In this document: one piece after another, positions 1-64,000 of the stretch
How the letters are laid out: every line of letters starts with the position of its first letter
Numbering within the stretch: position 1 is the stretch's first letter
Assembly (NCBI GenBank): GCA_965225795.1
Contig: OZ245324.1
Coordinates: 568,944 to 632,943 of the forward strand
Direction of reading: 5' to 3'
Length of the DNA stretch: 64,000 bases
Source of the DNA: Dehalococcoidia bacterium
GTDB taxonomy: Bacteria; Chloroflexota; Dehalococcoidia; Lucifugimonadales; JADFKI01
Translations under genes and position numbers: made by a program
The notes under the pieces: model-generated
What the model saw: the letters and a program-made list of their open reading frames with translations, nothing else
Databases searched by the model: none
Told to the model about the DNA's origin: nothing

Positions 1-1
1 G

Positions 2-1042
2 AAGTTCCGCATAAAGCCTGCAGACCGCATGGCAGCGGCAAGGGAACTCCTGCGCCGAGGCTTCGGAGACTTCGGCTCAAGGCGCAAACTCTCAGACACC
101 AACGACGAAGCAGACGCCTACGACACCCTGCACACCGACCTCGCAAAGCGAATGCGCGAGTACAGCGAGCGCGGCACAGACACCATTCGCTTCCTGCTCG
201 AATTGATGTCTGATCCCGACCCTGACAAAGAGTTCACCGTGCATCACCGTGTGTATGCAGCGCAGGAACTTCTGCGCCGTGGCTGGGACACCAACTACGA
301 CGCAGTCAAGCCTGAGCACCTGCAAGACTACTGGCAAGACAAGGAAAGCACGCGCCTCTCCGTAGGCCAGAAGAAGACCCTAGCCGGTCTCCCCACCTCC
401 ATCGACGACTACGACCAGTACGACGACACAGACTACGAAGCCATCTCCAAAGAGATGAGAGAAGAAGAAGACCACGAAGCCGCCGCTGCCCCAAAGTCCC
501 TTCCCCCTCGACGGGAGAAGAGCCTGCCCCCAGCGAAAGCGGGGGTTAGGATGGGGGTGAATATTCCTGCACATAGCGCGTTGAATGAAGACAACTCCAG
601 CGCCATCCGTCATTCCCGCGCAGGCGGGAATCCAGAGGGGTGGGGCGAGGGCACGAAGAGCGCAGAACCATTCGTTCCGAGCCAACCGAACGAGCCTGCC
701 CCTGCGAAAGCGGAGGCCGAAGCCATCAGAAAGTCCAACAACACAGAAGACAAAAACCTCTACGACTACGGCTCCAACGACCACGACCCGACCGCTGACT
801 ACTACTTCGAACCCCTGAATCCCGATGACCAGGCAATCTTCGACTACCAGGTTCTCATCGAAACCGGGGGATTTTCCAAAGGCGAAGTCCCAAAAGAGCC
901 AACAAATCCGCCACCTTCTGCCTATGCGGAATACTCCGACGCACTCAAGCGAATAAACGAAGCCGCAGCTAGGGAAGGTGTACCCGTCCTACCGAACCCG
1001 CTCGCGGGCACCCTTCGCAAGCCAACCATCCGCAGCCCCTAG
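2..1042 (+). CDS. Hypothetical acidic protein, probably 5'-truncated by the window edge. It has two copies of a ~40-aa helical motif (..DPD..R..AA.ELLRRG(F/W)..).
   Basis: The frame is open from nt 2 (KFRIKPADR precedes the first M). Motif copies are RMAAARELLRRGFG and TIRFLLELMSDPDPDKEFTVHHRVYAAQELLRRGWD. It is paralogous to ORFs 51821-52156 and 52150-52545. The central part reads through repeat DNA. Confidence 0.5.
   Translation, partial: KFRIKPADRMAAARELLRRGFGDFGSRRKLSDTNDEADAYDTLHTDLAKRMREYSERGTDTIRFLLELMSDPDPDKEFTVHHRVYAAQELLRRGWDTNYDAVKPEHLQDYWQDKESTRLSVGQKKTLAGLPTSIDDYDQYDDTDYEAISKEMREEEDHEAAAAPKSLPPRREKSLPPAKAGVRMGVNIPAHSALNEDNSSAIRHSRAGGNPEGWGEGTKSAEPFVPSQPNEPAPAKAEAEAIRKSNNTEDKNLYDYGSNDHDPTADYYFEPLNPDDQAIFDYQVLIETGGFSKGEVPKEPTNPPPSAYAEYSDALKRINEAAAREGVPVLPNPLAGTLRKPTIRSP
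496..714. repeat. Mosaic of GC-rich repeat modules embedded in-frame in the first CDS, bounded by an imperfect 23-nt direct repeat.
   Basis: Nt 496-560 is the reverse complement of the CACCCCCATCCTA..CCTTCCCCC..GGGGGAAGG element seen at 56951, 57879 and 60961. Nt 609-632 is the hairpin module GTCATTCCCGCGCAGGCGGGAATCC. GAGCCTGCCCCCAGCGAAAGCGG (520-543) recurs as GAGCCTGCCCCTGCGAAAGCGG (692-713). Confidence 0.6.
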
Positions 1043-1494
1043 CCCACCTCCCGAAGTTTCTGTAACTCATGCGGTGAGTACCAATTTCGGTTGAGAGCAG
1101 TTTTGATTCGACCGGACACGCCGGTGCAGATCAGGTGCGTCAACAGCCCGGCTCGTTATAGTTGCCGCAGCACATGCTGAGCGTCCTGATCTTGCGCCAG
1201 TTGTTCGTAGCCACGAGGATCAGAACTTTTTGCCACGGCAATCCGCTGCCGGGTATGTTCGTAAATGGCGACCACGGATGGCTTTCGTCATCTGTGCCGT
1301 TGTCATGCTTATGCTGACACATACTTATACAACACCGTGCTCCCGAAAGTATGGATGCTGAAGCAATGGAAGCCTAGCAGTCCCAAGTCTAGCCGATTCC
1401 GGTGGATGCTACCAACCCTTGCCGCTCGTGTTAAGATGTTCTGCAAACAAGGATCAATGGCTCAGACAATTCAGGTTCAGACAAGGAGAGCTTC

Positions 1495-1896
1495 ATGGTA
1501 CTCGCAGACCCATCGGTTAGGCTGACCGCAGTCAACCACCTCACCTACAACGTCATAGACAAGGTGCGCGCGACACGCTTTTGGGTGGACGTTCTCGGCG
1601 TCAAGGAGATTCCCAAGGCAGTTGACGGCGAGCACATCATCTGGCTCCAGCTCCCCAGCGGCACTATGGTGCATCTCATCGAGAACGCCGGCGGCATCTC
1701 CGAGCCGTCCCACCACGGCGCATTTGAAGTAGATGACATCGACGCAGCATACGAGATGCTCAAGGAGAAGGGCGTCAAAATAGAAAGCCCTGAGATTGGG
1801 ATCCGCAACGACGGCCAGCGCGTCTTCTTCATCTCCGACACCGAAGGCAACCGCATCGAAATCTGCACCAAGTCCGGTTTCGGCGTTCTCGTCTAG
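1495..1896 (+). CDS. VOC (glyoxalase/bleomycin-resistance/dioxygenase) family protein.
   Basis: 133 aa. VNHLTYNV..RATRFWVDVLG..HHGAFEVDDIDAAYEMLKEKGV..DTEGNRIEI is the typical VOC fold signature. Confidence 0.8.
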   Translation: MVLADPSVRLTAVNHLTYNVIDKVRATRFWVDVLGVKEIPKAVDGEHIIWLQLPSGTMVHLIENAGGISEPSHHGAFEVDDIDAAYEMLKEKGVKIESPEIGIRNDGQRVFFISDTEGNRIEICTKSGFGVLV

Positions 1897-1946
1897 CTAA
1901 ATCCAGTCCCCACACTATTGAGGTGCGAGGGCTGATGTAAGGCGAC

Positions 1947-1982
1947 GAAAAAGCCCTCCCCCATCGAGGGGGAGGGCTTTTA
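1947..1982. terminator. Bidirectional rho-independent terminator between convergent genes.
   Basis: AAAAA-GCCCTCCCCC-ATCGA-GGGGGAGGGC-TTTT forms a perfect 10-bp GC stem flanked by an A-run and a T-run. Confidence 0.8.
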
Positions 1983-1994
1983 TGGAGTGTTGGA

Positions 1995-3044
1995 TTAAGC
2001 GAAAGTCAAAATCTTCGCCGGATTGCCCACCGTAATCGCCTCGACTACATCATCCGAGAATCCTCGCCGCCGCATCCGGGGAACGATATTCGCCAGGATG
2101 TGCCCATACCCGTGCCCCCCATAGCGCACAAGCCGGTGGTTCGTGCAGATATCCTGCGCGACGACCACTTTGTTCGCATAGCCCGCGTCTGTCACGCCCT
2201 TGATGAGATCAAGCCGTTGCGCGTCGCTCGGCATATCTAGGTCCGCCAGCGGATAGTACGACCCCTCGTTCCCGAACAGGTCCCATTCAAGGTAGCAACC
2301 TGAAGATGCGATAGTCAGCAGGCTGTCCAAGTCGAATACCGTCCTGTCCAGATGCCCCATAATCACCCGTGATATGTCCGCTCCGCCGTCTGCCAGCACC
2401 TCCAGAATCTCCGCGGGCGCATCAGGATGCCGCCCCGGATGTATGAGCACCCCGGCGCCTGTCTCCTGCTGCGCCGCCGCCGCCGCCCTAAGGGACATGC
2501 GCTCGTTATCGGTAAGCGGCCAGGTGCAACCCACCTCGCCGATGATGCCGGCCTTGATGCCGGTGCCGTCCACACCATTCCTGATGTCATCGACAATTCG
2601 CTGCGCAACCACATCCACGTTTCGCAAGTGCATGTCGTGAGGATGCACTGCGTCCACATAGAACCCCGCGCCCATCACCACATGCACGCCCGTTTCCATC
2701 GAGATCCGCTCCAACGCCTTTGCGTTGCGCCCAATGCCGATCGTTGTGGCATCAACGATCGCGCCTCCGCCCGCAGCCTTGTACAGTGCCACCTCCGCCA
2801 CGGCCGCATCCAGATCCATCAGTTGCAGGTTTGCGTGGTTACTGTAGTAGTTGTACCGTACCCATCCCACATTCTCCAGCGTTATGGGGTCATCCGCCAG
2901 GTCTAGCGCCGAATCCTGCGGCGGCCTGTACATGAACGAGAAGTCGATATACAGGTGCTCATGCGTCATTGTGGGCCCCAGCTCCGATGGCTGCACAAGT
3001 CCCAACACCGTTTGAACCATACCTGTCATTTCAGTGGAAGGCAT
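1995..3044 (-). CDS. Phosphotriesterase-related (PHP/aryldialkylphosphatase family) metal-dependent hydrolase.
   Basis: 349 aa. GPTMTHEHLYIDFS (HxH), GVHVVMGAGFY, IIGEVGC, LIHPGRH and VIMGHLD match the amidohydrolase/PTE metal ligand pattern. Confidence 0.85.
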   Translation of the reverse strand: MPSTEMTGMVQTVLGLVQPSELGPTMTHEHLYIDFSFMYRPPQDSALDLADDPITLENVGWVRYNYYSNHANLQLMDLDAAVAEVALYKAAGGGAIVDATTIGIGRNAKALERISMETGVHVVMGAGFYVDAVHPHDMHLRNVDVVAQRIVDDIRNGVDGTGIKAGIIGEVGCTWPLTDNERMSLRAAAAAQQETGAGVLIHPGRHPDAPAEILEVLADGGADISRVIMGHLDRTVFDLDSLLTIASSGCYLEWDLFGNEGSYYPLADLDMPSDAQRLDLIKGVTDAGYANKVVVAQDICTNHRLVRYGGHGYGHILANIVPRMRRRGFSDDVVEAITVGNPAKILTFA

Positions 3045-3095
3045 TGCGTTCCTCCTTTCGAATCGTCGTCAGAAAGAGTAACACGCGTCGCCTAG

Positions 3096-4409
3096 CTACT
3101 CAATCCGCTTGAACGCAGGATACGCGAAGGCAAACGCCAGTGTCAGCAGAGACAACAGTATCCCGCTTATCGTGAGTGAGTTCGCGGTGCCGATGTACTC
3201 TGCTATCGTGCCGAATGGCAGCGCTCCGATCGGCATCAGCCCGAAGGTCATCATCATGATGCTCATCACGCGCCCGCGCATCTCCGGCGTAGCCGAGAGT
3301 TGGGTCAGAGTCATGTTAAGTGACATATATATTGAGCTGACCAATCCGATAATGATCAAAAACGGCACTGCAACCGGAAATATCATCGAGTTTGCGAGTC
3401 CGACTAACGTTATGCCCCAGAACACCCCCAGACCCAGCAGTAAAATACCCCTCCTGTCGAACTTTCGCACAGCAGCAAGCCCAAGTGTTCCGATCAGCGC
3501 GCCCACTCCCATCATCGTCATCAGTATGCCGAGGTCTGACGAGTTTACATTCAGTGCCTCGCGAGCCCAGACCGGCAGCAGCGCGAACAGCGTGAATCCG
3601 AAAAGTGACGGTAGGAAAGCCATCAGGATCAGGCCGCGGAGATGTACGTCACTCCAGACATACCGCAGCCCTTCGAATATGTCCTTGCCGACGCTCTTTT
3701 TCGAGCTCCTTTCCTGGACCGAGTTCGTCTTTACCATCAGCAGCGACAACGCCGACAGCACATATATCGCTGAAATGAGATAGAACACACCAGAGGTGTC
3801 AATGAAGACTATCAGGAAGCCCGCAATTGCCGGCCCAATGATGCGTGTCAGATTCATCGCCGAATTGTTCAGCGCAACGGCGTTCATCAGCTTGGACTCT
3901 GGAACTATGTCCGAAATAATTGCCTGACGGCTCGGCATGTTGATCGCCATCATCGAACCGTTGATGACGCCGATAATCATAACCGCTCCGAACCATATCT
4001 CACCACTGGCATCCAGCATTGCAAGACCGAATGTCATGACCGCGTTCCCACTCTGACTCACAATTATCAGATTCTTCTTTGGAAATCGATCGGCTAGTGC
4101 TCCGCCTACAAGCGACACTACCGTCATTGGCGCCGCGAAGGACACCATGACCAGCACCAGTGCGAGTGGCGAGTCGTTCTCCAGCCGCAGCACGAGCCAG
4201 CCCCGCGTGATCATCTGCATATTCATCGCCATGAAGGAGATGAACGATCCAATCCATATCCAGCGAAAGTCGCGTATATGTAGCGTTTCAAATATCGGCG
4301 ATGCGAGGATGGAGTCAGTGCGCCGCCGCCTTACGGCAACCGGCACCTCGGCAGTTGTGGATGAAGATTGTGCCGTTGCTGGTGGAGCCCTTAACGCTTC
4401 CTGAGCCAA
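3096..4409 (-). CDS. MFS transporter.
   Basis: 437 aa with about 12 hydrophobic segments. RDFRWIWIGSFISF and GGALADRFPKK are typical MFS_3/EntS-like motifs. Confidence 0.8.
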   Translation of the reverse strand: MAQEALRAPPATAQSSSTTAEVPVAVRRRRTDSILASPIFETLHIRDFRWIWIGSFISFMAMNMQMITRGWLVLRLENDSPLALVLVMVSFAAPMTVVSLVGGALADRFPKKNLIIVSQSGNAVMTFGLAMLDASGEIWFGAVMIIGVINGSMMAINMPSRQAIISDIVPESKLMNAVALNNSAMNLTRIIGPAIAGFLIVFIDTSGVFYLISAIYVLSALSLLMVKTNSVQERSSKKSVGKDIFEGLRYVWSDVHLRGLILMAFLPSLFGFTLFALLPVWAREALNVNSSDLGILMTMMGVGALIGTLGLAAVRKFDRRGILLLGLGVFWGITLVGLANSMIFPVAVPFLIIIGLVSSIYMSLNMTLTQLSATPEMRGRVMSIMMMTFGLMPIGALPFGTIAEYIGTANSLTISGILLSLLTLAFAFAYPAFKRIE

Positions 4410-4482
4410 GTTCTTCTATCCTTCTGCGCGCATGTATTGACACATGATCGTGGCGATGTACGAGGGGTCTGTGATGCGGTCC

Positions 4483-4510
4483 TTGACAACAAGGGGGTTC
4501 GCGCTATACT
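4483..4510 (+). promoter_or_regulatory. Candidate sigma70-type promoter (TTGACA-N16-TATACT).
   Basis: Near-consensus -35 and -10 hexamers lie about 245 nt upstream of the kinase ATG at 4755. Confidence 0.4.
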
Positions 4511-4754
4511 AGAACAAATGATTATACAATTTACAGCGCAGACAATTAGAGAAATCTGTTCGCAGTCTTCGTCCAGAGTTGCCGTTACCGTAGCACGGCA
4601 GCCCACTCACTCTAATATATGCAATATAATTCAGGTATTCTAGTGCAGTATAGAGACCTACTTCGCTCACTTACAAGCAATATTGCATGATTATTAATAT
4701 CATATGAGGTAATGGCAAGGCTTGCGAACTCCAATACTACCTTTGGATGTTAGG

Positions 4755-5738
4755 ATGAAAAAGTTTTTAACCTTTGGCGAAACAATGGGACAATACAACG
4801 CCAACTTTACTGGCGTCTATGGCGCTGAAGGCTCGTATATGCTGGATTGCGCTGGCGCTGAGTCAAATGTAGCCGTTGGCTTGCGAAAACTCTGCGGTTC
4901 GGCCATCGAAGCCGTATGGATCAGCAGGCTGGGTGACGACGAAGCAGGTCAGTTCGTACTCGACGAACTGGAGGGTCGCATATCTGTGAAGGCAAACAAA
5001 TTCGCAGGGGAAAACACAGGCATTTCATACCTCAACCATCACGCGGACGGCGCCCACTACAAGACCTACTTTCGGAGAGACAGTGCCGCCAGCCGCCTCT
5101 CATTCACCGATCTCTGTCCACATTTTCAGGAAGCCGATGTACTACACGTCACTGGTATCACGCCTGCACTCAGCAGCGCCTGCCATGACACGGTAATGGA
5201 GTCTCTCGATTATGCGAGGAAGAGCGGCATACCAATTAGCTTCGATCTTAATTACCGTGAACAACTCTGGTCGCCTTCGGACGCAGCCAAAGTTTTTGAG
5301 CGGATGGCGGCATACGCCAATTTCTTTAAAATTGGTCACGACGAGGCAGAAACTATTTGGGGATGGGGATGGAGTGCGGAAGACTATGCCAGTCACTTCC
5401 AGCAAACTAACGGCGGCATAGTCGTTGTAACCCGAGGAATGGAAGGCGCAGTGGCGTTTGACGGTGTCAATCTTTTGGCGCACGACGGCTACAAAGTAGA
5501 TATTGTTGATCCCGTGGGCGCGGGCGACGCATTTGTTGCCGGATTTCTCGGTACAATTCTTGAAAACACCGATCTGAGGACGTTCATCGCCATGGAACCC
5601 GAAGGGCGCATACCCCTACTCACTCACGCCCTCAGAGTCGCGAATGTATGCGGCGCACTAACCTGCACGCGCAATGGCGACACTGCCGCGATGCCCTCAA
5701 TGGCTGAGGTGAACCGCTTCTTATCCAAATACGCCTGA
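4755..5738 (+). CDS. PfkB-family sugar kinase (2-dehydro-3-deoxygluconokinase-like).
   Basis: It carries the C-terminal DPVGAGDAFVAGFL PfkB signature and an N-terminal FGETMG motif. The start was moved from the track TTG (4722) to ATG 4755 (MKKFLTFGE). Confidence 0.8.
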   Translation: MKKFLTFGETMGQYNANFTGVYGAEGSYMLDCAGAESNVAVGLRKLCGSAIEAVWISRLGDDEAGQFVLDELEGRISVKANKFAGENTGISYLNHHADGAHYKTYFRRDSAASRLSFTDLCPHFQEADVLHVTGITPALSSACHDTVMESLDYARKSGIPISFDLNYREQLWSPSDAAKVFERMAAYANFFKIGHDEAETIWGWGWSAEDYASHFQQTNGGIVVVTRGMEGAVAFDGVNLLAHDGYKVDIVDPVGAGDAFVAGFLGTILENTDLRTFIAMEPEGRIPLLTHALRVANVCGALTCTRNGDTAAMPSMAEVNRFLSKYA

Positions 5739-5811
5739 TTCAGGTTCCAGCTCAGACTCGCAGCGAGTCGGACCACAGCCTTGAAGATTTGCTAGTTGAT
5801 TGTAATACCCG

Positions 5812-6348
5812 TTAGCTAACCAATTGACTTAGCGTTTGCGGCAGAGCCTCTTCCGCACGTGCCATCACCTCTTCTTCGTTCAGGCTGCCCATCGGATGAC
5901 CTATGACTGCGTACTCGTATCCTGGCATAGCCAGCAAGTTAGTCATTGCTCGCGCTTGAGTATTGAATGGCTTTGTGACTAGGACTGAACAAGGAATGCC
6001 GAGCCTCTCCAGAGCGGCTGCGTCCTGCATACAGCAGGATGTGCAACTCCCTCACTCTGCTGTCGCAGCAATAACAACATCGCACTGCTCGGCCATCTCT
6101 GCAATCATCTCAGCAGGCGCTGGAATGCGGTGCGATCTCTTATTTGCCTCCACAACATTCTTGACTGCATACTGCTTCTTAACTAGGTTCGCAACGTCGC
6201 GCAGCAGCAATTCAGAATTCGGCTTGTTATTAGACAGCAGTCCGACTACCAGTCCGTCAAGGGTGCGCGGGCGCTGTGCTATGCCGGTGTTCTCGTGCAT
6301 GCTCCCGCCGCGCGGATCAAGTGTAATCAGTTCGTTCTCTTGAGTCAT
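5812..6348 (-). CDS. UGSC-type selenoprotein (U-G-S-C-T-S-C, a UxxCxxC motif) with in-frame TGA at 6052-6054.
   Basis: Track ORFs 6052-6357 and 5812-6030 are in one frame, separated only by TGA: ..VVIAATAE-U-GSCTSCCMQDAAALERLGIP.. The GAGGTG RBS lies 6 nt before ATG 6348. A hairpin follows the TGA. Confidence 0.75.
6023..6039 (-). promoter_or_regulatory. Candidate bacterial SECIS hairpin for the UGSC gene.
   Basis: The mRNA UCCUGC-UGUAU-GCAGGA starts 13 nt after the UGA, and its loop contains GU. Confidence 0.4.
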
Positions 6349-6388
6349 AGCATTCACCTCTAAGTCTGAATCTGCTTCTTGAAATCCG

Positions 6389-7408
6389 CTATGTGCGGAT
6401 TTCCTTGGTAATTGAAATCACATCTCCCCACGCACCGATCAGCATTGCAAAGGGTCCCGCATCGCCCCCCGCTCCCACAACCGTTATCTCTTCCGTACTT
6501 GCTACCACGGGAATCCGCCTATCCAAGTCGTGCCCGGTGTACAGAGTGATGCGTCGGTGCATTTCGTTCAGTTCACGCCCCGTTCTTGTACCCCGTTCCA
6601 GCATGAATTCCTTGATTCGCTGTTTCGTCCACCCCGCAGTGCGTATGTAATTCATCAGCTCGGGGCTAAGTGCAAGCACAAATTCGGAGTGACGTTCTCC
6701 CAGTACGATTGATGCGTCAGCCGCAATGCTTAGAAAGTCTTCCGGCGCGCTCTCATTCTGAGTGTTCACTTGCACAGGCGAGTTCGCTGCGAACACTGTA
6801 ACAGTGCTATCGGACTCTTTGAACCCCTTCTCTACTCGCAAAGGCTCCCAAGGTATGACGTCGTCGTTCTCCGCGAAGCAGAACGAATACTTGCCCGGAT
6901 GCCCGAAGGTGCTCTTATCCATCCCGTGCGGCACAGAACCGTACACATTTATCTTGATAAGCCCCATCGCGCGCCCGATGGTTGCGTTCGCGCGGAAACC
7001 ATGCCCCATTGCCACCGTGCTTGAGTTGATGCCAATCTGCTTGGCAATGTCGCCGCTGACAATAACCAGTACGCTCACTCCGTTGGTCGATGTGCTGTTG
7101 GCATGAAAATTGAACGCACGCTCCGACACCGCCTGCACTGCCGCCACGATTACCGGCATGTATTCCGGCTTGCACCCTGCCAAAACCGCGTTGATTGCGA
7201 CTTTCTCAGCGGTGAACTCAACGCCGCGCACGCACTCTTCCGCAATGATGTCTGAAGGCGCAAGCCCGGCGTAGTCGAGCATCGCCTGCACCATGGATTC
7301 CGTCGGTGGCACGACAGGCAACCCGTCGCCCATCCCATCAGACATGTAATAGTCTTGAGCGTCTTCATAGCTCGAGTGACGGACCCTTGATGAAGTAAGG
7401 CCGTTCAT
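6389..7408 (-). CDS. Conserved hypothetical protein (GDGLPVVPPT motif), co-oriented partner of the UGSC selenoprotein.
   Basis: 339-aa ORF lying 31 nt upstream of the UGSC gene and 21 nt downstream of the esterase gene. I recognise no family. Confidence 0.6.
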   Translation of the reverse strand: MNGLTSSRVRHSSYEDAQDYYMSDGMGDGLPVVPPTESMVQAMLDYAGLAPSDIIAEECVRGVEFTAEKVAINAVLAGCKPEYMPVIVAAVQAVSERAFNFHANSTSTNGVSVLVIVSGDIAKQIGINSSTVAMGHGFRANATIGRAMGLIKINVYGSVPHGMDKSTFGHPGKYSFCFAENDDVIPWEPLRVEKGFKESDSTVTVFAANSPVQVNTQNESAPEDFLSIAADASIVLGERHSEFVLALSPELMNYIRTAGWTKQRIKEFMLERGTRTGRELNEMHRRITLYTGHDLDRRIPVVASTEEITVVGAGGDAGPFAMLIGAWGDVISITKEIRT

Positions 7409-7429
7409 TTGAATTCCAATCCTCTTCTC

Positions 7430-8344
7430 TTATGCTAGGCTAACTGCAACGCCGATTTGTTCCTTTATGAAGTCGCCCATGCGATCTACTGCCTGCTGAC
7501 CTTCCGGCAGAAATGGCGCGAACCACGGCCAGACATGTACCATGTCGTCCCAGACCTCCAGCGTGCTGTCCACCCCTGCGGCTTCCGCCTTTTCGTGTAG
7601 TCTCACGGCGTCGTCCATCAATACTTCAGCTGTGCCTACGATGATGAGCAGAGGCGGCAACCCTGCTAGGTCTGCATAGAGCGGTGCAGCCAGCGGATCT
7701 CGAGTATCCTCCCCGCCGAGGAATTTTTCCGCCATTTCCAGCAGCCCTTGCTGTGAAACCATTGGGTCTATGCCGGCCTTGGAAGTCATGGAATCGCCGA
7801 TGCCCTCCATATCGACCCACGGCGATACGCAGACACCTGCTGCAGGAATCGGGTCGCCCGCGTCTCGCGCCGAAAGGAGAGTTGCGACCGCAAGTCCGCC
7901 GCCCGCTGAATCTCCTGCAACCACTATTGATGAGGAATCAATGTCATTGTTCAGCAGCCAGCGGTAAGTCGCATGCGCGTCCTCAACTTGGGCAGGATGC
8001 TTGTGTTCGGGCGCAAGTCTGTAATCTACAGTGAGCACGCGGCAACCACTCGCCCGAGACAGGTTCGCAGCCATGCCTCTGTGGCTTTTCACGGAGCCTG
8101 TTACATATCCGCCCCCGTGCAGGTAAAGGATTGCGCCGTTGCCCGCACCTTCCGCTAATACCCACTCTGCTGGCACGCCGTCCGCATTGACTGCTTCTGT
8201 GGTGACTCCATCAAGATTCTGAAACCTTGCACCCATCAGCTCGCTTCCAGCGCGCCTCTCTTCTAATGTCGGCGTTCTTTCAGCGTTCGCGATCGCACGT
8301 TCCGCGAACATTTCCAGTAGGTCCTGCAACTCTGCGCTTGCCAT
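7430..8344 (-). CDS. Alpha/beta hydrolase, hormone-sensitive-lipase-type carboxylesterase.
   Basis: HGGGY oxyanion motif and GDSAGG nucleophile elbow; 304 aa. Confidence 0.85.
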   Translation of the reverse strand: MASAELQDLLEMFAERAIANAERTPTLEERRAGSELMGARFQNLDGVTTEAVNADGVPAEWVLAEGAGNGAILYLHGGGYVTGSVKSHRGMAANLSRASGCRVLTVDYRLAPEHKHPAQVEDAHATYRWLLNNDIDSSSIVVAGDSAGGGLAVATLLSARDAGDPIPAAGVCVSPWVDMEGIGDSMTSKAGIDPMVSQQGLLEMAEKFLGGEDTRDPLAAPLYADLAGLPPLLIIVGTAEVLMDDAVRLHEKAEAAGVDSTLEVWDDMVHVWPWFAPFLPEGQQAVDRMGDFIKEQIGVAVSLA

Positions 8345-8539
8345 CTGATGCTCCTTTTCCGTCCAAGGTGGGTCTCACATTTGTGTGTGGAGGTATCGGC
8401 GATTTTCACGATTATATCGCCACAGACGCCAAGTGCCAAGTTGCTCCGCGGAATCCTATACCACTTGTGGGAATATGATATGATTGGCACGCTTCCCGCA
8501 GTTCAGATTCGCCTCTACGCCAAAACGGGGGACAGCAGA

Positions 8540-9574
8540 ATGGCTCGCCGCAACTTCTCTATGATTGAGTATTTCAATCGCCGTGCCAAGAACTGGACGC
8601 CGCGGCTTGCATTTCGAGGCGAGACAAAGGCAGACTGGGAAGCTTGGCGTGGTACTGCACTGGCAAAATTGATAGATGTTCTAGGGGAATTCCCCGAAAC
8701 AGTTGACCCTGCACCCGAAGTCGTCTATTCGGTTGAAGACAACGGACTTGTGCGCGAGCGTGTTGTTTTTGATTCGGAAGAGTACATGTCGGTGCCATGC
8801 GTAATCCTCAAACCTGCTGATATGCCCAACGACGGAAGTTCACCGGCGATCCTGTGCAGCCACGGGCACGGTCCTTTCGGCAAGGAGCCTGTTGCAGGCA
8901 ACGCCTCATCCGAGGCAATGCGGGCTAATATGGCAAGGCACAACTACAATTACGCTGAGCAGATGGCTCGCAGGGGTTTCCTGACGATAAGCCCGGACCT
9001 TAGGTGCTTCGGTGAACGTTCCGATGGGCCGGACCCATATCCGGGCCGCGACCGGTGCAATGTTCATTTCGTACGTGGCGCGGTTATGGGAATATATACT
9101 CTCACACTGAACATCTGGGACATGATGCGCTGCATAGACTACCTGCAAAACCGACCTGAAGTTGATCCTGAGAGAATCGGGATGATGGGGTTGTCGCAGG
9201 GTGGAACTATGACCACCTTCACTGCGGCAATCGAGCCTAGAATCAAAGCCGCCGACATCATCGGATATCTCAACCCCTGGGCCGAATTCGGCATTCAGAA
9301 TGCCAATTTCTGCGGCTCCCAAATTGTGCCTGAAGTGTACCGATACCTGGACACTCACGACATCGCCGGGCTGGTAGCACCTCGTCCTCTGCTTGTTGAG
9401 ATGGGTGTACACGACACCACATTTCCCATCGAGGACATGCTTAGCGGATATGAAGGAGTAAAGCGAATTTACGCCGCCGCTGAAGCGTCCGCACATCTAT
9501 GGGCGGATGTTCATCCGGGAGAGCACGCCTTCGCGGCAAACAAAGCGTTCGATTTCTTCGAGCGGTACTTGTGA
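8540..9574 (+). CDS. Alpha/beta hydrolase (acetyl-xylan-esterase/dienelactone-hydrolase-like).
   Basis: GLSQGG nucleophile elbow and C-terminal HD/H residues. The track start at 8348 would abut the divergent gene. ATG 8540 is preceded by GGGGGA. Confidence 0.7.
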   Translation: MARRNFSMIEYFNRRAKNWTPRLAFRGETKADWEAWRGTALAKLIDVLGEFPETVDPAPEVVYSVEDNGLVRERVVFDSEEYMSVPCVILKPADMPNDGSSPAILCSHGHGPFGKEPVAGNASSEAMRANMARHNYNYAEQMARRGFLTISPDLRCFGERSDGPDPYPGRDRCNVHFVRGAVMGIYTLTLNIWDMMRCIDYLQNRPEVDPERIGMMGLSQGGTMTTFTAAIEPRIKAADIIGYLNPWAEFGIQNANFCGSQIVPEVYRYLDTHDIAGLVAPRPLLVEMGVHDTTFPIEDMLSGYEGVKRIYAAAEASAHLWADVHPGEHAFAANKAFDFFERYL

Positions 9575-9652
9575 CAGAAGAATCCCAACACCTGATCTCT
9601 GCTACACCAACGATTACTGCAACAAGCCACATGACACGCAGGTTCTGGAGGA

Positions 9653-10525
9653 ATGATAATGGACTTGGAACTCAGCGGTAAGAAGGCACTCATAACCGGC
9701 GGCAGTCGCGGTATCGGTAAGGCGATAGCCCTGGAACTTGCCAGAGAGGGCGTTGATATTGCCATAGCAGCCCGCGACTTGGACGCTCTCGACGAAGCAG
9801 CTCGCGATATAGCGCCCGCAATGGGACAGGAAAGGGTCAACTCGACTGCTTTCGGTTCGGGATTTCGCGCGCGCCGGTACAATTTGTCAGGCGTTGGTAG
9901 GAAGTTGGTCGCGGTTCGCGCAGACACAACCAAGGACGATGAAGTGCAGACTCTTGTTGACATCGCGGCAGACGAACTTGGTGGCATAGACATTCTGGTG
10001 AACAACGCCGCCGCACCAGGCGGTTTGGTCGGAGGTGGTCTGGCTCACGCGAACACGGATGACCTGTTGGCGGACATCAATACCAAAGTCGTGGGGTATT
10101 TGCGCTGCTCGAAGGCTGCTGCGCCGCACATGCAGCGCAACGGCTGGGGGCGAATTATTATCATTGGTGGGCTGGCTGCGCGAAACTCTGGCACTTACAG
10201 CGGTCTGCGTAATCTTTCCCTGGTCCATATGACAAAAACCATGTCATCAGAACTAGGTCAATACGGGATTACAGTCAACACCATCCATCCGGGCACCACT
10301 ATCACCGAACGCTCCGGCCCAATGTATGAGGCTCAGGCGCAGCAACAAGGCGTCACGCGCGAGGAAATTGAAGCGCAGGTGGCATCGGGGATCGCGGTCG
10401 GGCGTATTATTGACGCATCCGAAGTCGCATATGTCGTGGCATTTATAGCATCGCCCAAGGCTGGCTCAATCACCGGCGAGGCAATCGCCACCGGTGGCGG
10501 TGTAGGCAGTGCAGTTCACCAATAA
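9653..10525 (+). CDS. SDR-family oxidoreductase.
   Basis: TGGSRGIGKAIA Rossmann motif, NNAA, and Y..SK (YLRCSK) catalytic motif. It has a long loop after beta2. Confidence 0.85.
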   Translation: MIMDLELSGKKALITGGSRGIGKAIALELAREGVDIAIAARDLDALDEAARDIAPAMGQERVNSTAFGSGFRARRYNLSGVGRKLVAVRADTTKDDEVQTLVDIAADELGGIDILVNNAAAPGGLVGGGLAHANTDDLLADINTKVVGYLRCSKAAAPHMQRNGWGRIIIIGGLAARNSGTYSGLRNLSLVHMTKTMSSELGQYGITVNTIHPGTTITERSGPMYEAQAQQQGVTREEIEAQVASGIAVGRIIDASEVAYVVAFIASPKAGSITGEAIATGGGVGSAVHQ

Positions 10526-10580
10526 GGCACCTGTTAGGCGCCTGCGAGCGCTCAGATCAAGAGCTTCGACTGCCCTTTTG

Positions 10581-10610
10581 TTGGCAGCGATCACCAATGC
10601 CTTGTATAAT
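10581..10610 (+). promoter_or_regulatory. Candidate sigma70 promoter for groEL (TTGGCA-N18-TATAAT).
   Basis: The hexamers lie 115 nt upstream of the groEL ATG. No CIRCE inverted repeat was seen. Confidence 0.4.
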
Positions 10611-10724
10611 GAAAGGTGGCGCGGCGAGTTCTCGCTTCGTCACTCAAAAGTTAGCAGGGCTGAAATCGTAAGATTCTTCTAACCGTCTTATGGATTCAGC
10701 TATACCAAGTAAGAGGTGTTGTAG

Positions 10725-12326
10725 ATGGCAAAGCAATTCCGAAACCGGGAAGAAGCGTGGGGCCAACTCATGGATGGCATAGACACGCTGGCAAAGGCTG
10801 TAGGCGCTACACTGGGTCCGAGCGGACGCAATGTTGTGCTGGACAAAGAGTTTGGACCGCCGCAGATCTGCAGCGACGGCGTTACGATCGCCAAGGAAAT
10901 TGAGCTTGCAGAGCCGTTCGAGAATATGGGAGCCCAGCTCGTAAAAGTGGCGGCAAGCAGGACCAACGATGTAGTCGGCGATGGGACTACCACATCAACC
11001 ATACTTGCACAGAGCATCATTCAACAGGGTTTTAAGAATATGGCAGCCGGCGCGAATCCGATGGCGCTGAAGAAGGGCATCGAGCTTGCAGTCGACGCCA
11101 TGAAGGACGAGATTATCGCTATGTCAGTCCCCGTTGCCGGGCGCGAACAGGTTGCCCAGATTGCCGTTCTCGCCGCTCACGAGGACGAAATGGGCAATCT
11201 GATAGCCGACGTTTTGGAAAAGGTTGGCGCGCAGGGCACCATCACCGTTGAGGAGTCCAGAACTCTTGGCTATGAGACGGAATATGTTGAAGGTATGGAA
11301 ATCGACCGTGGCTACCTCTCGCCCTACTTCGTGACCGATCAGGCGAAGATGGTTACGGAGATTGATGACCCATACATCCTTCTAACATCCGAGAAGATTT
11401 CATCGATTTCAGATGTCCTTCCCCTGCTTGAGCAGCTTAACGCGGTGAGCCGAAACATAGTCATCATCGCAGAAGATGTCGAAGGCGAAGCGCTAGCGAC
11501 TTTGGTTGTTAACAAACTGCGAGGCAATCTTAATGTTCTTGCAGTAAAGGCGCCGGGCTTCGGCGAGCGCCGCAAGGCAATCCTCGATGATATGGCAGTC
11601 CTATTCGGTGCCAATGTCATCAGTACCGACATCGGTCGCAATCTCGACTCAGCCACTTTGGAAGACTTAGGTCGCTGTCGCAGGGTGATTGCTACTAAAG
11701 ATGACACCGCATTCGTTGAGGGTAACGGCAACCCACAGGACATCGAAGCTCGCATACACCAGATTCGCCAGCAGGCGGAGGATACGGCATCTGACTATGA
11801 CCGCGAGAAGCTGGAAGAGCGTGCTGCCAAGTTGGCTGGCGGTGTTGCTATTTTGAAAGTTGGTGCAGCGACCGAGATTGAGCTTCGCGAAAAACGCGAC
11901 CGGCTCGAGGACGCACTCGCAGCGACGCGCGCCGCCATGGAAGAGGGAATTGTGCCTGGCGGCGGGACGACTCTCCTGCGCGCAGCACAGGCGACCCGGG
12001 CGGCGATTCAATGCACAGGCGACGAGCGCACAGGCGCCGAAGTAACATTCTCCGCCGCAGATGCTCCTCTCACGTTGATTTCAGACAATGCAGGCTACAG
12101 CGGAGTTGTCGTGCTTGACGCCGTCCGCAGCGGAGAAGGAGACTATGGATTTGACGCCGAAAAAGGCGAATTCGGCAGCATGTTCGAGATGGGCATAGTT
12201 GATCCTACCAAGGTCGTCAGGTCTGCGCTTGAGAATGCAGCAAGTGTTGCCGGCATGATTCTCACAAGCGAAGCGCTTATCACGGAGCTGAATCCGCCAA
12301 AGCTCCCCGCTCCTTACGACGATTAG
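10725..12326 (+). CDS. groEL: Chaperonin GroEL (Cpn60) paralogue.
   Basis: 533 aa. Motifs are AVGATLGPSGRNVVL, DGVTIAKEIEL, VVGDGTTTSTILAQ and IVPGGGTTLLRA. No groES lies upstream and the protein has no C-terminal GGM tail. Confidence 0.9.
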   Translation: MAKQFRNREEAWGQLMDGIDTLAKAVGATLGPSGRNVVLDKEFGPPQICSDGVTIAKEIELAEPFENMGAQLVKVAASRTNDVVGDGTTTSTILAQSIIQQGFKNMAAGANPMALKKGIELAVDAMKDEIIAMSVPVAGREQVAQIAVLAAHEDEMGNLIADVLEKVGAQGTITVEESRTLGYETEYVEGMEIDRGYLSPYFVTDQAKMVTEIDDPYILLTSEKISSISDVLPLLEQLNAVSRNIVIIAEDVEGEALATLVVNKLRGNLNVLAVKAPGFGERRKAILDDMAVLFGANVISTDIGRNLDSATLEDLGRCRRVIATKDDTAFVEGNGNPQDIEARIHQIRQQAEDTASDYDREKLEERAAKLAGGVAILKVGAATEIELREKRDRLEDALAATRAAMEEGIVPGGGTTLLRAAQATRAAIQCTGDERTGAEVTFSAADAPLTLISDNAGYSGVVVLDAVRSGEGDYGFDAEKGEFGSMFEMGIVDPTKVVRSALENAASVAGMILTSEALITELNPPKLPAPYDD

Positions 12327-12351
12327 ACTAATAAAGCAGTAGAGCAATGTC

Positions 12352-12382
12352 AGGGGCAGGTCTTGGGTCTGCCCCTTTCGTT
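12352..12382 (+). terminator. Rho-independent terminator after groEL.
   Basis: AGGGGCAG-N9-CTGCCCCT is followed by TTCGTT. Confidence 0.6.
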
Positions 12383-12482
12383 CGCATCAATTAATTTTGT
12401 TATAATTCCTATTAAATACGCCTACGGATAGATGCCGACCGAACTGTTGCGGTCGGCGTGAGTATTTTGGAGGCATCACTCT

Positions 12483-13499
12483 ATGGCAACTGCCGAGCGG
12501 ACAAATCAGACCACTTCCGGTGCAACCTCTGCTGACGTAAGCATTGAGGTCAATGGTGTCTCGAAATTCTTTGGCGAACTTGCGGCAGTGAACGATCTGA
12601 CCTTTAGCGTCAAGAAGGGCGAAGTTGTCGGATTCCTTGGGCCCAACGGTTCCGGCAAGACGACCACAATGAGAATGCTCACATCCTTTTACACCCCTGA
12701 TGTGGGAGGGATCAACATAGACGGCCTCGACACGAAGGAGCACGATATCGCCACGCGGGAGCGCATCGGATACCTGCCGGAGAACAATCCTGTCTATGCC
12801 GACCTCCTCGTGAGTGAGTATCTTGACTTCGTCGCTGACCTGCGTGGCTTGACTAAGTCCGGAAGACGCGAAGACATCGCTCAGACTGTGGAAGAGACGG
12901 GACTGCAGGATGTCTATTCGCGCCCCATCGGACAGCTTTCTAAGGGATATAAGCAGCGGGTTGGCTTGGCGCAGGCAATTGTTCATCGCCCGTCAATACT
13001 CATTTTGGACGAGCCCACAGAGGGGTTGGATCCAAACCAGCGACTAACCATTCGAGACCTCATTCGTTCTCTAGGACAGGAGAGAACGGTTATGCTCAGT
13101 ACCCACGTAATGCAAGAGGTTGAGAATACCTGCGAGCGCATTTTGTTGATAAGCCGCGGCAAGCTAGTCGCCGACAGCCCAGTGAAGGACCTATTGCAGC
13201 GAGCGCAAGGAATTCGCACCGTACACATCGAGCTTAAAGGCAACGAAGTGGAAAAGTCTCTTGCGGCGCTGCCAGGCGTTGGCGAAATCGAGCGCGAAGA
13301 TTCCTTTGACGGCAGAAAGCGATACGTGATCACTTCCGACGGCGACAATGCCGACTTGCGCCCCGAGATATTCCGCCTTGCGACAAAGCGAGACTGGGTG
13401 CTCTGGGAATTGAGGGAAGATCGAGCGCGAATGGAGGATGTGTTTTATTCGCTAACTTCGCCTGGTCATCAACCTGAAAGCTCGGAGGGTGAAGACTAG
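12483..13499 (+). CDS. ABC transporter ATP-binding protein (ABC-2/GldA-like).
   Basis: Walker A GPNGSGKTT, signature LSKGYKQRV and Walker B LILDEPTEGLD. Confidence 0.9.
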   Translation: MATAERTNQTTSGATSADVSIEVNGVSKFFGELAAVNDLTFSVKKGEVVGFLGPNGSGKTTTMRMLTSFYTPDVGGINIDGLDTKEHDIATRERIGYLPENNPVYADLLVSEYLDFVADLRGLTKSGRREDIAQTVEETGLQDVYSRPIGQLSKGYKQRVGLAQAIVHRPSILILDEPTEGLDPNQRLTIRDLIRSLGQERTVMLSTHVMQEVENTCERILLISRGKLVADSPVKDLLQRAQGIRTVHIELKGNEVEKSLAALPGVGEIEREDSFDGRKRYVITSDGDNADLRPEIFRLATKRDWVLWELREDRARMEDVFYSLTSPGHQPESSEGED

Positions 13500-13502
13500 C
13501 AA

Positions 13503-15887
13503 ATGCGATCGTTTCGCGCGCTAATCCGCAAAGACCTTAAGGGCTACTTCGACCAGCCTACGGGTTACATCCTCATAGTCGTCTTCCTGGCGTTGTTGTC
13601 GTGGTCCTTCTTCCGATCGGCATTCCTAACTTCAGAGGCGTCATTGCGCCCTCTGTTTACAGTGGATTTCGCGGTGGAGAGCCCGTCCATACCTTGGCTC
13701 CTCGCGCTTCTGGTTCCTGCCGCCACAATGCGACTTCTCGCCGAAGAGCAGCGCGATGGCACGCTTGAAATCCTTCTTACGCAGCCCATACGAGGCTGGG
13801 TGATCCTGCTAGCCAAGTTCACGGCAGGGCTTGTCTTCGTCACAATCGCCATCGTCTCAACGGTCGGCATACCTATTTCGCTGATGACTGCTGGTAGTCT
13901 CGACTGGGGGGCAATCGCCGCTCAGTACATCGGCAGCGTGTTTCTCGCGGCCTCTCTGGTCTCGATCGGACTGTTCACTTCAAGCCTGACACGCAATCAG
14001 ATAGTCGCCTTCATTTTGGGCCTTTTCCTGACTCTCGTATTAATGCTTCTCGGGTTGGATGCGGTGAGCGTAACACTTCCTGGGCAGTTCGCTGCACTGT
14101 TGCAGTCATTGAGCCCTGTAACACACTTTTCAAGCATCGCTCGCGGCGTTATCGATCTGCGTGACGTTTTATACTTCGTTGCCCTTGTATCGACATTTCT
14201 AAGTGCAACGTTCCTGAGCGTGCGCGGAAGGACACTGAGCCACCGTACGATTCAGTATCGCAACCTTCAGCTCGGTACGGCCGCCCTCATCGTGTTGAGC
14301 CTCCTCATAGGGTGGTTCGGGACATCGGTAAAGGGCCGGCTAGATTTGACCGCAGACAAAGTGTTCACTCTTAGTGACGGTACAGAACAAATTCTGTCCG
14401 GCCTTGATGATCTGCTTACTATTGAACTCTACGAGTCAAAGGAACCGCCCGTGCAAGTTGATCTTGTGGCTCGCGATATCAACGATTTCCTCGAAGACCT
14501 TGCCGGAAGCTCTAGAGGACAGGTGAAGGTTGTGCGAAGGTTCCTGGACTTTCAGGCGCTGGACGAAGCGCAGAGAGCGCTTGAAAGGGCTCAGGATGCC
14601 ATACTAAGTGCTGAAGACGAGGCGACCGCGCGCAGTGCGGAAGCGGCCTTGAATGACGCCACAAATGCTTACAGAGAGGCTCAGGACACTGCGCGAAAGG
14701 CGCAGTTAGCCGGTATTGAACCACAGCAGTTCAATGTACAGACGCCCAACGGGTTGGAAATCAAGAACGGGTTCCTAGGCCTGACGATGACTTACACTGA
14801 CAGGCGTGAAGTCATTCCGTTTGTTCGCTCGCTCGACGGTTTTGAGTATCGTGTGGCAACACTGGCATACAACATGATCCAGCAGGATGTAGAGCGCAAG
14901 ACTATCGCATTTCTGACCGGACACGGTGAGAAGCTGCTTCAAGAAAACTTCAATGAGCTGGGAAGGCTTCTTTCTCAGCAATACAATATCGTGGAACTGT
15001 CGTCTAGCGATGAAATGCCCTTAGATCTCACTGGCATCGATGTTTTGGTGGTTGCCGGACCTACGCAGCGAATGACGACGCAAGAGTATGAGGCTTTAAG
15101 CAACTTTTTGCTGAACGGTGGCAAAATGATGGCACTTGTGGACCCGGTTTTCATAGATCCACAGCAGATGGCAGCATTTCCCAATCAGTTTCATTTCGGC
15201 GATTTCTTAGAGCCTTATGGCATCTTGGTAGAGGATAACCTCGTATTTGACTTAAGGTCCAACGAGACGATTACCCTTGGAAGTGTGAGGCTGCCTTATC
15301 CGTATTGGCCTCGCGTGCCCACTGTTGATCGCAAAGTAGCGGGCGACGTGGAGTCGGTGCTTATGCCTTGGTCAAGCTCGCTCGGCATTACCGATTCCCA
15401 AGTCGGTAGTGTCGAAGTGATACCTTTGATGCGTACTTCGCAGTTTGCCTCAGTTGACTACTCGTATGGAGATGTCACGCCGGACTCACCCCAACTGGAT
15501 GTGACCGACCGCCAACTCTTTGAGAGCGACATCGGTGTCGCTATTGAGGCAAGCGAGATTCAGTCGAATGGTGGCAGCGTAGAACCCTTCAGAATTGTTG
15601 CTGTGGGAGACTCCGACTGGCTGACAGACCCATTCGTCAGCCAGGCGCAAGAGAATCTTGCTTTGGGGCTAAATCTAATTGACTGGCTGGCACAGGAAGA
15701 AAACCTAGCGGAAATCCGGTCGAAGGTAATTACTACCCGCAAACTTACATTCAGCTCGCCCTCCCATCGTAATCTTGTTCAGTTGGCGAACGTTGCGGGA
15801 ATCCCGATCATTTTCATTGTACTCGGCATAATTCGTTATGTGACAAGACGCAGCAAAGGACTGAGGACATACGCACGTGGGGAGTAA
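13503..15887 (+). CDS. Fused ABC-2 permease (GldF-like) and GldG-like auxiliary domain protein.
   Basis: 794 aa. The N-terminal ~240 aa are polytopic membrane. They are followed by a large extracytoplasmic domain and a C-terminal TM anchor. The gene starts 4 nt after the ATPase stop. Confidence 0.7.
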   Translation: MRSFRALIRKDLKGYFDQPTGYILIVVFLALLSWSFFRSAFLTSEASLRPLFTVDFAVESPSIPWLLALLVPAATMRLLAEEQRDGTLEILLTQPIRGWVILLAKFTAGLVFVTIAIVSTVGIPISLMTAGSLDWGAIAAQYIGSVFLAASLVSIGLFTSSLTRNQIVAFILGLFLTLVLMLLGLDAVSVTLPGQFAALLQSLSPVTHFSSIARGVIDLRDVLYFVALVSTFLSATFLSVRGRTLSHRTIQYRNLQLGTAALIVLSLLIGWFGTSVKGRLDLTADKVFTLSDGTEQILSGLDDLLTIELYESKEPPVQVDLVARDINDFLEDLAGSSRGQVKVVRRFLDFQALDEAQRALERAQDAILSAEDEATARSAEAALNDATNAYREAQDTARKAQLAGIEPQQFNVQTPNGLEIKNGFLGLTMTYTDRREVIPFVRSLDGFEYRVATLAYNMIQQDVERKTIAFLTGHGEKLLQENFNELGRLLSQQYNIVELSSSDEMPLDLTGIDVLVVAGPTQRMTTQEYEALSNFLLNGGKMMALVDPVFIDPQQMAAFPNQFHFGDFLEPYGILVEDNLVFDLRSNETITLGSVRLPYPYWPRVPTVDRKVAGDVESVLMPWSSSLGITDSQVGSVEVIPLMRTSQFASVDYSYGDVTPDSPQLDVTDRQLFESDIGVAIEASEIQSNGGSVEPFRIVAVGDSDWLTDPFVSQAQENLALGLNLIDWLAQEENLAEIRSKVITTRKLTFSSPSHRNLVQLANVAGIPIIFIVLGIIRYVTRRSKGLRTYARGE

Positions 15888-16809
15888 ACAGGTCGGATAT
15901 GTGCTCATTGCTCTAATCGTAATCGGCGTCGCCGGACTGGTGTTACGCCTGATTGCTGCTGGGTCAAGTGAATTGACCCTTGAGGGCATTCTGCCAGTTT
16001 CGCCCGATGTTATTGATCGCGTTACGATTACCACCCCGGTCGGAAGCGAGGCGAGGCTCGAGAAGATTAACGACATCTGGCAGATTGAGCGTGAAGACGC
16101 CTTTGTCCCGAAATTGAACCAGCTTTGGACTGCGTCAACTGACATTGACGGCGCTCAACTGATCGCTAGGAACCCGGCCAATCATGACCGAATGGGTGTT
16201 CAGGAAGGACAGGGGATCAACGTCGCATTCTGGCTTGGCGAATTCAAGCAGGAAGAGTTTATAGTGGGTAAGTGGACCCAGGATGTACGCTTGTGCTACC
16301 TTCGTAAACCTGCTCGTGACGAAGTTTACGCAATACCCTGTCCGTTCGGCAATATCTTTGACTCGAACGCTGACGGGTGGCGCGACCCGATTATCGCGAG
16401 CATTCCCCGCGATGCCATTGAATCGATTGAGTTTGAATATCCTGAGCAAGAATTCGTTTTGCGTCGTGTGGAGAGGGGCTGGGTTGCGGAAACTGCCGAC
16501 ATATCAGAACCCGCGAATGTGTTTGCCGTCGATGCAGTCCTCGGTACACTTGAAGGATTTATCGCCGGCGGATTCGCTCCGGAGAGCGAGACGGAAGGAT
16601 TGGACTTCATCGGACCTGGCGGCATCTCGATCAGGATAATAACCACAGAAGACTCGGGCTTCCTGACAACGCGCGTCAGACTGCTGCCTAGGGATGAAAT
16701 CTCCCTTTACGCCACGACGCCGAGGCGACCCAATGTGTTCCTTGTTGATGCCCCCACGGCAGGCAGATTACTACTTTCGCTTGAAGACTTCACTTCTGCA
16801 CCGAACTAG
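15877..16809 (+). CDS. DUF4340-like protein, the usual fourth member of GldA/F/G-type clusters.
   Basis: 310 aa with an N-terminal TM helix. It overlaps the preceding gene by 11 nt. The family assignment is from gene context and general resemblance only. Confidence 0.55.
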   Translation: MGSKQVGYVLIALIVIGVAGLVLRLIAAGSSELTLEGILPVSPDVIDRVTITTPVGSEARLEKINDIWQIEREDAFVPKLNQLWTASTDIDGAQLIARNPANHDRMGVQEGQGINVAFWLGEFKQEEFIVGKWTQDVRLCYLRKPARDEVYAIPCPFGNIFDSNADGWRDPIIASIPRDAIESIEFEYPEQEFVLRRVERGWVAETADISEPANVFAVDAVLGTLEGFIAGGFAPESETEGLDFIGPGGISIRIITTEDSGFLTTRVRLLPRDEISLYATTPRRPNVFLVDAPTAGRLLLSLEDFTSAPN

Positions 16810-16897
16810 TTCGCTGCAACCTGCCTTCAAGCAGCGCGGCTTGCATCAAAAACTTGTAGCAGACTATTACCAGTGTTATCATAAATCTTGTCCACGC

Positions 16898-16972
16898 TCC
16901 GCAGTAGCTCAGTGGTAGAGCAATCGGCTGTTAACCGATCGGCCGTAGGTTCGAATCCTACCTGCGGAGCCA
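16898..16972 (+). tRNA. tRNA-Asn (anticodon GTT), with encoded CCA.
   Basis: The cloverleaf was folded by hand. Acceptor TCCGCAG/CTGCGGA, D arm GCTC-AGTGGTA-GAGC, anticodon arm ATCGG-CTGTTAA-CCGAT, T arm GTAGG-TTCGAAT-CCTAC, discriminator G, then CCA. Confidence 0.95.
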
Positions 16973-17065
16973 GATTCCTCAGCAAGATCCCGCACTGGGA
17001 GTAAGCTCGCTATTCCCCTTCGAAGTCGCATAAACAGCCCTGAGATTGTAACCAGCGCATCGCGC

Positions 17066-18181
17066 TTGAAGGCAATTGTGACTTCGGCAATGAAACATCC
17101 TCGTGTTGCTTTGGACCTTGAGTCCAACGGTTTCCATCGTTACCCGGAGCGCGTATGTCTCATACAGCTAGTCGTGGCAGACGAGATCTACCTCATGGAC
17201 CCACTTGCTATTGAAGACATGGCTCCCTTGGGTGTCCTGCTAAGCGCCCCTTCCGTTGTGAAGATCTTCCATTCTGCGGACTATGACATTAGAAGCCTTG
17301 ACCGCGACTGGGGTTTCCGGGTTTCACCGCTGTTTGATACCAGTATCGGCGCAGCATTCATAGGGCATACTAGGCTCGGGTTAGCAGCACTCATAAAAGA
17401 TTGGTTCGATGTCGAAATTCCGAAAACGAAGAGGCTTCAACGCGCAGATTGGACTGTTCGACCGCTTTCTGCCGAACTGCGGGAATATGCGGCGACAGAT
17501 GTCATTTACCTAGCCCGTCTCGCCGAGCTATTGAACGACAGGCTTAGCGTGCTTGGAAGAACCGAATGGGTTAGGGAGGAATGCGAACGGCTTACTGATG
17601 TCAGGTATGCAGCACCTGATTGCAAATCCTCTTTTCTTTCGGTGAAAGGCAGTCGAAAGTTGAATGGGCAGGGTCTAGCTGTCCTGCGCGCGCTCTATTT
17701 CTTCCGCGATAGGGAAGCGTTGAGACGCGACTGCCCTCCCTTCAAAGTGTTCTCCAACACTGCAATGCTGGCTCTTTCTGAAAGCCCGAAAGCCGACCTG
17801 TCCACTGTGAAGGGACTCGGACGGTACTCATACGGCAGGGGAGCGACGGGCGTCCACGAATCTCTCCTGGAGGGGATGGATGCTGATCCTGTCATACGCC
17901 CTAGTGCCAATGTGGGTGAGCGCCCTCGGGTCAAAGCAGAAGAGCGAAGCGCCATTCGCAAGAGACTGCAATTGCTAAAGCAGTGGAGGCTTGAACACGC
18001 GCGCCATCTGGATTTGGACGCGGGACTCTTGTGGCCGGCAGCTAGCCTGGAACGCCTGTCGGCAAACCCTTCGATATTGGAGGATGAATTCGAGAGTCGT
18101 GAAGTGAGGCGATGGCAACGTGGGGAGTTTGCCGCTTCACTGTCTGCGTTTCTGTCGCGCTGTAATAACCTGCCGGAATAG
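17066..18181 (+). CDS. rnd: Ribonuclease D (DEDD 3'-5' exonuclease plus HRDC domain).
   Basis: Exo motifs are ALDLESN, HSADYDIRSL and YAATDVIYL, with an HRDC-like region (LRALYFFRDREALRRD). The start codon is uncertain (TTG 17066 or ATG 17090). Confidence 0.8.
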   Translation: MKAIVTSAMKHPRVALDLESNGFHRYPERVCLIQLVVADEIYLMDPLAIEDMAPLGVLLSAPSVVKIFHSADYDIRSLDRDWGFRVSPLFDTSIGAAFIGHTRLGLAALIKDWFDVEIPKTKRLQRADWTVRPLSAELREYAATDVIYLARLAELLNDRLSVLGRTEWVREECERLTDVRYAAPDCKSSFLSVKGSRKLNGQGLAVLRALYFFRDREALRRDCPPFKVFSNTAMLALSESPKADLSTVKGLGRYSYGRGATGVHESLLEGMDADPVIRPSANVGERPRVKAEERSAIRKRLQLLKQWRLEHARHLDLDAGLLWPAASLERLSANPSILEDEFESREVRRWQRGEFAASLSAFLSRCNNLPE

Positions 18182-18351
18182 CGTAGCATGGGATTCTACC
18201 CAGATTTCGCTTTAGCACTGTACTTCTGAATCCACTCCTTGATTTCCCCAAGGCGGTGTTTATAATCCGTGATTATTATCTGGTGTCTGATATAGTTACG
18301 GAATTGCAATTATTTGATATCTTATAAACTTCCGATATCTGCTTGGATTTT

Positions 18352-20721
18352 ATGAAGCGCCTGAACTACATACATCTCGCCGCTTTCGTTGTTGTGGCAA
18401 CGTACTTCATTGCGGCGTGTTCGAATGATGCGCCTACGCCCGAGGTTCTCCCATCTCCTAGTAGCTCCGTTGCAGGTGAAAAATCTCTAATTCACACTCC
18501 GACTCCCTTAATTGGGGAACAATATGCAGCGGCCGATGTGACTCCATCAGAGCAATCTGATTGCAGTGTGGGATTAGTACTCAGGCTGCATGAGAGTTGC
18601 ACATATCCCGGCACTTCCGACGAGTTCTGGATCGACGCTTCTGGGTTCGGGCATTTTCTTTTCCTTACGGCAAGTGCATCAATCAATGCGCAGAACGCGA
18701 ATATCAACAATCATCCGTATGACTTCGCCGCAAGAAAGCAAAACGACGGCACCTGGATAATTGAAGTGGCGAGTGTCCCATCCGACTCTGTGAAAGTGTC
18801 GGACATTATCGTCGCTGTCCAGAATGCGCCGACACCAGTGGATACGCCTTCCGAAGCTAAATCCCAAATAACTTTGGCAACTCCGGAGCCGGCCGTCATT
18901 TTAGCCACACCCGCCCCAACGCAGGCGCCCTTAGTTCTTATGCGGCCAAAACCGCCTATAAATGCGTCTGTTGTTACTCCCATCGCAACTCCAGAGGCCA
19001 CACATTCGTCTCCTACTTCTGTTCCCACGGTTGTTCCCACAGCCATGCAGGCAATTGTGCCTTCGCCAACGCCAACGGTCAGAAGTACCATTGCAGCCCG
19101 TCCTCCAATTGTCTCAACATCAGTTTCTACACCATTGTCTGTTATGGCGATACCGGGTATGAACAATCCACCTCGAGTCGCAATTGGCGTTGGGGATCAA
19201 ATCGTTCCGGTGCGTGAAACCCTTGTGATGGATGTTTCAAGTGCCTTCACGGATCCAGATGGTGAAAAAGTCGAACGGTATAGTGTCATCCTCAGCAACA
19301 CTACAGTTGCTCACGGAAGAGTTAATTCGGTTACAGGAGAACTGGAGCTCACGGGTCAAAAGGTAGGTTCGTCTTGGGTTACACTCAGGGCTTGCGACGC
19401 CTTAACCTGTACTAGATTGGGTGACTTAATCTTCACCCTGACTGTCGCTCCGCCGCCAAACCGTCCGCCTCAGGCGGTAAGGATCATCGGAGAACGGTCA
19501 GTGAGCGTAGGCGAAACGATTTCCGTTGCTGTTTCTCCTGCATTCTGGGATTTAGAGGACGATCACATTGTCAGCTACGATTTCAGCCTTGATGACCCAG
19601 CATTGGCGACTGGAACTGTGGACGTATCGAGAGGTAGCATTTTATTTCAGGGTACACAGGTCGGCACGACTTCAGTGTCAGTTAGTGCATGTGATAGTGA
19701 AGGATGCAGTGGCAATGATCTGGGTCTGCAATTCGCACTCACTGTCTTGCCGCCGCCTAACCGTCCACCTGAAGTCATTGGCGATATTCCTGACCAAGCA
19801 ATTCATAAAGGTGAGACTATCGCTCTGGATATTTCTTCCTTGTTCAGCGACCCTGATGGAGACCTAATTCAAGATTACGGGTTTTTGCAAACAGATAGGA
19901 GCGTGGCCGCCGGCGCTATCGAGTCAACGACCGGCAGAATGACGCTTAGGGGCGCAAAAGAGGGTACAACTCTTGTTGGCGTAAACGCGAGCGACGGCAG
20001 ACTTACCAGCATGGGCACGAATGTCACATTCCGAGTGACTGTTACCGAACCGCCAAGAAATCCCCCTCAAGTGGTAAGTGCGATTTCCGACCAAATTGTG
20101 GACCTTGACGACTCACTCGATGTGTTTGTCGCGGACGCATTCAATTCACCAAGCCCATATCGCATAATACGATACGATTTTCTCCTAAGAGATCCAGAAG
20201 TGGGAGCTGAAAGCGAAATTTCCAGGGATGGAATACTGACGCTGTCTGGCTCTGAGGAGGGCAAGAGTTGGGTTTCTGTGAGGGCCTGTAGTTACCTGGG
20301 CTGCAGTAACTTTGCCGACCTATCCTTTGTTCTAATTGTCACCGACTCAGACAAAGAGCCTAATCACATTCCTGAGGTTGTGGGTGCGCTTCTCGACCGC
20401 AGCGTGAGCGTCGGGCAAACGGTCACAATGGATGTGTCCAAGGCGTTTGATGACCCGGATGACGAACCAATAGTGGATTACAAATATAAACTTAGCAATC
20501 CTTACATGGCGATTGGAAGCAGCATCACTGATACAGGCATATTAACATTGCGAGGCACGAACATGGGTACGACTACAGTTTCCATAAGTGCCTGCGACGA
20601 TGAAAATGAGTGTAGTGACCCAGACGATATGAACTTCACCTTGACAGTCGAAGCTGCCCTGAGCCGGAATCAAGGGACTGCAGAAAGTGAGACGAACCCA
20701 AGGCCGCTGGCCGTCAACTGA
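18352..20721 (+). CDS. Large secreted lipoprotein with five ~100-aa cadherin-like/Ig-like repeats.
   Basis: It has a lipobox (FIAAC) and a P/T/S-rich linker. Five repeats are each bounded by PPPNRPP-type linkers and contain F.DPDGD..Y and AC....C motifs. The start was moved to ATG 18352. Confidence 0.75.
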   Translation: MKRLNYIHLAAFVVVATYFIAACSNDAPTPEVLPSPSSSVAGEKSLIHTPTPLIGEQYAAADVTPSEQSDCSVGLVLRLHESCTYPGTSDEFWIDASGFGHFLFLTASASINAQNANINNHPYDFAARKQNDGTWIIEVASVPSDSVKVSDIIVAVQNAPTPVDTPSEAKSQITLATPEPAVILATPAPTQAPLVLMRPKPPINASVVTPIATPEATHSSPTSVPTVVPTAMQAIVPSPTPTVRSTIAARPPIVSTSVSTPLSVMAIPGMNNPPRVAIGVGDQIVPVRETLVMDVSSAFTDPDGEKVERYSVILSNTTVAHGRVNSVTGELELTGQKVGSSWVTLRACDALTCTRLGDLIFTLTVAPPPNRPPQAVRIIGERSVSVGETISVAVSPAFWDLEDDHIVSYDFSLDDPALATGTVDVSRGSILFQGTQVGTTSVSVSACDSEGCSGNDLGLQFALTVLPPPNRPPEVIGDIPDQAIHKGETIALDISSLFSDPDGDLIQDYGFLQTDRSVAAGAIESTTGRMTLRGAKEGTTLVGVNASDGRLTSMGTNVTFRVTVTEPPRNPPQVVSAISDQIVDLDDSLDVFVADAFNSPSPYRIIRYDFLLRDPEVGAESEISRDGILTLSGSEEGKSWVSVRACSYLGCSNFADLSFVLIVTDSDKEPNHIPEVVGALLDRSVSVGQTVTMDVSKAFDDPDDEPIVDYKYKLSNPYMAIGSSITDTGILTLRGTNMGTTTVSISACDDENECSDPDDMNFTLTVEAALSRNQGTAESETNPRPLAVN

Positions 20722-20758
20722 AGTGCTCTGCCTGTCTTATCCGGGTCCCGCGCAATCA

Positions 20759-23700
20759 TTACAGAATGTTTGACGAAAGCCAACGCTCTACATCTTTGGT
20801 TGGCATATTCTTTCTCCGTGCGTAGTCCTCCACTTGATCGCGGCCTATACGTCCTACACCGAAATAGAGAGAGCCCGGATGTGCGAAATACAGACCCGCG
20901 GTGGATGCGGTGGGCCATATTGCGAAGTTCTCTGTGAGCTTCACGCCAATTGTGCGCTCGGCATCCAGTAGGCCCCAGAGCGTTGCGTTCTCTGTGTGGT
21001 CGGGGCATGCGGGATAGCCGAAAGCGGGGCGTATTCCCTGGTACTCCTCTTTCAGAAGGCGCTCGCTATTCAGATCCTCGTCAGGGGCATATGCCCAGAA
21101 CTCCTTGCGAACCCGTTCGTGCAGGCGTTCACTAAATGCCTCTGCTAGCCGATCAGCAAGGGCCCTTGACAGTATCGCGTTATAGTCGTCATTCTCGGAT
21201 TCAAGCGCAGTGGCATACGCGTCACCTCCTATGCCAGCCGTTACGACAAAAGCTCCGATGTAGTCGGCAACTCCCGATTCCTTGGTTGCTATGAAGTCTG
21301 CAAGGCAAAAGTCCTGCTGAGGGAGATTCGCGCGCTGACGTGACTTGTCCCATTGCTGACGAAGGAAATGCAAGGTCGCCTTTACCTGATTACGGCTGTC
21401 ATCAGTGTATATCTCCACATCATCGCCAACCGAGTTTGCCGGGAAAAAGCCGATGGTTGCCTTTGCCGTAAGTGCCTTCTCGTCGATCATCTTGCGGAGC
21501 AGGTGCTGCGCGTCACTGAACAGTCGCTTTGCCTCTTCGCCATAAGTCGGGCTGTTGAGAATGGCCGGAAATGCGCCACGAAGTTCCCATGCACCAAAGA
21601 ATGGCGTCCAACTGATGTATTCGACGAGTTCATCTAACGGGTAGTCGTCAAACACCTTTACATCGATGAATGACGGAGATTGACCGACAGCCGAAGCCCA
21701 ATCGAAGTTCATTCGGCGTAGTCGTGCCTCATTGAGAGGGAGCAGTTGCGACTGCGCATTGCGTGAAGCTCGGTCTGCACGAATCCTGTCATAGCGGTCG
21801 TGAGTTTGCGCGATAAGCTGGCGGCGCGTATGCTCATCCACCAACTCATTCATTGTTGTGACTGATCGAGATGCGTCCCGTACATGTATTACGCCGTGCG
21901 GGTATTCGGGGGCAATCCTCACAGCGGTGTGCGCCGCGGATGTTGCTGCGCCGCCGATGAGGAGTGGAATGTCAAAGCCTTGTCTATTCATCTCACGCGC
22001 CACGGTCGTCATCTCGTCGAGAGAAGGTGTTATCAGACCACTCAGGCCGATGACATCCGCATTCACATCTCGCGCGGCGTTCAGAATGTTCTGAAAGGGA
22101 GTCATCACGCCTAGGTCTATCACCTCGTAATTGTTGCAGCCCAGTACAACACCCACTATATTCTTGCCAATGTCATGGACGTCGCCCTTGACCGTCGCTA
22201 TAACAAGTTTGCCGTTTGAGCGCTGCGTGTCCCCCTCCTGGTGCTCGGCATCGATGTGGGGAACCAACACAGCCACAGCCTTTTTCATCACCCGCGCGCT
22301 CTTGACGACCTGCGGCAAGAACATGCGGCCAGAGCCGAACAGGTCTCCAACGGTGTTCATCCCATCCATCAGGGGGCCTTCAATGACGTGAAGAGCGCGT
22401 TCCGATTGCAGGCGAGCCTCTTCCGCATCGGCTTCGATATAGGAATCTATTCCGTTCACCAAAGCATGGCGAATGCGCTCACCGACTGATAACGCTCTCC
22501 ATGCTTCCTCGCTTTGCTCGGAGTTCTTAGACGAATCTATGCTGCTTCTGTCACTTACGTCCCTTGCAAGTTCCAGCAACCGCTCCGTCGCATCATCACG
22601 CCTGTCGAGAATTAAATCCTCTGAGGCACGTCGCAAACCTGGAGAAATCTCCTCGTAGACTTCCAGTTGACCTGCGTTGACTATGCCCATGTCCATGCCG
22701 GCTTGCACCGCGTGGTAGAGAAATACCGAATGCAGCGCCTCCCTTACTGGATCGTTTCCCCTGAATGAGAAAGACACATTGCTGACGCCGCCACTTACAT
22801 GACACTGCGGGAAGCGGAGCTTCAACTCTCTTGCGGTTTCAATGAATGCGACAGCATATCGATTGTGTTCTTCAATGCCAGTTCCCACCGCGAAGATGTT
22901 CGGGTCGAAAATGATGTCCCGTGGGGGGAATCCAACTTTCTGCGTCAGAATGTCATAAGAGCGAGAGCAGATGGCGACTTTACGCGCAACTGTATCCGCC
23001 TGCCCCTGCTCGTCAAACGCCATGGCTACGACAGCAGCGCCGTATCTCCTCACTATCTGTGCTTGTCTGACGAATTCCTCTTCACCTTCCTTGAGCGAAA
23101 TCGAGTTGACAATTCCCTTCCCTTGAATGCACTTAAGTCCTGCCTCGATGACGCTAAAATTGGAACTGTCCACCATAATAGGGACGCGCGATATGTCCGG
23201 TTCGGACGCCAGGAGTTTCAAGTAGCGGTCCATAGCAGCTTCTGAGTCAAGAAGACCCTCGTCCATATTGATGTCCAGAATCTGCGCGCCGTCTTCCACC
23301 TGCTGCCTGGCGACTGTGACCGCCTCTTCGTAATTTCCTCTTCGTATAAGCCTCCTAAAGCGCGCAGACCCGGTTATGTTCGCCCGCTCTCCAATGTTAA
23401 TAAAATTCGATTCTGGTCTTATCTCTAGTAACTCAAGGCCACTCAGTATTGTGTTTGCAGCTGCTGAGTGCGGCTTGCGAGGTGTGACACCATCGAGAGC
23501 CTCCGCAATCGCTCGAGTGTGTTCGGGAGTTGAGCCGCAGCAGCTTCCCACGATGTTGGCGAGTCCGCTTTCAGCGAACTCAAGCAGATTGGCGGCCATG
23601 TAGGCAGTTGATTCGTCATATTCGCCAAACTCGTTTGGAAGTCCTGCGTTCGGATGACACGACACAAAGTGAGATGACACATCAGCGAGTTCCGTAAGGA

Positions 23701-24499
23701 ATGGTCGAATCTGTTCACTGCCCAGCGAGCAGTTAATTCCCACACTTAGCAGAGGGATGTGTGACACCGAAGCGTAAAATGCCTCCACGGTTTGTCCTGA
23801 TAAATTACGCCCGCTCATGTCAACTGCTGTGAAGGAGGCCATTACCGGCACGCGCGCGCCAATGTCATCGAACACTCTGTCTATGGCAAATAGCGCGGCT
23901 TTGGCGTTAAGCGTGTCGAAAACCGTCTCCACCAAGAGGATGTCGACTCCACCATCGAGCAAGCCTCTCACAGCTTCCGAATACGCCTCGACAATTTCGT
24001 CAAAACTGATATCGCGGTATCCTGGGTCATCCACAGCAGGAGACAGAGAGAGGGTCTTATTGGTTGGGCCGATACTGCCTGCCACGAACCGAGGTTTCTC
24101 CTGGTTGCGCAGTGTGTATTCGTCAGCGATTACTCGGGCGAGTCGAGCGCCTTCACGATTTATGTCGTGGACAGAGTTTTCAAGGCCGAATTCCGATAGC
24201 CCGAAGCGTGTTGCCGTGAATGTGTTAGTTGTGAGGATGTCCGCTCCAGCGTCTAAGTATTGTCGCTGGATGTTGCGAATGAGATCGGGCTGCGTAAGCG
24301 AAAGCACATCAGCACAGCCTCTGAGGTCGCTCTCGTGAGCGGCGAAACGCTCACCTCTGAACTCGCTTTCAGGCAGTTGTAGCGTCTGAATCATTACGCC
24401 CCATGCGCCGTCCAAGACCATCACTCGGCGCTTGAGAATGCGCTCGATCTCGGCGGTGCGATCAATAATGGGGGGTGCATGGGAGGTAGAGTTGGTCAT
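20759..24499 (-). CDS. metH: Cobalamin-dependent methionine synthase, full length.
   Basis: 1246 aa with Hcy-binding, pterin-binding, B12-binding ([11 protein letters not shown]) and AdoMet-activation modules, all recognisable. Confidence 0.95.
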
Positions 24500-24622
24500 A
24501 CGTGTATCCGTTTCAATCTGTCAATTGTCATAGCGCAGTTGAAAATACAGCGTTTCCTCTCTGTTGAAGAAGGAAACGCTGTTGATTCAAGAGGGCAGCT
24601 TAAAATTGGTAATTGAATGTAT

Positions 24623-25465
24623 CTAAATGATGAGAGGCGTGCCCTCGCGGTTCGCCCACTCGCCCATGGAACCGTCGTAGTTTCGCGCGCGGTCATAGCC
24701 AAGAAGCTTAAGTACGAAAACTCCGTGCGCCGCACGGATGCCACCCTGTCAATAAGTTATGATTTCCTTATCCGGCGTCGCTCCCACTTCTTCGAGCATC
24801 GCCCTAAGTTCATCAGCCGGCTTGATGGTCTGATGGCTGTCGTCGGTGATGAAATTCAGCCATTCGAGGTGTACCGCTCCCGGTATGCGTCCCGCCCGCG
24901 CGTTGCCTCGAGAATTGCTGCCGTCCCATTCGCCATCGGAGCGCACATCTAGGAACACGACGTCATCATTACCCACGTTGGCGACGCCGTGGTCAAGAGT
25001 ACATACCAGGTCAGGGTTCGGCTGAGGTGTAAATGTAACTTCTGAAGTGGTCGTCGTACTAATGGAAGTGGGGCGTCCTTCGTCGTACCATTTCTTCCAA
25101 CCGCCGTTGAGCACCTTGACATTGGTATGACCATGGTAGTTCAGCACCCACCAGAGGCGCGTTGACCACAGTGCGCCGTTGCTGTCATACGCTACGACTA
25201 GGTGGTCGTCGCCAATGCCCATTCGCTCCATCACTTCCTTCATAGTGTCGGGTGGAGCGACTAATGGATAGCCACGAGGATCGTCATCATAACCCGGCTC
25301 TTTGATGTAGTGATGAACCGGTATGCCGACGGCATTCCTGATATGCGCACGTCCGTAGGCGTCATACGGGTCACAATCAACTATTCGAATCGTCGGGTCG
25401 TCAAGCCTGGCTTCGAGCCAGTCTGCTGCGACCAGAATATCCGGATTTGCGTATCCCTGATTCAT
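24623..25465 (-). CDS. Two-domain rhodanese (thiosulfate/3-mercaptopyruvate sulfurtransferase-like) with selenocysteine at the catalytic position; in-frame TGA at 24749-24751.
   Basis: Track ORF 24749-25465 stops at TGA. The same frame continues as QGGIRAAHGVFVLKLLGYDRARNYDGSMGEWANREGTPLII to TAG 24623-24625. This completes the active-site loop (U-Q-G-G-I-R) and the canonical rhodanese C-terminus. Confidence 0.75.
24722..24738 (-). promoter_or_regulatory. Candidate bacterial SECIS hairpin for the rhodanese gene.
   Basis: The mRNA UCCGUGC-GGC-GCACGGA starts 11 nt after the UGA. Confidence 0.4.
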
Positions 25466-25549
25466 TGCTTCCTTCCCCTTGCAATTGAAATGGTTGGCTT
25501 TGTATCCATAGTCTCACCCTACACCAGACTTGCACTACGGGCAAGAGCA

Positions 25550-26845
25550 TCAGTCTTCAGGATAGCGGTATTCCCGGATACCACGCACCATCATCCACAC
25601 TATCAGAACTACGACTATTCCGACTGCGCCTCCTAGGATTAGTGTGTTGTTCGCTCCGATGGCTTCTGACATAAAACCCACTTCAAAGGTGCCTAGATTG
25701 TTGGCGGTCATTGCGGAAACCGATGAGAAACTAACGGCTCGTCCACGCATGTTGTCTGAAGTTGTTAGTTGCACGGTGGTTTGACGGATGGCCATACCAA
25801 CCGCGTCCGAGGCGCCCAGCCCGGCAAGTATGATGGCGCCAAGCCACAGCGCTGTAGTGAAGCCGAAGGCAATCAACAGCATCGCGTAAATGAGAGTGGC
25901 GTAAACTACCATCATCCCTTTGGCGCGGAATTTAGTGAGGAACAGCACTGAAAACGTGCCCATTATACCGCCTGCCGAATTTGCCGCGTTCAATATCCCC
26001 ACAGTGGCGGCGCCACCTCTGAAAAGCTTGTCAGCAAACAGAGGAAGTATTTGACGGTAGTGGCTAACAATAGTAACCCCAAGATCCATCGCATATAGAC
26101 CCGGCAGTATCGGATGGGTCCTCACGTACAGGAATCCGTCCCACATCCGACTTAACATCGAGCCACCCTGCTGCCTATCCGCCGGCACACCGGATACGCC
26201 GATAAGCAAAGGTAACCATACACTTGGCAGTGCTACCAAGGTCGTTATCCCGAAAATGTATACATACTCACCTTGGAACGCTTTGATCGCCAAGGCAAAT
26301 GCCAGGGGAGCGGCAACCGCGCCGACCTGAAAGGTGGCAGTGTTGAGGGCGACGGCGTGCATAAGATGTGATCGCGGAACCACATTAGCGGTAAGAGCGG
26401 AGCGCGAAGGGCTGCCTAGCGTGCTCGCCACGCTCAGGATCGCAGTTACTCCATAGATGTGCCAAGGACGAAGGCTGTCTGTTGCAGCGAGCACCGTCAT
26501 TGCACCGAGGAGCGCAAAACTGACCAGCTGAGTATATCCCATCAACTTTTTGCGGTCGATCTGGTCGGCGAGCGCGCCGCCATACAGAATTGCCGGTAGT
26601 TGCATGACGAGTTGCACGACGCCAAGCAGTCCCAGTTGCACGCCGGAGCCTGTGATTTCATAGAGCCAGACGCCGCTCACAAGCATTCGCATCTGCATGG
26701 TGACCATCTGGGCGACGCCAGAAAACCAGAGTATGCGATAGTCGCGGAAGGCTAGAGCCGACCACGGTCTCAGGCTGCGGCTGTTAGCGGACGGCTCGCC
26801 TCGGCTAGATGGGTCTGTTTGACTCCCGCGCCTGCCTAATGCCAA
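25550..26845 (-). CDS. MFS transporter.
   Basis: 431 aa, polytopic. RDYRILWFSG and GGALADQIDRKK motifs resemble those of the MFS at 3096-4409. Confidence 0.8.
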   Translation of the reverse strand: MALGRRGSQTDPSSRGEPSANSRSLRPWSALAFRDYRILWFSGVAQMVTMQMRMLVSGVWLYEITGSGVQLGLLGVVQLVMQLPAILYGGALADQIDRKKLMGYTQLVSFALLGAMTVLAATDSLRPWHIYGVTAILSVASTLGSPSRSALTANVVPRSHLMHAVALNTATFQVGAVAAPLAFALAIKAFQGEYVYIFGITTLVALPSVWLPLLIGVSGVPADRQQGGSMLSRMWDGFLYVRTHPILPGLYAMDLGVTIVSHYRQILPLFADKLFRGGAATVGILNAANSAGGIMGTFSVLFLTKFRAKGMMVVYATLIYAMLLIAFGFTTALWLGAIILAGLGASDAVGMAIRQTTVQLTTSDNMRGRAVSFSSVSAMTANNLGTFEVGFMSEAIGANNTLILGGAVGIVVVLIVWMMVRGIREYRYPED

Positions 26846-27078
26846 CGGTCACTCATGGTAATGGGGTTAATTTGTCTGCTCATTGCGACAAAATTATACT
26901 TTCTCACGCTCAATACTGCAAAAGATTTCAGTAAACAGGGAACATTATCCCATACCTTCCCATGAGCCGTTAACGAGAACTTAATTTGCCACTACACTCC
27001 CGGCTGCATAGAATGAATATATTCCCTCTACCAGTTACCAGATTCAAAATTGGCAGTCCATTATGAGAGGTGCTTCAT

Positions 27079-29817
27079 ATGACCAACTCACTCCAACGGT
27101 TGCAGGCACTTGGGCAGTCCGTGTGGTTCGATAACATTCGCAGAGGCTTTATCAGGTCGGGTGAACTGCAGCGTTTGGTAGATTTGGGAGTGAGTGGTCT
27201 GACTTCCAACCCATCCATATTCGAAAAGGCGATTACCGGGAGCAGCGACTACGACGAGGCACTACTTGACCTTGCGCTCGCTGGCAACAGTGCGACGGAA
27301 ATTTTCGAGAGTCTTGCCATCGAGGATATACGTGATGCAGCAGACCTTCTTCTTCCCGTGTACGAGCGTACCGCAGGTGCGGACGGATTTGCTTCCATAG
27401 AAGTCAGCCCGCACCTCGCCAACGACACCAAGGGCACTGTCGCCGAGGCACAGAGACTCTACGCAACTCTGCAGCGCCCGAATGTGATGATAAAGGTTCC
27501 TGCTACTCCTGCGGGAATACCAGCCATCCGGCAGCTCATCAGTGATGGCATCAACGTCAACGTTACTCTTATATTCTCGCTGGATGCCTATGCTGAGGTG
27601 CGTGAGGCGTATGTCAGCGGGCTGGAAGAACTGGAATTAGCAGGAGGAGATCCGTCTTGTGTGTCGTCGGTAGCGTCGTTTTTCGTGAGTCGTATAGATG
27701 CATCCGTTGAAGGCAAGTTGGACGAGCTTATTGCTTCTGGAAATAGCGAATTGAAAGGACTGATGGGCAAGGCCGCTATCGCCAATGCCAAAATGGCGTA
27801 CCGTGACTTTGTCCAAACCTTCAGCAACGACAGGTTCACGGCGTTGGAAACCGCAGGGGCACGTGTACAGCGCCCGCTGTGGGCGAGTACCAGCACGAAG
27901 AACCCAGAGTATAGCGATGTTTTGTATGTCGATGAACTAATTGGGCCAAACACTGTAAATACCCTACCGGATGTTACGCTCCACGCGTTCCTCGAGCACG
28001 GCAACCCGAGAAGAACAATCGACCGTGACCTTGATGAAGCTGAACGGACCATGCAGGCACTTGAGGATGCCGGCATAAGCATGTCGCAGGTAACCAGCAA
28101 GCTTCTCGAAGATGGCGTTAAGGCATTTGCAGACTCGTATGACGCACTCATTGCCAATATCGAGGACAAACGAGCCCGTCTCGTCGCGCGGCAGTCGGGA
28201 AATAGCACTCGGCTCGGCGATTACGAAGAATCGGTAACTGCAATTCTTGCGGATCTTGAAAGCAGGCAAGTGCCTCGACGGATTTGGGACCTTGACCATA
28301 CCGTCTGGAACGCTAATCCAGCTGAAATTACCGACAGACTTGGCTGGCTTACGGTAGCCCGTGATATGCGCCAGTATGTTGAGGAATTGCAGGCGTTTGC
28401 GGAGGAAGTCAAAAGCGATGGATTCCGGCATGTCGTGCTACTGGGGATGGGCGGCAGCAGCCTCGGCGCATTGGCGCTTGATAATCTCTTTGGAAGCGCT
28501 GACGGCTATCCCGACCTCACTGTGCTCGACACCACCGTGCCCGCCACGATCAGCGCCGTATCCGATTCATTGGACTGCGAAAAGACGCTCTTTATTGTGG
28601 CGTCCAAGTCCGGAACGACGATCGAGCCTAATGTTCTGTACAAGCGCTTCAGGGCACTTGTTGAGCGGGAGGTAGGGGGCGCAGATGCGGGCAATCATTT
28701 CGTTGCGATTTGCGACGCTGGCACATTACTTGAGCGGCTAGCCAGGGAAGACGGCTTTCGTCGAATCTTTACGAATCCGCCCAATTTAGGAGGGCGTTAT
28801 TCTGTGCAGTCGCTTTTCGGCTTGGTGCCTGCAGCTTTTCTTGGGATTGACATTGGCAAATTCCTGGATTCCGTGGAGACCATGAGCTCTGCCTGTGGAG
28901 CAACTGTTCCAGCGAACGATAACCCTGCTGCTCGGCTTGGTGCCTTGATAGCTTCGCTGTCGGAACAAGGGCGCGACAAACTGACAATCGTGACTACCGA
29001 ATCACTCCAGAATTTCGCTCTCTGGGTCGAGCAACTGCTCGCAGAGAGCACCGGTAAAGGGGGAAAGGGGATCATCCCAGTCGCAAACGAACCACATTGC
29101 AGCCCCAGTGACCTCGGTAGGGACAGGCTGTTCGTTTATGTGCGCCTAGACGAGGATGACACAGATGTAACCGATAGATACATCAAAAGTGTGGAGGATG
29201 AGGGTATACCGGTTGTCAGGTTTGATCTCATTGGCGGATACAACATTGGCGCTGAATTCTTCCGGTGGGAATTTGCTACCGCAGTCGCCGGAAGTTTAAT
29301 GGGCATTCATCCGTTCGACCAGCCGAATGTCCAGCAGGCCAAGGACAAGACTTCAGAGTTGCTTGCGGAGTACGAGAGTTCAGGACGATCACCTGCGCTC
29401 AACACCGTGAGTTCGTTTACGGAACTGATGTCACATGTCAAAGAGGGGGACTACTTAGCGATTACGGCCTTTGCTAAACCAACGGCGCAAGTGGAATCGG
29501 CTTTGGCCGATCTGCGGCAAAATGTCACGGGCAAGTGGGGTGTTGCCACAACTCTTGGCTATGGTCCGCGTTACTTGCACTCGACAGGTCAACTTCATAA
29601 AGGTGGAGCGGACTCTGGGCTGTTCTTACAACTTACGCAGATAGAAGATGCCGATGTTACAATACCGGGTGAGAGGTTCACTTTTGGAGTATTGGCAGCG
29701 GCACAGGCTAAAGGCGATCTGGACGCACTAGCCGCTAAAGGACGCAATGTTGCTCGTATTAATCTTGGCGCTGACGCGGTACAGACGGTAAAGACGTTAG
29801 CCAATAGCCTCAAATAA
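27079..29817 (+). CDS. Bifunctional transaldolase / glucose-6-phosphate isomerase.
   Basis: The N-terminal transaldolase part has SVWFDNIRR, LTSNPSIFEKA and MIKVPAT. The C-terminal PGI part has GMGGSSLG and SKSGTTIEP. ATG 27079 follows a GAGAGGTG RBS. Confidence 0.9.
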   Translation: MTNSLQRLQALGQSVWFDNIRRGFIRSGELQRLVDLGVSGLTSNPSIFEKAITGSSDYDEALLDLALAGNSATEIFESLAIEDIRDAADLLLPVYERTAGADGFASIEVSPHLANDTKGTVAEAQRLYATLQRPNVMIKVPATPAGIPAIRQLISDGINVNVTLIFSLDAYAEVREAYVSGLEELELAGGDPSCVSSVASFFVSRIDASVEGKLDELIASGNSELKGLMGKAAIANAKMAYRDFVQTFSNDRFTALETAGARVQRPLWASTSTKNPEYSDVLYVDELIGPNTVNTLPDVTLHAFLEHGNPRRTIDRDLDEAERTMQALEDAGISMSQVTSKLLEDGVKAFADSYDALIANIEDKRARLVARQSGNSTRLGDYEESVTAILADLESRQVPRRIWDLDHTVWNANPAEITDRLGWLTVARDMRQYVEELQAFAEEVKSDGFRHVVLLGMGGSSLGALALDNLFGSADGYPDLTVLDTTVPATISAVSDSLDCEKTLFIVASKSGTTIEPNVLYKRFRALVEREVGGADAGNHFVAICDAGTLLERLAREDGFRRIFTNPPNLGGRYSVQSLFGLVPAAFLGIDIGKFLDSVETMSSACGATVPANDNPAARLGALIASLSEQGRDKLTIVTTESLQNFALWVEQLLAESTGKGGKGIIPVANEPHCSPSDLGRDRLFVYVRLDEDDTDVTDRYIKSVEDEGIPVVRFDLIGGYNIGAEFFRWEFATAVAGSLMGIHPFDQPNVQQAKDKTSELLAEYESSGRSPALNTVSSFTELMSHVKEGDYLAITAFAKPTAQVESALADLRQNVTGKWGVATTLGYGPRYLHSTGQLHKGGADSGLFLQLTQIEDADVTIPGERFTFGVLAAAQAKGDLDALAAKGRNVARINLGADAVQTVKTLANSLK

Positions 29818-29850
29818 TAGCGGCGAATTTCATTGACTGGAGGCGACAAA

Positions 29851-30759
29851 TTGGAACTGGGAATGATTGGCTTGGGCCGAATGGGCGGGAACATGACCCA
29901 GCGTCTCCTCGATGGCGGCCATCATATTGTCGCCTATGATCCCGATGAACAGGCCCGGTTGTCGGTCGTGAACGCCGGCGCAATCGAGGCAAGTTCCATT
30001 CATGAACTTGTTTCGCTCCTGTCGCCTCCTCGCGCGGTTTGGGTGATGGTACCCGCCGGTGATGTTACGGACGAAACAATAAGTACTCTCTCCGCTGAGT
30101 TGTCTGTGGGAGACACCATAATCGACGGCGGCAACTCCAATTATAGAGACACGATTCGCCGTTCAGCTGATGTCGGGGATCGGGGAATCACGATGTTGGA
30201 TGTAGGCACGAGCGGAGGTGTCTGGGGACTGACAGAAGGTTACAGCCTTATGATCGGTGGTGATGCTGAGGCGTATTCACGTCTTGAACCTATATTCCAG
30301 ACACTTGCGCCTGGCGCGAGTATAGGATATGGGCACGTGGGACCGTCTGGCGCGGGGCACTTCGTGAAAATGGTCCATAACGGCATAGAATACGGAATGA
30401 TGCAGGCCTTCGCAGAGGGCTTTGAACTCATGGAAGCCAAGCATGACCTGGAACTCGACCTCGCGCAGATTGCCCACATTTGGCGCTACGGCAGTGTAGT
30501 TCGGTCATGGTTGCTTGATCTAACAGCAGCGGCTCTGGATGAGGATGGCAGTCTGGAAGGTATCCAGGCGTATGTGGAGGACTCTGGCGAGGGACGCTGG
30601 ACAGTAGAAGAATCGATCGATCTGGCTGTTCCGATTCCAGTTATTGTTGCGTCATTGCAAGCGCGATTCCGCTCGAGACAGGACTCCCCCTTCGGAGCAA
30701 AACTGTTGGCAGCAATGCGAAATCAATTCGGCGGGCATAGTGTCAGAAAGTCGGAATGA
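29851..30759 (+). CDS. gnd: 6-phosphogluconate dehydrogenase, decarboxylating (short ~300-aa type).
   Basis: [11 protein letters not shown] Rossmann motif and [12 protein letters not shown]. The TTG start at 29851 lies 6 nt after GGAGG. Confidence 0.85.
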
Positions 30760-32222
30760 TGTCTCTGGAAAGCACAAGCATTGTCATATTTGGCGGCACA
30801 GGTGACCTTGCCCAGCGTAAGCTAGTGCCAGCACTTTTCGAGCTTGCTTACCGTGGGCGTGCCCCTGAAAATCTCCGAATCGTCTGCTTTGCGCGCTCCG
30901 ACTTCACTAGCGAGTCGTACCGCGAATTCATGTGGAATAAGGTAAGTGAGTTCCGCGACCTCGCAGCGCACAAAGATGCCTGGGGGGAATTTGCCCGTCG
31001 CATCCACTACATACGTGGCGATTTGAGCGACCCCGAGGGACTTGGAGTACTAAAGAAGGGGCTTCAAGAGTTGGATGGCGGCGCCGGAGCTCCCTCAAAC
31101 TGGCTTTTCTATCTGTCGATCGCCCCATGGCTCTTTGAGCCTGCTCTTCGCAATATGAACGTTCACGGTCTTGCGGACGAGTCAACAGGATGGCGCCGAG
31201 TAGTTATAGAGAAGCCATTTGGTAGTGATCTCGCGTCTGCTACGGAACTGGACAATCTCGTTGGGCAGGTGTTCGATGAGAGTCAGGTTTATCGTATCGA
31301 TCATTACCTTGGTAAGCATATGGTGCAAAATCTCCTGGTTTTTCGTTTTGCAAACGCCATCTTTGAACCTATATGGAATCGTAACTATATCGACAACGTG
31401 CAGATTACAGTCGCCGAATCCATAGCGGTCGAAGACAGGGGAAGCTATTACAATGAGTCGGGCGTCGTGCGAGACATGGTGCAAAACCACATGCTGCAAC
31501 TGCTCACTCTGGTAGCAATGGAGCCTCCCAACATTGCTGATTCTGAATCGCTTCGGAACAAAAAAGTCGAAGTACTGCAGGCTATTCGCAGGAATGGCGG
31601 CGCTGAAATGGCGCGAAACGCCGTGCGAGGCCAATACAATGGCTATCTGGCGGAGCGAGGCGTACCAGAAGGGTCCATCACACCCACATACGCGGCTTTG
31701 CGGCTCTTCGTGGACAATTGGCGTTGGCGGGATGTGCCATTTTACCTGCGAACCGGCAAAGCAATGGCAGAGAAGGTATCAGAAATTGTAATAGAGTTTC
31801 AGAAGCCGCCACACACGATGTTTCCTATGCCTTCGGGCGAAGCCATTCCGTCTAATCTTCTTCGCCTGAGCCTGCAGCCTGACGAGGGCATCCACCTTGG
31901 TTTTCAGACTAAGAGCCCGGACGTTGATATTGCCTCAATGGAACGGACGAATTTGGAATTCCATTATAGGTCCGCTTTCAGAGACCTCTCGATTCCCGAA
32001 GATTACGAGCGACTGCTCCAAGACGCCCTACTTGGCGACGCCAGCTTATTCATTCGCAATGACCATATTGAAGAAGCCTGGAAGATTGTCGATCCTCTCA
32101 TAGACGCCTGGACCGACCTGGATATTTCTCCTCTGCATATCTACGCCTGCGGCAGTTGGGGTCCTGACGCGTCTGATGCCTTGCTTGCGCAGGATGGACG
32201 CAGATGGCGGCGCTACAACTAG
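30756..32222 (+). CDS. zwf: Glucose-6-phosphate 1-dehydrogenase.
   Basis: [11 protein letters not shown] and the RIDHYLGK active-site motif. It has an ATGA overlap with the gnd stop. Confidence 0.95.
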
Positions 32223-32444
32223 ATTAAGCGTTACCGCATTGAACGTTCCTTCTCGAGGCTGTGAGATTTAGGTTCTTCACCTTCATCGTCGCCTGTGGCG
32301 ATACTAACTCAGGCACCCTTTCGCCCCTGCTCTCATCTAAAGTAGCAGAGGCATCTAGCAGGGTTATCTGTGACACTCTTACTCTAGGTTCCTTCTTATG
32401 CGAATTGAAGTAATTCGCTAGGTCTTGACGGCACAAATAACAAA

Positions 32445-33875
32445 GTGGGGAGTAACTTGCGGCACAGAATTGCACGGACTTGGTTTTTTGCGGCGCTCGC
32501 CGTGATGCTCTTGATGATGGGTTCTTTGGCTGCTGCGTGCGGCGCTAGCGTACCCGGGACGGAGCTCGAACAGGTGGCACCGATTCAGAACCCCGCGGCT
32601 GATCCCGAATCTAGCAATATTCCAAACTCAGAAGTGTCATCACCTACGGTTCCACCTGCTGAGCAATCGGAGGCCTCGCGTGCTGCTGTACCTGCGGCAA
32701 CACATACAGCTAAGTCACTCGTGGCGGCGCAAGTTCCGGCGTTCACAGCAACTCAAAACGTGGATATGAGTGGAGAAAATGGCAGCATCACGCCCGATCG
32801 AGATTACGAAGGGGCCTTGAGCGCAGCAAGACTAAGCACCAGAGGTTGGGATACCGATTTCAGGTTTCACACTGTACCTTACAGCGAGATAAGATCTGTC
32901 ATTCCTCGCGACAACATCCCGTCGATAGACAAACCCTCCTTTATCGCTCCCTCGGAGGCATCGGCGTGGCTGAGTGATGTTGAGCCTGTGGTATCTCTTG
33001 AAATCAGCGGAGATGTCCGCGCGTACCCGCTCCAGATTCTGACCTGGCACGAAATAGTCAACGACACCGTTGGGGATGTTCCTGTGGCAGTAACATTTTG
33101 CCCGTTGTGCAATTCGGCGATTGCGTTCGACCGGCGTCTGGATGGAAAAGAGCTTGAATTTGGAGTGTCGGGGAATCTTCGCAACTCCGACCTGATAATG
33201 TACGACCGGGAGACGCATTCATGGTGGCAGCAATTCACAGGTGAAGGCATAGCAGGGGAGCACGCGGGACGAAGCTTAAACCATCTCCCAGCCTTTATAG
33301 TATCGTTCGCGGATTTTCAGAGAGCTCACCCGAATGGGAAAGTATTGTCGCGAGATACCGGTTACGCACGTCAGTATGGGCGAAATCCATACGCCGGGTA
33401 TGACACGATCGAAGGAAATCCATTCTTGTTCACAGGAGATTTGGATGGCAGGCTCCTTCCCGTCGAGCGTGTCATCGCAGTAACCATTGGGGAAATTGAT
33501 GTGGCATTCCCGCTGAGTATTCTGCAGGAGGAAGGCGTAATAAACTATGAAACTTCCGGGAGCTCGATTACCGTGTTCCACAAGTTTGGAACAACATCCG
33601 CACTTGACGCTGGTTCAATTGCGGACTCTCGAGATGTGGGATCAGCCGGGGTCTTCGATGCCAGTCTAGACGGCCAGGGATTGACATTCAGCATCAAGAA
33701 TGAAGATATCATTGATGACCAGACGGGAAGCAAGTGGGATATCCTGGGCAATGCCGTGGACGGACCGCTTGCAGGAGAGAGGCTCACTCCAATAGTGCAT
33801 GGCAATCATTTCTGGTTTGCCTGGGCTGTGTTTAAGCCCGACACGCTAGTGTATCAGGGCAGGGAAGGCGCATGA
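32445..33875 (+). CDS. Secreted DUF3179-like protein (probable lipoprotein).
   Basis: LAAAC lipobox. IPSIDKPSF, RAYPLQILTWHEIVND and VTFCPLCNSA motifs are typical of DUF3179. Confidence 0.7.
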   Translation: MGSNLRHRIARTWFFAALAVMLLMMGSLAAACGASVPGTELEQVAPIQNPAADPESSNIPNSEVSSPTVPPAEQSEASRAAVPAATHTAKSLVAAQVPAFTATQNVDMSGENGSITPDRDYEGALSAARLSTRGWDTDFRFHTVPYSEIRSVIPRDNIPSIDKPSFIAPSEASAWLSDVEPVVSLEISGDVRAYPLQILTWHEIVNDTVGDVPVAVTFCPLCNSAIAFDRRLDGKELEFGVSGNLRNSDLIMYDRETHSWWQQFTGEGIAGEHAGRSLNHLPAFIVSFADFQRAHPNGKVLSRDTGYARQYGRNPYAGYDTIEGNPFLFTGDLDGRLLPVERVIAVTIGEIDVAFPLSILQEEGVINYETSGSSITVFHKFGTTSALDAGSIADSRDVGSAGVFDASLDGQGLTFSIKNEDIIDDQTGSKWDILGNAVDGPLAGERLTPIVHGNHFWFAWAVFKPDTLVYQGREGA

Positions 33876-33905
33876 ATTCTTAACAATTATGAAAATGAAG
33901 TAAGA

Positions 33906-33944
33906 GGCGCCCGCATTTCATGACATGATGCGCGGACGCCTTTT
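33906..33944 (+). terminator. Rho-independent terminator between convergent genes.
   Basis: An imperfect GC-rich hairpin GGCGCCCGCA..TGCGCGGACGCC is followed by TTTT. Confidence 0.5.
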
Positions 33945-33970
33945 CAAGTCTGAGTCAATTAGCCTCTGGC

Positions 33971-34660
33971 TTAGTTGGCAATGATGTCTTCGAAAAGATC
34001 TGCCCAACTTTCGTAGTCGCCCTTCCCAAAGCCATAGCGGTGCGTAATCGTTCCGTCCCTGCTAATTGCGACTTTAGAAGCCTGGGTATAGATTCTTAGT
34101 GCATCCAGCATGCCTTCGTCCGGATGGGCTACCGGCCAAGGCAATCCCTTGCCTTCCCTGTCGGCCTCCAATTTTTCTAAGCTTTCGGACAGGTCAGTAC
34201 CTACGAGGTAGAATGCGATCTGATCAGTGTAGTTTGCACCGATCTCATCCTGAATGCGCCGCAACTCGACGCGGCAGGTTCCTCACCAGGTAGTGTGGAA
34301 GTAAATGAAGGCAGGCTTGCCTTCATCGAAAATTGCCGCAGATGTGACCCGGCTGCCATCCAGCAGGCTCATGCCGAATTCCGGGACGTGCATTCCAACT
34401 TTGTAGCCGACTTCCACTGGACCGGCTTCTGGCTCGCTCTCTACAGCCTCAATTGCCTTTTGGGGGGCGGAGTCAGCTTGCGCCATTTCCGCGGCCTGTG
34501 TTGGCACCGCCACCAGCTCCGACGCAGGCACAACTTTGGGTGCGGGAGGCACGGAAATGCTCTCAGCGGTCTGAGAGGCGGGTGCCGCGCCGCATCCGAA
34601 CAATATCCCTATCGTCGCTCCAAGTGTCAGCAGAAGGGATAGTGCAAATTTAGTGCTCAT
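33971..34660 (-). CDS. Thioredoxin-fold (TlpA/ResA-like) thiol:disulfide oxidoreductase lipoprotein with a W-U-G-T-C redox motif; in-frame TGA at 34283-34285.
   Basis: Track ORFs 34283-34660 and 33971-34264 share one frame: ..KPAFIYFHTTW-U-GTCRVELRRIQDE.. It has an N-terminal lipobox (LFGCG). Confidence 0.75.
34258..34275 (-). promoter_or_regulatory. Candidate bacterial SECIS hairpin for the thioredoxin-fold gene.
   Basis: The mRNA GCCGC-GUCGAGUU-GCGGC starts 8 nt after the UGA. Confidence 0.35.
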
Positions 34661-34755
34661 TCATACATCTCGCTTGGTGTTGTAGTCCGATTCGGCACAT
34701 TTCCGCTTGTGAGTGGATATGTACTTAGGATACGGCAAGAATTGCTCCAGTACAA

Positions 34756-36117
34756 TCAGCCAACAGTTTGCGGGCGAGCTTCCAGAGTCACTTCAATTTG
34801 GGCGCTATCTCCCCCGTCTCGCACTACGCTCATCGTGACCGTGTCGCCCGGTTTCGTGTTTTCCATCAGGTATATGATCAGGTCGTTCATGCTGACGATA
34901 GCCTGCTCGTCAATGGCCGTTATGACATCGCCTCCGTAACGTATGCTGCCTTCATCTGTCCGCTTGTTCTTGTCGCTGCCGACTAGGCCAGCCTGCTGCG
35001 CGGGGCCTTCTTCTGCAAGAGCAATTACCTGAGCCCCGCGAGTTCCTGCTGGTGCGTTCATCAGCTCTACAGCTTCGGCCCCTATGGTCGTACCGCGGAT
35101 GCCCAGCCATGAGTATGTAAAGGCGCCGTCGCTGATGAGAACGGGTACAATCTGTTTTGCAATGTTAATTGGAATAGCAAAACCGATGCCTGTGTTTGAG
35201 CCAGAGCGCGTGATTATCTGGGCGTCAATTCCGATGACACGCCCTTGCCTGTCCAGCAATGGGCCCCCTGAATTGCCGGGGTTCATTGGTGCATCCGTTT
35301 GTATGACCTTAGGCAATGAGAAGTGGGAATCGCTAGTGCGTATAGTGCGTCCGATGGCGCTGACAATGCCCGTTGTAGTTGAGAATTCCTGCCCAAACGG
35401 GTTGCCAATGGTGATTGCGATCTGCCCGACGCGAATTTCATTGCTGTCCCCAAGAGATACTGGTTTCAGCAACTCCGCGTCGCGTTCAATCTTCAGGACT
35501 GCCAAATCTGAATCTTCGTCCCAACCGATCACCTCGGCCTCAGCGTCACTGCCGTCAGAGAAGACAACCGTTATGCGCTCGGCGTCGACAACGACATGCC
35601 GGTTCGTCACTATGTGCCCCGCGTCGTCCCATACGAATCCTGAGCCCTGTCCGTTTCTGTAGAAGAATTCCTGCTGCGAGCCGCCATCTGGAGGAGACCC
35701 TTGTCCAAATGGAAAAGGAGAAGTGAATCCTGGAATTGAACTGGAGATTTCGACGCGGTTGAGCACGAAGACACTGACGACGGATGGCAGCACATCGTCA
35801 TGTACGTCGCCTATCACGCTTTCATAGGCGGCAACTATTTCGTCGGCGTCTATTTCAAATGCGGGAGGCTGCTTAGGTTCATTCGAAGGTATTCCGTCCA
35901 GCAGCGGCTGCGCGGATGAATTCTCCCCTGCCGGCACCTGCCATGAAGCGCGGGAGGTTTGTACATCTTCAGCGGGGACACTTATGGAATTGGCAGACGA
36001 TGCGCCATAGTTGTCCGTAGATGCCGCGGGCGCACTGCTGCATGCGAGCGTCGCGGCGAGGATTGAAAACAGGCAGGTGAGCGCAGGATACTTCAGACTC
36101 TTTAATCCATGTGTCAT
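34756..36117 (-). CDS. HtrA/DegP-family trypsin-like serine protease with a PDZ domain.
   Basis: TNRHVV (His), DLAVLK (Asp), GNSGGPL (Ser), a C-terminal PDZ domain and an N-terminal signal/lipobox (LAC). Confidence 0.9.
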   Translation of the reverse strand: MTHGLKSLKYPALTCLFSILAATLACSSAPAASTDNYGASSANSISVPAEDVQTSRASWQVPAGENSSAQPLLDGIPSNEPKQPPAFEIDADEIVAAYESVIGDVHDDVLPSVVSVFVLNRVEISSSIPGFTSPFPFGQGSPPDGGSQQEFFYRNGQGSGFVWDDAGHIVTNRHVVVDAERITVVFSDGSDAEAEVIGWDEDSDLAVLKIERDAELLKPVSLGDSNEIRVGQIAITIGNPFGQEFSTTTGIVSAIGRTIRTSDSHFSLPKVIQTDAPMNPGNSGGPLLDRQGRVIGIDAQIITRSGSNTGIGFAIPINIAKQIVPVLISDGAFTYSWLGIRGTTIGAEAVELMNAPAGTRGAQVIALAEEGPAQQAGLVGSDKNKRTDEGSIRYGGDVITAIDEQAIVSMNDLIIYLMENTKPGDTVTMSVVRDGGDSAQIEVTLEARPQTVG

Positions 36118-36301
36118 ATCGCGCCCTTCATGCTATAGGTTTAACTAGTTGGATGCATTTTGAGCAAATTTAGTCGTAGAGTCAGCGTGAGACACAATAC
36201 TAAAAATATAACGTCCAACGCCTGCATTGGATAGTACGAATTTATGCGGTCTTGGCCCTGAAGCTTGCGAAGCTATAGCGATGATGACCACATGGGGTGG
36301 A

Positions 36302-37072
36302 CTAAAGAGATGATTCTGCAACCCAAATCATATTCGCGCTATTTTCGTCAAAGTCCTGGCGCTCGAAGTCGCCGTACAATGCGAGTATGTCGTATCCGCA
36401 AGTTCGAAGCAAGTGGTACATCTCCCAGCGAAAGATGTAGCGCAGCGCAAAGTCTCGATAAATCTTGTCCGACACCCGTCCATAGTAATCAAGATACTCG
36501 ATCGTAGTACGAATGCTCATCACTTGTGTGTAAGCGTCGTAACTTGCCTGATTCCATAGGACTATCTGGTTGCCCGTCGATGGATCCGTAACATCGCGAA
36601 AGTGATATGGAACATCGCCTTCCTGTACCATCATGTTAAGGTCGGGCACAAATATGTCGAAGACGAGCTTGCCACCTGGAGCAAGGTGGCGCTTGATGTT
36701 TGCTAGAACACGGACTTCATCTTCTACTGACAGTACTGATAGCAATCCCCGAAAGGGAATGATTATCAGGTTGAACTTGTCTGGGAGCGAAAAGTTTCGC
36801 ATGTCTGCCTGCAAAAGGCTCAGCCCGGTTGCCCCAGCGCTCTCAGCCTTCTGCTGAGCGCGTTCTAGCATCGCAGTCGATGAGTCCAGCCCGACTAATT
36901 CGATGCCGCCGAGTGCGATTGGTATCGAAACCCGCCCAGTGCCACATCCCAGTTCAAGTACTGGGCCGCCTGACCGCTTCGCTTCGTACAGGTAAAACGG
37001 GATATCATCAATGACGTAGGAAAACACCGAGTCGTAGATGTCCGCCCAGGCGTCGTAAGGTGAAATGTCCAT
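36302..37072 (-). CDS. Class I SAM-dependent methyltransferase.
   Basis: VLELGCGTGR motif I; 256 aa. Confidence 0.8.
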   Translation of the reverse strand: MDISPYDAWADIYDSVFSYVIDDIPFYLYEAKRSGGPVLELGCGTGRVSIPIALGGIELVGLDSSTAMLERAQQKAESAGATGLSLLQADMRNFSLPDKFNLIIIPFRGLLSVLSVEDEVRVLANIKRHLAPGGKLVFDIFVPDLNMMVQEGDVPYHFRDVTDPSTGNQIVLWNQASYDAYTQVMSIRTTIEYLDYYGRVSDKIYRDFALRYIFRWEMYHLLRTCGYDILALYGDFERQDFDENSANMIWVAESSL

Positions 37073-37080
37073 AACCCTTG

Positions 37081-37662
37081 TTAGCCTGCAAGTTGCTGGA
37101 GCGCCATTCGCACCTTGTCTTCGGTAGCGGAATTGCCGTCCTCTGGCAGTGCGGACAGTGCCTCACGCGCTTCAACCGGCGAGTAGCCGAGCGCGGTCAG
37201 AGCATCCAGAGCGTCCGAGTCAAGTTTTGAGACGCTTCCGGTATTCCAGTCCAGTTCCAGCTTGCCCTTGAGTTCTAGCAGAATGCGACTTGCGGTCCTG
37301 CTACCTACGCCCGGCACGATTGTGAAGCTTTTGACATCCCCGGAGTCAACAGCGGCTGCGAGGGCTTCAGGCCTGAATGTGGAAAGGATGCTTAATGCAA
37401 CGCGAGGGCCTATTCCGCTAATTCCAATAAGAGTTTCAAACGTCTGACGTGCCTCGGGTGTATCGAAGCCGTAGAGGCTCAGGCTATCCGCTCTCACTTG
37501 TAGCGAGGTGAACAGACTTACGGGGCTGCCAATTTGCCCAAGAGCTTCGACCGACGGAGCAGGGGCGCTCACACGCAACGTAACGCCACCGATGGCGACA
37601 TCGGCCCAGTCAGGTCCAGTACCCTCCAATGTGCCCCGTACAGAAGAAATTAGGGAAGACAT
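37081..37662 (-). CDS. ruvA: Holliday junction DNA helicase subunit RuvA.
   Basis: 193 aa with LIGISGIGPRVALSIL and VPGVGSRTASRILLELK helix-hairpin-helix motifs. Confidence 0.9.
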   Translation of the reverse strand: MSSLISSVRGTLEGTGPDWADVAIGGVTLRVSAPAPSVEALGQIGSPVSLFTSLQVRADSLSLYGFDTPEARQTFETLIGISGIGPRVALSILSTFRPEALAAAVDSGDVKSFTIVPGVGSRTASRILLELKGKLELDWNTGSVSKLDSDALDALTALGYSPVEAREALSALPEDGNSATEDKVRMALQQLAG

Positions 37663-37665
37663 ACT

Positions 37666-38166
37666 CTAAATTCGATCGTCAGGAATGAGTGATTGCACTC
37701 GCCTTGCGTTAATGTGGCATATCGCTATTGCTAACGCGTCTGAAGCATCGAGTGACATAGGAGTGCTATTAAGGTCTAGTGCAAGCATTGCCATCTCCTG
37801 CACCTGCTCCTTAGAACTGTCCCCGAAACCAGTTACTGCGAGCTTGACCTCACGAGGTGCAAATAAGTGTACGCTTATGCCCGACGCCTGCGCAGCGATC
37901 ATCGCCACCGCCTGCGCTTGGCCAACTGCTATGGCCGATCGCGCATTACGTGCTACAAACGGCTCTTCTATTGCAATTTCATCAGGCTTGTGCCGTGCGA
38001 TGTAACTGAGCAACTCCGTGTACAGGCGGTGAAGCCGCTCTGCTCGAGGGGCGCCGCGCCGAACTTTCAATACATCGGCGTGCAGAAATGTAAGGCTGTC
38101 GCCTTCAGCGTTGACTAATCCAACGCCCATGTTGTAGGTTCCTGGGTCGATTCCGAGAACGAGCAC
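37666..38166 (-). CDS. ruvC: Crossover junction endodeoxyribonuclease RuvC.
   Basis: LGIDPG N-terminus, IEEPF and DASDALAIAICH motifs. Confidence 0.9.
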   Translation of the reverse strand: MLVLGIDPGTYNMGVGLVNAEGDSLTFLHADVLKVRRGAPRAERLHRLYTELLSYIARHKPDEIAIEEPFVARNARSAIAVGQAQAVAMIAAQASGISVHLFAPREVKLAVTGFGDSSKEQVQEMAMLALDLNSTPMSLDASDALAIAICHINARRVQSLIPDDRI

Positions 38167-38171
38167 AGCGC

Positions 38172-38927
38172 CTATTCGTCGCGATACTGTTCCAGGACAT
38201 CGTCCGGGAAGTCTGCGTTGGAATAGACCTTTTGGACATCGTCCAGTTCCTCGAGCTGGTCAAGCAGGCGTAATGTCTGCGATGCCGTCTTAAAGTCAAG
38301 CACAACTGTGTTATTGGGGATCATGGACAGTTCGGAAGACACAATTGGCGCATCGGTGTCAGTTAGAGTCTGCCGGACATCTTCCAGCCTGTCCACAGGC
38401 GAGAAAACCTGAAGTGTGGAATCGAAGGTCTCGAAGTCGTCGGCGCCGGCATCGATGGCAACCAGTGCAAACTCTTCGGCATCTTCCTCCTCTGCGTTCA
38501 CGACTACTATGCCTTTCTGCTCGAATTGCCACGCTACCGCACCGGACTGCGCTAAGTTGCCGCCTGCCTTAGTGAGGGTGGAGCGAATGTCGGAGACGGT
38601 GCGGTTGCGGTTGTCACTGAGCGTTTGCAGCATAATCGCCACCCCGCCGGGGCCATATCCTTCGTAAGTGAATTCAACCATCTGGTCCTGTTCGCCTGAC
38701 TCTCCCGTCCCCCTCTTGATGGCGCGCTCAACGTTGTCATTGGGCATGTTGGCGTCTCTCGCCTTCTGAAGAGCCATCCTAAGCCGGATGTTCATAGTGG
38801 GGTCTCCTCCACCTTGCCGCGCCGCGATTATTATCTCTCGCGTGATTTTGGTGAATAGCTTGCCCCTCTTTGCGTCCGTGGCTGCCTTAGCATGCTTTAT
38901 TGTTGACCATTTAGAGTGACCAGACAT
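38172..38927 (-). CDS. yebC: YebC/PmpR-family transcriptional regulator.
   Basis: MSGHSKWSTIKH.KA..DA.RGK is the canonical N-terminus. Confidence 0.9.
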   Translation of the reverse strand: MSGHSKWSTIKHAKAATDAKRGKLFTKITREIIIAARQGGGDPTMNIRLRMALQKARDANMPNDNVERAIKRGTGESGEQDQMVEFTYEGYGPGGVAIMLQTLSDNRNRTVSDIRSTLTKAGGNLAQSGAVAWQFEQKGIVVVNAEEEDAEEFALVAIDAGADDFETFDSTLQVFSPVDRLEDVRQTLTDTDAPIVSSELSMIPNNTVVLDFKTASQTLRLLDQLEELDDVQKVYSNADFPDDVLEQYRDE

Positions 38928-39035
38928 AAGCCAACCCCTACTAACTATTTGATTTCGATGTGCCTAATTTTAGCACGCGCTATTTGGTTGGTCAAAACGC
39001 GTGGAGCATGTCATATCCATCCACTTGCAGGACTT

Positions 39036-39914
39036 TTAGAGTCCGATTCGGGACAAATACTCTGGCTTGCCACTTATGCCTAGGTTCAGCCTGTACAGAC
39101 ACCCCGCTCCGGGCCCCTCGCCAATTTTATCTTGGCCGCCCGCGGTTGTAACATACATGTCTGTGTAGTCCTCACCTCCAAAAATGACACTGGACACCTT
39201 ACGTGCTGGGAACCATATTCGTTGCACTTGCTCACCCTCTGGGGAGTATCGTACTAGTGACGAGCCATCCCAGCGCGCAGACCAAACATTGCCCTCCGCG
39301 TCGACGGTCATGCCATCGGGAATGCCGTCGTTGTCTCCCGTATTGACGAAGACTCGCCTATTGGAGAGTTCGCCGGTCTCTATCTCATAATCGAATAAGT
39401 AGATGTTGTGTGTCGGTGAGTCGGTAAAGTACATCTGCTTTGTGTCAGGTGTGAAGCCCATTCCGTTCGAAATACCGACGCCGCTCAGGACTTGTGTGAT
39501 CGAGCCGTCCGTGTCCAAGCGGTAAAGGCTGCCTACGTGGTCGGGAGCCGGCATGGTGCCGCAAAACACTCGCCCGGCTGGGTCTGCTATCACATCATTG
39601 AACCGAGTCTCTCGCTCAGCTTCGATCTCGCGGATGTGATATTCCAGATTTCCGTTTCGAAGTGAAGCAATTGCGCCGCGGTCCATAAATAGTAGCAGAG
39701 TGCCGTCCGCCTGAACGGTAAATCCGCCAACCTCACCGCCTTCGAAAATCTGACTGTGCTCGCCGCTTACAGGATCGTAACGAAAGATTCTTCCCTGGAG
39801 GATATCGGCCCAATAGACCTTGCGGTCAATTGGGTGCCACATCGGACCTTCCCCAACAGTACAATTGTAATCGGCAATAAGTTCAATATTCACGATAAAA
39901 TCCCCCGACAGCAA
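39036..39914 (-). CDS. SMP-30/gluconolactonase/LRE-family beta-propeller protein.
   Basis: GEGPMWH, DG.L.F.D and PDGMTVD motifs. The start may be GTG 39893, which is preceded by GGGGGA. Confidence 0.8.
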   Translation of the reverse strand: MLSGDFIVNIELIADYNCTVGEGPMWHPIDRKVYWADILQGRIFRYDPVSGEHSQIFEGGEVGGFTVQADGTLLLFMDRGAIASLRNGNLEYHIREIEAERETRFNDVIADPAGRVFCGTMPAPDHVGSLYRLDTDGSITQVLSGVGISNGMGFTPDTKQMYFTDSPTHNIYLFDYEIETGELSNRRVFVNTGDNDGIPDGMTVDAEGNVWSARWDGSSLVRYSPEGEQVQRIWFPARKVSSVIFGGEDYTDMYVTTAGGQDKIGEGPGAGCLYRLNLGISGKPEYLSRIGL

Positions 39915-40149
39915 ATTTAATCTATGGCTTTACAATGACTTATCGTTTGGGATATATTCATTTCATCAAAAACTGAGGCACTGGTTCTAGCTCTGTAGCA
40001 CACTACAGAGTTGAGTTTTCGCTAGTTGCCTGATAACAATTAGCTTGGACAGTTTGTTGAGTGGTACTACGGAGAGGCTGGATCAGTTGTTTGGGATCAC
40101 GGTCATTATCTAGAATGACTGATGTAATGACAAGGGAGGTAGGGCGTAT

Positions 40150-40443
40150 ATGGCAACTCGTAGGAAGAGTGAAATGGCAGATAGGGTAGCCGATAGGTTG
40201 GGCTGCACCAAAGCACAGGGAGAAGCTGCGCTCAATGCGGTTTTGAGAAGCATTCAGGATGAATTATCCAAAGGAAACAGAGTCGTGCTCACCGGTTTTG
40301 GCACCTTTGAGTTGCGAGATGTTAAGGCGCGCAAGGTGAGGCCAATTAGGGGCAGCAAGGCGGGGGATCTCATCGAAGTCCCAGCACACAAACGAGTGGG
40401 CTTCTCCGCGGGAGCTGAGTTGAGCAAGGCCGCTCAAAGCTGA
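40150..40443 (+). CDS. HU/IHF-family DNA-binding protein.
   Basis: VVLTGFGTFELRDVKARKVRPIRGS...VPAHKRVGFSAG is the beta-arm signature. AAGGGAGG RBS. Confidence 0.9.
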   Translation: MATRRKSEMADRVADRLGCTKAQGEAALNAVLRSIQDELSKGNRVVLTGFGTFELRDVKARKVRPIRGSKAGDLIEVPAHKRVGFSAGAELSKAAQS

Positions 40444-40473
40444 CAACTCTCCAGAATTTGGTTGTCTTTCTGA

Positions 40474-40506
40474 AGGTGGACTGGTTAATCCGGTCCACCT
40501 TTTTTG
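40474..40506 (+). terminator. Rho-independent terminator after the HU gene.
   Basis: An 11-bp stem AGGTGGACTGG / CCGGTCCACCT has a 5-nt loop and is followed by TTTTT. Confidence 0.85.
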
Positions 40507-40590
40507 TGTCCGCTGTCTTTGTCGACGAACACGAGTTTGGAATATATTATCGAAATATGACGTAATTACGCTTGACGGGAAAAGCACGAG

Positions 40591-40615
40591 TGTTCTAGCA
40601 TCCTCGTATAGAACA
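40591..40615. promoter_or_regulatory. Inverted repeat TGTTCTA-N11-TAGAACA (possible operator) overlapping a candidate promoter.
   Basis: A perfect 7-bp inverted repeat lies 23 nt upstream of the small zinc-ribbon gene. TTGACG at 40572-40577 is a possible -35. Confidence 0.3.
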
Positions 40616-40637
40616 TATTGGGAGCCAGGAGGACTTA

Positions 40638-40835
40638 GTGAAATCTCATCAAGCGATGCAGGGCAGAAACATATACCTTAAGCAGTGCCCTCGGTGCGCC
40701 GGTGATCTCAGCACCGGCAGCGACCATTATGGCAGGTACATCCATTGCCTGCAGTGCGGCTATATGGCAGATATCGAGTACTCAAACCAGAGAGAGGTAA
40801 TCTCAGTGTTTGTGGGGAAAGGCAAAGTAGCATAA
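40638..40835 (+). CDS. Small zinc-ribbon protein (CPRC...CLQC), function unknown.
   Basis: 65 aa, GTG start preceded by a strong AGGAGG RBS, with two CxxC pairs. Confidence 0.5.
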   Translation: MKSHQAMQGRNIYLKQCPRCAGDLSTGSDHYGRYIHCLQCGYMADIEYSNQREVISVFVGKGKVA

Positions 40836-40929
40836 TCCTGCTAGACAGGAACGCCTAACGGGCGGAGCCTGCGCTCTGCCCGTATTGGTTTAGTGGGCTC
40901 GCAGACTCTGAGCCTGAAACCAAGCAGTT

Positions 40930-42171
40930 TCATTGGCCCTTGTGAGACTTGAACACACTACTTGCCGCTCCGACACCTGCCCCTGTCGCTACTTCAAACC
41001 CTGCTTCTGGCAAAACGCTTTCCAAAGCGGATAGAAGAGCCAGCACATATTCGGCCTTGCTGGATTCGCCCATCAGCCCTATGCGCCACACATTGCCTGC
41101 AAGTTCGCCCAGCCCACCGCCGATCTCGATGCCGTAGCCCCGTAGCAAGCGTTGTCTCACCTGCATATCGTCAATGCCATCCGGTATTTTCACGACAGTT
41201 ATCTGTGCGAGGCGATACTCAGAGGGCACCACGCATTCAAGGCCGAGTCCTTCTAGTCCGGCGCACAGAGCTTGGGCGTTGAATGTGTGGCGGGTAAAAC
41301 GCTCGGTCAGCCCTTCCGTCAACACCTGACGTAAACCCTGTCGGAGCGCAAGAATCATGCTTACCGGAGCGGTATGGTGATATACGCGCTGGCCTTCCCA
41401 GCCCCAGTAGTTGCCGAGCAAGGCCAAGTCAAGATACCAAGACATAGGCGCTTGCTTGCGTTGTCGCATCGTCTCAAGCGCACGGTCGCTTACGGCAACT
41501 GGCGAAAGTCCCGGCGGACAGCCGAGGCACTTCTGGGTTGCCGAATATGCGTAGTCCGCGTTCCACTCATCAAAGGCTACCTCGTTTCCGCCAAGCGAGG
41601 TTACTGTATCTACCATGAATAAGGCGTCATTCTCTTTGGCAATTCGGGCCAACCCAGCAATCGGTTGGCGCACTCCGGTGGATGTCTCCGCGTGTATTGC
41701 GGTCACCATCTTTACGTTGCTTTGCCTGGCGAGTTCCGCCTCAAGCATCTCTTCGGGGAAGGGACGTCCCCACTCTGCTCGGAGCGGCACTACATTAGCT
41801 CCGACACGGTTCGCCATTTCCACCATACGTTCGCAGAAGAAGCCATATATGCACATCACAACAGTGTCGCCCGGCTCCAGAAGACTGCTTAAGCCTGCTT
41901 CCATGCCAGCCGAACCTGTGCCCGATATAGCCAGAGTATTCGCCGTATCAGTCTGATACACACGTTTCAGGAGTTCCCTGACCTCGTCCATAATCAGCAT
42001 GAAGTCCGGGTCCATGTAGCCTATCATCGGCTGCATCATTGCCTGTAACACACTGGGGCTTACGTTGCTCGGACCCGGACCCAACAATATTCGAGAGGGG
42101 ACTGCCGGCATTGCGGATTCGGGTAATGTGGTTGGCGTCATTCTTTCACCTTGGACACTGGCGCTTGACAT
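40930..42171 (-). CDS. Class V PLP-dependent aminotransferase (serine-pyruvate/alanine-glyoxylate type).
   Basis: 413 aa. LLGPGPSNV N-terminal motif, and SATQKCLG containing the PLP lysine. Confidence 0.85.
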   Translation of the reverse strand: MSSASVQGERMTPTTLPESAMPAVPSRILLGPGPSNVSPSVLQAMMQPMIGYMDPDFMLIMDEVRELLKRVYQTDTANTLAISGTGSAGMEAGLSSLLEPGDTVVMCIYGFFCERMVEMANRVGANVVPLRAEWGRPFPEEMLEAELARQSNVKMVTAIHAETSTGVRQPIAGLARIAKENDALFMVDTVTSLGGNEVAFDEWNADYAYSATQKCLGCPPGLSPVAVSDRALETMRQRKQAPMSWYLDLALLGNYWGWEGQRVYHHTAPVSMILALRQGLRQVLTEGLTERFTRHTFNAQALCAGLEGLGLECVVPSEYRLAQITVVKIPDGIDDMQVRQRLLRGYGIEIGGGLGELAGNVWRIGLMGESSKAEYVLALLSALESVLPEAGFEVATGAGVGAASSVFKSHKGQ

Positions 42172-42309
42172 CTGGAAATGCCCCGACCGTTGCTTGGTTG
42201 TCTATGCGCTAGGATACCATAAGGAATCGCTGATAGCGCTGGAACTCGGCTGTGGTTTAGGAGTGATACGGGCGATGTAGGGGGCTCATAAGTCAATTGT
42301 GGTGTTTCT

Positions 42310-43785
42310 TCAGTTGTGGATGTGTCGGTCATAGCGATCTTCAAATCGCACGATATCGTCCTCTTTGAGGTAGCTCCCGGTCTGAACTTCGACCACCTCA
42401 AGCGGCACGGTGCCTGGATTTTCTAGTCTGTGGCTGACTCCTACGGGAACGTATGCTGACTGGTTCTCTGTCAACAAGAACACTTCGTCTCCCCGCGTAA
42501 CTTTTGCTGTTCCTCTCACCACGACCCAATGTTCTGCCCGGTGGTGGTGCATCTGCAAGGAGAGTGCCTCCCCGGGCGTAATAGTAAGTCGCTTCACCTG
42601 GAACCGCTGTCCTACATCTATGGTTTCGAATGAACCCCAGGGGCGATTGATCTTCAGATGGTTCTCGTGCTCCGGGCGTCCATGGCTCTTGAGCTGCTCT
42701 ACAAGTTCCTTGACGTCCTGAACTCGGTCCCTGTGCGCGGCGAGCACAGCGTCTGCCGTCTCGATAAGAATTATGTCCTCTAATCCGACGGCGGCTACGA
42801 GGCGGCGCTGACTGATGATGAGCGAGTTAGACATAGAGTGCGCATAAACATCTCCCTGGATGACATTGCCACCCGCATCTTGTTCAAGCTCCTCCCAGAG
42901 GGAAGACCAAGCTCCCAGGTCCGTCCATCCAATCTCCATTGGCAGCACTATGGACTCTGCGCCATTGTCATGTGGTGATCCTTCACTCATGTGCTCCATC
43001 ACAGCATAGTCGATTGATTCGCTTGGACAGGCTGCGAATTCGGTAGCGCCTGGCCTGTAGAAGTCGCCGTCCCGACTTAGGGCTGCATGCGCATCAGAGC
43101 AGGCGTCGACGATATCGGGCCGCAATCGGCGCAGTTCCCCCATCCATACCGATGCGCGCATCATGAACATGCCGCTGTTCCACAAGTATGCTTCAGATTT
43201 AATCATCTTCTTCGCCGCGTCGAGATCCGGTTTCTCGACGAATTCTGCTACCTGGAAGAAATTGGATCCTCCATCGCTCGGGATGCGATTGCCCATTCTG
43301 ATGTATCCATAGCCGGTCTTGGGAGAGTCCGGAAGGATGCCAAATGTAATGATGGTGTTGCCTTGCGCGAGTTCAATACCTTGCCGCACCAGCTTCTGGA
43401 ATGTTTTGATGTCACGCACGACATGGTCTGAAGGAAGTACGAGCATCACCGGGTCGCCGTCCGAGAATGCGGACTCATTGTCAAGCAGCATCATCGCGGC
43501 TAGGGTCAACGCTGGAGCCGTGTTGCGCCCCACCGGCTCTAAAGTAATAGCTAGAGCATTTTTTTCAAGTTGCCTCATGTGCTCGGCAACCAGAAAGCGG
43601 TGTTCTTCGTTGCAAAGAATAAGCGGAGCCGCGACCTCTGCCAACCCGTCCAAGCGTAGAACGGTATCCTGAAACAGAGAATGCTCACCCATTAACGGTA
43701 GGAATTGCTTAGGGTGAGCCTCTCGGGATAGAGGCCACATGCGGGTGCCGGACCCACCGGCTAGTATGACAGGATGCAGGGTCAT
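42310..43785 (-). CDS. manC: Mannose-1-phosphate guanylyltransferase / mannose-6-phosphate isomerase (type II PMI).
   Basis: ILAGGSGTRMWPLSR N-terminus and a C-terminal cupin with RPWG.F...G..F.VKR and HHHRAEHW. Confidence 0.9.
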   Translation of the reverse strand: MTLHPVILAGGSGTRMWPLSREAHPKQFLPLMGEHSLFQDTVLRLDGLAEVAAPLILCNEEHRFLVAEHMRQLEKNALAITLEPVGRNTAPALTLAAMMLLDNESAFSDGDPVMLVLPSDHVVRDIKTFQKLVRQGIELAQGNTIITFGILPDSPKTGYGYIRMGNRIPSDGGSNFFQVAEFVEKPDLDAAKKMIKSEAYLWNSGMFMMRASVWMGELRRLRPDIVDACSDAHAALSRDGDFYRPGATEFAACPSESIDYAVMEHMSEGSPHDNGAESIVLPMEIGWTDLGAWSSLWEELEQDAGGNVIQGDVYAHSMSNSLIISQRRLVAAVGLEDIILIETADAVLAAHRDRVQDVKELVEQLKSHGRPEHENHLKINRPWGSFETIDVGQRFQVKRLTITPGEALSLQMHHHRAEHWVVVRGTAKVTRGDEVFLLTENQSAYVPVGVSHRLENPGTVPLEVVEVQTGSYLKEDDIVRFEDRYDRHIHN

Positions 43786-43967
43786 TTCCAGCCTCCTGAT
43801 AGTAATGCTAAGTTAGAAGATGATTCCCGCTATTATATGAGCGGAAAATTAAACGGGTCAATGAAGCCTTGGACATCGCATTTGTTTTTAGGGCTTTGCT
43901 GCAAAGCAATTGGCATATTTGCTCTTGACATATTGCTCAGTCTGCCTTACCTTACACGAAATATCAT

Positions 43968-43982
43968 TTAGAATCATTCTAA
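43968..43982. promoter_or_regulatory. Perfect 7-1-7 Fur-family box TTAGAAT-C-ATTCTAA.
   Basis: A 15-bp perfect palindrome with the architecture of Fur/PerR boxes (TGATAAT-N-ATTATCA / TTATAAT-N-ATTATAA). It lies 22-25 nt upstream of the Fur-like ORF. Confidence 0.6.
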
Positions 43983-44004
43983 TTATTAGGTTTTCGTAGG
44001 TTGG

Positions 44005-44523
44005 TTGATGCTTCAACAGGCTTTTCGAGAGTCCTCAGAAGGCATGATGCAGGTAGTAAACCTTGACAAGCGCCTGGCGGAGATGAAAGTTGCACTCCGG
44101 GAAAAGGGTGTTGCCATTACTCGCAAGCGCGCCAAGTTACTTGAGGTACTGCTAGCAAGCGATCGCCACCCCTCGGCAAGCGAAATTCACCAGGGAGTCC
44201 AGGCCACCTATCCTGGGACTAGCCTCGCCACCATTTACAATACCATTGAAATTCTTAAAGATACTGGTCAGGTACTAGAGATTGAGTTCAGTGGCTCGGC
44301 AAACAGGTATGACGGCAGACTGACTACGCCCCATCCACATCTTGTATGTTTACAATGCGAGAAGGTGGAAGACGTGGAGATCGCGGCGCCGCTCGATCCG
44401 CTTGATCGGGTGTCAGATCTGACAGGATACGAGATCGTGCGCCTGCGTACGGACTACTACGGAACGTGCCCGGACTGCCTTAACTCATCCCCTTCGACCG
44501 TGGGGGGAAAGGGGGGCTTATAG
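44005..44523 (+). CDS. Fur-family metalloregulator (Fur/PerR/Zur-like).
   Basis: Winged-helix region RKRAKLLEVLL..HPSASEI, HPH motif, and CLQC...CPDC structural Zn site. The exact start is uncertain because there are several in-frame ATGs. Confidence 0.85.
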   Translation: MMLQQAFRESSEGMMQVVNLDKRLAEMKVALREKGVAITRKRAKLLEVLLASDRHPSASEIHQGVQATYPGTSLATIYNTIEILKDTGQVLEIEFSGSANRYDGRLTTPHPHLVCLQCEKVEDVEIAAPLDPLDRVSDLTGYEIVRLRTDYYGTCPDCLNSSPSTVGGKGGL

Positions 44524-44592
44524 TTCTTACGTCACACAATCACTCGCGAACGACACGAACGAAATGGCTTCAGCATCGAAAGGAGGAAGCGA

Positions 44593-45999
44593 ATGTCTAA
44601 CATGGAAGATATCGCTCTGCTGTCTCATCTGATGAGACGCGCCGGATTCGGCGCAACCCGAGACGAACTCGAGGTGTTGGCGGAGCAGAGTTATGAGACT
44701 ACGGTTGAGCAGCTGATTGACTATGAGAGCCAACCCCCGGTTGATGAGTATACCTTGTACAGGTATCATCCAATCACTGAGGTCCCCGGTGGTGCGGCCG
44801 CACCCGGACAGGCGAATTGGCTCTACTTCATGGTCAACACACAGAGGCCGCTTAACGAGAAGATGGCACTCTTTTGGCATCAGGTATTCGCTACAGGCAA
44901 CTCGAAAGTGGACAACTGCAATCATCTCCTTGATCAGATTCAGATGTTCCGCGAAGTCGGGATGGACAACTACCGAGACCTCCTTCTTCGCCTTGCCAGC
45001 GACCCCGCGATGATCTATTGGCTTGACAACAATGAGAATCACAAGGTAGCCCCGAATGAGAATTGGGGCCGCGAGCTTCTGGAACTCTTCACGCTCGGAG
45101 TCGGCAATTACACCGAGACGGACGTTTACGAATGCTCAAGGGCGTTCACAGGCTGGACTATTTCCGCAAAGATGCCGCGCTATCCGTATGGCAGGCACCC
45201 CTGGCAATTCGAATATCGCGCAGAAGACCACGATGAGACCGACAAGTCATTCCTTGGCAATACCGGAAACTTCAATGGCGAAGACATTATCGACATTATT
45301 CTGAAGCAGCCCGCATGCCCAAGGTTCATAGCGCGCCATCTTTACAACTTCTTCGTAGAAGACGAGCCACAGGTTCCGGCTTGGAACATTGAGGAGCCTC
45401 GCAATCCAGAGGCCGTCCGAATGCTGGCGGAGGCTCTCGTAGAAAACAACTACGACGTTAAGCCGGTGCTGCGAGCATTGTTTAACTCCGATTTTTTCAA
45501 AGATGCGATGTACAAGAAAGTCAAGAACCCCACAGAAGTCGTTGTAAGCACTCTTAAGCTTACAGGTGACTTGCAGGGACCGGACCCGCGCCTTGAAGCC
45601 GTTGCTAGAGAGCCGGGCTACATGGGGCAAGATATTCTCGATCCTCCTAGCGTAGAAGGCTGGCACACGGGCCACGAGTGGATAAATAGTGGATCTCTCG
45701 TTAAGCGTGTTAACTTCGTCGCCGACAGAATCAGTGATACGAATCTGCCCGGAGTAAAGCGCATAGTCGAGCGCATCGCTTCGTCGAACGGCCCCACAAT
45801 GAGTCCTGATGAGTTTGTGGAGAGCTGCCTGGACCAGATGGGCCCGCTGCCGGTATCTGACCAGACCCGCAATGAACTGGTCATGCAGGCAGAGAGCGAA
45901 GGCGCGGTTAACTGGGAAGACGGCTACGATGACTCTGCGAGGCGTACAGGCGAGATGCTGGCCCTCATCGGGGCAACCAGAGAGTATCAGTTCGGCTAG
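44593..45999 (+). CDS. DUF1800-family protein.
   Basis: 468 aa. LLSHLMRRAGFGAT, MALFWHQVFATG, NENWGRELLELFTLG and PPSVEGW are motifs typical of DUF1800. Confidence 0.75.
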   Translation: MSNMEDIALLSHLMRRAGFGATRDELEVLAEQSYETTVEQLIDYESQPPVDEYTLYRYHPITEVPGGAAAPGQANWLYFMVNTQRPLNEKMALFWHQVFATGNSKVDNCNHLLDQIQMFREVGMDNYRDLLLRLASDPAMIYWLDNNENHKVAPNENWGRELLELFTLGVGNYTETDVYECSRAFTGWTISAKMPRYPYGRHPWQFEYRAEDHDETDKSFLGNTGNFNGEDIIDIILKQPACPRFIARHLYNFFVEDEPQVPAWNIEEPRNPEAVRMLAEALVENNYDVKPVLRALFNSDFFKDAMYKKVKNPTEVVVSTLKLTGDLQGPDPRLEAVAREPGYMGQDILDPPSVEGWHTGHEWINSGSLVKRVNFVADRISDTNLPGVKRIVERIASSNGPTMSPDEFVESCLDQMGPLPVSDQTRNELVMQAESEGAVNWEDGYDDSARRTGEMLALIGATREYQFG

Positions 46000-46046
46000 G
46001 CCAAAGAATTTTAACGAGCATATTGCAAAATTCCTGGGAGGAAATA

Positions 46047-47195
46047 ATGGCAAACTCAAACAAGCCGCCAGTTCTGGTTGTGTTGCAGCTCACGGGTGGC
46101 AATGACTACTTCAACACGGTAATTCCGTACACGGATGGCAACTACTATGACAGCCGGCGCTCGCTTGGAATCTCCGAGAACCGCGTGCTGAAGCTTAACG
46201 ACCAGTTGGGTCTGCACCCTGCAATGGCGCCGATGAAGGATATCTTCGACAGTGGCGACATGGCCGTGATCCATGGCATAGGCTACGCGAACTCACCGCG
46301 CTCACACTTCCGCTCTATGGACATCTGGCATACGTGCGAGCCGGATAAGGTGGGTACAGAGGGTTGGCTTGGGCGTGCTATGAAGCAGATCGATCCTGGA
46401 TCGGAAAACCCCGTAACCGGTGTCAATGTCGGCCAGGCACTCCCGCGCGCCTTGGTTGCGCCGGGCGTATCCGTCGCATCCGTCGCAGATGTTTCAAACT
46501 ACGGACTGCTAACGAACATTGAGCAGAAGCAGCAGCGCCTACAGGTGCTTGAGCGCTTCGCTAATATGTATGGACCTGCCGTAGGAACGGGACAGGTGAT
46601 GGAATACCTTGGGCAGACCGGCTTAGACGCACTGAAAGGCGCAGACATTCTTAAGATTGCGCCGGAGCAATACGAATCCAGCGTGGAGTATGGCTCAAGT
46701 CCTATAGCTCACAAGCTCCGGGACATCGCCATGATGCATACCGCGGATGTGGGGACCCGTGTCTTCTACACGGATCACGGCAGCTTTGACACACACGCGG
46801 CGCAGGCAACGATGCATGCGCAGTTGTGGACAGATGTGTCCGAGGCAATCGCTGACTTCTGGGATGACTTGCGTGAACATGATGCCGATGACAACGTCAC
46901 CATGTTCCTGTTCTCTGAGTTTGGTCGCAGAGTGCGAGACAACGGTTCAGGTACAGACCATGGCGCGGCGGGGGTTGCCTTCGCTATTGGTCCTAATGTC
47001 AATGGTGGATTCTACAGTGAGTATCCGGAAACGCGGGCAGGGGCGCTTCAGCAGGGCGACCTCGTTCCTAACCAGGACTTCCGTGGGGTCTATTCCACCA
47101 TTCTCGAAGACTGGATGAAGTTGGACGCTCCGAGTGTCGTCAATGGCACCTTTGAGCGACCTGCGTTCATTCACACCAACGGCAACGGTCACTAA
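46047..47195 (+). CDS. DUF1501-family protein (sulfatase/alkaline-phosphatase-like superfamily), no Tat/Sec signal.
   Basis: VVLQLTGGNDYFNT, SHFRSMDIW, FDTHA and SEFGRRVRDNGSGTDHG motifs. ATG 46047 follows a GGGAGGA RBS. Confidence 0.75.
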   Translation: MANSNKPPVLVVLQLTGGNDYFNTVIPYTDGNYYDSRRSLGISENRVLKLNDQLGLHPAMAPMKDIFDSGDMAVIHGIGYANSPRSHFRSMDIWHTCEPDKVGTEGWLGRAMKQIDPGSENPVTGVNVGQALPRALVAPGVSVASVADVSNYGLLTNIEQKQQRLQVLERFANMYGPAVGTGQVMEYLGQTGLDALKGADILKIAPEQYESSVEYGSSPIAHKLRDIAMMHTADVGTRVFYTDHGSFDTHAAQATMHAQLWTDVSEAIADFWDDLREHDADDNVTMFLFSEFGRRVRDNGSGTDHGAAGVAFAIGPNVNGGFYSEYPETRAGALQQGDLVPNQDFRGVYSTILEDWMKLDAPSVVNGTFERPAFIHTNGNGH

Positions 47196-47304
47196 ACCGT
47201 AGCTCTAATGCTGATTCGCGACAATTCGCTTCCCCACAGTTCGTAACAAATTCGGACTGTGGGAGGCGGTCAATGCGGACCAGAGCAAATCGGAAGGTGA
47301 AAAA

Positions 47305-48300
47305 ATGCTAACTACAACTGTATCAGGCCGTACGTGGAACTTCAGCCACGCCATAGGGCGCAACGCGGCAGCCGGAAACGGCTTTACACAGCCAATGGAT
47401 GTGGCGGTCGCGCCAGGCGGCGTAATCTATGTACTCAGCAGAGGACAGGAGGGCGCGGGTGGTGTACAGGCACCCAATAAGAGAATTGGGAAGGTAACCA
47501 TCAACGAGGAATTCGTCGGGGATTTCGCGCGCGAAGAACTCGTATGGCCCATGGGAATCTCTGTTGACAGCAATGGCAATATCTATTGCGCTGACGAATT
47601 TGAAAAGCAGATCAAGATTTACGACGCTGACGGGCAACGCGTAGGTGAGTGGGACGGTGAAGGCAGGCTCGGCGGTCCGTCCGGAGTTGCCTGCGATGCT
47701 GACGACAATGTCTATGTGACGGACGCTGCAAGTAGCGAAGTTTTGAAGTTCACGAGCGACGGTAAATTCTTGGCTGCATTCGGAGGCGCGGGTAGTGGGC
47801 CAGGCCAGCTAAATAGGCCGTGGGGTTTGACCGTCGGAGCCGATGGAAGCGTTTATGTCGCGGACTGGGGCAACAACCGTGCCCAGAAGTTCTCTGCCGA
47901 TGGTGAACATCTCGTGATCTATGGCGAGGAGTCCAGTGGTGCAGGCGGCACGCTCAACCACCCGTCTGGCGTCGCGGTCGATAGCGAAGGCGATGTGTAT
48001 GTGTCTGACTGGGGCAACAAACTCGTTAAAATATACGAGAACGATGGATCAGTTTTGACTCAGCTTGAAGGCGACGCAGTCGAATTCTCGAAGTGGGCGA
48101 AAGAGGTCGTCGAATCCAACCCCGACGTGGTAAAGGCTTACCGAAGGGTCAAGGATACCAGGCCGCTTGGTCTGTTCAACCGCCCTGTTGGCATCGCTGT
48201 CGATGAGGAAGACCGCATCATCATCACGGACAGCACGCGCGGTCGCTTGCAGGTTTACGCAAAAGAGAAGAACTATATGGACCCGCAGTTCAACCTGTAG
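47305..48300 (+). CDS. NHL-repeat six-bladed beta-propeller protein.
   Basis: It has repeated P.G(I/V)AVD..G..YV.D......(I/V).(K/V)(F/Y) units. Confidence 0.8.
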   Translation: MLTTTVSGRTWNFSHAIGRNAAAGNGFTQPMDVAVAPGGVIYVLSRGQEGAGGVQAPNKRIGKVTINEEFVGDFAREELVWPMGISVDSNGNIYCADEFEKQIKIYDADGQRVGEWDGEGRLGGPSGVACDADDNVYVTDAASSEVLKFTSDGKFLAAFGGAGSGPGQLNRPWGLTVGADGSVYVADWGNNRAQKFSADGEHLVIYGEESSGAGGTLNHPSGVAVDSEGDVYVSDWGNKLVKIYENDGSVLTQLEGDAVEFSKWAKEVVESNPDVVKAYRRVKDTRPLGLFNRPVGIAVDEEDRIIITDSTRGRLQVYAKEKNYMDPQFNL

Positions 48301-48327
48301 TTCTTTACCATAGTTTCTAGCGGATTG

Positions 48328-48357
48328 GGGCGCATTGTACAATGATGCGCCCTTTTC
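48328..48357 (+). terminator. Rho-independent terminator between convergent genes.
   Basis: GGGCGCAT-N9-ATGCGCCC is followed by TTTT. Confidence 0.65.
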
Positions 48358-48376
48358 TCATGTGCGCGGCAGGTAA

Positions 48377-50827
48377 TCAAGTCAGTATTACGGGATCAAT
48401 GTCCACAGTCCATCCCCTGGGAATATCAACCTTGTCCAACAAGGTACGCGGATTTGCCCCTCGCAGAATGATGTGCCATCTGTAGCGGCCGCGCAATCGC
48501 GAGGGAAACGCTGGCACGGGCCCCAGTGTTTCCGCATCGGTGATGCCCCACTCAGTCTGCTGCACGCGCATTAGCTCTGCGAGCCTTACGGCTTCGGTCT
48601 CACATTTTGCCTGGTTAGTGTGGGTGTAAAGCAGGCGAATAAGACTGCTGTAAGGAGGGTTGTCTTGTTGCCTGCGATATGCCATTTCACGCAGGTAGAA
48701 TGCCTGGTAGTCCTGTTCCGCTGCCGATTGTATTGCGTAGTTCTCGGGTTGGAATGTCTGGATGATGACTTTACCGTCGCTGCTGCCCCGACCAGCGCGA
48801 CCCGCTACTTGATGCAGCAGTTGGAACGCGCGCTCGCCTGCCCGGTAGTCGGGTACGGTGAGACCAACATCGGCTGAGACTACGCCTACTAGAGAGACTG
48901 ACGGGAAGTGCAGCCCTTTGGCTATCATCTGGGTACCGACGAGTACCTGGGCTTCGCCGGAGCGAAAGCGCATCAGCAACTCCTCGTGTGCTTTGGGACT
49001 GGTGGCGATATCGCGGTCCCAACGCAGGACGCCGGCATCCGGATAACGCTTTGCGACCTCGGCTGCAACCAATTCGGTCCCGATGCCGTAGTAGCGGAGG
49101 CGATGTCTGAGACACTGCGGGCACATAGTGGGCGGCTTGCGACGCGCGCCGCAGTAATGGCAGATGAAGCGCTGCGAGGCTGCGTGATATGTGACACTGA
49201 CATCGCAGCTACGGCAGCGCAGGCTGTATCCACAGCTGAAGCAGCGCAGGTGGGAGGATGTGCCGCGGCGATTGATGAACAGCATTGCCTGCTCGCCTAA
49301 TTCGAGGCATTCGGACAGAGATTCACTTAGTGATCCGCTGAACATGTCGGTGTTGCCCTGCAGCAACTCCTCGCGCATGTCAACGACGCTCACCGAAGGG
49401 AGTGCGCTGGGCCGGTTTGCTTGACCATCGCCGGTATCGGCGAACCGCTTCGTGAGCCTATGCAGTCGATGGCTACCGCGCATAGCCGCGTAGTATGAGC
49501 CTACATCAGGCGAGGCACTGCCGAGGACTACTAAAGACTGCGTCAGTTCGGATAGGCGCAGGCTAACCTGCCGCGCATGGTATCGTGGCGAAGTATCGTG
49601 CTGCTTATATGTCCATTCGTGTTCTTCGTCGACGACAATCAGACCTAAGTCGGGTACGGGCGCGAATATGGCGCTTCGCGAACCGATGACGATGCTGTAG
49701 TGCCCGCGCTTAATCTTCCACCACTGGTCGAAGCGCTCGCCCTCCGAGAGGCCGCTGTGGAGAACGGCGACGTTATCGGGGAAGCGAGACGCGAAGCGCT
49801 CGATTGTCTGGTAAGTGAGGGCGATTTCGGGGACTAGTACGATTGCCTGCTTACCCACTTGGGTGCAGCAATCAACGGCGTCGAGATAGACTTCGGTCTT
49901 GCCACTGCCCGTTACGCCCTCGATGAGGAAGGTATTCCCGAGCGCAGATGGATCTTCGAATGCGCCGTGTATGGCTGTTGCCGCTTCAGATTGCTCGACG
50001 GTGAGGCGAAGTGGCTCGCTGTACGGGAACGCCCTGCCGTCGAGGGGATCCCGGTCGATAGCTACGGCTTTGGTGGAAAGCCAACCTTTGTCCATGATGG
50101 TCTTGACTATGCTCCCGCCGAACTCACGGCGAGCTTCCGTAATGTCGAGCGGCTCGCCCACTTCGCGCAGATGCTCGACAAATGCCGCCTGTTTTCGGGC
50201 TTTGGTTTTGGCGAGCCATTCGTTGATGTCCGATGCGGTGTCGGGTGAGAGGCTGATGTGCGTGCGATACCTATGCTTGACGGTAGGGTCGGGCAGGGAG
50301 TAGTCGCGGATCAGGATGTTGCGCCGAACGAGGCTTGCCGCCGATGATGCGGCGCTTTCCCCGAACGCCTTTATGAGGCTGTCCTGCGTCGCCAGTCCGC
50401 GCTTGGCAATGTATTCGACGATACGCTGCTGCAGGGGTGTGAGTGTCTCACTGTCTGTGTGCTGGTCGGCAAGCGTGAGGTGCGTGCGTGCGCGGACTCG
50501 GCCACCGGGCGGCAACATAGGTGCGGATGCCTCGAAGAGGGAGCAGATGTAGTATTCGCTAATCCACGCTGCGAGTTGGAGGTGCACATCGTCCAACAGC
50601 GGCTCTTCAAAGACTAAATCGGCAATTGGCTTCGTCTCCGGCACTTGGGGATGAGCCGCGAGTGAAAATACAATGCCTTGCAGGGTTCGAGCGCCGAATG
50701 GGACGCGCACCAAGCATCCGGGGGATACTTTCATCCCATAAGGTATGCTGTAGCTGAAGGTTCGCGCGGGTTCGGTCGGAATATCCACGGCGACTTCGGC
50801 GAATGCTATGCAGCCAGAATTGAGCAT
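48377..50827 (-). CDS. priA: Primosomal protein N' (replication restart helicase PriA).
   Basis: 816 aa. Walker A GVTGSGKT, DEEH box (VVDEEHE) and a Cys-rich zinc-binding insert (CFSCGY..CRSC..CHYCG..CPQC). Confidence 0.95.
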   Translation of the reverse strand: MLNSGCIAFAEVAVDIPTEPARTFSYSIPYGMKVSPGCLVRVPFGARTLQGIVFSLAAHPQVPETKPIADLVFEEPLLDDVHLQLAAWISEYYICSLFEASAPMLPPGGRVRARTHLTLADQHTDSETLTPLQQRIVEYIAKRGLATQDSLIKAFGESAASSAASLVRRNILIRDYSLPDPTVKHRYRTHISLSPDTASDINEWLAKTKARKQAAFVEHLREVGEPLDITEARREFGGSIVKTIMDKGWLSTKAVAIDRDPLDGRAFPYSEPLRLTVEQSEAATAIHGAFEDPSALGNTFLIEGVTGSGKTEVYLDAVDCCTQVGKQAIVLVPEIALTYQTIERFASRFPDNVAVLHSGLSEGERFDQWWKIKRGHYSIVIGSRSAIFAPVPDLGLIVVDEEHEWTYKQHDTSPRYHARQVSLRLSELTQSLVVLGSASPDVGSYYAAMRGSHRLHRLTKRFADTGDGQANRPSALPSVSVVDMREELLQGNTDMFSGSLSESLSECLELGEQAMLFINRRGTSSHLRCFSCGYSLRCRSCDVSVTYHAASQRFICHYCGARRKPPTMCPQCLRHRLRYYGIGTELVAAEVAKRYPDAGVLRWDRDIATSPKAHEELLMRFRSGEAQVLVGTQMIAKGLHFPSVSLVGVVSADVGLTVPDYRAGERAFQLLHQVAGRAGRGSSDGKVIIQTFQPENYAIQSAAEQDYQAFYLREMAYRRQQDNPPYSSLIRLLYTHTNQAKCETEAVRLAELMRVQQTEWGITDAETLGPVPAFPSRLRGRYRWHIILRGANPRTLLDKVDIPRGWTVDIDPVILT

Positions 50828-50951
50828 GTTGTCCTCTACATAATCGCTCTGACTAACATTTTAGCACACCTGTGTTCCATATGCAGCAAATGGGGCAGGC
50901 TTGCAAAAGCCTGCCCCGCATGAATGCCGTGACATGTGCCGAAGGGCGTTC

Positions 50952-51290
50952 TTAGCGACGTTCTTTTATGCGGGCGGCGCGTCCTGACAGGCCGCGCAGG
51001 TAGTATAGGCGGGAACGGCGCACTTTGCCACGGCGCGTTACCTTCACGGATTCCACATTGGGAGAATGCATGAGGAAAGTGCGCTCGACGCCGATTTCGT
51101 AGCTTACGCGACGCACGGTAAAGGAGGCACCAGGGCCTCCGCCGCGCTTGCGTATGACGACGCCCTGAAACGCCTGCAAGCGAGTTCGTTCGCCTTCGGT
51201 TACCCTGATTTCGACGCGCACGGTGTCACCGGGCTGAAACTCTTCGATATTGGGGTTAGGCTCCAATTGGATGAGCTGATATGCTTCCAT
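50952..51290 (-). CDS. rplS: 50S ribosomal protein L19.
   Basis: 112 aa. FQPGDTVRV...EG.R.R.Q.F.GVVI..RG.G....FTVR is the canonical L19 pattern. Confidence 0.95.
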
Positions 51291-51432
51291 AAGAAGATCC
51301 CTGACGCAGGTTGTGTTTATTCAAATCGTACATGACATTGTATCGCCAAGTCAGTAAAGTACGCAAGGTTTTGACCGAGCTCAGGTGTCAGCTACCAGCT
51401 TTCAAGGAACAGAGGGTCATAAACTATGTTGC

Positions 51433-51663
51433 GTGGACAATTGGCATTTGGCCCCTGTCATTCTGAGTGAAGCGAGAGATCTTAAGTTTGTGAATGGCGC
51501 ATGTGCAACGAGTTTAGATTCTTCACTCCGCTGCGCTGCGTTCAGAATGACAGAGGGTGAAGGCGCTGCGTTCAGAATGACAGGGGCTGAAAGCACTGCG
51601 TTCAGAACGACGGAATAAGCCTACTTTTCAGGTCCAAAACGCTCTGTGTATCAAATGTCAACA
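51433..51663 (+). repeat. MITE-like repeat element, copy 1 (three internal ~31-nt tandem units).
   Basis: Shares with copies 2 and 3 the ends GTGGACA... / ...ATGTCAACA. It also shares the long hairpin core GTCATTCTGAGTGAAGCGAGAGATCT..AGATTCTTCACTCCGCTGCGCTGCGTTCAGAATGAC and the tail GGTCCAAAACGCTCTGTGTATCA. Confidence 0.85.
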
Positions 51664-51820
51664 GAACCTAACAAGACGGCTGACTATCAACCCCCACCGC
51701 TGTTTTTGCAATGGCTGGCTCTAGCATTCCTCTAAGGAGTGGCAAGGTACTATGAGTTAGGGGCTTCGGTTGCGGTTGCGTTCGCGCTTGAGGCGGCGCT
51801 CTTCTCTTTCGAGTCGCCTG

Positions 51821-52156
51821 TCATCCTGCGCATCGGGCGAATAGGTCTGCTCTTGCCTTGCGCTCCGCTGTCTCCGCCGCTCGCTCCAGTATCTCCTGCT
51901 CCCTTGCCCACGCCTCGCGCTGCTCCTCCGTGGGTGGCGTGTGGCTCTGAATGACGTCCGGATGGTCTTCATCCAGGTCCTTGCAGACGCAGAGGCAGTC
52001 GGGGTGACAGGGGGCGTAGAACATCATGAAGTCAGGGTCGGGCTGCGCTGGGTTGCCAAATCCCCAATGAAGCAGGACTTTAGCCGCTTCTATCCTGTCG
52101 CGAGTCCTTGCGTCAGGGTCGTTTCCTTCCAGAATCTCCAGCAGGACTCTTACCAT
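51821..52156 (-). CDS. Hypothetical protein, member of the DPD..R..AA..LL..GFG motif family; Cys-rich middle segment.
   Basis: MVRVLLEILEGNDPDARTRDRIEAAKVLLHWGFG matches the motif in ORFs 2-1042 and 52150-52545. The start overlaps the upstream stop (ATGGTAA). Confidence 0.5.
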   Translation of the reverse strand: MVRVLLEILEGNDPDARTRDRIEAAKVLLHWGFGNPAQPDPDFMMFYAPCHPDCLCVCKDLDEDHPDVIQSHTPPTEEQREAWAREQEILERAAETAERKARADLFARCAG

Positions 52157-52545
52157 ACTCGCTCCGCCCTCTGAGTCAACGCGGATGCGTGCGACGAGGG
52201 TTTCTTGTTCACCTTCTCGTGTTCAGGGCTGAGTGGCTGCTGTGCGGGCTGTGAGCCATCCTGCGCTTCATCGTCATACTGCGAGGCAGCATTGCGCTGA
52301 TGTCCTGAGCTGCCCAGGGCTTCTCTGGCTTCTTCGAAGCCGAGCCTGAGCAGGATGCGCGCCGACTGGAGGCGGTGAGAGGGCTTGCCGTCGGGGTCCT
52401 CGCCGTTCATGATGGAGACGAGGTTGCGGATGATGGTTCTGCCACCTTGCGTCTCTTCGAGGACGATGCGCTGTATGCGCTGAAGGGTGTCTATGGGGAT
52501 GTGCTGCGAATCTACATCCCGTTGCTGATGGATGGGCTCAATCAT
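52150..52545 (-). CDS. Hypothetical protein, member of the DPD..R..AA..LL..GF motif family.
   Basis: GRTIIRNLVSIMNGEDPDGKPSHRLQSARILLRLGFEE carries the motif; 131 aa. Confidence 0.5.
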   Translation of the reverse strand: MIEPIHQQRDVDSQHIPIDTLQRIQRIVLEETQGGRTIIRNLVSIMNGEDPDGKPSHRLQSARILLRLGFEEAREALGSSGHQRNAASQYDDEAQDGSQPAQQPLSPEHEKVNKKPSSHASALTQRAERVW

Positions 52546-52619
52546 GTGTTCTGATTATAGGGACAAGTGTTTGTGTTGTCAAGGGGGAGATTAGCAGTCA
52601 GCGGTCAGTTAGCTAGGTT

Positions 52620-52861
52620 GTGGTGACATTTTGAGGTTGTCTTTCATTACTTCTGTCATTTCAAGTGAAGCGAGAAATCTGAAATCGGAGACTGGTGGGT
52701 GCGCGGCGACTTTAGATTCTTCACTCCGCTGCGCTGCGTTCAGAATGACAAGGGATGAAGGCGCTGGGTTCAGAATGACAGGGGATGAAAGCGCTGGGTT
52801 CAGAATGACAGAGTAAACATACATTTCGGGTCTAAAACGCTTTGTGTATCACATGTCAACA
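52620..52861 (+). repeat. MITE-like repeat element, copy 2 (three internal tandem units).
   Basis: Same ends, hairpin core and tail as copies 1 and 3, in the same orientation. Confidence 0.85.
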
Positions 52862-52991
52862 CGTCCTAGTGTGCTTTGGCAGGCTCAGACCGAATATTTA
52901 GGTTTACATGGATGAAAGGGCAAGGATGGGAATGAGCTGGCTAGTGGAGTGATATACTGTGTGCGGATTTTCCATTTCTAGGCGGTGGGAA

Positions 52992-53693
52992 TTGATTGAG
53001 GCTATAGTATTCGATTTTGATGGCTTGATTCTGGATACGGAGACTCCTGAGTTCGACACTTGGCAGGAGGTTTTCGAATCCCACGGCGTAAGGTTGGAGC
53101 GGGGGACATGGGATTTGTCGATTGGGCGGCACAGCAAGGACTTTGATATATATAAGCATCTTGCAGACTTGACGGGCCAGCACATAGAGCAGGAAGCTGT
53201 CAGGCCGAAGATGCGCCGCCGCTATCTTGAGCGCATAGATGAAAATCCTGTTCTGCCGGGCGTGGGGGATTACCTTGCATCGGCGAAAGACATGGGGTTG
53301 AGGCTTGCGGTTGCTTCAAGTTCGTCACCCGGTTGGGCCGTGGGACATCTGGAGCAAAGGAGTTTGCTACATTACTTTGAATTCGTGCTGAGTCATGGCG
53401 ACGTTACGAATGGCAAGCCTGATCCAGAGTTGTACACAATGTCCTTAACACGCCTTGGGGTACGGCCTCAAAACGCTTTTGCGATTGAGGATTCCGTCAA
53501 CGGACTCACTGCCGCGAAGGCTGCGGGGCTTCAGTGTGTGGTCGTGCCGAACCCAATGACGCGAGGTATGGATTTTGGATTGGCTGACATTTGCCTGGAC
53601 GCGCTTTCCGACCTGCCTCTTAAGTGCCTGCTTGAAGAGCTAGAATATCAGGCGCCTAGCGGGAATGATGACTTATCAAAAGCGAAAGTTTGA
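52992..53693 (+). CDS. HAD-superfamily hydrolase (beta-phosphoglucomutase/phosphatase-like).
   Basis: FDFDGLILDTE motif I, VASSS motif II, and GKPDPE / EDSVNG motifs III-IV. The probable TTG start at 52992 follows GGTGGGA; the track start is 52959. Confidence 0.85.
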   Translation: MIEAIVFDFDGLILDTETPEFDTWQEVFESHGVRLERGTWDLSIGRHSKDFDIYKHLADLTGQHIEQEAVRPKMRRRYLERIDENPVLPGVGDYLASAKDMGLRLAVASSSSPGWAVGHLEQRSLLHYFEFVLSHGDVTNGKPDPELYTMSLTRLGVRPQNAFAIEDSVNGLTAAKAAGLQCVVVPNPMTRGMDFGLADICLDALSDLPLKCLLEELEYQAPSGNDDLSKAKV

Positions 53694-53786
53694 GTTATTA
53701 TCTGTAAGTGTTGCTGCTATGGCTTGCTTTGCGGAACAGTGCCAGACGTTACACTCGGAATCGATAGTAAGTGGCAGGAGGTAGTC

Positions 53787-54260
53787 ATGCCAAAGGTAAG
53801 CGGACTAGGACATGTGGGAATATATGTGAACGACCTTATGGGGCAGCGAGACTTTTACTCGCGTGTGATGGGCCTGGAGATCACGGATGAGGACCTGGAG
53901 CAGCGCAGAATGGTGTTCCTGAGCGCGAACCCTGATGTGGAGCATCACGAGTTCGTACTGATGGAGGGACGCGATGTGCCATCGGACGCGAAGCTAGTGC
54001 AGCAGATTTCCTTCACCGTGGAGACGATAGCGGAGCTGAAGGACTTCTATCGCACTTTTAGCGACGAGGGCGTCAAAATCCAACGCATCGTGAGCCATGG
54101 CAATGCCTTCGGGATGTATGCGGACGACCCGGAGGGCAATACACTTGAGGTCTATTACAAGACGGGGCTGGATGTGCCGCAGCCGCACGGCGACCACATC
54201 GAGTTGGACATGTCGGATGAAGAACTGATGTCGATCGCTGAGGCGGCGGTGCCTAACTAG
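53787..54260 (+). CDS. VOC-family protein (glyoxalase/extradiol-dioxygenase-like).
   Basis: LGHVGIYVNDL..FYSRVMGLEITD, HHEF and DPEGNTLEVY motifs. ATG 53787 follows an AGGAGG RBS. Confidence 0.85.
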   Translation: MPKVSGLGHVGIYVNDLMGQRDFYSRVMGLEITDEDLEQRRMVFLSANPDVEHHEFVLMEGRDVPSDAKLVQQISFTVETIAELKDFYRTFSDEGVKIQRIVSHGNAFGMYADDPEGNTLEVYYKTGLDVPQPHGDHIELDMSDEELMSIAEAAVPN

Positions 54261-54278
54261 AAACGAATTCTTCAGACA

Positions 54279-54312
54279 GGCGACGCTGCGGGATTACCAG
54301 TGCAGCGTCGCC
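54279..54312 (+). terminator. Hairpin terminator after the VOC gene.
   Basis: The 11-bp stem GGCGACGCTGC / GCAGCGTCGCC has a 12-nt loop. The downstream tract is only weakly T-rich. Confidence 0.5.
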
Positions 54313-54409
54313 ATATTAATGGCATGAGCCATGGCATGAGCCAATTCCGCGCGAACGCGTTGGACAAGCTCCGACCTTCTTTTATAAAGAGTTTGGATAC
54401 TAGGTCGTG

Positions 54410-54588
54410 TGGACATTTTGAAGTTGCGTTTCATTACTTCTGTCATTTCGAGTGAAGCGAGAAATCTGAAATCGGAGAATGGTTTATGTACAACGATTTT
54501 AGATTCTTCACTCCGCTGCGCTGCGTTCAGAATGACAGAATGGATCTACTCTTCAGGTCTAAAACGCTCTGTGTATCAGATGTCAACA
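54410..54588 (+). repeat. MITE-like repeat element, copy 3 (one internal unit).
   Basis: Same ends, hairpin core and tail as copies 1 and 2. It is shorter because only a single GTTCAGAATGACA unit is present. Confidence 0.85.
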
Positions 54589-54612
54589 TGTACTGGGTGG
54601 ACGAGTTAACAC

Positions 54613-54954
54613 ATGCCGGAAATAGCGAATACGGAAGGTGTTAGGTTGGAGTCTCGCTTGAACGATATGCGGATATTGGGAATGCCCGTGCAATTTGTCG
54701 CTGTCGTCACCATTAGCCTTGCGCTAACGATTTACTTCGGCGCTTGGGCTGCCGATGCGCGCGTGAGTGAGCGGGTGGCGCAATCCACGACGCAAAGTGT
54801 GCAGCAGTTCGACTTTTCGTCGGCTGCGGGTACGTCTTTCGGCTCCGGACAATCCGGCGGGCTAGGGCAGGACGTAGGCGCCCTGCAATACGGAAGCGCA
54901 GCGGAAGGGCAGGGATGGGAGAGGTTCTTCCTGGTCGCATGCCCGCTGCATTAA
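54613..54954 (+). CDS. Hypothetical small membrane-anchored protein.
   Basis: 113-aa ORF with one predicted TM helix (VQFVAVVTISLALTIYFGAW) and a G/S/Q-rich tail. It ends 18 nt before the MFS gene. No family was recognised. Confidence 0.35.
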   Translation: MPEIANTEGVRLESRLNDMRILGMPVQFVAVVTISLALTIYFGAWAADARVSERVAQSTTQSVQQFDFSSAAGTSFGSGQSGGLGQDVGALQYGSAAEGQGWERFFLVACPLH

Positions 54955-54972
54955 GGACTTTAAAACCAACCA

Positions 54973-56307
54973 ATGGCACGACAGCCTGAGCCATCCACAA
55001 GCCGCCCGCAGTCGAACTACGGGCGGGCCATTTATCCTCACTATGTCTGGGTGATTGTCGGTGTCATTGCGGTGATGCAGATGGTGGGCACGTCCATTCG
55101 CATGGCGTTCGGAGTGTTCATCGATCCACTGGAGCAGGAATTCCAGTGGAGCCAAGGGAGCATCACGCTGGCATACGCCATATCGAGCGTGGTGACCGCC
55201 TTGGCTTCTCCGTTTGCGGGCTGGTTCGGCGACCGATTTGGTGCGCGGCGGGCGATGGTGGTGGGCACAGCGATGTTCCTCGCGGGCATGCTGCTCACCG
55301 GACAGATAAGCACCATCTGGGAGCTATACCTGTACTTTGGAGTGCTGCTCGGAACCGCACAGGCGATATTCCTCGTTCCCCTGATACCTTCGGCGATGTA
55401 CTGGTTTCGGCGGCATCTGGGCATAGGCATGGGTCTGATAATGGCGTCGTGGGGGCTTGGGCCCGCGCTTGCAGCCATTGTCGTGAGCCTGCTGCTCGAA
55501 GGAATGGGCTGGCAGAACGGCTTTATGGCGCTCGGGGTGGGTTCGGCGGCGATCATGTTCGTGCTTATTGGGCTGTTCAGGGACAGACCGGAAGACAGGG
55601 GGATTCAGCCTTACGGGCACAGGCCGGGAGATCCGGAGATACAGAAGAGGGGGGCAAACCCGGCGAGGACGAAGCTGTTCAATGGGTACATGCGGAAGAC
55701 CGCCGCCTTCTGGAATATGAGCTCCATCCACTTCCTAGGTTGCGCGGGGCACGCCATTATATTGGTGTACATCGTGCCTTTGGCGGTGAACGAAGGGCTG
55801 ACGCTGGTGCAGGCGGCTGGCGTCCTCACTGTTCTGTCGGCGGTTAGCGTCATATCGCGCGTCTTCGTGCCGATAATGTGCGACAACATCGGCACTCGGA
55901 CGGTTATGTTCATCTTTTTCGCGGCGCAGGGCATCCTGGTGGTTATGCTGTTCTGGACGCACGACCTGTGGATGTTCTACATGTTCGCGGTGATATTCGG
56001 CATTGGGTATGGCGGCGAGACAGGCGGGTTCCCTATGCTAAACAGGCGTTATTACGGGCACGCGCCCACAGGCTCACCTTACGGCGTGCAGATGCTGGGC
56101 GCAGGCCTAGGCATGGCGCTGGGCGGCTGGATCGGCGGGCCCATCTTCGACATGTTCGGCAGCTACAATGTCGCGCTGTGGATTTCGATTGCGACAAGCC
56201 TGGCGGGCGCGCTGAACATACTGCTGCTGGAGCCCACGGACAAGCTGCTGATACCGGACTGGGAGGCAGTAGAAGAGCCGACGGCCAGGGCTGCTGCGGG
56301 GGATTGA
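54973..56307 (+). CDS. MFS transporter (oxalate/formate-antiporter-like).
   Basis: 444 aa with about 12 TM segments and a GWFGDRFGARR motif. Confidence 0.8.
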   Translation: MARQPEPSTSRPQSNYGRAIYPHYVWVIVGVIAVMQMVGTSIRMAFGVFIDPLEQEFQWSQGSITLAYAISSVVTALASPFAGWFGDRFGARRAMVVGTAMFLAGMLLTGQISTIWELYLYFGVLLGTAQAIFLVPLIPSAMYWFRRHLGIGMGLIMASWGLGPALAAIVVSLLLEGMGWQNGFMALGVGSAAIMFVLIGLFRDRPEDRGIQPYGHRPGDPEIQKRGANPARTKLFNGYMRKTAAFWNMSSIHFLGCAGHAIILVYIVPLAVNEGLTLVQAAGVLTVLSAVSVISRVFVPIMCDNIGTRTVMFIFFAAQGILVVMLFWTHDLWMFYMFAVIFGIGYGGETGGFPMLNRRYYGHAPTGSPYGVQMLGAGLGMALGGWIGGPIFDMFGSYNVALWISIATSLAGALNILLLEPTDKLLIPDWEAVEEPTARAAAGD

Positions 56308-56323
56308 ATCTGAAACTGTCTGC

Positions 56324-56887
56324 CTAAGCCTTGGCCTTTGCATTCATGAGCCAGTGCTGGTTTCTGGCGGGGCTGTCGAGCCATGTTTCTACGTTCTCCT
56401 GACGCTCTTCGGGCACTTCGACGCCAAGACCGTCTGCGAGGCGGGTCATGAAGTTGAAGTTGCAGGTGATCAGGACAACGGAGAGGATCTGCTCGTCTGT
56501 CAGGCCGTGCTTACGGAGGGCTGTAACGTCCGATTCCTGCATCCTGGTGGGTTCGCGCGTGAGCTTGGTGGCGTAGTCGAGCATCGCGCGGGTCTGCGTG
56601 TCGAGGTCGGCGTTGCGGTAGTCGTGCATGACATGGCTTGCCAGTTCCGGGTCGTTGGAGGCGTAACGGAGAAACTCTCCGTGAGCCATTGTTCAAAAGC
56701 GGCATTGGTTCTGAACTGAGACTGCGGTGGCGATCGCCTCCTCCTGCGTGCGGGTGAGTGCGGACGAGCCGAAGGTGATGGCGTTGTTCAGGTCATTGAC
56801 CGCCTTCATTGCGGAGGGGTTGATGGACATCACATTGATGACATTCGCCGAGTGCAGAGGTTCGTCGGCTTCACGAATCCAGGACAT
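56324..56887 (-). CDS. AhpD-like / carboxymuconolactone-decarboxylase-family peroxidase-related protein with a C-R-F-U redox motif; in-frame TGA at 56693-56695.
   Basis: Track ORFs 56693-56941 and 56324-56689 share one frame: ..EAIATAVSVQNQCRF-U-TMAHGEFLR.. The likely start is ATG 56887 (MSWIRE), which follows an AAGGAAAC RBS. Confidence 0.75.
56666..56682 (-). promoter_or_regulatory. Candidate bacterial SECIS hairpin for the AhpD-like gene.
   Basis: The mRNA ACGGAGA-GUU-UCUCCGU starts 11 nt after the UGA. Confidence 0.4.
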
Positions 56888-56950
56888 TTTCTGTTTCCTT
56901 TCAGATAGGTTTGTAAGTAAGTCGGTATGTTGGTGGGGCATTCACTGAGA

Positions 56951-57066
56951 CACCCCCATCCTAGCCTTCCCCCGTCGAGGGGGAAGGGACTTCGGGCCTG
57001 CATTTATGGACACTTTTGCCATTTACCTACCCCTATCAGCCCGTGAAGGGGGAAGAGGCATTTTTC
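56951..57066 (+). repeat. GC-rich hairpin repeat element (CACCCCCATCCTAGCCTTCCCCC-GTCGA-GGGGGAAGG plus a degenerate second module).
   Basis: Same consensus as 57879-57960, 60961-61006 and, inverted, 496-560. Confidence 0.7.
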
Positions 57067-57073
57067 TGGACGG

Positions 57074-57823
57074 TTAGTAAGTCGCCCTGCCGCCGCTGAT
57101 GTCGAAGACGCCGCCGGTGCTGAATGAGCACTCCTCGGATGCGAGCCAAGCGACGAGTGCGGCGATCTCGGAGATTTCGCCGGTGCGACCTATAGGTATG
57201 CGATCAACCATGTACTGCACCTGTTCAGGCGTCAGCTCGTCGAGGATGCGGGTGTGGACGACGGCGGGGGTGACGCAGTTGACGCGGATGCCAGACTTTG
57301 CAAGCTCTTTGCCGACGGATTTGGTGAGACCTATGACGGCAGCTTTTGTGGCGGAGTAGGGCACCATACGCGGGTTGCCTTCCTTGCCGGCGATGGAGGC
57401 GATGTTGACGATGCGCCCGTAGTCTCGGTCAAGCATGCTGGGAATGACGGCGTGGCAGAATGCGAAGACACCGCGCAGGTTTATGCGGTAGACGCGATCC
57501 ATCTCTTCCAGCGAGATCTCCCAGATGTTACCGTCGATGCCGGTGATGCCCGCGTTGTTAACGAGGATGTCGATGCGTCCCCAAGCGTCCAGAGCGGCTT
57601 CGACTGCGGCCTCAGCGGTGGACTGGTCGGAGACGTCTCCGACTACGAGGCGCGTCTCAGTGCCGCGCGCTGAGAGTTCGCTGGCGGATTGCTCGCCGAG
57701 TTCGCCGTCGATGTCCACCATGACGAGGCGTGCGCCATCGGACGCTAGGCGGCGAGCAATGCCATAGCCTATTCCGGTGGCTGCGCCCGTTACTATTGCT
57801 ACCTGTTCTTGGAATCGAGTCAT
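57074..57823 (-). CDS. SDR-family oxidoreductase (FabG/3-hydroxyacyl dehydrogenase-like).
   Basis: TGAATGIGYGIA, NNAG and YSATKAA motifs. The start was moved to ATG 57823 (GGAG RBS). The 36-aa extension in the track translates the repeat element. Confidence 0.85.
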   Translation of the reverse strand: MTRFQEQVAIVTGAATGIGYGIARRLASDGARLVMVDIDGELGEQSASELSARGTETRLVVGDVSDQSTAEAAVEAALDAWGRIDILVNNAGITGIDGNIWEISLEEMDRVYRINLRGVFAFCHAVIPSMLDRDYGRIVNIASIAGKEGNPRMVPYSATKAAVIGLTKSVGKELAKSGIRVNCVTPAVVHTRILDELTPEQVQYMVDRIPIGRTGEISEIAALVAWLASEECSFSTGGVFDISGGRATY

Positions 57824-57878
57824 AGCTTCTCCTAGATGTGCAGACCGAACCGGACCGGGGCGCTCGTCATCTTCACTA

Positions 57879-57960
57879 TCACCCCCACCCCAGCCTTCCC
57901 CCATCAAGGGGGAAGGGGTTTTTGCCCTCACCCTAACCCTCTCCCAGGGGGAGAGGGGAT
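57879..57960 (+). repeat. GC-rich hairpin repeat element, two tandem modules.
   Basis: CCTTCCCCC-ATCAA-GGGGGAAGG is followed by CCCTCTCCC-AGG-GGGAGAGGG. Both are preceded by TCACCC(C/T)A(C/A)CCC leaders. Confidence 0.7.
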
Positions 57961-57981
57961 ACGCGGTTTCACATAGGCTCG

Positions 57982-59316
57982 TTACAGTTCGCCCTCGTCG
58001 CGGAGATCTTTGAGGGATTGCGAGAAGGCTGCTGTGGTGCGGTCAATCACCGCTTCGTCGTGGGCGGATGACACAATGAATGCGCGTCCTCCCATCATGT
58101 CCACGCCGTTGACGAGCATTGCACGTCGCAAGGCGCGGGTCTTATCTGCGGGCATGGTGTCGTAAATCTGCTGGTAGGGCATGTTGCAGATATCCCGGTC
58201 GCAGCTGCAGTCGGCGCCGAGGTTCACATGGATTATCGAGGAGATGCCGTGCGCGTGGCCAGTAACCTCGTTCTGAATGAACGCTTCGTTGAGACCTTCT
58301 TTGAGGCGCTGCGACATTGCGTCTGCCCTAGCGTTGATGCCTTCATTTGCGATTGCATCCAGAGCGGCGATTCCTGCTGCTGCCGTTACGGGCTGGGCGT
58401 TGTAAGTCCCACCCTGCGCGACTCTGCCCATGTTGTCCCACTCCGGATCTTCGCGGAAAGCCATGAGTTCCATGATGTCGGCCCTGCCGCCAACGGCTGC
58501 GCCGGGTTGACCGCCTGCGATTATTTTCGCCATCGTGGTGAGATCAGGCTCAAGTCCCCAACGAACTTGCGCACCGCCGGGGGACAAGCGGAATCCAGTG
58601 ATCACTTCGTCCATGATGAAGATGACGCCATGCCGCCTGGTTAGATCCTGCAAGTCCTGGAGGAACTGGGGATTCTGCAAGGGGAATGTGCCGTAGTGCG
58701 CTCCGTTGCACTCAACGATGACGGCGGCGATGTCATTGTCCTGAGAGAGGATGGTGTCAACCACGGCGATGTCAGCCGGAGCGACTATCACGGTGTCCAG
58801 GACTTCTTGAGGGACGCCGCCGAGAGCCTGCCCGGACTCGGGAGTAACATAGTCGTGCCAGCCATGGAAGTGCTCGTGGAACTTTACGATTTTCGTCTTG
58901 CCGGTGTATGCGCGGGCGAGCCTTAGCGCGAGGTAAGTGGATTCCGTGCCTGACGCAGTAAAGCGAACGCGCTCCAGCGAGGGAACGAGACGCTTGACTG
59001 CTTCGGCGTAGCGCACTTCGTGGGTGGAGGCTCCGCCTACGTGAGTTCCTCTGCCAACCTGCTCCCTTACCGCTTCGACTATCTCGGGCTTGCTGTGTCC
59101 CATCAGCAGACTGCCGTTGCCCATCACGTAGTCGATAATCTGATTGTCATCAACGTCGTACTTGTAGGGGCCCTCGGCGTAGTCTATGTAAGCGGGAAAA
59201 GGCGATGTGAAGCGCGTCTGGTGTGTGATGCCGCCCGCGAATAGTGAACGGCCTCTTTCATACCAGTCCACGGACTTGCCGAACATCTCACGGTAGCGTT
59301 CTTCGATGGTGACCAT
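57982..59316 (-). CDS. Class III PLP-dependent aminotransferase (glutamate-1-semialdehyde aminomutase-like).
   Basis: 444 aa. SGTESTYLALRLARAYTGK, IMDEVITGFR and TMAKIIAGG (PLP lysine) motifs. Confidence 0.85.
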   Translation of the reverse strand: MVTIEERYREMFGKSVDWYERGRSLFAGGITHQTRFTSPFPAYIDYAEGPYKYDVDDNQIIDYVMGNGSLLMGHSKPEIVEAVREQVGRGTHVGGASTHEVRYAEAVKRLVPSLERVRFTASGTESTYLALRLARAYTGKTKIVKFHEHFHGWHDYVTPESGQALGGVPQEVLDTVIVAPADIAVVDTILSQDNDIAAVIVECNGAHYGTFPLQNPQFLQDLQDLTRRHGVIFIMDEVITGFRLSPGGAQVRWGLEPDLTTMAKIIAGGQPGAAVGGRADIMELMAFREDPEWDNMGRVAQGGTYNAQPVTAAAGIAALDAIANEGINARADAMSQRLKEGLNEAFIQNEVTGHAHGISSIIHVNLGADCSCDRDICNMPYQQIYDTMPADKTRALRRAMLVNGVDMMGGRAFIVSSAHDEAVIDRTTAAFSQSLKDLRDEGEL

Positions 59317-59543
59317 AGTTGAACTCCCTTCGTTGGTGCGGGTCGGCGCGTTGCGTCGCGTCGATATTTATATGATTGTAATTGCGCGATTGCAATTGCC
59401 AGTATTATATTCTCACAGCGGGCGTGGTCAAGGTGGTTGCCTGCCGTTCTTGTATCTGATGGGTGTGGCTGTTACTATCTTGGAAGCCGTGGGTACTCGG
59501 CGCTGTTGAAAGTAAAGACACACGATAAACGGAGGAAAACAAC

Positions 59544-60500
59544 ATGGTATTGCTTGGTTCGGGCGAATGGGTCTATGAAGTGTCGGGCGAGGACTGGGGA
59601 AATCTGCCGGAGGGCGCGACCTATAAAGAGGCAACGGCTGTAGATATTGACGAAAATGATAATGTGTATGTCTTCAACCGCGGTACGCATCCGATGATCG
59701 TATTCGACACCGAGGGGAATGTGCAGCGCACCTGGGGGCACGGCATATTCAGAAACCCGCATGGCGTTACGGTGGGACCGGACGGCAGCCTGTGGTGCGT
59801 GGACAATGGAGACCACACGGTGAGGCAGATGTCGCCGGACGGTAAGGTACTGATGACCATCGGCACGCCTGGGCAGCCTTCGGCGCCGATGAGCGGCAAG
59901 CCGTTCAATGCGCCGTCGCATGTGGCTTTCGACCCGCGCAACGGCGATTTCTATGTGGGTGACGGATACACGAACGCTGCAGTTCACAAGTATTCACCTG
60001 ACGGCAAGCACCAGTTCTCTTGGGGCGAGTCTGGGAACGACCCGGGGCAGTTCAATATCGTCCACTATGTCGGAGTGGACAAGGACGGCTGGGTGTATAT
60101 CGCGGACCGCGAGAACCACCGCGTACAGATCTTCAGTCCGGAAGGGAAGTTCGAGGCGCAGTGGACAAACATGTCGCGCACTGCCTGTCTGTATCTGGAT
60201 ACGAAGGGTGATCAAGAGCTAATCTACGTGGGCGAATATTTCTCCGGCATCAATCCGAACAGGATGGGCACGCAACTGGGGCCACGAGTGAGCATCTACG
60301 ACACGAAGGGCAATCGGCTGGCGCGGCTGGGTACACAGACTTATGGCGACGAGCCGGGGCGGTTCTACTCGCCGCACGGAATCGCGGTTGACTCGAAGGG
60401 CGACATCTATGTTGCCGAAGTGTCATACGCAGACTATGGCAGCAAGATGGATCCGCCGCAGGAGCTGCGTTCGATGCAGAAGCTGATTAAGCAAGGGTAG
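59544..60500 (+). CDS. NHL-repeat beta-propeller protein (peptidyl-alpha-hydroxyglycine lyase-like).
   Basis: It has repeated PHG(V/I)(A/T)VD..G..(W/Y)(V/C).D..NH.V..(F/M)SP.GK units. Confidence 0.8.
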   Translation: MVLLGSGEWVYEVSGEDWGNLPEGATYKEATAVDIDENDNVYVFNRGTHPMIVFDTEGNVQRTWGHGIFRNPHGVTVGPDGSLWCVDNGDHTVRQMSPDGKVLMTIGTPGQPSAPMSGKPFNAPSHVAFDPRNGDFYVGDGYTNAAVHKYSPDGKHQFSWGESGNDPGQFNIVHYVGVDKDGWVYIADRENHRVQIFSPEGKFEAQWTNMSRTACLYLDTKGDQELIYVGEYFSGINPNRMGTQLGPRVSIYDTKGNRLARLGTQTYGDEPGRFYSPHGIAVDSKGDIYVAEVSYADYGSKMDPPQELRSMQKLIKQG

Positions 60501-60620
60501 CAGGCTTCAGCTTTCAGCGGTCAGGCGTGATGTGTGATGGGCAATGGATTGTATTCGACAGGCTCATCGCAAACGATAATAAAGTAATTGAGCAAGAGTC
60601 CTCAACGAAAGGTAATCGGA

Positions 60621-60935
60621 ATGGCGACGGAATTGGGTGTTGATAGGGTGGACTTGTCTGCTGACGGGATTGCCATCCAATGGAGGGACGGGCACTCCAG
60701 CTTCTATGAAGGAAAGTACCTGCGGATCAATTGCGGGTGTGCGGAGTGCGTGGAAGAGTGGACCAACCGGAAGATCCTGGATCCAGCGATGATTGACGCC
60801 AATATCCGGGCGGAGGACTACCTGCCAATTGGAAAGTATGCGCTGCAGTTTCTGTGGAGCGACGCGCACTATACGGGGATATACCCGTTTACGATACTGA
60901 GGATGTTATGCCAGTGCGGGGAGTGTGGGGAGTAG
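60621..60935 (+). CDS. DUF971-family protein (gamma-butyrobetaine-hydroxylase N-terminal-like).
   Basis: IQWRDGHSSFYEGKYLRINCGCAEC....GKYALQFLWSDAHYTGIYPF. The track start is 60588; ATG 60621 is preferred. Confidence 0.75.
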   Translation: MATELGVDRVDLSADGIAIQWRDGHSSFYEGKYLRINCGCAECVEEWTNRKILDPAMIDANIRAEDYLPIGKYALQFLWSDAHYTGIYPFTILRMLCQCGECGE

Positions 60936-60960
60936 TTTCTGGGCATTGCTAATTTGAGCT

Positions 60961-61006
60961 TCACCCCCATCCTAACCTTCCCCCTTTACGGGGGAAGGGA
61001 TTTTTT
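60961..61006 (+). terminator. GC-rich hairpin repeat element acting as a plus-strand terminator.
   Basis: TCACCCCCATCCTAA-CCTTCCCCC-TTTAC-GGGGGAAGG-GA-TTTTTT. Confidence 0.65.
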
Positions 61007-61023
61007 CACAGAGGGGCAAAGAG

Positions 61024-61062
61024 AAAAAAAGAGGGCTGGTAATTGATCACTGCCAGCCCTCT
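61024..61062 (-). terminator. Rho-independent terminator for the minus-strand thiolase/DUF35 operon.
   Basis: On the minus strand, AGAGGGCTGG-N13-CCAGCCCTCT is followed by TTTTTTT. Confidence 0.7.
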
Positions 61063-61089
61063 CTGCTTGTTCGCTATATGGACACTGCC

Positions 61090-61506
61090 CTAGGCGGGCT
61101 TGAACTTGGGCAGAGTGATGTCGTCCGTCACGTCCTCGAAGACCACTTCGAGGGGCATGCCGACGACGAGGTTCTCGGGCGTGGGGTTGTCTATGACTAT
61201 GTTGGTCGGCATTATGGGGCCCTCGTCAAGCTCCACAAGCGCGGTAACGAAAGGCACATCACCAACGAATCCCGGATGCGGGGCGCGCTCGACGATGGCA
61301 TAGGTGTAAAGAGTAGCGTTTCCGCTTGCCTGCACCCATTCAGTATCGCGGGAGAAGCAGCAGGGAGAGATGTCCCTAGGGTAGAAGTAGGCGTTGCCGC
61401 AGGAGTTGCAGCTCCTTAGCCAGAGTTCGTGTTCCTTTGCCTTCTGCCAGTACACATCGGATTCGACCTGCGGTGTCGGCAGCGGCTTGTTGTATGCTTG
61501 TGTCAT
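61090..61506 (-). CDS. Zn-ribbon/OB-fold protein (DUF35 family).
   Basis: 138 aa with CNSCGNAYFYPRDISPCC rubredoxin-like knuckles followed by an OB-fold segment. This is the typical partner of a thiolase-like gene. Confidence 0.8.
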   Translation of the reverse strand: MTQAYNKPLPTPQVESDVYWQKAKEHELWLRSCNSCGNAYFYPRDISPCCFSRDTEWVQASGNATLYTYAIVERAPHPGFVGDVPFVTALVELDEGPIMPTNIVIDNPTPENLVVGMPLEVVFEDVTDDITLPKFKPA

Positions 61507-61591
61507 TCACATTCTCCTGAAGATGAACTGTGTCTTATCGGCGGGCGGTGCGACATTGGCATTGCTTATCGCCGCCCGCATGCGCTGTTAT

Positions 61592-62746
61592 CTAGTCTAT
61601 GCCAAGCACCACTGTGCCCGTTGAGGACAGGGAGCCGCCCGTGCCGTTGATGAGGCAGAGCCTGGGATCGTCGAGCTGACGTTCACCGGTCTCGCCGCGA
61701 AGCTGCCTGACGGCCTCCAGAACGAGGAACATGCCGTACATGCCGGAATGGGTGTAGGACAGGCCACCGCCGCTGGTGTTCATTGCGAAGTTGCCGCCGG
61801 GAGCGGTGCGCTGGTTCGCCACGAAGTCGGGACCTTCGCCGGGCTCGCAGTAGCCGAGGCTTTCGAGCGTGGCAAGGACCGTGTAGGTGAACGAGTCGTA
61901 AATCATGGAGAGGTCGATGTCGTCGTGTGTTACGCCAGCCATCTGGAGCGCGGCAGGACCGGAGTAGCGCGCCCAAGTGCGGGTGAGGTTCTTCATCTGG
62001 CTGAGAACGCCGTGGTCATGTCCCTCGGCTGCGCCCAGGACATAGACCGGCTTCTTGGGCAGGTCGCGCGCCCTTTCAGGCGTAGTTACGATATACGCGC
62101 CGCCAGCGTCCGTTACCAAACAGCAGTCGGGCAGGTGGAATGGCCATGCAATCCAGCGCGAGTTGTGGTAGTCGTCGAAGGACATCGGAGTGTCATTGAA
62201 GTACGCCTTGGGGTTCAGGTTTGCCCACTTTCGGGTTGCGACTGCAACCTCAGCCATGCCCTGCCGCACCCTGCGCTCGCCGTACATGTGCATGTAACGG
62301 CGGGCAGCCATTGCGTAGTTGATGGGCGCGCCGATGAAGCCGTAAGGGGACTCATACTGCGGGCCTGCGTCTGAACCGTTTGCGCCTGCACGAGAGCGGG
62401 CACTTCTGCCAGCCTCGCCGTGCGTCACCAGCACGGTGTCGCAGTAGCCGGCGTTGATCGCCGCGACGGCATGCGCGATGTGAATGATGAACGATGAACC
62501 GCCAACGGCGGTCGTGTCCGTGTATGTGGGGTTGATGCCCAAATACTCGCCCAAGTTAATTGTCGAAGTGCCCGCGGTCATCAAGCCGTTGACGTCCTTC
62601 ATGGACAATCCGGCGTCTTCAAGCGCGTTGTAGGCGGCTTCAGCATGGAGCTGAAGGTTGGACTTTGCGACTCTTCCTATCTCATCGGATTCTGCCACCC
62701 CAACAATGGCAACCGTCTTTCTCAGATCGGCCATTTTATATGGCAC
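61592..62746 (-). CDS. Thiolase-domain protein (SCP-x/nonspecific lipid-transfer-type thiolase).
   Basis: 384 aa. TTAVGGSSF, the GGLSYTHSGMYGM C-terminal motif, and its pairing with DUF35. Confidence 0.8.
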   Translation of the reverse strand: MPYKMADLRKTVAIVGVAESDEIGRVAKSNLQLHAEAAYNALEDAGLSMKDVNGLMTAGTSTINLGEYLGINPTYTDTTAVGGSSFIIHIAHAVAAINAGYCDTVLVTHGEAGRSARSRAGANGSDAGPQYESPYGFIGAPINYAMAARRYMHMYGERRVRQGMAEVAVATRKWANLNPKAYFNDTPMSFDDYHNSRWIAWPFHLPDCCLVTDAGGAYIVTTPERARDLPKKPVYVLGAAEGHDHGVLSQMKNLTRTWARYSGPAALQMAGVTHDDIDLSMIYDSFTYTVLATLESLGYCEPGEGPDFVANQRTAPGGNFAMNTSGGGLSYTHSGMYGMFLVLEAVRQLRGETGERQLDDPRLCLINGTGGSLSSTGTVVLGID

Positions 62747-62918
62747 CTCCCGTGTTGTTTCTGCGGTAATGCAGTCTGTATTGAGGGCGGGCGCGATGCG
62801 CCAATGCCGCCAAACAGGATATACCTTGCGGGGCTTAAAGGCAAGTTAATGGGTCGATAGTGCGGGGACAGAGACGATGGATATCGACGAGTTCCAAGGC
62901 GCTGAAACTTCGGAGCGG

Positions 62919-63551
62919 TTACTCGGATCTGCCGAAGGCTGCGACTATTGCTGCGACTATTCCGGCGAAGATGCCGACGCCGAAAAACATGAGGGCTACC
63001 GCGGTGAATTTACCGACAACCGTTACAGGGTAATGGTCACCGTAACCGACGGTGGAGACGGTAACAAGCGACCAGTAGAGGGCGTCGGGGAAGGACCGAA
63101 TGTTTGCGCCGTCGGCGTTCTGCTCCACGGTTGTTACGATGGTGGCGGCGAGCAGGACGATTCCTATGCCGTATGCAAGCAGGGTTTCAAAGGTTACAAG
63201 ATGTCTCCACCGGGAGACGTCGCGCACGACGAACAGAATGGCTGCGACGATTCTCAGCGGGCGAAGGACCGGAATGAGTACCAACATTGCTTCGGGCCAG
63301 TTGCGGCGCAGATAGGCCAATTTGCTTGGGGCTAGCGCGAGCTTAACGATGAAGGAGAAGGCGAAGAGCGCCCAAATTGCGATTTGGAGTGCGGTGTAAA
63401 TGCTCTCCTCAGCAGGGCTTAGGTTCCAGAAGTAAGGGCCCGTGATGATGGGCATCAGGGCGAAGGATGCCAGCATCAGCGGCATTTCGGTGATGCGTTC
63501 GAATCTTTCGAGACGGTCAGGGGATTTTGGGGCGAGTTTCATGGTGGGCAT
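62919..63551 (-). CDS. Potassium channel protein (TVGYGD selectivity filter) with an S4-like Arg-rich helix.
   Basis: STVGYGD filter, LRPLRIVAAILFVVRDVSRWR helix; 210 aa. Confidence 0.8.
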   Translation of the reverse strand: MPTMKLAPKSPDRLERFERITEMPLMLASFALMPIITGPYFWNLSPAEESIYTALQIAIWALFAFSFIVKLALAPSKLAYLRRNWPEAMLVLIPVLRPLRIVAAILFVVRDVSRWRHLVTFETLLAYGIGIVLLAATIVTTVEQNADGANIRSFPDALYWSLVTVSTVGYGDHYPVTVVGKFTAVALMFFGVGIFAGIVAAIVAAFGRSE

Positions 63552-63600
63552 CCGCGCAGGATTCGCTTATCCCCCGACCATCCTAGAATGTTAAGCCGGT

Positions 63601-63927
63601 CTATTGTAGCGGGGAGTAGTCGGTAGGGACTAGGGTCGTGTTGAAGACGCGGCGGACGATGAGGCCGTCGGCTTCGGATTCGGCGCGCACCTTTGCCCAT
63701 TCGGGGTCGTTGCGGAATGCTGCCCAAGCGCGCTCGCGGTGTGCGGCGTCCTCGAAGCCGATGATGTAAATCAGGCGGTCGCTGTAATCGCCGACATCTG
63801 CGGTGAAGTAGCCGATGTTCTTGATGCCGTGCTTCTCGAATATTTTCATGGTGTGGTCTCGGAAGCGGGCGTTGATGTTGGGCAGCCTACCCGGTAGCGT
63901 CTCATATACTCGGTATTCGTAGATCAT
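63601..63927 (-). CDS. NIPSNAP-family protein.
   Basis: 108 aa. MIYEYRVYE..PG......RF......F.KHG, with a dimeric alpha-beta-barrel-like pattern. Confidence 0.7.
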   Translation of the reverse strand: MIYEYRVYETLPGRLPNINARFRDHTMKIFEKHGIKNIGYFTADVGDYSDRLIYIIGFEDAAHRERAWAAFRNDPEWAKVRAESEADGLIVRRVFNTTLVPTDYSPLQ

Positions 63928-64000
63928 GTTGCCTCCTTTTTCTCTATCGCGTGTCTCATATAACGCGGTTGTGTTAGATTGCTGTCACGCCGTTGGTCAG

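Follow-up and report, generated by a model that had tools for sequence, protein, structure and literature searches.

Selenocysteine-containing (Sec) members have been described for all four protein families considered here, and existing catalogues include their Sec motifs (PMC2398784, PMC13188914). The GOS survey counted 255 Sec forms and 21 Cys forms of the UGSC family (Zhang & Gladyshev 2008, PMC2398784) and listed a 'Sulfurtransferase COG2897', the UxxC-containing groups 'Trx-like' and 'Prx-like', and 'AhpD-like 1' (COG2128) with a CxxU motif (PMC2398784). Related entries in a 2026 review are 'rhodanese-like forms 2 and 4, UxxG', cd02966 with UxxC and TIGR01926 with CxxU (PMC13188914). Selenoprotein-rich genomes are also on record for the Dehalococcoidia: BSepDB, which takes selenoproteins only from species possessing the Sec pathway, includes this class, and two of its Dehalococcoidia MAGs have 46 and 49 selenoprotein genes (PMC13326102). 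An enrichment of SelA and SelB in sponge-symbiont bins is known from the literature. The DNA analysed here, a window of 64 kb, originates from a marine, SAR202-like member of the Dehalococcoidia that is probably associated with a sponge. The SAR202-like lineage is generally taken as aerobic.

Four minus-strand genes of the window each contained a single in-frame TGA and were otherwise stop-free. An earlier note had described them as same-frame pairs of open reading frames (ORFs) split by a lone TGA, and translation of the four intervals reproduced exactly the peptides quoted there. Across all six frames of the window about 78 same-frame pairs were split by one stop; such a pair alone is common by chance. 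The four genes are singled out by one protein family spanning the stop. The matches to UGSC and TIGR01926 exceeded the curated NCBIfam cut-offs, those to Rhodanese (two domains), AhpC-TSA/Redoxin and CMD the Pfam cut-offs, all across the stop. These profile searches bore out the earlier statement that the joined products are full-length family members, namely UGSC, a two-domain rhodanese, a TlpA/ResA-like and an AhpD-like protein. A Cys column of the homologues coincided with the UGA in all four genes, and its catalytic or redox nature, also claimed before, was confirmed: the TGA stands for the active-site Cys in the rhodanese, for the leading Cys of WCxxC in the Trx-like protein, for the second Cys of CxxC in the AhpD-like protein and for U in the UGSC motif. 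UGA and downstream frame were kept in orthologues of all four genes, with conserved in-frame codons 3' of the TGA; every distinct orthologous sequence recovered for UGSC, Trx-like and AhpD-like genes had the TGA, down to 34-71 % identity. A systematic search of the window revealed no further in-frame TGA candidates, in-frame TGAs being confined to the four Cys columns. Given the in-frame TGA, the family match across it, its place in the Cys/Sec column, the persistence of TGA and downstream frame among orthologues and the conserved hairpins conforming to the SECIS model, all four TGAs are very probably selenocysteine codons at redox-active sites, read by standard bacterial Sec decoding. Judged from sequence, Sec would be inserted at the four UGAs by the standard route: a bSECIS inside the coding sequence, starting 10-12 nt after the UGA, would recruit SelB-GTP-Sec-tRNA(Sec) to the ribosome, and Sec would be placed where Cys homologues have a nucleophilic or redox Cys. 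SelA, SelB, SelC and SelD are expected to be present in the source genome. The four genes are independent and unlinked, and the biochemical roles given below are putative.

The UGSC gene (5812..6348, minus strand) codes for 178 aa with a predicted Sec99 in the U-G-S-C motif; its TGA (6052-6054, minus strand) stands between IAATAE and GSCTSCC. The product matched Pfam PF24696 UGSC (E 2.4e-51, 174.7 bits vs. a cut-off of 25) and belongs to NCBIfam NF041046 'UGSC family (seleno)protein' (139 bits, cut-off 125). Full-length Cys homologues have Cys in the TGA column (GD-C-GSC), and among the 150 best cluster representatives of the family, 125 end at the Sec position. In 12 of 12 loci from metagenomes, which amount to about 10 distinct sequences and range from 84 to 34 % identity, TGA and downstream frame were kept. 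A SECIS-like hairpin (6017..6047, minus strand; core 6023-6039, UCCUGC-UGUAU-GCAGGA) fitted the bSECIS model with a spacing of 18 nt, a loop of 5 nt whose second position is G, 6 bp and -9.2 kcal/mol; the metagenome loci have retained it, and L109 shows a compensatory change from C-G to U-A. The gene adjoins a conserved gene for a 339-aa partner, with which it is probably co-transcribed and which had no match in Pfam, NCBIfam or PDB; the two are always neighbours and sometimes fused. In P0364 the same partner is fused to UGSC, and fusions of this type are probably the 'UGSC/Unknown_1' fusion of the GOS survey (PMC2398784).

The second gene (24623..25465, minus strand) encodes a two-domain rhodanese of the thiosulfate/3-mercaptopyruvate sulfurtransferase type, 280 aa long, with a predicted Sec239 in U-Q-G-G-I-R; the TGA at 24749-24751 (minus strand) separates EIITY from QGGIRAAHGVF. 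Two Pfam Rhodanese domains in tandem were recognized, and the TGA aligned with the catalytic Cys of PDB 1uar and 3hwi, the loop of the C-terminal domain reading UQGGIR (C-x-x-G-x-R). The persulfide-carrying Cys would thus be replaced by Sec. About 113 homologue clusters end exactly at TY, while P0114 (TYCQAGIRAAHG) is a full-length, Cys-containing homologue. In 80 of 80 species-representative genomes, belonging to Dehalococcoidia, Entotheonella, Binatia, Thermodesulfobacteriota and Gemmatimonadetes, the codon was TGA, never TAA or TAG, followed by a conserved frame; the terminal stop of the same loci was TAG in 28, TGA in 28 and TAA in 24. The 41-45 codons after the TGA showed a coding pattern, with an entropy near 0 at positions 1 and 2 and of 1-1.9 bit at position 3. 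Exempt from this were codons +4 to +8, where the wobble entropy fell to 0-0.3 bit against 1.0-1.9 bit in the flanks (79 distinct sequences), at the site of a SECIS-like hairpin (24722..24738, minus strand; UCCGUGC-GGC-GCACGGA). With 7 bp, the loop GGC and a spacing of 17 nt (-9.9 kcal/mol), this hairpin fitted the bSECIS model, and it had a compensatory change from C-G to A-U in the two Entotheonella genomes. The score against the 3-mercaptopyruvate sulfurtransferase equivalog NF008557 (115.7 bits) was below the cut-off of 250, therefore no substrate class was given to the gene. An assignment to the single-domain 'LYCAU' form NF041203 was rejected (37.7 bits vs. a cut-off of 115).

A TlpA/ResA-like thioredoxin-fold protein of 229 aa with a lipoprotein-like signal peptide and a predicted Sec126 in W-U-G-T-C is encoded at 33971..34660 (minus strand), its TGA (34283-34285, minus strand) lying between YFHTTW and GTCRVEL. 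The fold was supported by Pfam AhpC-TSA (38.1 bits vs. 26) and Redoxin (27.5 vs. 26.6); scores of 24-27 bits were far from the cut-offs of 123-359 of ResA, StoA and DsbE, so none of these named subfamilies applies. The TGA aligned with the first Cys of WCGVC in PDB 2ls5 and of WCPTC in DsbE. All 27 database homologues were fragments of about 125 aa stopping at the TGA. In six loci, a small sample of three distinct orthologue sequences with 98-51 % identity, the TGA was kept and followed by 103 conserved codons, and the total length of the orthologues was constant at 228 aa. The SECIS-like hairpin (34256..34272, minus strand; GCGUCG-AGUUG-CGGCGC) fitted the bSECIS model with a spacing of 16 nt, a loop of 5 nt that has G as its second base, 6 bp and -7.8 kcal/mol. 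It was kept in the orthologues, with U-G changed to U-A in L101. The product may be exported and act as a thiol:disulfide oxidoreductase of the TlpA/ResA-like type, with U-x-x-C as its redox motif. The gene has a conserved neighbourhood of HtrA and DUF3179 genes.

The fourth gene (56324..56887, minus strand) codes for an AhpD-like protein of the CMD family (TIGR01926, peroxidase-related) of 187 aa with a predicted Sec65 in C-R-F-U; the TGA at 56693-56695 (minus strand) is flanked by VQNQCRF and TMAHGE. Besides Pfam CMD, the product reached 128.3 bits for TIGR01926, above the cut-off of 81.8, and is a member of that family; NF041238 'AhpD_rel_CFYUT' was rejected (63.9 bits vs. a cut-off of 175). 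The TGA aligned with the second Cys of CyyC in PDB 3c1l and 2pfx, C-R-F-U-T-M-A-H being placed on C-y-y-C-l-t-A-H of 3c1l. Database homologues were C-terminal fragments of 118-121 aa that start 2 codons past the TGA. In L081-L094, comprising a small sample of four distinct orthologue sequences, the TGA was kept and the downstream frame conserved. A SECIS-like hairpin (56666..56682, minus strand; ACGGAGA-GUU-UCUCCGU) complied with the bSECIS model, having 7 bp and the loop GUU at a spacing of 17 nt (-8.4 kcal/mol); the orthologues had a compensatory change from A-U to C-G, in addition to A-U to G-U. The product is predicted to be a peroxidase-related protein with C-x-x-U.

The earlier note had placed a hairpin of 5-7 bp at 7-12 nt downstream of each TGA. 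Within these ranges, contiguous stems of 6-7 bp were measured that start 10-12 nt past the TGA, with the apical loop 16-18 nt from the TGA; the hairpins were conserved and all four complied with the bSECIS model. The constraints of this model were taken from PMC13188914, and in the window a G within the first two loop positions and a UGA-to-loop distance of 16-18 nt were found. As background, 67 of 2147 TGA trinucleotides in the window (3.1 %) complied with the model, and none of 14 terminating TGAs. Compensatory pair changes occurred in the rhodanese, AhpD-like and UGSC hairpins, and a few rhodanese and UGSC orthologues had one mismatched pair. Folding z-scores of 65-nt segments were modest (-0.1 to -2.7). 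[quoted passage not shown]

Were the TGAs real stops, the genes would be pseudogenes or natural truncations followed by a decaying or unrelated in-frame ORF. The fragments emitted by gene callers everywhere agree with this, as does a frameshift upstream of the TGA in a related deep-ocean AhpD-like lineage. An invariant TGA within the rhodanese gene, next to a freely varying terminal stop, is contrary to truncation, and so are rhodanese downstream codons that are under purifying selection and vary at third positions only. Elements essential to the families also lie downstream of the TGA (the active-site loop in the rhodanese, the second Cys in UxxC, the AhpD helix with its His), and the Trx-like orthologues do not vary in length; truncation is extremely unlikely. 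Sequencing or assembly errors at true TGC or TGT codons have nothing specific in their favour and a negligible probability, since the same TGA was present in dozens of independent assemblies from varied projects and technologies. A genome-wide reassignment of TGA to Trp or Gly could explain why W, R or G occupies the Sec column in some full-length AhpD-like database relatives, but the Gly of one such relative, P0182, is a true GGA codon. Moreover, 13 of 42 long ORFs of the window terminate at a TGA that coincides with the end of the Pfam family, their read-through tails being short and not conserved, and seven syntenic genes of L096 likewise end in TGA. The TGA terminators of HU (40441-40443), HAD (53691-53693) and gnd (30757-30759), from which an unchanged code had been argued before, were confirmed; the ORF in frame past the HAD stop has a start of its own and belongs to another gene, of the glyoxalase type. 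TGA is an ordinary stop here, also at the end of 28 of the 80 rhodanese orthologues, thus the genetic code is not reassigned, and with in-frame TGAs at four Cys columns only this explanation has practically no likelihood.

Conserved TGA, frame and hairpin are equally compatible with near-cognate readthrough (e.g., as Cys or Trp) stimulated by the hairpin, which would give full-length, selenium-free proteins without Sec machinery. Neither the 64-kb window nor 692 kb of related loci contained selA, selB, selD or tRNA-Sec, a result in line with such readthrough. The specific bSECIS geometry argues against it, all families are curated Sec families, and BSepDB with its restriction to Sec-pathway species includes Dehalococcoidia (PMC13326102). 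Cys would also be encoded more cheaply by TGC or TGT. Selenium-free readthrough is very unlikely and decoding as selenocysteine is preferred.

The high density of Sec genes asserted for this DNA holds in comparison to most bacteria, but not for the lineage. Four genes in 64 kb are not exceptional because 46-49 selenoprotein genes have been recorded in genomes of Dehalococcoidia; at about 48 such genes in 3.5 Mb, a 64-kb window with at least four is expected about 0.7 times per genome. As the families are catalogued and the lineage is known to be selenoprotein-rich, the finding mainly corrects the annotation. Its practical value is the conversion of eight ORF fragments into four full-length selenoprotein genes; the anticipated fragmentation by routine annotation was indeed seen, the same splitting error occurring in every public gene call examined for orthologues. 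Knowledge of selenocysteine decoding and of these protein families is unchanged, while a well-supported case of selenoprotein-rich marine Dehalococcoidia is added, and the rhodanese set provides an unusually clean comparative view of a coding-region SECIS, with an invariant internal TGA in 80 genomes and a variable terminal stop. Only tentatively, and with doubt, a joint proposal may be made, in which two of the four genes belong to conserved selenium-dependent modules: UGSC and the 339-aa partner would form a two-component selenoenzyme, the exported Sec-containing TlpA-like lipoprotein, the HtrA-type protease and a DUF3179 lipoprotein with a CPLC motif would cooperate in an extracytoplasmic redox module found in SAR202-like Dehalococcoidia only, and the source genome would possess one of the largest bacterial selenoproteomes.

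Compared with the known systems, the class is shared with the selenoprotein-rich Dehalococcoidia MAGs of BSepDB, whose names resemble in style those of the closest relatives found here. The UGSC gene has the U-G-S-C motif and the length of its family (PF24696, NF041046; PMC2398784), in which Sec forms outnumber Cys forms; ATAE precedes Sec where xxGD is commoner, without a material difference. With the known rhodanese-related selenoproteins the window gene shares the two-domain SseA/TST architecture and the predicted Sec in place of the catalytic Cys, and U-Q-G-G fits UxxG; the GOS survey had one COG2897-type sequence only, whereas the orthologue group of the window gene is now present in at least 80 species genomes. 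The known Trx-like, Prx-like and thiol-disulfide isomerase-like selenoproteins have in common with the TlpA/ResA-like product the thioredoxin fold and a W-U-x-x-C motif in which Sec takes the N-terminal, nucleophilic position, but the window gene differs by its narrow orthologue group (27 database matches) and a lipoprotein-type signal. The AhpD-like gene shares with the known AhpD-like selenoproteins C-x-x-U followed by x-x-H-G.

Translation of the minus strand exactly recovered the peptides quoted in the earlier note at all four sites, with a single internal TGA in each interval and no other stop. The UGSC gene (5812-6348, minus strand) carried its Sec codon at 6052-6054, giving a joined product of 178 aa with the recoded residue at position 99. 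The TGA of the rhodanese gene (24623-25465, minus) lay at 24749-24751 (280 aa, recoded residue 239), that of the Trx-like gene (33971-34660, minus) at 34283-34285 (229 aa, residue 126) and that of the AhpD-like gene (56324-56887, minus) at 56693-56695 (187 aa, residue 65). The window holds about 78 same-frame ORF pairs with one stop between them when all six frames are counted, thus the split-ORF pattern by itself is not evidence and the flanking content decides. In family searches and alignments, run with U replaced by C, the match spanned the stop in all four cases, in agreement with the proposal that the joined products are full-length members of single families: UGSC matched Pfam UGSC (E 2.4e-51) and NCBIfam NF041046 'UGSC family (seleno)protein' (139 bits, cut-off 125), the rhodanese two Pfam Rhodanese domains, the Trx-like protein Pfam AhpC-TSA and Redoxin, both above their cut-offs, and the AhpD-like protein Pfam CMD and TIGR01926 (128.3 bits, cut-off 81.8). 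The proposed location of the TGA on a catalytic or redox Cys was borne out by residue-by-residue alignments to solved structures and Cys homologues. Structure alignments placed it in the catalytic Cys column of PDB 1uar (..VVYCRIAERSSH) and 3hwi (..IAYCRIGERSSH) for the rhodanese, at the first Cys of WCxxC for the Trx-like protein (2ls5 WCGVC, DsbE WCPTC) and at the second Cys of CxxC in PDB 3c1l (nhCyyCltAHG) for the AhpD-like protein. Full-length Cys forms are known for the rhodanese (database protein P0114, TYCQAGIRAAHG) and for UGSC (GD-C-GSC).

Homologues of all four genes were called as pieces ending or starting at or near the TGA, the fate that had been foreseen for them in routine annotation. 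In a collection of 5.8 billion proteins, the best ~113 rhodanese homologue clusters (94-63 % identity) were all 238-240 aa long and ended in ..TY. A scan of species-representative genomes yielded at least 80 rhodanese loci, mostly from Dehalococcoidia/SAR202 MAGs, the closest being 96 % identical, and also from Entotheonella, Binatia, Thermodesulfobacteriota and Gemmatimonadetes. The Sec column was TGA in 80 of 80 loci, and the 41-45 codons 3' of it stayed in frame and were conserved. At the end of the gene these loci used different stops (TAG 28, TGA 28, TAA 24) while the internal codon was always TGA, thus TGA serves as a normal stop in these lineages and the internal codon is constrained to TGA specifically. 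For the Trx-like gene, 27 of 27 homologues were 125-aa fragments terminating at the TGA, which was kept in six loci representing three distinct sequences (98, 57 and 51 % identity), together with 103 conserved codons 3' of it and an unvarying total length of 228 aa. For UGSC, 125 of the top 150 representatives of 50 %-identity clusters had at most 105 aa and ended just 5' of the Sec column; TGA and downstream frame were kept in all 12 metagenome loci (~10 distinct sequences, 84-34 % identical). The AhpD-like gene was called as a C-terminal fragment of 118-121 aa starting two codons 3' of the TGA, and the TGA was kept in the DNA of relatives at 83, 78 and 71 % identity.

The Sec-rhodanese orthologue group (L001-L080) spans 66-96 % identity across MAGs of all the lineages named, which suggests that it spread horizontally between bacteria that occur together and are often sponge-associated. 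In four full-length AhpD-like relatives (P0121, P0122, P0180, P0182) the Sec column held Trp, Arg or Gly, every one a single nucleotide from TGA. An alternative-code translation artefact was ruled out for P0182 by a real GGA codon in its DNA (L095, 267-830). These relatives may have swapped Sec for a non-Cys residue, or may reflect errors in short contigs. The 71 % identical deep-ocean AhpD-like gene showed an identical N-terminal +1 frameshift (~1440-1470) in eight loci (L084-L091) from at least seven assemblies, and other indels occurred in L092 and L093; the frameshift may mark a pseudogene or a recoding event, or it may stem from a systematic error.

Under the published bacterial SECIS model (PMC13188914), an apical loop of 3-9 nt with a G in its first two positions sits on a stem of 4 bp or more; the loop lies 16-37 nt from the UGA, and the free energy does not exceed -7.5 kcal/mol. 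Applied with a contiguous stem, these rules were passed by all four sites, at each of which a SECIS-type hairpin had been proposed. The hairpins of UGSC (18 nt from UGA to loop, loop UGUAU, stem 6 bp, -9.2 kcal/mol), rhodanese (17 nt, GGC, 7 bp, -9.9 kcal/mol), the Trx-like gene (16 nt, AGUUG, 6 bp, -7.8 kcal/mol) and the AhpD-like gene (17 nt, GUU, 7 bp, -8.4 kcal/mol) stand against a background of 67 passing sites among the 2147 TGA trinucleotides of the window (3.1 %), and none of 14 terminating TGAs passed. Among 79 distinct rhodanese sequences, third-position entropy was 0-0.3 bit in codons +4 to +8 (ATC CGT GCG GCG CAC) and 1.0-1.9 bit in the codons flanking the hairpin, and both fourfold-degenerate Ala codons of the hairpin were invariant. 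In this alignment the low wobble entropy is a signature of RNA constraint on top of the coding constraint. Compensatory changes were a C-G to A-U exchange in the rhodanese hairpin of Entotheonella, at the cost of Gly-to-Val, and a C-G to U-A exchange in the UGSC hairpin of metagenome locus L109; pairs of the AhpD-like hairpin changed from A-U to C-G and from A-U to G-U. A few orthologues had one mismatch, and folding z-scores were modest for the 65-nt stretches. The four hairpins matched no Rfam family, as expected, since bacterial SECIS elements are short and diverse.

A standard SelB/SECIS-directed insertion of selenocysteine at four redox-active sites very probably accounts for the recoding signals, family membership, Cys/Sec columns and conservation read from the DNA. 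The small remainder of probability is shared by four rivals: decayed pseudogenes, a reassigned code, read-through independent of the Sec machinery, and sequencing error. Reassignment, denied already in the earlier note, is excluded because TGA terminates normal genes and, in the window, occurs in frame only at the four Cys columns. Thirteen of the 42 long ORFs in the window terminate with TGA, and the TGA-terminated ORFs stop where their Pfam families end, with short and non-conserved read-through tails; seven syntenic orthologues on the related contig L096 likewise terminate with TGA. The reading frame that continues 3' of the HAD stop belongs to a glyoxalase gene of its own. Three independent searches, one for same-frame ORF pairs, one extending each gene in frame past a TGA on either side and one for all TGAs that combine a bSECIS-like hairpin with an open frame, revealed no in-frame TGA genes in the window beyond the four Cys columns. 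Candidate Sec sites at 61507, 27064, 51821, 53691, 56946 and 59320 were rejected, showing no coding-like sequence, a separate gene start or an overlap with real genes.

Selenocysteine insertion implies a Sec machinery in this organism, which we infer together with the actual incorporation of Sec. Neither tRNA-Sec nor selA, selB or selD was found in the window or in 114 related loci (692 kb); 40 window proteins had no Sel domains, and an Rfam search of the window matched only a tRNA-Asn. BSepDB (PMC13326102) includes only species with a Sec pathway and has Dehalococcoidia MAGs in its top ten, at 49 and 46 selenoprotein genes, and sponge-symbiont bins are described in the literature as enriched in SelA and SelB. 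The literature thus supports a Sec pathway in the class Dehalococcoidia. The window shares synteny with chromosomes of uncultured Dehalococcoidia: 54-62 kb with L082 (OZ241333.1), and 24-45 kb with L096 (ERZ25074053, a 690-kb contig), on which the Trx-like and the rhodanese Sec gene both occur. Many relatives in the species-genome scan came from sponge or deep-ocean metagenomes, and the window's own organism may be sponge-associated as well. Lying 9.5-22 kb apart among unrelated genes, the four Sec genes do not form an operon. The rhodanese would act as a persulfide or selenosulfide carrier, the TlpA-like lipoprotein in extracytoplasmic disulfide reduction and the AhpD-like protein in peroxide or disulfide reduction.

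The UGSC partner and the Trx-like neighbourhood are the sole leads with some potential for novelty. The partner, a protein of 339 aa encoded 40 nt upstream of the UGSC gene (6389-7408, minus), had no match in Pfam, NCBIfam or PDB. The two genes are neighbours in 11 metagenome loci, with identities as low as 35 %, and the database protein P0364 (35 % identity, E 2e-52) joins partner and UGSC domain in one chain. The partner probably corresponds to 'Unknown_1', a domain described in the GOS paper (PMC2398784). A single-sequence AlphaFold2 model of the partner was unusable (mean pLDDT 33.5). In the Trx-like neighbourhood, an HtrA-type protease (34756-36117, minus), the Sec-TlpA-like lipoprotein (33971-34660, minus) and a convergent DUF3179 gene (32445-33875, plus) follow in an order (32445-36117) that is retained in loci of 98 % down to 51 % identity. 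A lipoprotein-like signal and a C-P-L-C motif are present in the DUF3179 protein, whose family is itself listed among the selenoprotein families (UxxC/T) of other organisms (PMC13188914). Elsewhere in the window, a 216-nt repeat in two copies of 83 % identity (51455-51670 and 52653-52868) flanks two small genes (51821-52545, minus); the repeat resembles a MITE- or REP-like element and has an inverted arm and 30-nt tandem units that end in ..CGCTGCGTTCAGAATGA. Between the HU and class-V aminotransferase genes lies a 487-nt gap without assigned gene (40443-40930), its only call being a 65-aa ORF (40638-40835, plus) also present at the matching position of L096.

Four Sec genes within 64 kb had been regarded as a high density, which holds against most bacteria but is not exceptional for this lineage. 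With ~48 such genes in 3.5 Mb, a Poisson model predicts a mean of 0.88 per 64 kb, and the probability of at least four Sec genes in one 64-kb window is 0.012, corresponding to ~0.7 such windows per genome. The selenoprotein finding is correct but ordinary, adding further members to catalogued families. All four are in the GOS catalogue (PMC2398784) as UGSC-containing UxxC, AhpD-like CxxU, Trx/Prx-like UxxC and Sulfurtransferase COG2897, and a 2026 review (PMC13188914) tabulates UGSC (NF041046), AhpD-like (TIGR01926, CxxU), rhodanese forms 2 and 4 (UxxG) and thiol-disulfide isomerase-like proteins (UxxC); the Sec motifs of the four genes are identical to those of these families.

What the first reader, a model, noticed from the sequence alone, without database searches (positions are those of the whole stretch)
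5812..6348. UGSC / UxxCxxC selenoprotein resembling the Sec motif of glycine-reductase protein B
The joined 178-aa product contains ..AEQCDVVIAATAE-U-GSC-TSC-CMQDAAALERLGIPCSVLV.. The U-x-x-C-x-x-C arrangement is, to my knowledge, the motif described for the GrdB/GrdF/GrdH substrate-specific selenoproteins of glycine/sarcosine/betaine reductases. U-G-S-C is the signature that gives the 'UGSC' (seleno)protein family its name. This protein is much shorter than GrdB, and no grdA, grdC, grdD or grdE gene is nearby, so its substrate and partners are unknown. A hairpin UCCUGC-UGUAU-GCAGGA lies 13 nt after the UGA.
Basis: partly seen in the sequence, partly recalled or inferred. Interest (0 to 1): 0.8.

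Follow-up and report, generated by a model that had tools for sequence, protein, structure and literature searches.

The report
UGSC selenoprotein with an obligate partner
This is a real selenocysteine-containing gene of the known but uncharacterised 'UGSC' family; comparison shows that it is distantly related to the selenium site of glycine/proline reductases and almost always sits next to, or is fused to, the unnamed 339-aa protein encoded beside it.

Summary
The minus-strand ORF 6348..5812 encodes 178 aa with one in-frame TGA (codon 99, 6054..6052) in A-E-U-G-S-C-T-S-C. It scores above the curated cut-offs of Pfam PF24696 (UGSC) and NCBIfam NF041046 (UGSC family (seleno)protein), so it is a new member of a selenoprotein family known since 2007 whose function is still unknown.

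Read-through is strongly supported:
- 99 of 103 homologous genes keep the TGA.
- dN/dS after the TGA is 0.07.
- A hairpin 12 nt after the UGA is paired in 98% of cells across 84 distinct sequences, with compensatory changes and an invariant GU in its loop.

Of 74 family members, 36 weakly hit the GrdB model and 26 the PrdB model, around the selenocysteine. The protein is not a GrdB or PrdB, and the third Cys of UxxCxxC occurs only in some clades. The predicted fold is flavodoxin-like, not thioredoxin-like as the literature suggested.

New here: the upstream 339-aa protein has no Pfam, NCBIfam or PDB relative and at least 7992 homologues. It is adjacent or fused in nearly every locus from bacteria and haloarchaea. 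Thioredoxin-reductase genes flank the pair in four lineages. The likely function is a two-subunit, thioredoxin-recycled selenoenzyme with an unknown substrate.

The parts
5812..6348 (-). UGSC-family selenoprotein gene, 178 aa, with Sec at residue 99 and the resolving Cys at residue 102
   Evidence: Translation. PF24696 and NF041046 are both above their cut-offs. The frame is conserved to the homologous stop codon in 28 of 28 related loci.
6052..6054 (-). In-frame UGA read as selenocysteine
   Evidence: TGA is at the homologous codon in 99 of 103 homologous genes and Cys (TGC/TGT) in the other 4. dN/dS after the TGA is 0.068.
6023..6039 (-). Apical SECIS hairpin UCCUGC-UGUAU-GCAGGA, which starts 12 nt after the UGA
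   Evidence: 98.2% of cells are paired across 84 distinct sequences. Three of 6 pairs show compensatory changes, G and U in the loop are invariant, and slid controls pair in 50% of cells or fewer.
6017..6047 (-). Extended SECIS with the lower stem GUUGC/GCAGC, which is specific to this clade
   Evidence: MFE and centroid fold. The lower helix is paired in only 56% of cells family-wide.
6355..6360 (-). Shine-Dalgarno-like GAGGTG, 6 nt upstream of the ATG of the UGSC gene
   Evidence: Read directly from the sequence.
6389..7408 (-). Partner protein, 339 aa, from an uncharacterised family. Conserved motifs are DGLP (28-31) and AxNxVxAGC79xPE, plus R139, N141, R146 and E180.
   Evidence: No Pfam, NCBIfam or PDB sequence match. 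At least 7992 homologues. Adjacent to or fused with UGSC in nearly all loci.
7430..8344 (-). Hormone-sensitive-lipase-type esterase (GDSAG motif), probably the first gene of the operon in this clade
   Evidence: Abhydrolase_3 at 203 bits. It lies 21 nt upstream of the partner gene and is found directly upstream in 25 of 27 Chloroflexota loci.
8411..8439 (-). Promoter-like site TTGGCA-17-TATAAT upstream of the esterase gene
   Evidence: 11 of 12 consensus matches. This is a consensus match only.

Best explanation
Shown: the gene at 6348..5812 (minus strand) encodes a 178-aa UGSC-family selenoprotein. UGA codon 99 is read as selenocysteine, directed by a SECIS hairpin that starts 12 nt downstream. 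Sec99 and Cys102 (U-G-S-C) sit at the start of a helix in a flavodoxin-like alpha/beta domain. That domain is a remote homologue of the Sec-bearing domain of GrdB and PrdB.

Strongly inferred: the protein works as the small redox subunit of a two-protein enzyme. The large subunit is the upstream 339-aa protein, which presumably binds the substrate through its invariant Cys79, Arg, Asn and Glu residues.

Inferred by analogy with PrdB/GrdB and from gene context: the selenolate attacks or reduces a partner-bound small organic acid. Cys102 then resolves the intermediate to a selenenylsulfide. That bond is re-reduced by the thioredoxin / thioredoxin-reductase system using NAD(P)H. In this Dehalococcoidia clade the co-transcribed esterase may produce the substrate. 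The substrate itself is unknown.
For: Family membership:
- Both curated family models are passed.

Read-through:
- TGA is conserved in all 28 related Dehalococcoidia/Chloroflexota/Binatota loci, with the frame continuing to the homologous stop.
- 99 of 103 homologous genes across all loci carry TGA.
- dN/dS is 0.068 after the TGA and 0.114 before it.
- About nine in ten of the best 150 family representatives in the 1.8-billion-protein library are fragments of about 82-126 aa cut at the Sec codon.
- SECIS covariation is strong.

Homology to GrdB/PrdB:
- Hits recur in 36 of 74 (GrdB) and 26 of 74 (PrdB) family members, and the aligned coordinates place the Sec position near the Sec of those models.

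Fold:
- AF2 model with pLDDT 92.4, five beta-alpha units, and the Cys/Sec at the beta3-alpha3 junction.
- Foldseek finds only flavodoxin-like and Rossmann-like folds.

Partner linkage:
- 28 of 28 loci selected by UGSC have the partner adjacent.
- 69 of 80 metagenome loci selected by the partner have UGSC adjacent on the same strand. One is a clear absence and 10 are cut by contig ends.
- Cys-form loci in Saccharopolyspora, Halorientalis and another genome keep the pair, often with 4-nt overlaps.
- Fusions occur in both orders: P0316, and proteins of Sporomusa, Vibrio and Variovorax.

Thioredoxin link:
- trxB-trxA-partner-UGSC in Arthrobacter, partner-UGSC-trxB in Roseovarius, and trxB-type genes two or three genes away in two Variovorax plasmids.

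Sec dependence in a relative:
- PrdB U151C is inactive (PMC11229817), which parallels the strong Sec preference here.
Against: - No biochemical data exist for any family member (PMC13188914).
- Homology to GrdB/PrdB is weak: 16.4 bits against a cut-off of 602 for the window protein, and the Pfam GRDB model is not hit.
- No pyruvoyl-type subunit (GrdE/PrdA) is present.
- The partner's own chemistry is unknown. Its best structural match is class I fumarate hydratase at E = 3.5e-5 but TM only 0.25-0.30.
- TrxB adjacency is seen in 4 of 11 annotated plasmid loci and not in this window.
- Other neighbours are heterogeneous.
- Partner Cys79 is not absolutely invariant (104 of 107 sequences).
- No Sec machinery (tRNA-Sec, SelA, SelB, SelD) is seen in the 64-kb window. 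Sec decoding in this organism is therefore inferred from conservation only.
- No complex prediction could be run.
Confidence: 0.6

Rival explanations
1. The TGA is a genuine stop codon. The locus would then be a 98-aa gene followed by an unrelated or decayed ORF (a pseudogene or split gene).
For: Gene callers annotate only 98-aa products. In Paracoccus ferrooxidans the two halves are annotated as separate hypothetical proteins. No Sec machinery was found in the window.
Against: The downstream 79 codons are more conserved than the upstream part (dN/dS 0.068 against 0.114). The frame and the final stop are conserved in 28 of 28 loci. Cys-form homologues are single 175-195-aa proteins. The SECIS hairpin shows compensatory changes. 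selB lies 3 kb from the Sec-form gene in Paracoccus.
Confidence: 0.02
2. UGSC is a free-standing thioredoxin-like antioxidant or thiol-disulfide oxidoreductase, as the literature suggests, and the neighbouring gene is incidental.
For: The U-x-x-C redox motif is present. Zhang & Gladyshev 2008 called it 'likely Trx-like fold' (PMC2398784). trxB genes lie nearby in some genomes.
Against: The predicted fold is a five-strand beta-alpha flavodoxin-like sandwich, and no thioredoxin-fold protein is among the Foldseek hits. The pairing with the partner is near-obligate and gene fusions occur in both orders.
Confidence: 0.1
3. The pair is a true Stickland-type reductase. Partner plus UGSC would cleave a C-N or C-X bond at the alpha-carbon of an amino or imino acid, as PrdA/PrdB and GrdE/GrdB do, with the partner carrying an electrophilic cofactor.
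For: Recurrent homology to the Sec domains of GrdB and PrdB. The thioredoxin system is adjacent, as in grd operons. Aconitase X with DUF126 flanks the fused forms in Vibrio and Sporomusa; from general knowledge, that family includes a hydroxyproline dehydratase. Ornithine cyclodeaminase, an aminotransferase and RidA lie near the Variovorax fusion.
Against: The partner shows no similarity to GrdE or PrdA. No Cys or Ser is positioned as an obvious self-cleavage site: Cys177 is Val in 13 of 107 sequences. No GrdA, GrdC or GrdD is present. Most contexts are organic-acid or ester catabolism (SDR, CoA transferase, TRAP/TTT transporters) rather than amino-acid fermentation. The hosts are largely aerobes.
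Confidence: 0.2
4. The module handles sulfur, selenium or a metal (trafficking or detoxification) rather than an organic substrate.
For: DsrE, TusA and cysteine desulfurase genes lie upstream of the Paracoccus locus and selB lies downstream. Conserved Cys and Sec residues occur in both proteins.
Against: This context is seen in one locus only, and on the opposite strand. Other loci show transporters for carboxylates and catabolic enzymes.
Confidence: 0.05

Closest known systems
UGSC family (seleno)protein (Pfam PF24696, NCBIfam NF041046). First noted in Hyphomonas neptunium and in ocean metagenomes (PMC1976440, PMC2398784).
   Same: Full-length match above both curated cut-offs. U-G-S-C lies at the conserved position. 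The protein is about 180 aa with a single domain. Sec forms greatly outnumber Cys forms, as reported for the GOS data (255 against 21).
   Different: Nothing differs in kind. This is a Dehalococcoidia member that public gene calls truncate to 98 aa. The published suggestion of a thioredoxin-like fold is not supported by the model built here.
D-proline reductase selenoprotein PrdB (TIGR04483)
   Same: A small Sec subunit with a U-x-x-C site that works with a larger substrate-binding subunit encoded next to it. Recurrent weak profile hits lie around the Sec (26 of 74 family members). The strong preference for Sec parallels the inactivity of PrdB U151C.
   Different: Scores are far below the cut-off. 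The partner is not PrdA (no Gly_reductase or pyruvoyl proprotein similarity). There is no PrdC, PrdH or other prd context. The hosts are aerobic marine and soil bacteria and haloarchaea.
Glycine/sarcosine/betaine reductase protein B (GrdB/GrdF/GrdH: TIGR01917, NF040794, NF040795)
   Same: The window protein has U-x-x-C-x-x-C. Local homology runs from residues 85-126 to GrdB model positions 333-373. Thioredoxin-system genes accompany the module in several genomes, as in grd operons.
   Different: The roughly 300-aa N-terminal part of GrdB is absent. GrdA, GrdC, GrdD and GrdE are absent. The third Cys is not conserved across the UGSC family.
Bacterial SECIS elements (the E. coli fdhF type, from general knowledge)
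   Same: A hairpin lies immediately downstream of the UGA inside the coding sequence, with an apical loop carrying a conserved GU about 18-20 nt after the UGA.
   Different: No Rfam family matches it. The stem sequence is specific to this gene family.

Membership tests
UGSC family (PF24696 / NF041046) | Profile score above the curated cut-off over the full length | tested here: met
   PF24696 scores 174.7 bits against a cut-off of 25, with residues 10-177 matching model positions 3-171 of 172. NF041046 scores 139 bits against 125.
UGSC family (PF24696 / NF041046) | [U/C]-G-S-C motif at the conserved position | tested here: met
   A-E-U-G-S-C at residues 97-102. The same column reads UGSC in 98, UGAC in 1 and CGSC in 4 of 103 homologous genes.
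UGSC family (PF24696 / NF041046) | The UGA is actually decoded as Sec (the protein contains selenium) | not testable with these tools
   Inferred only, from conservation, dN/dS and the SECIS.
Bacterial selenoprotein gene (SECIS-dependent recoding) | A conserved stem-loop just 3' of the UGA with a conserved G/U in the apical loop | tested here: met
   The helix formed by columns 16-21 and 27-32 is paired in 98.2% of cells. Three of 6 pairs are compensatory. G23 and U24 are invariant in 84 sequences.
Bacterial selenoprotein gene (SECIS-dependent recoding) | selA, selB, selC and selD present in the genome | tested here: inconclusive
   None was found in the 64-kb window. The rest of the genome is not available. 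selB lies next to a Sec-form homologue in Paracoccus.
GrdB/GrdF/GrdH/PrdB reductase selenoprotein B (TIGR01917/01918, TIGR04483, Pfam GRDB) | Profile score above the curated cut-off | tested here: not met
   TIGR01917 scores 16.4 bits against a cut-off of 602. The Pfam GRDB model is not hit.
GrdB/GrdF/GrdH/PrdB reductase selenoprotein B (TIGR01917/01918, TIGR04483, Pfam GRDB) | Sec in a U-x-x-C(-x-x-C) site homologous to that of GrdB/PrdB | tested here: met
   The motif is present. Recurrent local hits centre on the Sec region in 36 of 74 (GrdB) and 26 of 74 (PrdB) relatives.
GrdB/GrdF/GrdH/PrdB reductase selenoprotein B (TIGR01917/01918, TIGR04483, Pfam GRDB) | An adjacent pyruvoyl proprotein (GrdE/PrdA) and, for Grd, also GrdA, GrdC and GrdD | tested here: not met
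   None is among the window neighbours or the neighbours at related loci. The partner has no similarity to these proteins.
Thioredoxin-fold oxidoreductases (assignment proposed in PMC2398784) | Thioredoxin fold | tested here: not met
   The AF2 model (pLDDT 92.4) has five beta-alpha units. The best Foldseek hits are flavodoxin-like domains, lumazine synthase and PTS IIB. The model is of a 53%-identical Cys-form homologue, not of the window protein itself.
Class I (Fe-S) fumarate hydratase-like proteins (partner protein only) | Global structural similarity and a three-Cys cluster site | tested here: not met
   Foldseek gives E = 3.5e-5 but TM 0.25-0.30 and rmsd about 16 A. Only two Cys are conserved: C79 in 104 of 107 sequences and C177 in 94 of 107.

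The most novel reading that the evidence does not exclude
UGSC and its roughly 340-aa partner together form a widespread, uncharacterised class of two-subunit selenoenzyme that is recycled by thioredoxin. Its selenium subunit shares ancestry with the Stickland reductases PrdB and GrdB. Its substrate-binding subunit has a fold with no solved relative and no pyruvoyl proprotein. It operates in aerobic marine and soil bacteria and in haloarchaea, on an as yet unidentified organic acid.
Probability: 0.45. Interest if true: 0.7.

Novelty: new member of a known kind. Interest (0 to 1): 0.45.

Why it matters
[quoted passage not shown] Their function has been unknown since 2007, and they are still listed as uncharacterised in a 2026 review (PMC13188914).

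This gene adds nothing new in kind. Following it up gives three concrete handles on the family:
- a defined protein partner, from a large family with no Pfam entry;
- a likely electron donor, the thioredoxin / thioredoxin-reductase system;
- an evolutionary link to the PrdB/GrdB selenium site rather than to thioredoxin-fold proteins.

These make the family's function directly testable: co-express the pair, reduce it with Trx/TrxR, and screen organic acids or esters. The case also shows a systematic annotation error. Nearly all database entries for this family are 98-aa fragments cut at the Sec codon.

Tried and rejected
- The joined protein with U replaced by C could not be submitted to the representative search or to structure prediction; both accept only exact window sequences. 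I therefore used an N-terminal-half profile and modelled a 53%-identical Cys-form homologue.
- PDB sequence searches with the single proteins and with profiles found nothing meaningful for either protein.
- Pfam and NCBIfam scans of 30 partner homologues at E <= 1 gave only scattered noise, such as SsdA_C in 12 of 30 members at E >= 8e-4.
- Foldseek of the partner model gave class I fumarate hydratase at low TM. I rejected this as a basis for function.
- Rfam has no matching SECIS family, either at gathering score or at E <= 10.
- A search for a conserved third gene around the pair, using 127 neighbours from diverse metagenome loci, found no dominant family.
- A crude scan of the window for other TGA-containing ORFs was uninformative.
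- The candidate 'selA' next to Paracoccus selB turned out to be a DctP solute-binding protein.
- The supplementary figure that defines the 'Unknown_1' domain of Zhang & Gladyshev 2008 is held only as an image. Its identity with the partner family is therefore likely but not verified.
- The first locus scan, with a divergent alignment, failed for lack of a conserved stretch.

Full report
**1. The observation**

On the minus strand, 6348..5812 translates to 98 residues, a TGA, 79 more residues and a TAA. The TGA is at 6054..6052. Twelve nucleotides after it lies UCCUGC-UGUAU-GCAGGA (6039..6023), flanked by a lower stem GUUGC/GCAGC. A GAGGTG Shine-Dalgarno-like site precedes the ATG. The 339-aa ORF (7408..6389) lies 40 nt upstream on the same strand. 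An HSL-type esterase gene (8344..7430) lies 21 nt further up, and a promoter-like site lies at 8439..8411.

**2. What it is**

With U replaced by C, the protein matches Pfam PF24696 'UGSC' over its full length (174.7 bits, cut-off 25). It also matches NCBIfam NF041046 'UGSC family (seleno)protein' (139 bits, cut-off 125). The family is in the literature:
- It was first mentioned as a selenoprotein of unknown function in Hyphomonas and in ocean metagenomes (PMC1976440).
- A 2026 review still lists it as uncharacterised (PMC13188914).

So the finding is a correct call of a new member of a known family.

**3. Is the UGA read through?**

- All 120 listed close database homologues are fragments of 98-103 aa that end at ...TAE, i.e. 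gene calls cut at the TGA.
- A profile of the N-terminal half, run against 1.84 billion representatives, gave 1458 hits. About nine in ten of the best 150 are 82-126 aa long. A few are full-length proteins of 175-192 aa with GDCGSC.
- In 27 species-representative genomes (Dehalococcoidia, SAR202, other Chloroflexota and one Binatota) plus the source-like contig L001, every locus has TGA at the homologous codon. The frame then continues about 80 codons to the homologous stop.
- Across all loci collected, 99 of 103 UGSC genes carry TGA and 4 carry Cys.
- The part after the TGA is under stronger purifying selection than the part before it (median dN/dS 0.068 against 0.114, 253 pairs). Variation is concentrated at third codon positions.
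- I aligned 84 distinct sequences anchored on the UGA. The 6-bp helix at columns 16-21/27-32 is paired in 98.2% of cells. Three pairs show double (compensatory) changes: GC/CG/AU/UA at 18-30, UA/GU/AU at 19-29, and CG/GC at 21-27. No shuffle out of 500 reached the observed values, and slid controls pair in 50% of cells or fewer.
- G23 and U24 in the apical loop are invariant, although they occupy synonymous or variable codon positions. The lower stem seen in the window is clade-specific (56% paired).
- This is the anatomy of a bacterial SECIS. Rfam has no model for it.
- The window contains no tRNA-Sec and no strong SelA, SelB or SelD hit. The decoding machinery is therefore inferred, not seen. 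In Paracoccus ferrooxidans a Sec-form homologue lies 3 kb from selB.

**4. Relation to GrdB/PrdB**

The window protein hits the GrdB model TIGR01917 only locally (16.4 bits, E = 0.0032, residues 85-126 to model positions 333-373). I scanned 74 full-length Cys-form relatives one by one. Of these, 36 hit GrdB (best E = 7.3e-6), 26 hit PrdB, 21 hit TIGR01918, 13 hit GrdF and 10 hit GrdH. For P0391, residues 53-156 match GrdB positions 301-397 of 431, and residues 83-139 match PrdB positions 131-187 of 238. By coordinate arithmetic this places its Cys100 within a few positions of the reductases' Sec.

This recurrent, co-linear signal supports remote homology to the Sec-bearing domain. It is not membership:
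- Scores are far below the cut-offs.
- The Pfam GRDB model is not hit.
- The N-terminal ~300 aa of GrdB are missing.
- No GrdA, GrdC, GrdD, GrdE or PrdA gene is nearby.

The GrdB-type U-x-x-C-x-x-C (motif confirmed in PMC13188914) is present in this clade. Many other clades have UGSCSSG or UGSCTSW, so only U-x-x-C defines the family.

**5. Fold**

An AF2 model of the closest full-length homologue (P0391, 53% identical, 74-sequence alignment) has pLDDT 92.4. It shows five beta-alpha units, with the Cys/Sec-G-S-Cys at the junction of strand 3 and helix 3. Foldseek against the PDB returns only generic flavodoxin-like or Rossmann-like domains at TM <= 0.48: flavodiiron flavodoxin domains, lumazine synthase, WrbA and PTS IIB. 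The 'likely Trx-like fold' of the 2008 paper is therefore not supported. The 2024 PrdA/PrdB paper reports failed crystallisation of PrdH and relies on AlphaFold models (PMC11229817), and neither PDB search returned a GrdB or PrdB structure. A structural test of the GrdB link was therefore not possible.

**6. The partner**

The 339-aa neighbour has no Pfam, NCBIfam or PDB sequence relative, even when 30 homologues are scanned at E <= 1. It nevertheless has at least 7992 homologues of about 340 aa. PGAP names it 'hypothetical protein' in every annotated plasmid record that lists it.

Its AF2 model (pLDDT 83.7) has no convincing solved relative. The best match is class I fumarate hydratase at E = 3.5e-5, but with TM 0.25-0.30. 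Across 107 diverse sequences the conserved residues are DGLP (28-31), AxNxVxAGC79xPE, T108, R139, N141, R146, E180 and W187. Cys79 is kept in 104 of 107 and Cys177 in 94 of 107.

Linkage to UGSC is near-obligate:
- 28 of 28 loci selected by UGSC have the partner adjacent. In Binatota it lies on the other side of UGSC.
- 69 of 80 metagenome loci selected by the partner (38-63% identity) have a UGSC gene next to it on the same strand. One is a clear absence (L094) and ten are cut by contig ends.
- The pair persists in Cys form in Saccharopolyspora, in Halorientalis (two partner paralogues flank UGSC) and in other genomes, often with 4-nt overlaps.
- Fusions exist in both orders: partner-UGSC (P0316, cut at the Sec codon) and UGSC-partner (Sporomusa, Vibrio, Variovorax boronicumulans).
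- The 'UGSC/Unknown_1 fusion' of Zhang & Gladyshev 2008 is probably the same domain. The figure is not readable here.

**7. Context and mechanism**

No third gene is universally conserved. The neighbours are SDRs, MFS, TRAP, TTT and NMT1-type transport proteins, alpha/beta hydrolases, CoA transferases and ligases, LLM oxidoreductases and LysR regulators. These are typical of small-organic-acid catabolism.

A thioredoxin-reductase-type flavoprotein (Pyr_redox_2, 305-326 aa) flanks the module in four independent loci:
- Arthrobacter: trxB-trxA-partner-UGSC, contiguous
- Roseovarius: partner-UGSC-trxB
- Variovorax sp. SRS16
- Variovorax boronicumulans

The UxxC site, the PrdB/GrdB homology and the published PrdB mechanism point the same way. 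In PrdB, Sec attacks the substrate bound on the large subunit, the complex is regenerated by the electron-transfer protein PrdC, and the U151C variant is inactive (PMC11229817). Together they suggest that UGSC is the selenol/thiol redox subunit of a two-protein reductase. In that model the selenenylsulfide is re-reduced by Trx/TrxR. The partner supplies the substrate site.

In the window's clade an HSL-type esterase is conserved directly upstream, even at 50-58% identity (L023, L024, L027). It may generate the substrate. The steps beyond 'selenoprotein with an obligate partner' are inference.

**8. Source organism**

The nearest loci are Dehalococcoidia MAGs. They are 93% identical in the N-terminal half and share synteny from GroEL to the phosphotriesterase gene.

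**9. Verdict**

The gene is a new member of a known selenoprotein family, so its novelty as such is low. The follow-up adds a defined partner, a likely reductant and a corrected fold and ancestry for a family that is abundant but functionally unknown.

Noticed in passing
window 6389-7408 (-): The 339-aa partner belongs to a very large family (at least 7992 cluster representatives) of proteins about 340 aa long. The family has no Pfam, NCBIfam or PDB relative. It is named 'hypothetical protein' in the annotated plasmid records that list it.
   Followed up: yes
L043, L044, L046, L056, L064, L077, L090; L030 4935-7597; L085: Several loci carry two partner genes in tandem, or two complete UGSC-partner modules. 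Examples are L044 and L085, and Halorientalis with a partner-UGSC-partner arrangement. This points to repeated duplication of the module.
   Followed up: partly
L114 2890-4595 and L116 3040-4749: In Sporomusa termitida and Vibrio europaeus the fused UGSC-partner gene lies next to aconitase X plus its DUF126 small subunit. In these fusions the UGSC domain is divergent (Pfam E about 1e-5 to 1e-6), and no U/C-G-x-C motif was found by the pattern used.
   Followed up: partly
L118 5378-5947 and 10350-12125: In Paracoccus ferrooxidans plasmid pFER4 the Sec-form UGSC gene is annotated as two separate hypothetical proteins, split at the TGA. selB lies 3 kb downstream. DsrE, TusA and cysteine desulfurase genes lie upstream.
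   Followed up: partly
window 32445-33875 (+): This is a DUF3179 protein. The family is listed in reviews as having selenoprotein members (UxxC/T). Here it is in the Cys form (FCPLCNS).
   Followed up: partly
L123 4974-5981: Haladaptatus halobius has the same DUF6282 / LLM oxidoreductase / CoA transferase / CoA-ester lyase / partner cluster as Halorientalis, but no UGSC gene was detected beside the partner. This is one of the few clear exceptions to the pairing.
   Followed up: no
window 7430-8344 (-) and 8348-9574 (+): Two different alpha/beta-hydrolase genes are transcribed divergently from a very short intergenic region (8344/8348). They are an HSL-type esterase and an Abhydrolase_7/AXE1-like protein. 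An SDR gene and groEL follow. This block is syntenic across most of the Dehalococcoidia loci.
   Followed up: partly
window 27070-29817 (+): A 915-aa ORF combines transaldolase and phosphoglucose isomerase domains. It lies upstream of 6-phosphogluconate dehydrogenase and glucose-6-phosphate dehydrogenase genes, forming a pentose-phosphate cluster.
   Followed up: no

What the first reader, a model, noticed from the sequence alone, without database searches (positions are those of the whole stretch)
5812..8344. Uncharacterised three-gene operon: HSL-type esterase, 339-aa GDGLPVVPPT protein and UGSC selenoprotein
The three minus-strand genes are separated by only 21 and 31-40 nt and face a divergent alpha/beta hydrolase gene. 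The middle 339-aa protein has conserved-looking blocks (GDGLPVVPPT, AINAVLAGCKPEYMPV, NSTSTNGVS) but belongs to no family I can name. Tight linkage to a UxxCxxC selenoprotein suggests a two-component reductase-like system, with the large subunit binding substrate and the small Sec subunit acting on it. That would be analogous to, but distinct from, glycine/proline reductases. This is the best candidate in the window for an undescribed enzymatic system.
Basis: inference. Interest (0 to 1): 0.75.

Follow-up and report, generated by a model that had tools for sequence, protein, structure and literature searches.

The report
Selenoprotein UGSC and its obligate partner
A selenium-containing protein that is abundant in oceans, and whose function has stayed unknown since 2007, is almost always encoded next to, or fused with, one uncharacterised 340-residue protein, which points to a widespread and unstudied two-part reductase.

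Summary
Three tightly spaced minus-strand genes encode an HSL-type esterase, a 339-aa protein with no Pfam, NCBIfam or PDB match, and a UGSC selenoprotein with an in-frame TGA and a covarying SECIS hairpin.

The esterase is lineage-specific. The conserved unit is the 339-aa gene plus UGSC.
- 73 of 80 genome loci seeded on the 339-aa family carry a UGSC gene, usually directly downstream. 78 of 79 have TGA at the Sec position.
- In the reverse test, 89 of 116 metagenomic UGSC genes have an adjacent 339-like gene. 26 of the other 27 lie at contig ends.
- The two are also fused in both orders.
- 339-domain proteins are fused to a thioredoxin-reductase-like domain, a ferredoxin:thioredoxin-reductase catalytic domain and a peroxiredoxin-like CxxC domain.

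UGSC models as a flavodoxin-like fold, not thioredoxin-like. Its Sec segment is remotely similar to GrdB/PrdB (hhalign 72%, Sec on Sec). The 339-aa partner has no detectable relation to GrdE/PrdA.

Best reading: a two-subunit, selenocysteine-dependent reductase fed by thioredoxin-type electron donors, substrate unknown. The three-gene scope is not. The mechanism is inferred, not shown.

The parts
6389..7408 (-). Gene for the 339-aa partner protein, a family with no name. Near-universal residues are D28-G29-x-P31, A77-G78-C79, T108, N141, R146, G169, C177, E180 and W187.
   Evidence: ORF. No Pfam, NCBIfam or PDB match. At least 7992 homologues and 5866 representatives at 50% identity. Conservation. 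AF2 model pLDDT 87.6 with no PDB fold match (TM <= 0.26).
5812..6348 (-). UGSC selenoprotein gene: 178 aa from ATG 6348, with Sec at residue 99. An alternative GTG start lies at 6357.
   Evidence: Read-through translation. NF041046 139 bits (cutoff 125) and PF24696 174.7 bits. SD-like GAGGTG at 6360-6355.
6052..6054 (-). In-frame TGA read as selenocysteine (AE-U-GSC).
   Evidence: The same position is TGA in 78 of 79 homologous genes and TGC in Natrialba.
6017..6047 (-). SECIS-type hairpin just 3' of the TGA. The core stem-loop UCCUGC-UGUAU-GCAGGA lies at 6039-6023, with a lower stem GUUGC/GCAGC.
   Evidence: Fold of -28 kcal/mol (z-score only -1.1 on its own). Family-wide: 95.5% of cells paired, 4 of 6 pairs with compensatory changes, covariation 0.306 against 0.082 in shuffles. 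No Rfam hit.
7430..8344 (-). HSL-type (family IV) esterase gene, first in the apparent transcription unit. It is not part of the conserved module.
   Evidence: PF07859 203 bits; NF058651 282 bits, below its cutoff. Found next to the pair only in L001 and L002.
8411..8439 (-). Promoter-like site TTGGCA-17-TATAAT upstream of the esterase gene. This is a consensus match only.
   Evidence: 11 of 12 matches. No minus-strand terminator-like site lies between the three genes.

Best explanation
The 339-aa protein and the UGSC selenoprotein are the two subunits of one enzyme. In some organisms they are two domains of one chain. The enzyme is a selenocysteine-dependent reductase with an unknown substrate.

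**Proposed mechanism**
- UGSC is a small flavodoxin-like alpha/beta protein. It carries the redox-active U-x-x-C at the N-terminus of a helix.
- Its Sec-bearing segment is remotely related to the 'selenoprotein B' subunits of the glycine, sarcosine, betaine and D-proline reductases.
- The 339-aa protein supplies the substrate pocket, built from near-universal Asp, Asn, Arg, Glu and Trp residues.
- In most members it also supplies one or two conserved cysteines (C79 and C177). These would work with the selenol as nucleophile or resolving thiol.
- Each turnover would leave a selenenylsulfide or disulfide. A thioredoxin-type system re-reduces it. That system is the general cellular one in this organism, and a fused TrxR-like or ferredoxin:thioredoxin-reductase-like module in others.
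- In this SAR202-type genome the pair appears to be co-transcribed with an HSL-type esterase. That link is local to the lineage.

**Shown:** gene linkage in both directions, the fusions, Sec recoding, and the absence of any named family for the partner.

**Inferred:** physical complex, reductase chemistry, the roles of the cysteines, and the electron path.
For: **Linkage from the partner side**
- 73 of 80 genome loci from at least 8 phyla plus a haloarchaeon have a UGSC gene. Most are 8-250 nt downstream on the same strand.
- 8 loci with a second 339-like paralogue also carry a second UGSC gene beside it.

**Linkage from the UGSC side**
- 116 UGSC genes were picked by a DNA motif alone. 89 have an adjacent 339-like ORF, at a median 287 nt from the Sec codon.
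- 26 of the other 27 are cut by contig ends.

**Fusions**
- UGSC-339 fusions of about 530-590 aa exist, with Cys at the Sec position.
- 339-UGSC fusions are seen truncated at the Sec codon.
- The AF2 model of the fusion P0183 gives pLDDT 89.4 and pTM 0.91, which fits a fixed arrangement of the two domains.

**Redox context**
- 339 + Pyr_redox_2 (P0248), with a UGSC gene directly upstream.
- 339 + FeThRed_B (P0242), and UGSC-339-FeThRed_B (P0236).
- AhpC/TSA-type CxxC domain + 339 (P0176).

**Relation to selenoprotein B**
- 11 of 22 UGSC proteins hit TIGR01917 (best 7.9e-6). Others hit PrdB, GrdF and GrdH, all on the Sec segment.
- hhalign against marine PrdB-like sequences gives probability 71.7%, E 3.5e-5, with Sec on Sec and Cys on Cys.

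**Conservation**
- The residue at the Sec position is invariant in 32 fusions.
- C79 is present in 150 of 156 domains and C177 in 138 of 158.
Against: - No activity, substrate or complex has been observed. Everything mechanistic rests on context.
- Gene neighbourhoods beyond the pair vary and point to no substrate.
- The selenoprotein-B similarity is short (about 45-58 residues) and below every curated cutoff. Pfam GRDB does not hit.
- The partner shows no similarity to GrdE/PrdA.
- A few family members lack C79. P0242 lacks both cysteines, so the cysteines cannot be universally essential.
- One UGSC gene sits beside msrB with no 339-like gene. Three 339-like genes have no UGSC within 6 kb.
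Confidence: 0.6

Rival explanations
1. UGSC is only a dedicated thioredoxin-like electron carrier. All substrate chemistry happens on the cysteines of the 339-aa enzyme, as in a methionine-sulfoxide-reductase-type cycle of sulfenic acid, then disulfide, then reduction. The selenol never touches the substrate.
For: A UGSC gene sits next to msrB without a 339-like gene (L101). A thioredoxin-fold CxxC domain is fused to the 339 domain in P0176. C79 and C177 are highly conserved. U-x-x-C sits at a helix N-terminus, as in dithiol carriers.
Against: P0242 lacks both conserved cysteines yet keeps an adjacent Sec-UGSC gene and a fused FTR domain. The Sec segment resembles selenoprotein B subunits, whose Sec attacks the substrate (PMC11229817). 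The contig carrying P0176 ends 92 nt after the gene, so a UGSC gene may also follow it. The resolving Cys of the UGSC motif is itself variable.
Confidence: 0.25
2. This is a true glycine/proline-reductase analogue. The invariant Cys79 (A-G-C) of the partner is the site of cysteinolysis that makes an N-terminal pyruvoyl group. That group binds an amine substrate as a Schiff base, and the Sec of UGSC then cleaves the C-N bond.
For: UGSC resembles PrdB/GrdB around the Sec. In Prd and Grd the partner of selenoprotein B is a Cys-processed pyruvoyl proprotein (PMC11229817). A-G-C is the most conserved Cys motif of the family.
Against: The partner has no sequence or profile similarity to GrdE/PrdA. 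Six of 156 domains have Ala, Val or Gly in place of C79. No PrdH-like small ORF fits in the 21-40 nt gaps of the window operon. C79 is modelled between two helices with pLDDT about 96-98, not in an obviously strained loop. The hosts are mostly aerobes, not Stickland fermenters.
Confidence: 0.1
3. The three genes form one pathway. The esterase releases a product that the 339-aa/UGSC pair then reduces.
For: The gaps are 21 and 31-40 nt. A single promoter-like site lies upstream of the esterase, and no terminator-like site lies between the genes. The same order is kept in L001 and L002.
Against: Only the two closest relatives (87-90% identical partner protein) keep the esterase. One other locus, L075, has a distant esterase 1.6 kb away on the other strand. 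The other 77 loci have none. The genes flanking the pair are otherwise diverse.
Confidence: 0.12
4. The 339-aa protein is not an enzyme. It is a chaperone, scaffold or redox-regulated target that UGSC simply keeps reduced.
For: No catalytic family or fold match was found for it.
Against: It has an enzyme-like set of near-universal polar residues (D28, N141, R146, E180, W187, T108) across 150 distant representatives. Paralogues multiply within genomes, each with its own UGSC. Repeated fusion to complete electron-input modules is typical of catalytic reductases.
Confidence: 0.05

Closest known systems
UGSC family (seleno)protein (NCBIfam NF041046, Pfam PF24696); the 'UGSC-containing protein' of Zhang and Gladyshev 2007/2008
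   Same: The small gene is a full member. It scores above both curated cutoffs and has the U-G-S-C motif, an in-frame TGA and a SECIS hairpin.
   Different: Nothing differs for the gene itself. The literature treats the family as a stand-alone protein of unknown function, 'likely' with a thioredoxin-like fold (PMC2398784, PMC13188914). Here it is an obligate partner of a second family, and it models as flavodoxin-like.
Selenoprotein B subunits of glycine/sarcosine/betaine/D-proline reductases (GrdB, GrdF, GrdH, PrdB; TIGR01917/TIGR01918/TIGR04483, Pfam GRDB PF07355)
   Same: Both have a Sec in U-x-x-C after a beta-strand and at the start of a helix. There is remote profile similarity over 45-58 residues, with Sec on Sec. 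Both work with a second, larger, substrate-specific subunit encoded next door. Both draw electrons from a thioredoxin-type system, as with trxB/trxA in grd operons (established knowledge).
   Different: Scores fall far below the family cutoffs, and Pfam GRDB does not hit. UGSC lacks the long N-terminal region of GrdB. The partner is unrelated to GrdE/PrdA. No grdA/C/D or prdC/H genes are nearby. The hosts are aerobic marine and soil lineages, not amino-acid fermenters.
Thioredoxin/peroxiredoxin-type thiol-disulfide oxidoreductases and their reductases (TrxR, FTR)
   Same: Both have a redox pair at a helix N-terminus. 339-domain proteins carry fused TrxR-like, FTR-catalytic and redoxin-like modules.
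   Different: The UGSC model is a five-unit beta-alpha flavodoxin-like sandwich. Its best PDB neighbours are lumazine synthase, CheY and UbiX (TM about 0.5), not a thioredoxin fold.
Hormone-sensitive-lipase (family IV) bacterial esterases
   Same: The upstream gene has PF07859 and the HGGG and GDSAG motifs.
   Different: It is an ordinary member. It is linked to the pair only in this lineage.

Membership tests
UGSC family (seleno)protein (NF041046 / PF24696) | Whole-protein HMM score above the curated cutoff | tested here: met
   NF041046 139 bits against a cutoff of 125. PF24696 174.7 bits against a cutoff of 25.
UGSC family (seleno)protein (NF041046 / PF24696) | U/C-G-S-C motif with Sec encoded by an in-frame TGA | tested here: met
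   AE-U-GSC at TGA 6054-6052. TGA in 78 of 79 homologues.
UGSC family (seleno)protein (NF041046 / PF24696) | Bacterial SECIS hairpin shortly after the UGA | tested here: met
   Hairpin at 6047-6017. Covariation across 37 sequences: 95.5% paired, 4 of 6 pairs compensatory. Coding constraints overlap the stem, so this is supportive, not proof.
Selenoprotein B of Grd/Prd reductases (TIGR01917/01918/04483, PF07355) | HMM score above the family cutoff | tested here: not met
   12.6-16.4 bits against cutoffs of 65-602. Pfam GRDB gave no hit for 22 UGSC proteins even at E <= 10.
Selenoprotein B of Grd/Prd reductases (TIGR01917/01918/04483, PF07355) | Sec in U-x-x-C at the homologous position | tested here: met
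   All weak hits are colinear on the Sec segment. UGSC 88-129 aligns to GrdB 333-373, and UGSC 89-133 to PrdB 136-179. hhalign gives 71.7% with Sec on Sec and Cys on Cys.
Selenoprotein B of Grd/Prd reductases (TIGR01917/01918/04483, PF07355) | Partner subunit is a GrdE/PrdA-type pyruvoyl proprotein | tested here: not met
   54 members of the 339-aa family gave no GrdE/PrdA or Gly_reductase hit in Pfam or NCBIfam at E <= 10. Whether Cys79 is processed to pyruvoyl cannot be tested here.
Selenoprotein B of Grd/Prd reductases (TIGR01917/01918/04483, PF07355) | Operon with grdA/grdC/grdD or prdC/prdH | tested here: not met
   The window neighbours are an esterase, an alpha/beta hydrolase, a pfkB kinase, an SDR and an MFS transporter. 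The commonest flanking families in the other genome loci are also not grd or prd genes (top 25 of 112 families shown).
Thioredoxin-fold oxidoreductases | Thioredoxin fold | tested here: not met
   The AF2 fusion model (pLDDT 89.4) shows five beta-alpha units. Its Foldseek neighbours are flavodoxin-like proteins: lumazine synthase, CheY and UbiX.
Any named family for the 339-aa protein | A significant match to a Pfam, NCBIfam, PDB-sequence or PDB-fold entry | tested here: not met
   Pfam and NCBIfam: none. PDB profile search: 0 hits at E <= 10. Foldseek best E 3.7e-3 with TM <= 0.26.
HSL / family IV esterases (upstream gene) | PF07859 domain with HGGG and G-x-S-A-G motifs | tested here: met
   PF07859 203 bits. 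LHGGGY and GDSAGG are in the translation.
Conserved three-gene system (esterase + 339 + UGSC) | Esterase co-occurs with the pair across lineages | tested here: not met
   The esterase is adjacent only in L001 and L002, out of 80 loci.

The most novel reading that the evidence does not exclude
UGSC plus the 339-aa protein is a new, very widespread class of selenocysteine enzyme. It would be an aerobic-world counterpart of the clostridial glycine/proline reductases. Its small subunit is descended from selenoprotein B, and its catalytic partner has a previously unseen fold. It would reductively cleave or reduce an abundant small molecule, such as an osmolyte, a sulfoxide or a component of dissolved organic matter, in SAR202, Rokubacteria/Methylomirabilota, Binatia, Burkholderiales, Actinomycetota and haloarchaea. 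This would explain why UGSC is among the most abundant aquatic selenoproteins.
Probability: 0.25. Interest if true: 0.85.

Novelty: new variant of a known kind. Interest (0 to 1): 0.72.

Why it matters
[quoted passage not shown] A 2026 review still gives it no function (PMC2398784, PMC13188914).

Three results turn this orphan into a defined two-component system that can be tested:
- It is essentially never alone, because a specific, unnamed 340-residue family accompanies it.
- The two are fused in nature, and so are thioredoxin-reductase-type electron-input modules.
- Its Sec segment resembles selenoprotein B.

The analysis also identifies Cys-containing natural forms that can be expressed without selenocysteine machinery. 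These include fusions such as P0183 and P0271, and the Natrialba asiatica pair.

The partner family is large, with at least 5866 clusters at 50% identity. It has no Pfam or NCBIfam model and no structural relative in the PDB, so it is a real gap in protein-family coverage.

If the substrate proves to be a common marine or soil compound, that would add a selenium-dependent step to carbon, nitrogen or sulfur cycling.

Tried and rejected
1. Naming the 339-aa family failed. Pfam and NCBIfam scans of the window protein and of all 54 alignment members at E <= 10 gave only scattered noise, such as SsdA_C, acnB and a thiolase. A PDB profile search found nothing.
2. Foldseek of a good model (pLDDT 87.6) gave only class I fumarate hydratase and Toblerone-fold cyclic amide hydrolases. 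With E >= 3.7e-3 and TM 0.19-0.26, I treat these as not significant.
3. The esterase, alpha/beta hydrolase, pfkB kinase, SDR and MFS genes were rejected as conserved partners by tblastn on 80 loci.
4. No third conserved gene was found. ORF clustering and a Pfam scan of 137 flanking ORFs found no family in more than 6 loci.
5. Pfam GRDB did not hit UGSC. A PDB sequence search with UGSC and with its profile found nothing meaningful.
6. hhalign of the 339 family against marine PrdB-like sequences showed no relation (probability 0.1%).
7. Rfam found no match for the SECIS region.
8. The search for related loci with the UGSC alignment failed for lack of a conserved block. A DNA-motif scan replaced it.
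9. No tRNA-Sec or other Sec machinery was seen in the window. The only tRNA is tRNA-Asn.
10. Figure S1A of PMC2398784 ('Unknown_1') is an image, so I could not check whether Unknown_1 is this family.
11. Model coordinates are not exposed, so Sec-to-Cys distances could not be measured.
Full report
**1. What is in the window**

Three minus-strand ORFs lie head to tail:
- a 304-aa esterase at 7430-8344;
- a 339-aa ORF at 6389-7408;
- an ORF pair at 5812-6357, which is one reading frame interrupted by a single TGA at 6054-6052.

Read through, the third frame gives ...VVIAATAE-U-GSCTSCCMQD.... The gaps are 21 nt and 31 nt (GTG 6357) or 40 nt (ATG 6348). The ATG is the likelier start, because GAGGTG lies 6 nt upstream and contains the GTG.

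A promoter-like TTGGCA-17-TATAAT lies upstream of the esterase. No terminator-like site separates the genes on that strand. These are consensus matches only.

The gene identities are as follows:
- The esterase is an ordinary HSL/family IV enzyme (PF07859, HGGG and GDSAG motifs).
- The read-through protein passes the curated cutoffs of NF041046 (139 against 125 bits) and PF24696.
- The 339-aa protein matches nothing in Pfam or NCBIfam.

The closest relatives of the partner protein are MAGs labelled SAR202 or Dehalococcoidia.

**2. Selenocysteine recoding is real**

I looked at 79 UGSC genes in loci fetched through the 339-aa family. The codon at the Sec position is TGA 78 times, TGC once (Natrialba asiatica), and never TAA or TAG.

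Thirteen nucleotides after the TGA there is a 6-bp stem with a 5-nt loop, usually AGUGU. In the window it reads UCCUGC-UGUAU-GCAGGA at 6039-6023. Across 37 distinct sequences:
- 95.5% of cells pair;
- 4 of 6 pairs show changes on both sides;
- the covariation score is 0.306, against 0.082 in shuffles and at most 0.07 for slid registers.

The stem overlaps conserved codons, so I take this as strong support rather than proof. On its own, the window hairpin is not unusually stable (z = -1.1). Rfam has no matching model.

**3. The conserved unit is two genes, not three**

I tested the link from the partner side first.
The best 80 loci came back.
- They come from Dehalococcoidia/SAR202, Methylomirabilota/Rokubacteria, Binatia, Burkholderiales and other Proteobacteria, Ktedonobacteraceae, Actinomycetota, Poribacteria, Acidobacteriota and a haloarchaeon.
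- 73 of the 80 contain a UGSC gene. In most it lies 8-250 nt downstream on the same strand.
- Of the seven without one, four are cut short by contig ends. Three (L015, L036, L052) lack UGSC within 6 kb.
- Eight loci hold a second 339-like paralogue, and in each a second UGSC gene lies beside it.

I then tested the link from the UGSC side.
- A metagenome scan used only a DNA pattern for G-D-TGA-G-S-C...D. It returned 120 loci, of which 116 are true UGSC genes.
- 89 have a 339-like ORF right next to the gene, at a median 287 nt from the Sec codon. In nine of these the 339 reading frame runs straight into the Sec codon.
- 26 of the 27 without one have the Sec codon within about 500 nt of a contig end.
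- One, L101, is a real exception. There UGSC sits directly upstream of msrB.

The esterase does not share this pattern. It accompanies the pair only in L001 and L002, whose partner proteins are 87-90% identical to the window's. The same holds for the alpha/beta hydrolase and the pfkB kinase.

The other flanking genes are diverse. They include luciferase-like monooxygenases, NHL/SMP-30 proteins, MFS transporters, CoA-transferases, aldo-keto reductases, P450s and TctC. No family appears in more than 6 of 137 flanking ORFs.

**4. Natural fusions**

A profile search of 1.84 billion cluster representatives found 5866 family members at E <= 1e-3. Beyond the stand-alone form of about 345 aa, several architectures recur:
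- **UGSC-339 fusions** of 530-590 aa, with Cys at the Sec position. NCBI names one of them 'UGSC family (seleno)protein' in Actinophytocola.
- **Fusions seen only as fragments.** Gene callers stop or start at the Sec TGA. These occur in both orders: the UGSC C-terminal part plus 339, and 339 plus the UGSC N-terminal part ending '...IGD'.
- **339 fused to a thioredoxin-reductase-like Pyr_redox_2 domain** (P0248), with a Sec-UGSC gene immediately upstream.
- **339 fused to the catalytic subunit domain of ferredoxin:thioredoxin reductase** (P0242), and a triple UGSC-339-FeThRed_B protein (P0236).
- **An AhpC/TSA-type CxxC domain fused to 339** (P0176).
- **Tandem 339-339 proteins**.

Fusion to two different kinds of disulfide reductase and to a redoxin is the strongest evidence that the pair performs thiol/selenol redox chemistry and is recharged by a thioredoxin-type system. 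It remains context evidence.

**5. Structure and family relations**

The 339-aa protein models well (pLDDT 87.6, pTM 0.89). It has no significant PDB neighbour. The best matches are class I fumarate hydratase and Toblerone-fold hydrolases at E >= 3.7e-3 and TM <= 0.26.

The conserved loop D164-K173 is the only low-confidence stretch, with pLDDT 42. The corresponding region scores about 70 in the fusion model. This hints that the loop faces the UGSC domain, but the two models used different alignments.

The natural fusion P0183 models with pLDDT 89.4 and pTM 0.91, which suggests a defined domain arrangement. Its UGSC domain has five beta-alpha units, with the Sec position at the start of the third helix. 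Its PDB neighbours are flavodoxin-like proteins: lumazine synthase, CheY and UbiX, with TM about 0.5 on the target. This disagrees with the 'likely Trx-like fold' stated in PMC2398784.

UGSC does show a repeatable remote similarity to selenoprotein B subunits:
- 11 of 22 diverse UGSC proteins hit TIGR01917 GrdB (best 7.9e-6).
- 8 hit PrdB, 7 hit GrdF, 6 hit GrdH and 6 hit TIGR01918. All hits fall on the Sec segment.
- A profile-profile comparison with eight marine PrdB-like sequences from Dataset S1 of PMC2398784 gives probability 71.7% and E 3.5e-5 over 58 columns. Sec aligns to Sec, the following Cys to Cys, and the downstream E..GIPT and HP-x-G blocks also align.
- All scores are far below family cutoffs, and Pfam GRDB does not hit.

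I read UGSC as a probable distant, minimal relative of selenoprotein B, not as a member of that family. The 339-aa family shows no relation to GrdE/PrdA or to the N-terminal part of PrdB-like proteins.

**6. Conserved residues**

Across 150 distant representatives (167 domain instances), the following are near-universal: D28, G29, P31, A77, G78, N141, R146, G169, E180 and W187. T108 is conserved at about 85%. C79 is present in 150 of 156 instances, and C177 in 138 of 158.

In tandem proteins the second Cys shifts by one position. Six domains have Ala, Val or Gly instead of C79. P0242, the FTR fusion, lacks both cysteines.

In 32 fusions the residue at the Sec position is invariant, but the second Cys of the UGSC motif is not. 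Variants include CGSC, CGNC, CGTS and CGAS.

The one redox residue that appears indispensable is therefore the Sec/Cys of UGSC. The partner's cysteines probably act as resolving or relay thiols in most lineages.

**7. Interpretation**

The best-supported model is a two-subunit Sec-dependent reductase.
- UGSC carries the reactive selenol.
- The 339-aa protein provides the pocket and, usually, the partner cysteines.
- Electrons arrive from thioredoxin-type reductases.

I cannot decide between two variants. In one, the selenol attacks the substrate directly, as in Prd/Grd (PMC11229817). In the other, it only recycles cysteines on the partner, as in Msr enzymes. The Cys-less P0242 and the selenoprotein-B similarity favour the first. 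The msrB neighbour in L101 and the redoxin fusion favour the second.

A pyruvoyl mechanism through Cys79 is possible but weakly supported. The substrate is unknown.

**8. Novelty**

UGSC itself is a known family with no known function (PMC1976440, PMC2398784, PMC9312934, PMC13188914). A 'UGSC/Unknown_1' fusion was noted in 2008, but I could not check its identity because the figure is an image.

I found no paper in the searchable library that describes any of the following:
- the partner family;
- the two-way gene linkage;
- the reductase-module fusions;
- the similarity to selenoprotein B.

The partner family has no Pfam or NCBIfam model and no PDB fold relative. I rate the finding a new variant of a known kind, namely Sec-dependent two-component reductases. 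It has a realistic chance of being more than that.

Noticed in passing
L101:3170-4190 (metagenome contig Ga0209810_1000725): This is the only UGSC Sec gene with ample flanks and no 339-like neighbour. It lies directly upstream of a methionine-R-sulfoxide reductase (msrB) gene. UGSC may therefore serve other thiol-dependent reductases as well.
   Followed up: partly
L202:3435-6088, L203:487-3140, L204:3452-5485: Self-contained versions of the system exist. One is UGSC(Sec) followed by a 339 domain fused to a TrxR-like flavoprotein (P0248). Another is UGSC followed by 339 fused to the FTR catalytic domain (P0242). The second is followed by a fumarate-reductase-like flavoprotein and a 2Fe-2S protein, and a UbiD gene lies upstream.
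   Followed up: partly
proteins P0242, P0171, P0172, P0224, P0255, P0257: A few family members have Ala, Val or Gly in place of the otherwise conserved Cys79. P0242 lacks both conserved cysteines yet still has a Sec-UGSC gene next to it.
   Followed up: partly
proteins P0123, P0128, P0132, P0158, P0161 (about 710 aa): These are tandem duplications of the 339 domain in one chain. The Cys of the 'FCF' strand is shifted by one residue. Their gene context was not examined.
   Followed up: no
window 8348-9574 (+): The first ATG of the divergent alpha/beta-hydrolase ORF is only 3 nt from the esterase start codon and lies upstream of the esterase's promoter-like site. Relatives align only from residue 16-18 and Pfam from residue 63, so the true start is probably further downstream.
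   Followed up: no
window 9653-10525 (+): This SDR-family gene matches SDR models in two stretches. An extra segment of roughly 35 residues (about residues 45-80) interrupts the Rossmann region.
   Followed up: no
Dataset S1 of PMC2398784 (marine 'proline reductase' and 'GrdB' reads): The abundant marine PrdB/GrdB-like selenoproteins carry a U-P-V-C-H/T motif and share the Sec-segment core with UGSC. They are also unlikely to be Stickland enzymes, and they may be a sister group of orphan Sec reductases.
   Followed up: partly
L015, L036, L052: These three 339-like genes have full 6-kb flanks but no UGSC gene nearby. The contig carrying L015 also holds L050, which has two UGSC genes about 93 kb away.
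   Followed up: partly
L040 (Natrialba asiatica DSM 12278, NZ_AOIO01000048.1): A cultured haloarchaeon carries the pair with Cys (TGC) in place of Sec, and with UGSC upstream of the partner gene. It is a convenient Sec-independent experimental model.
   Followed up: no
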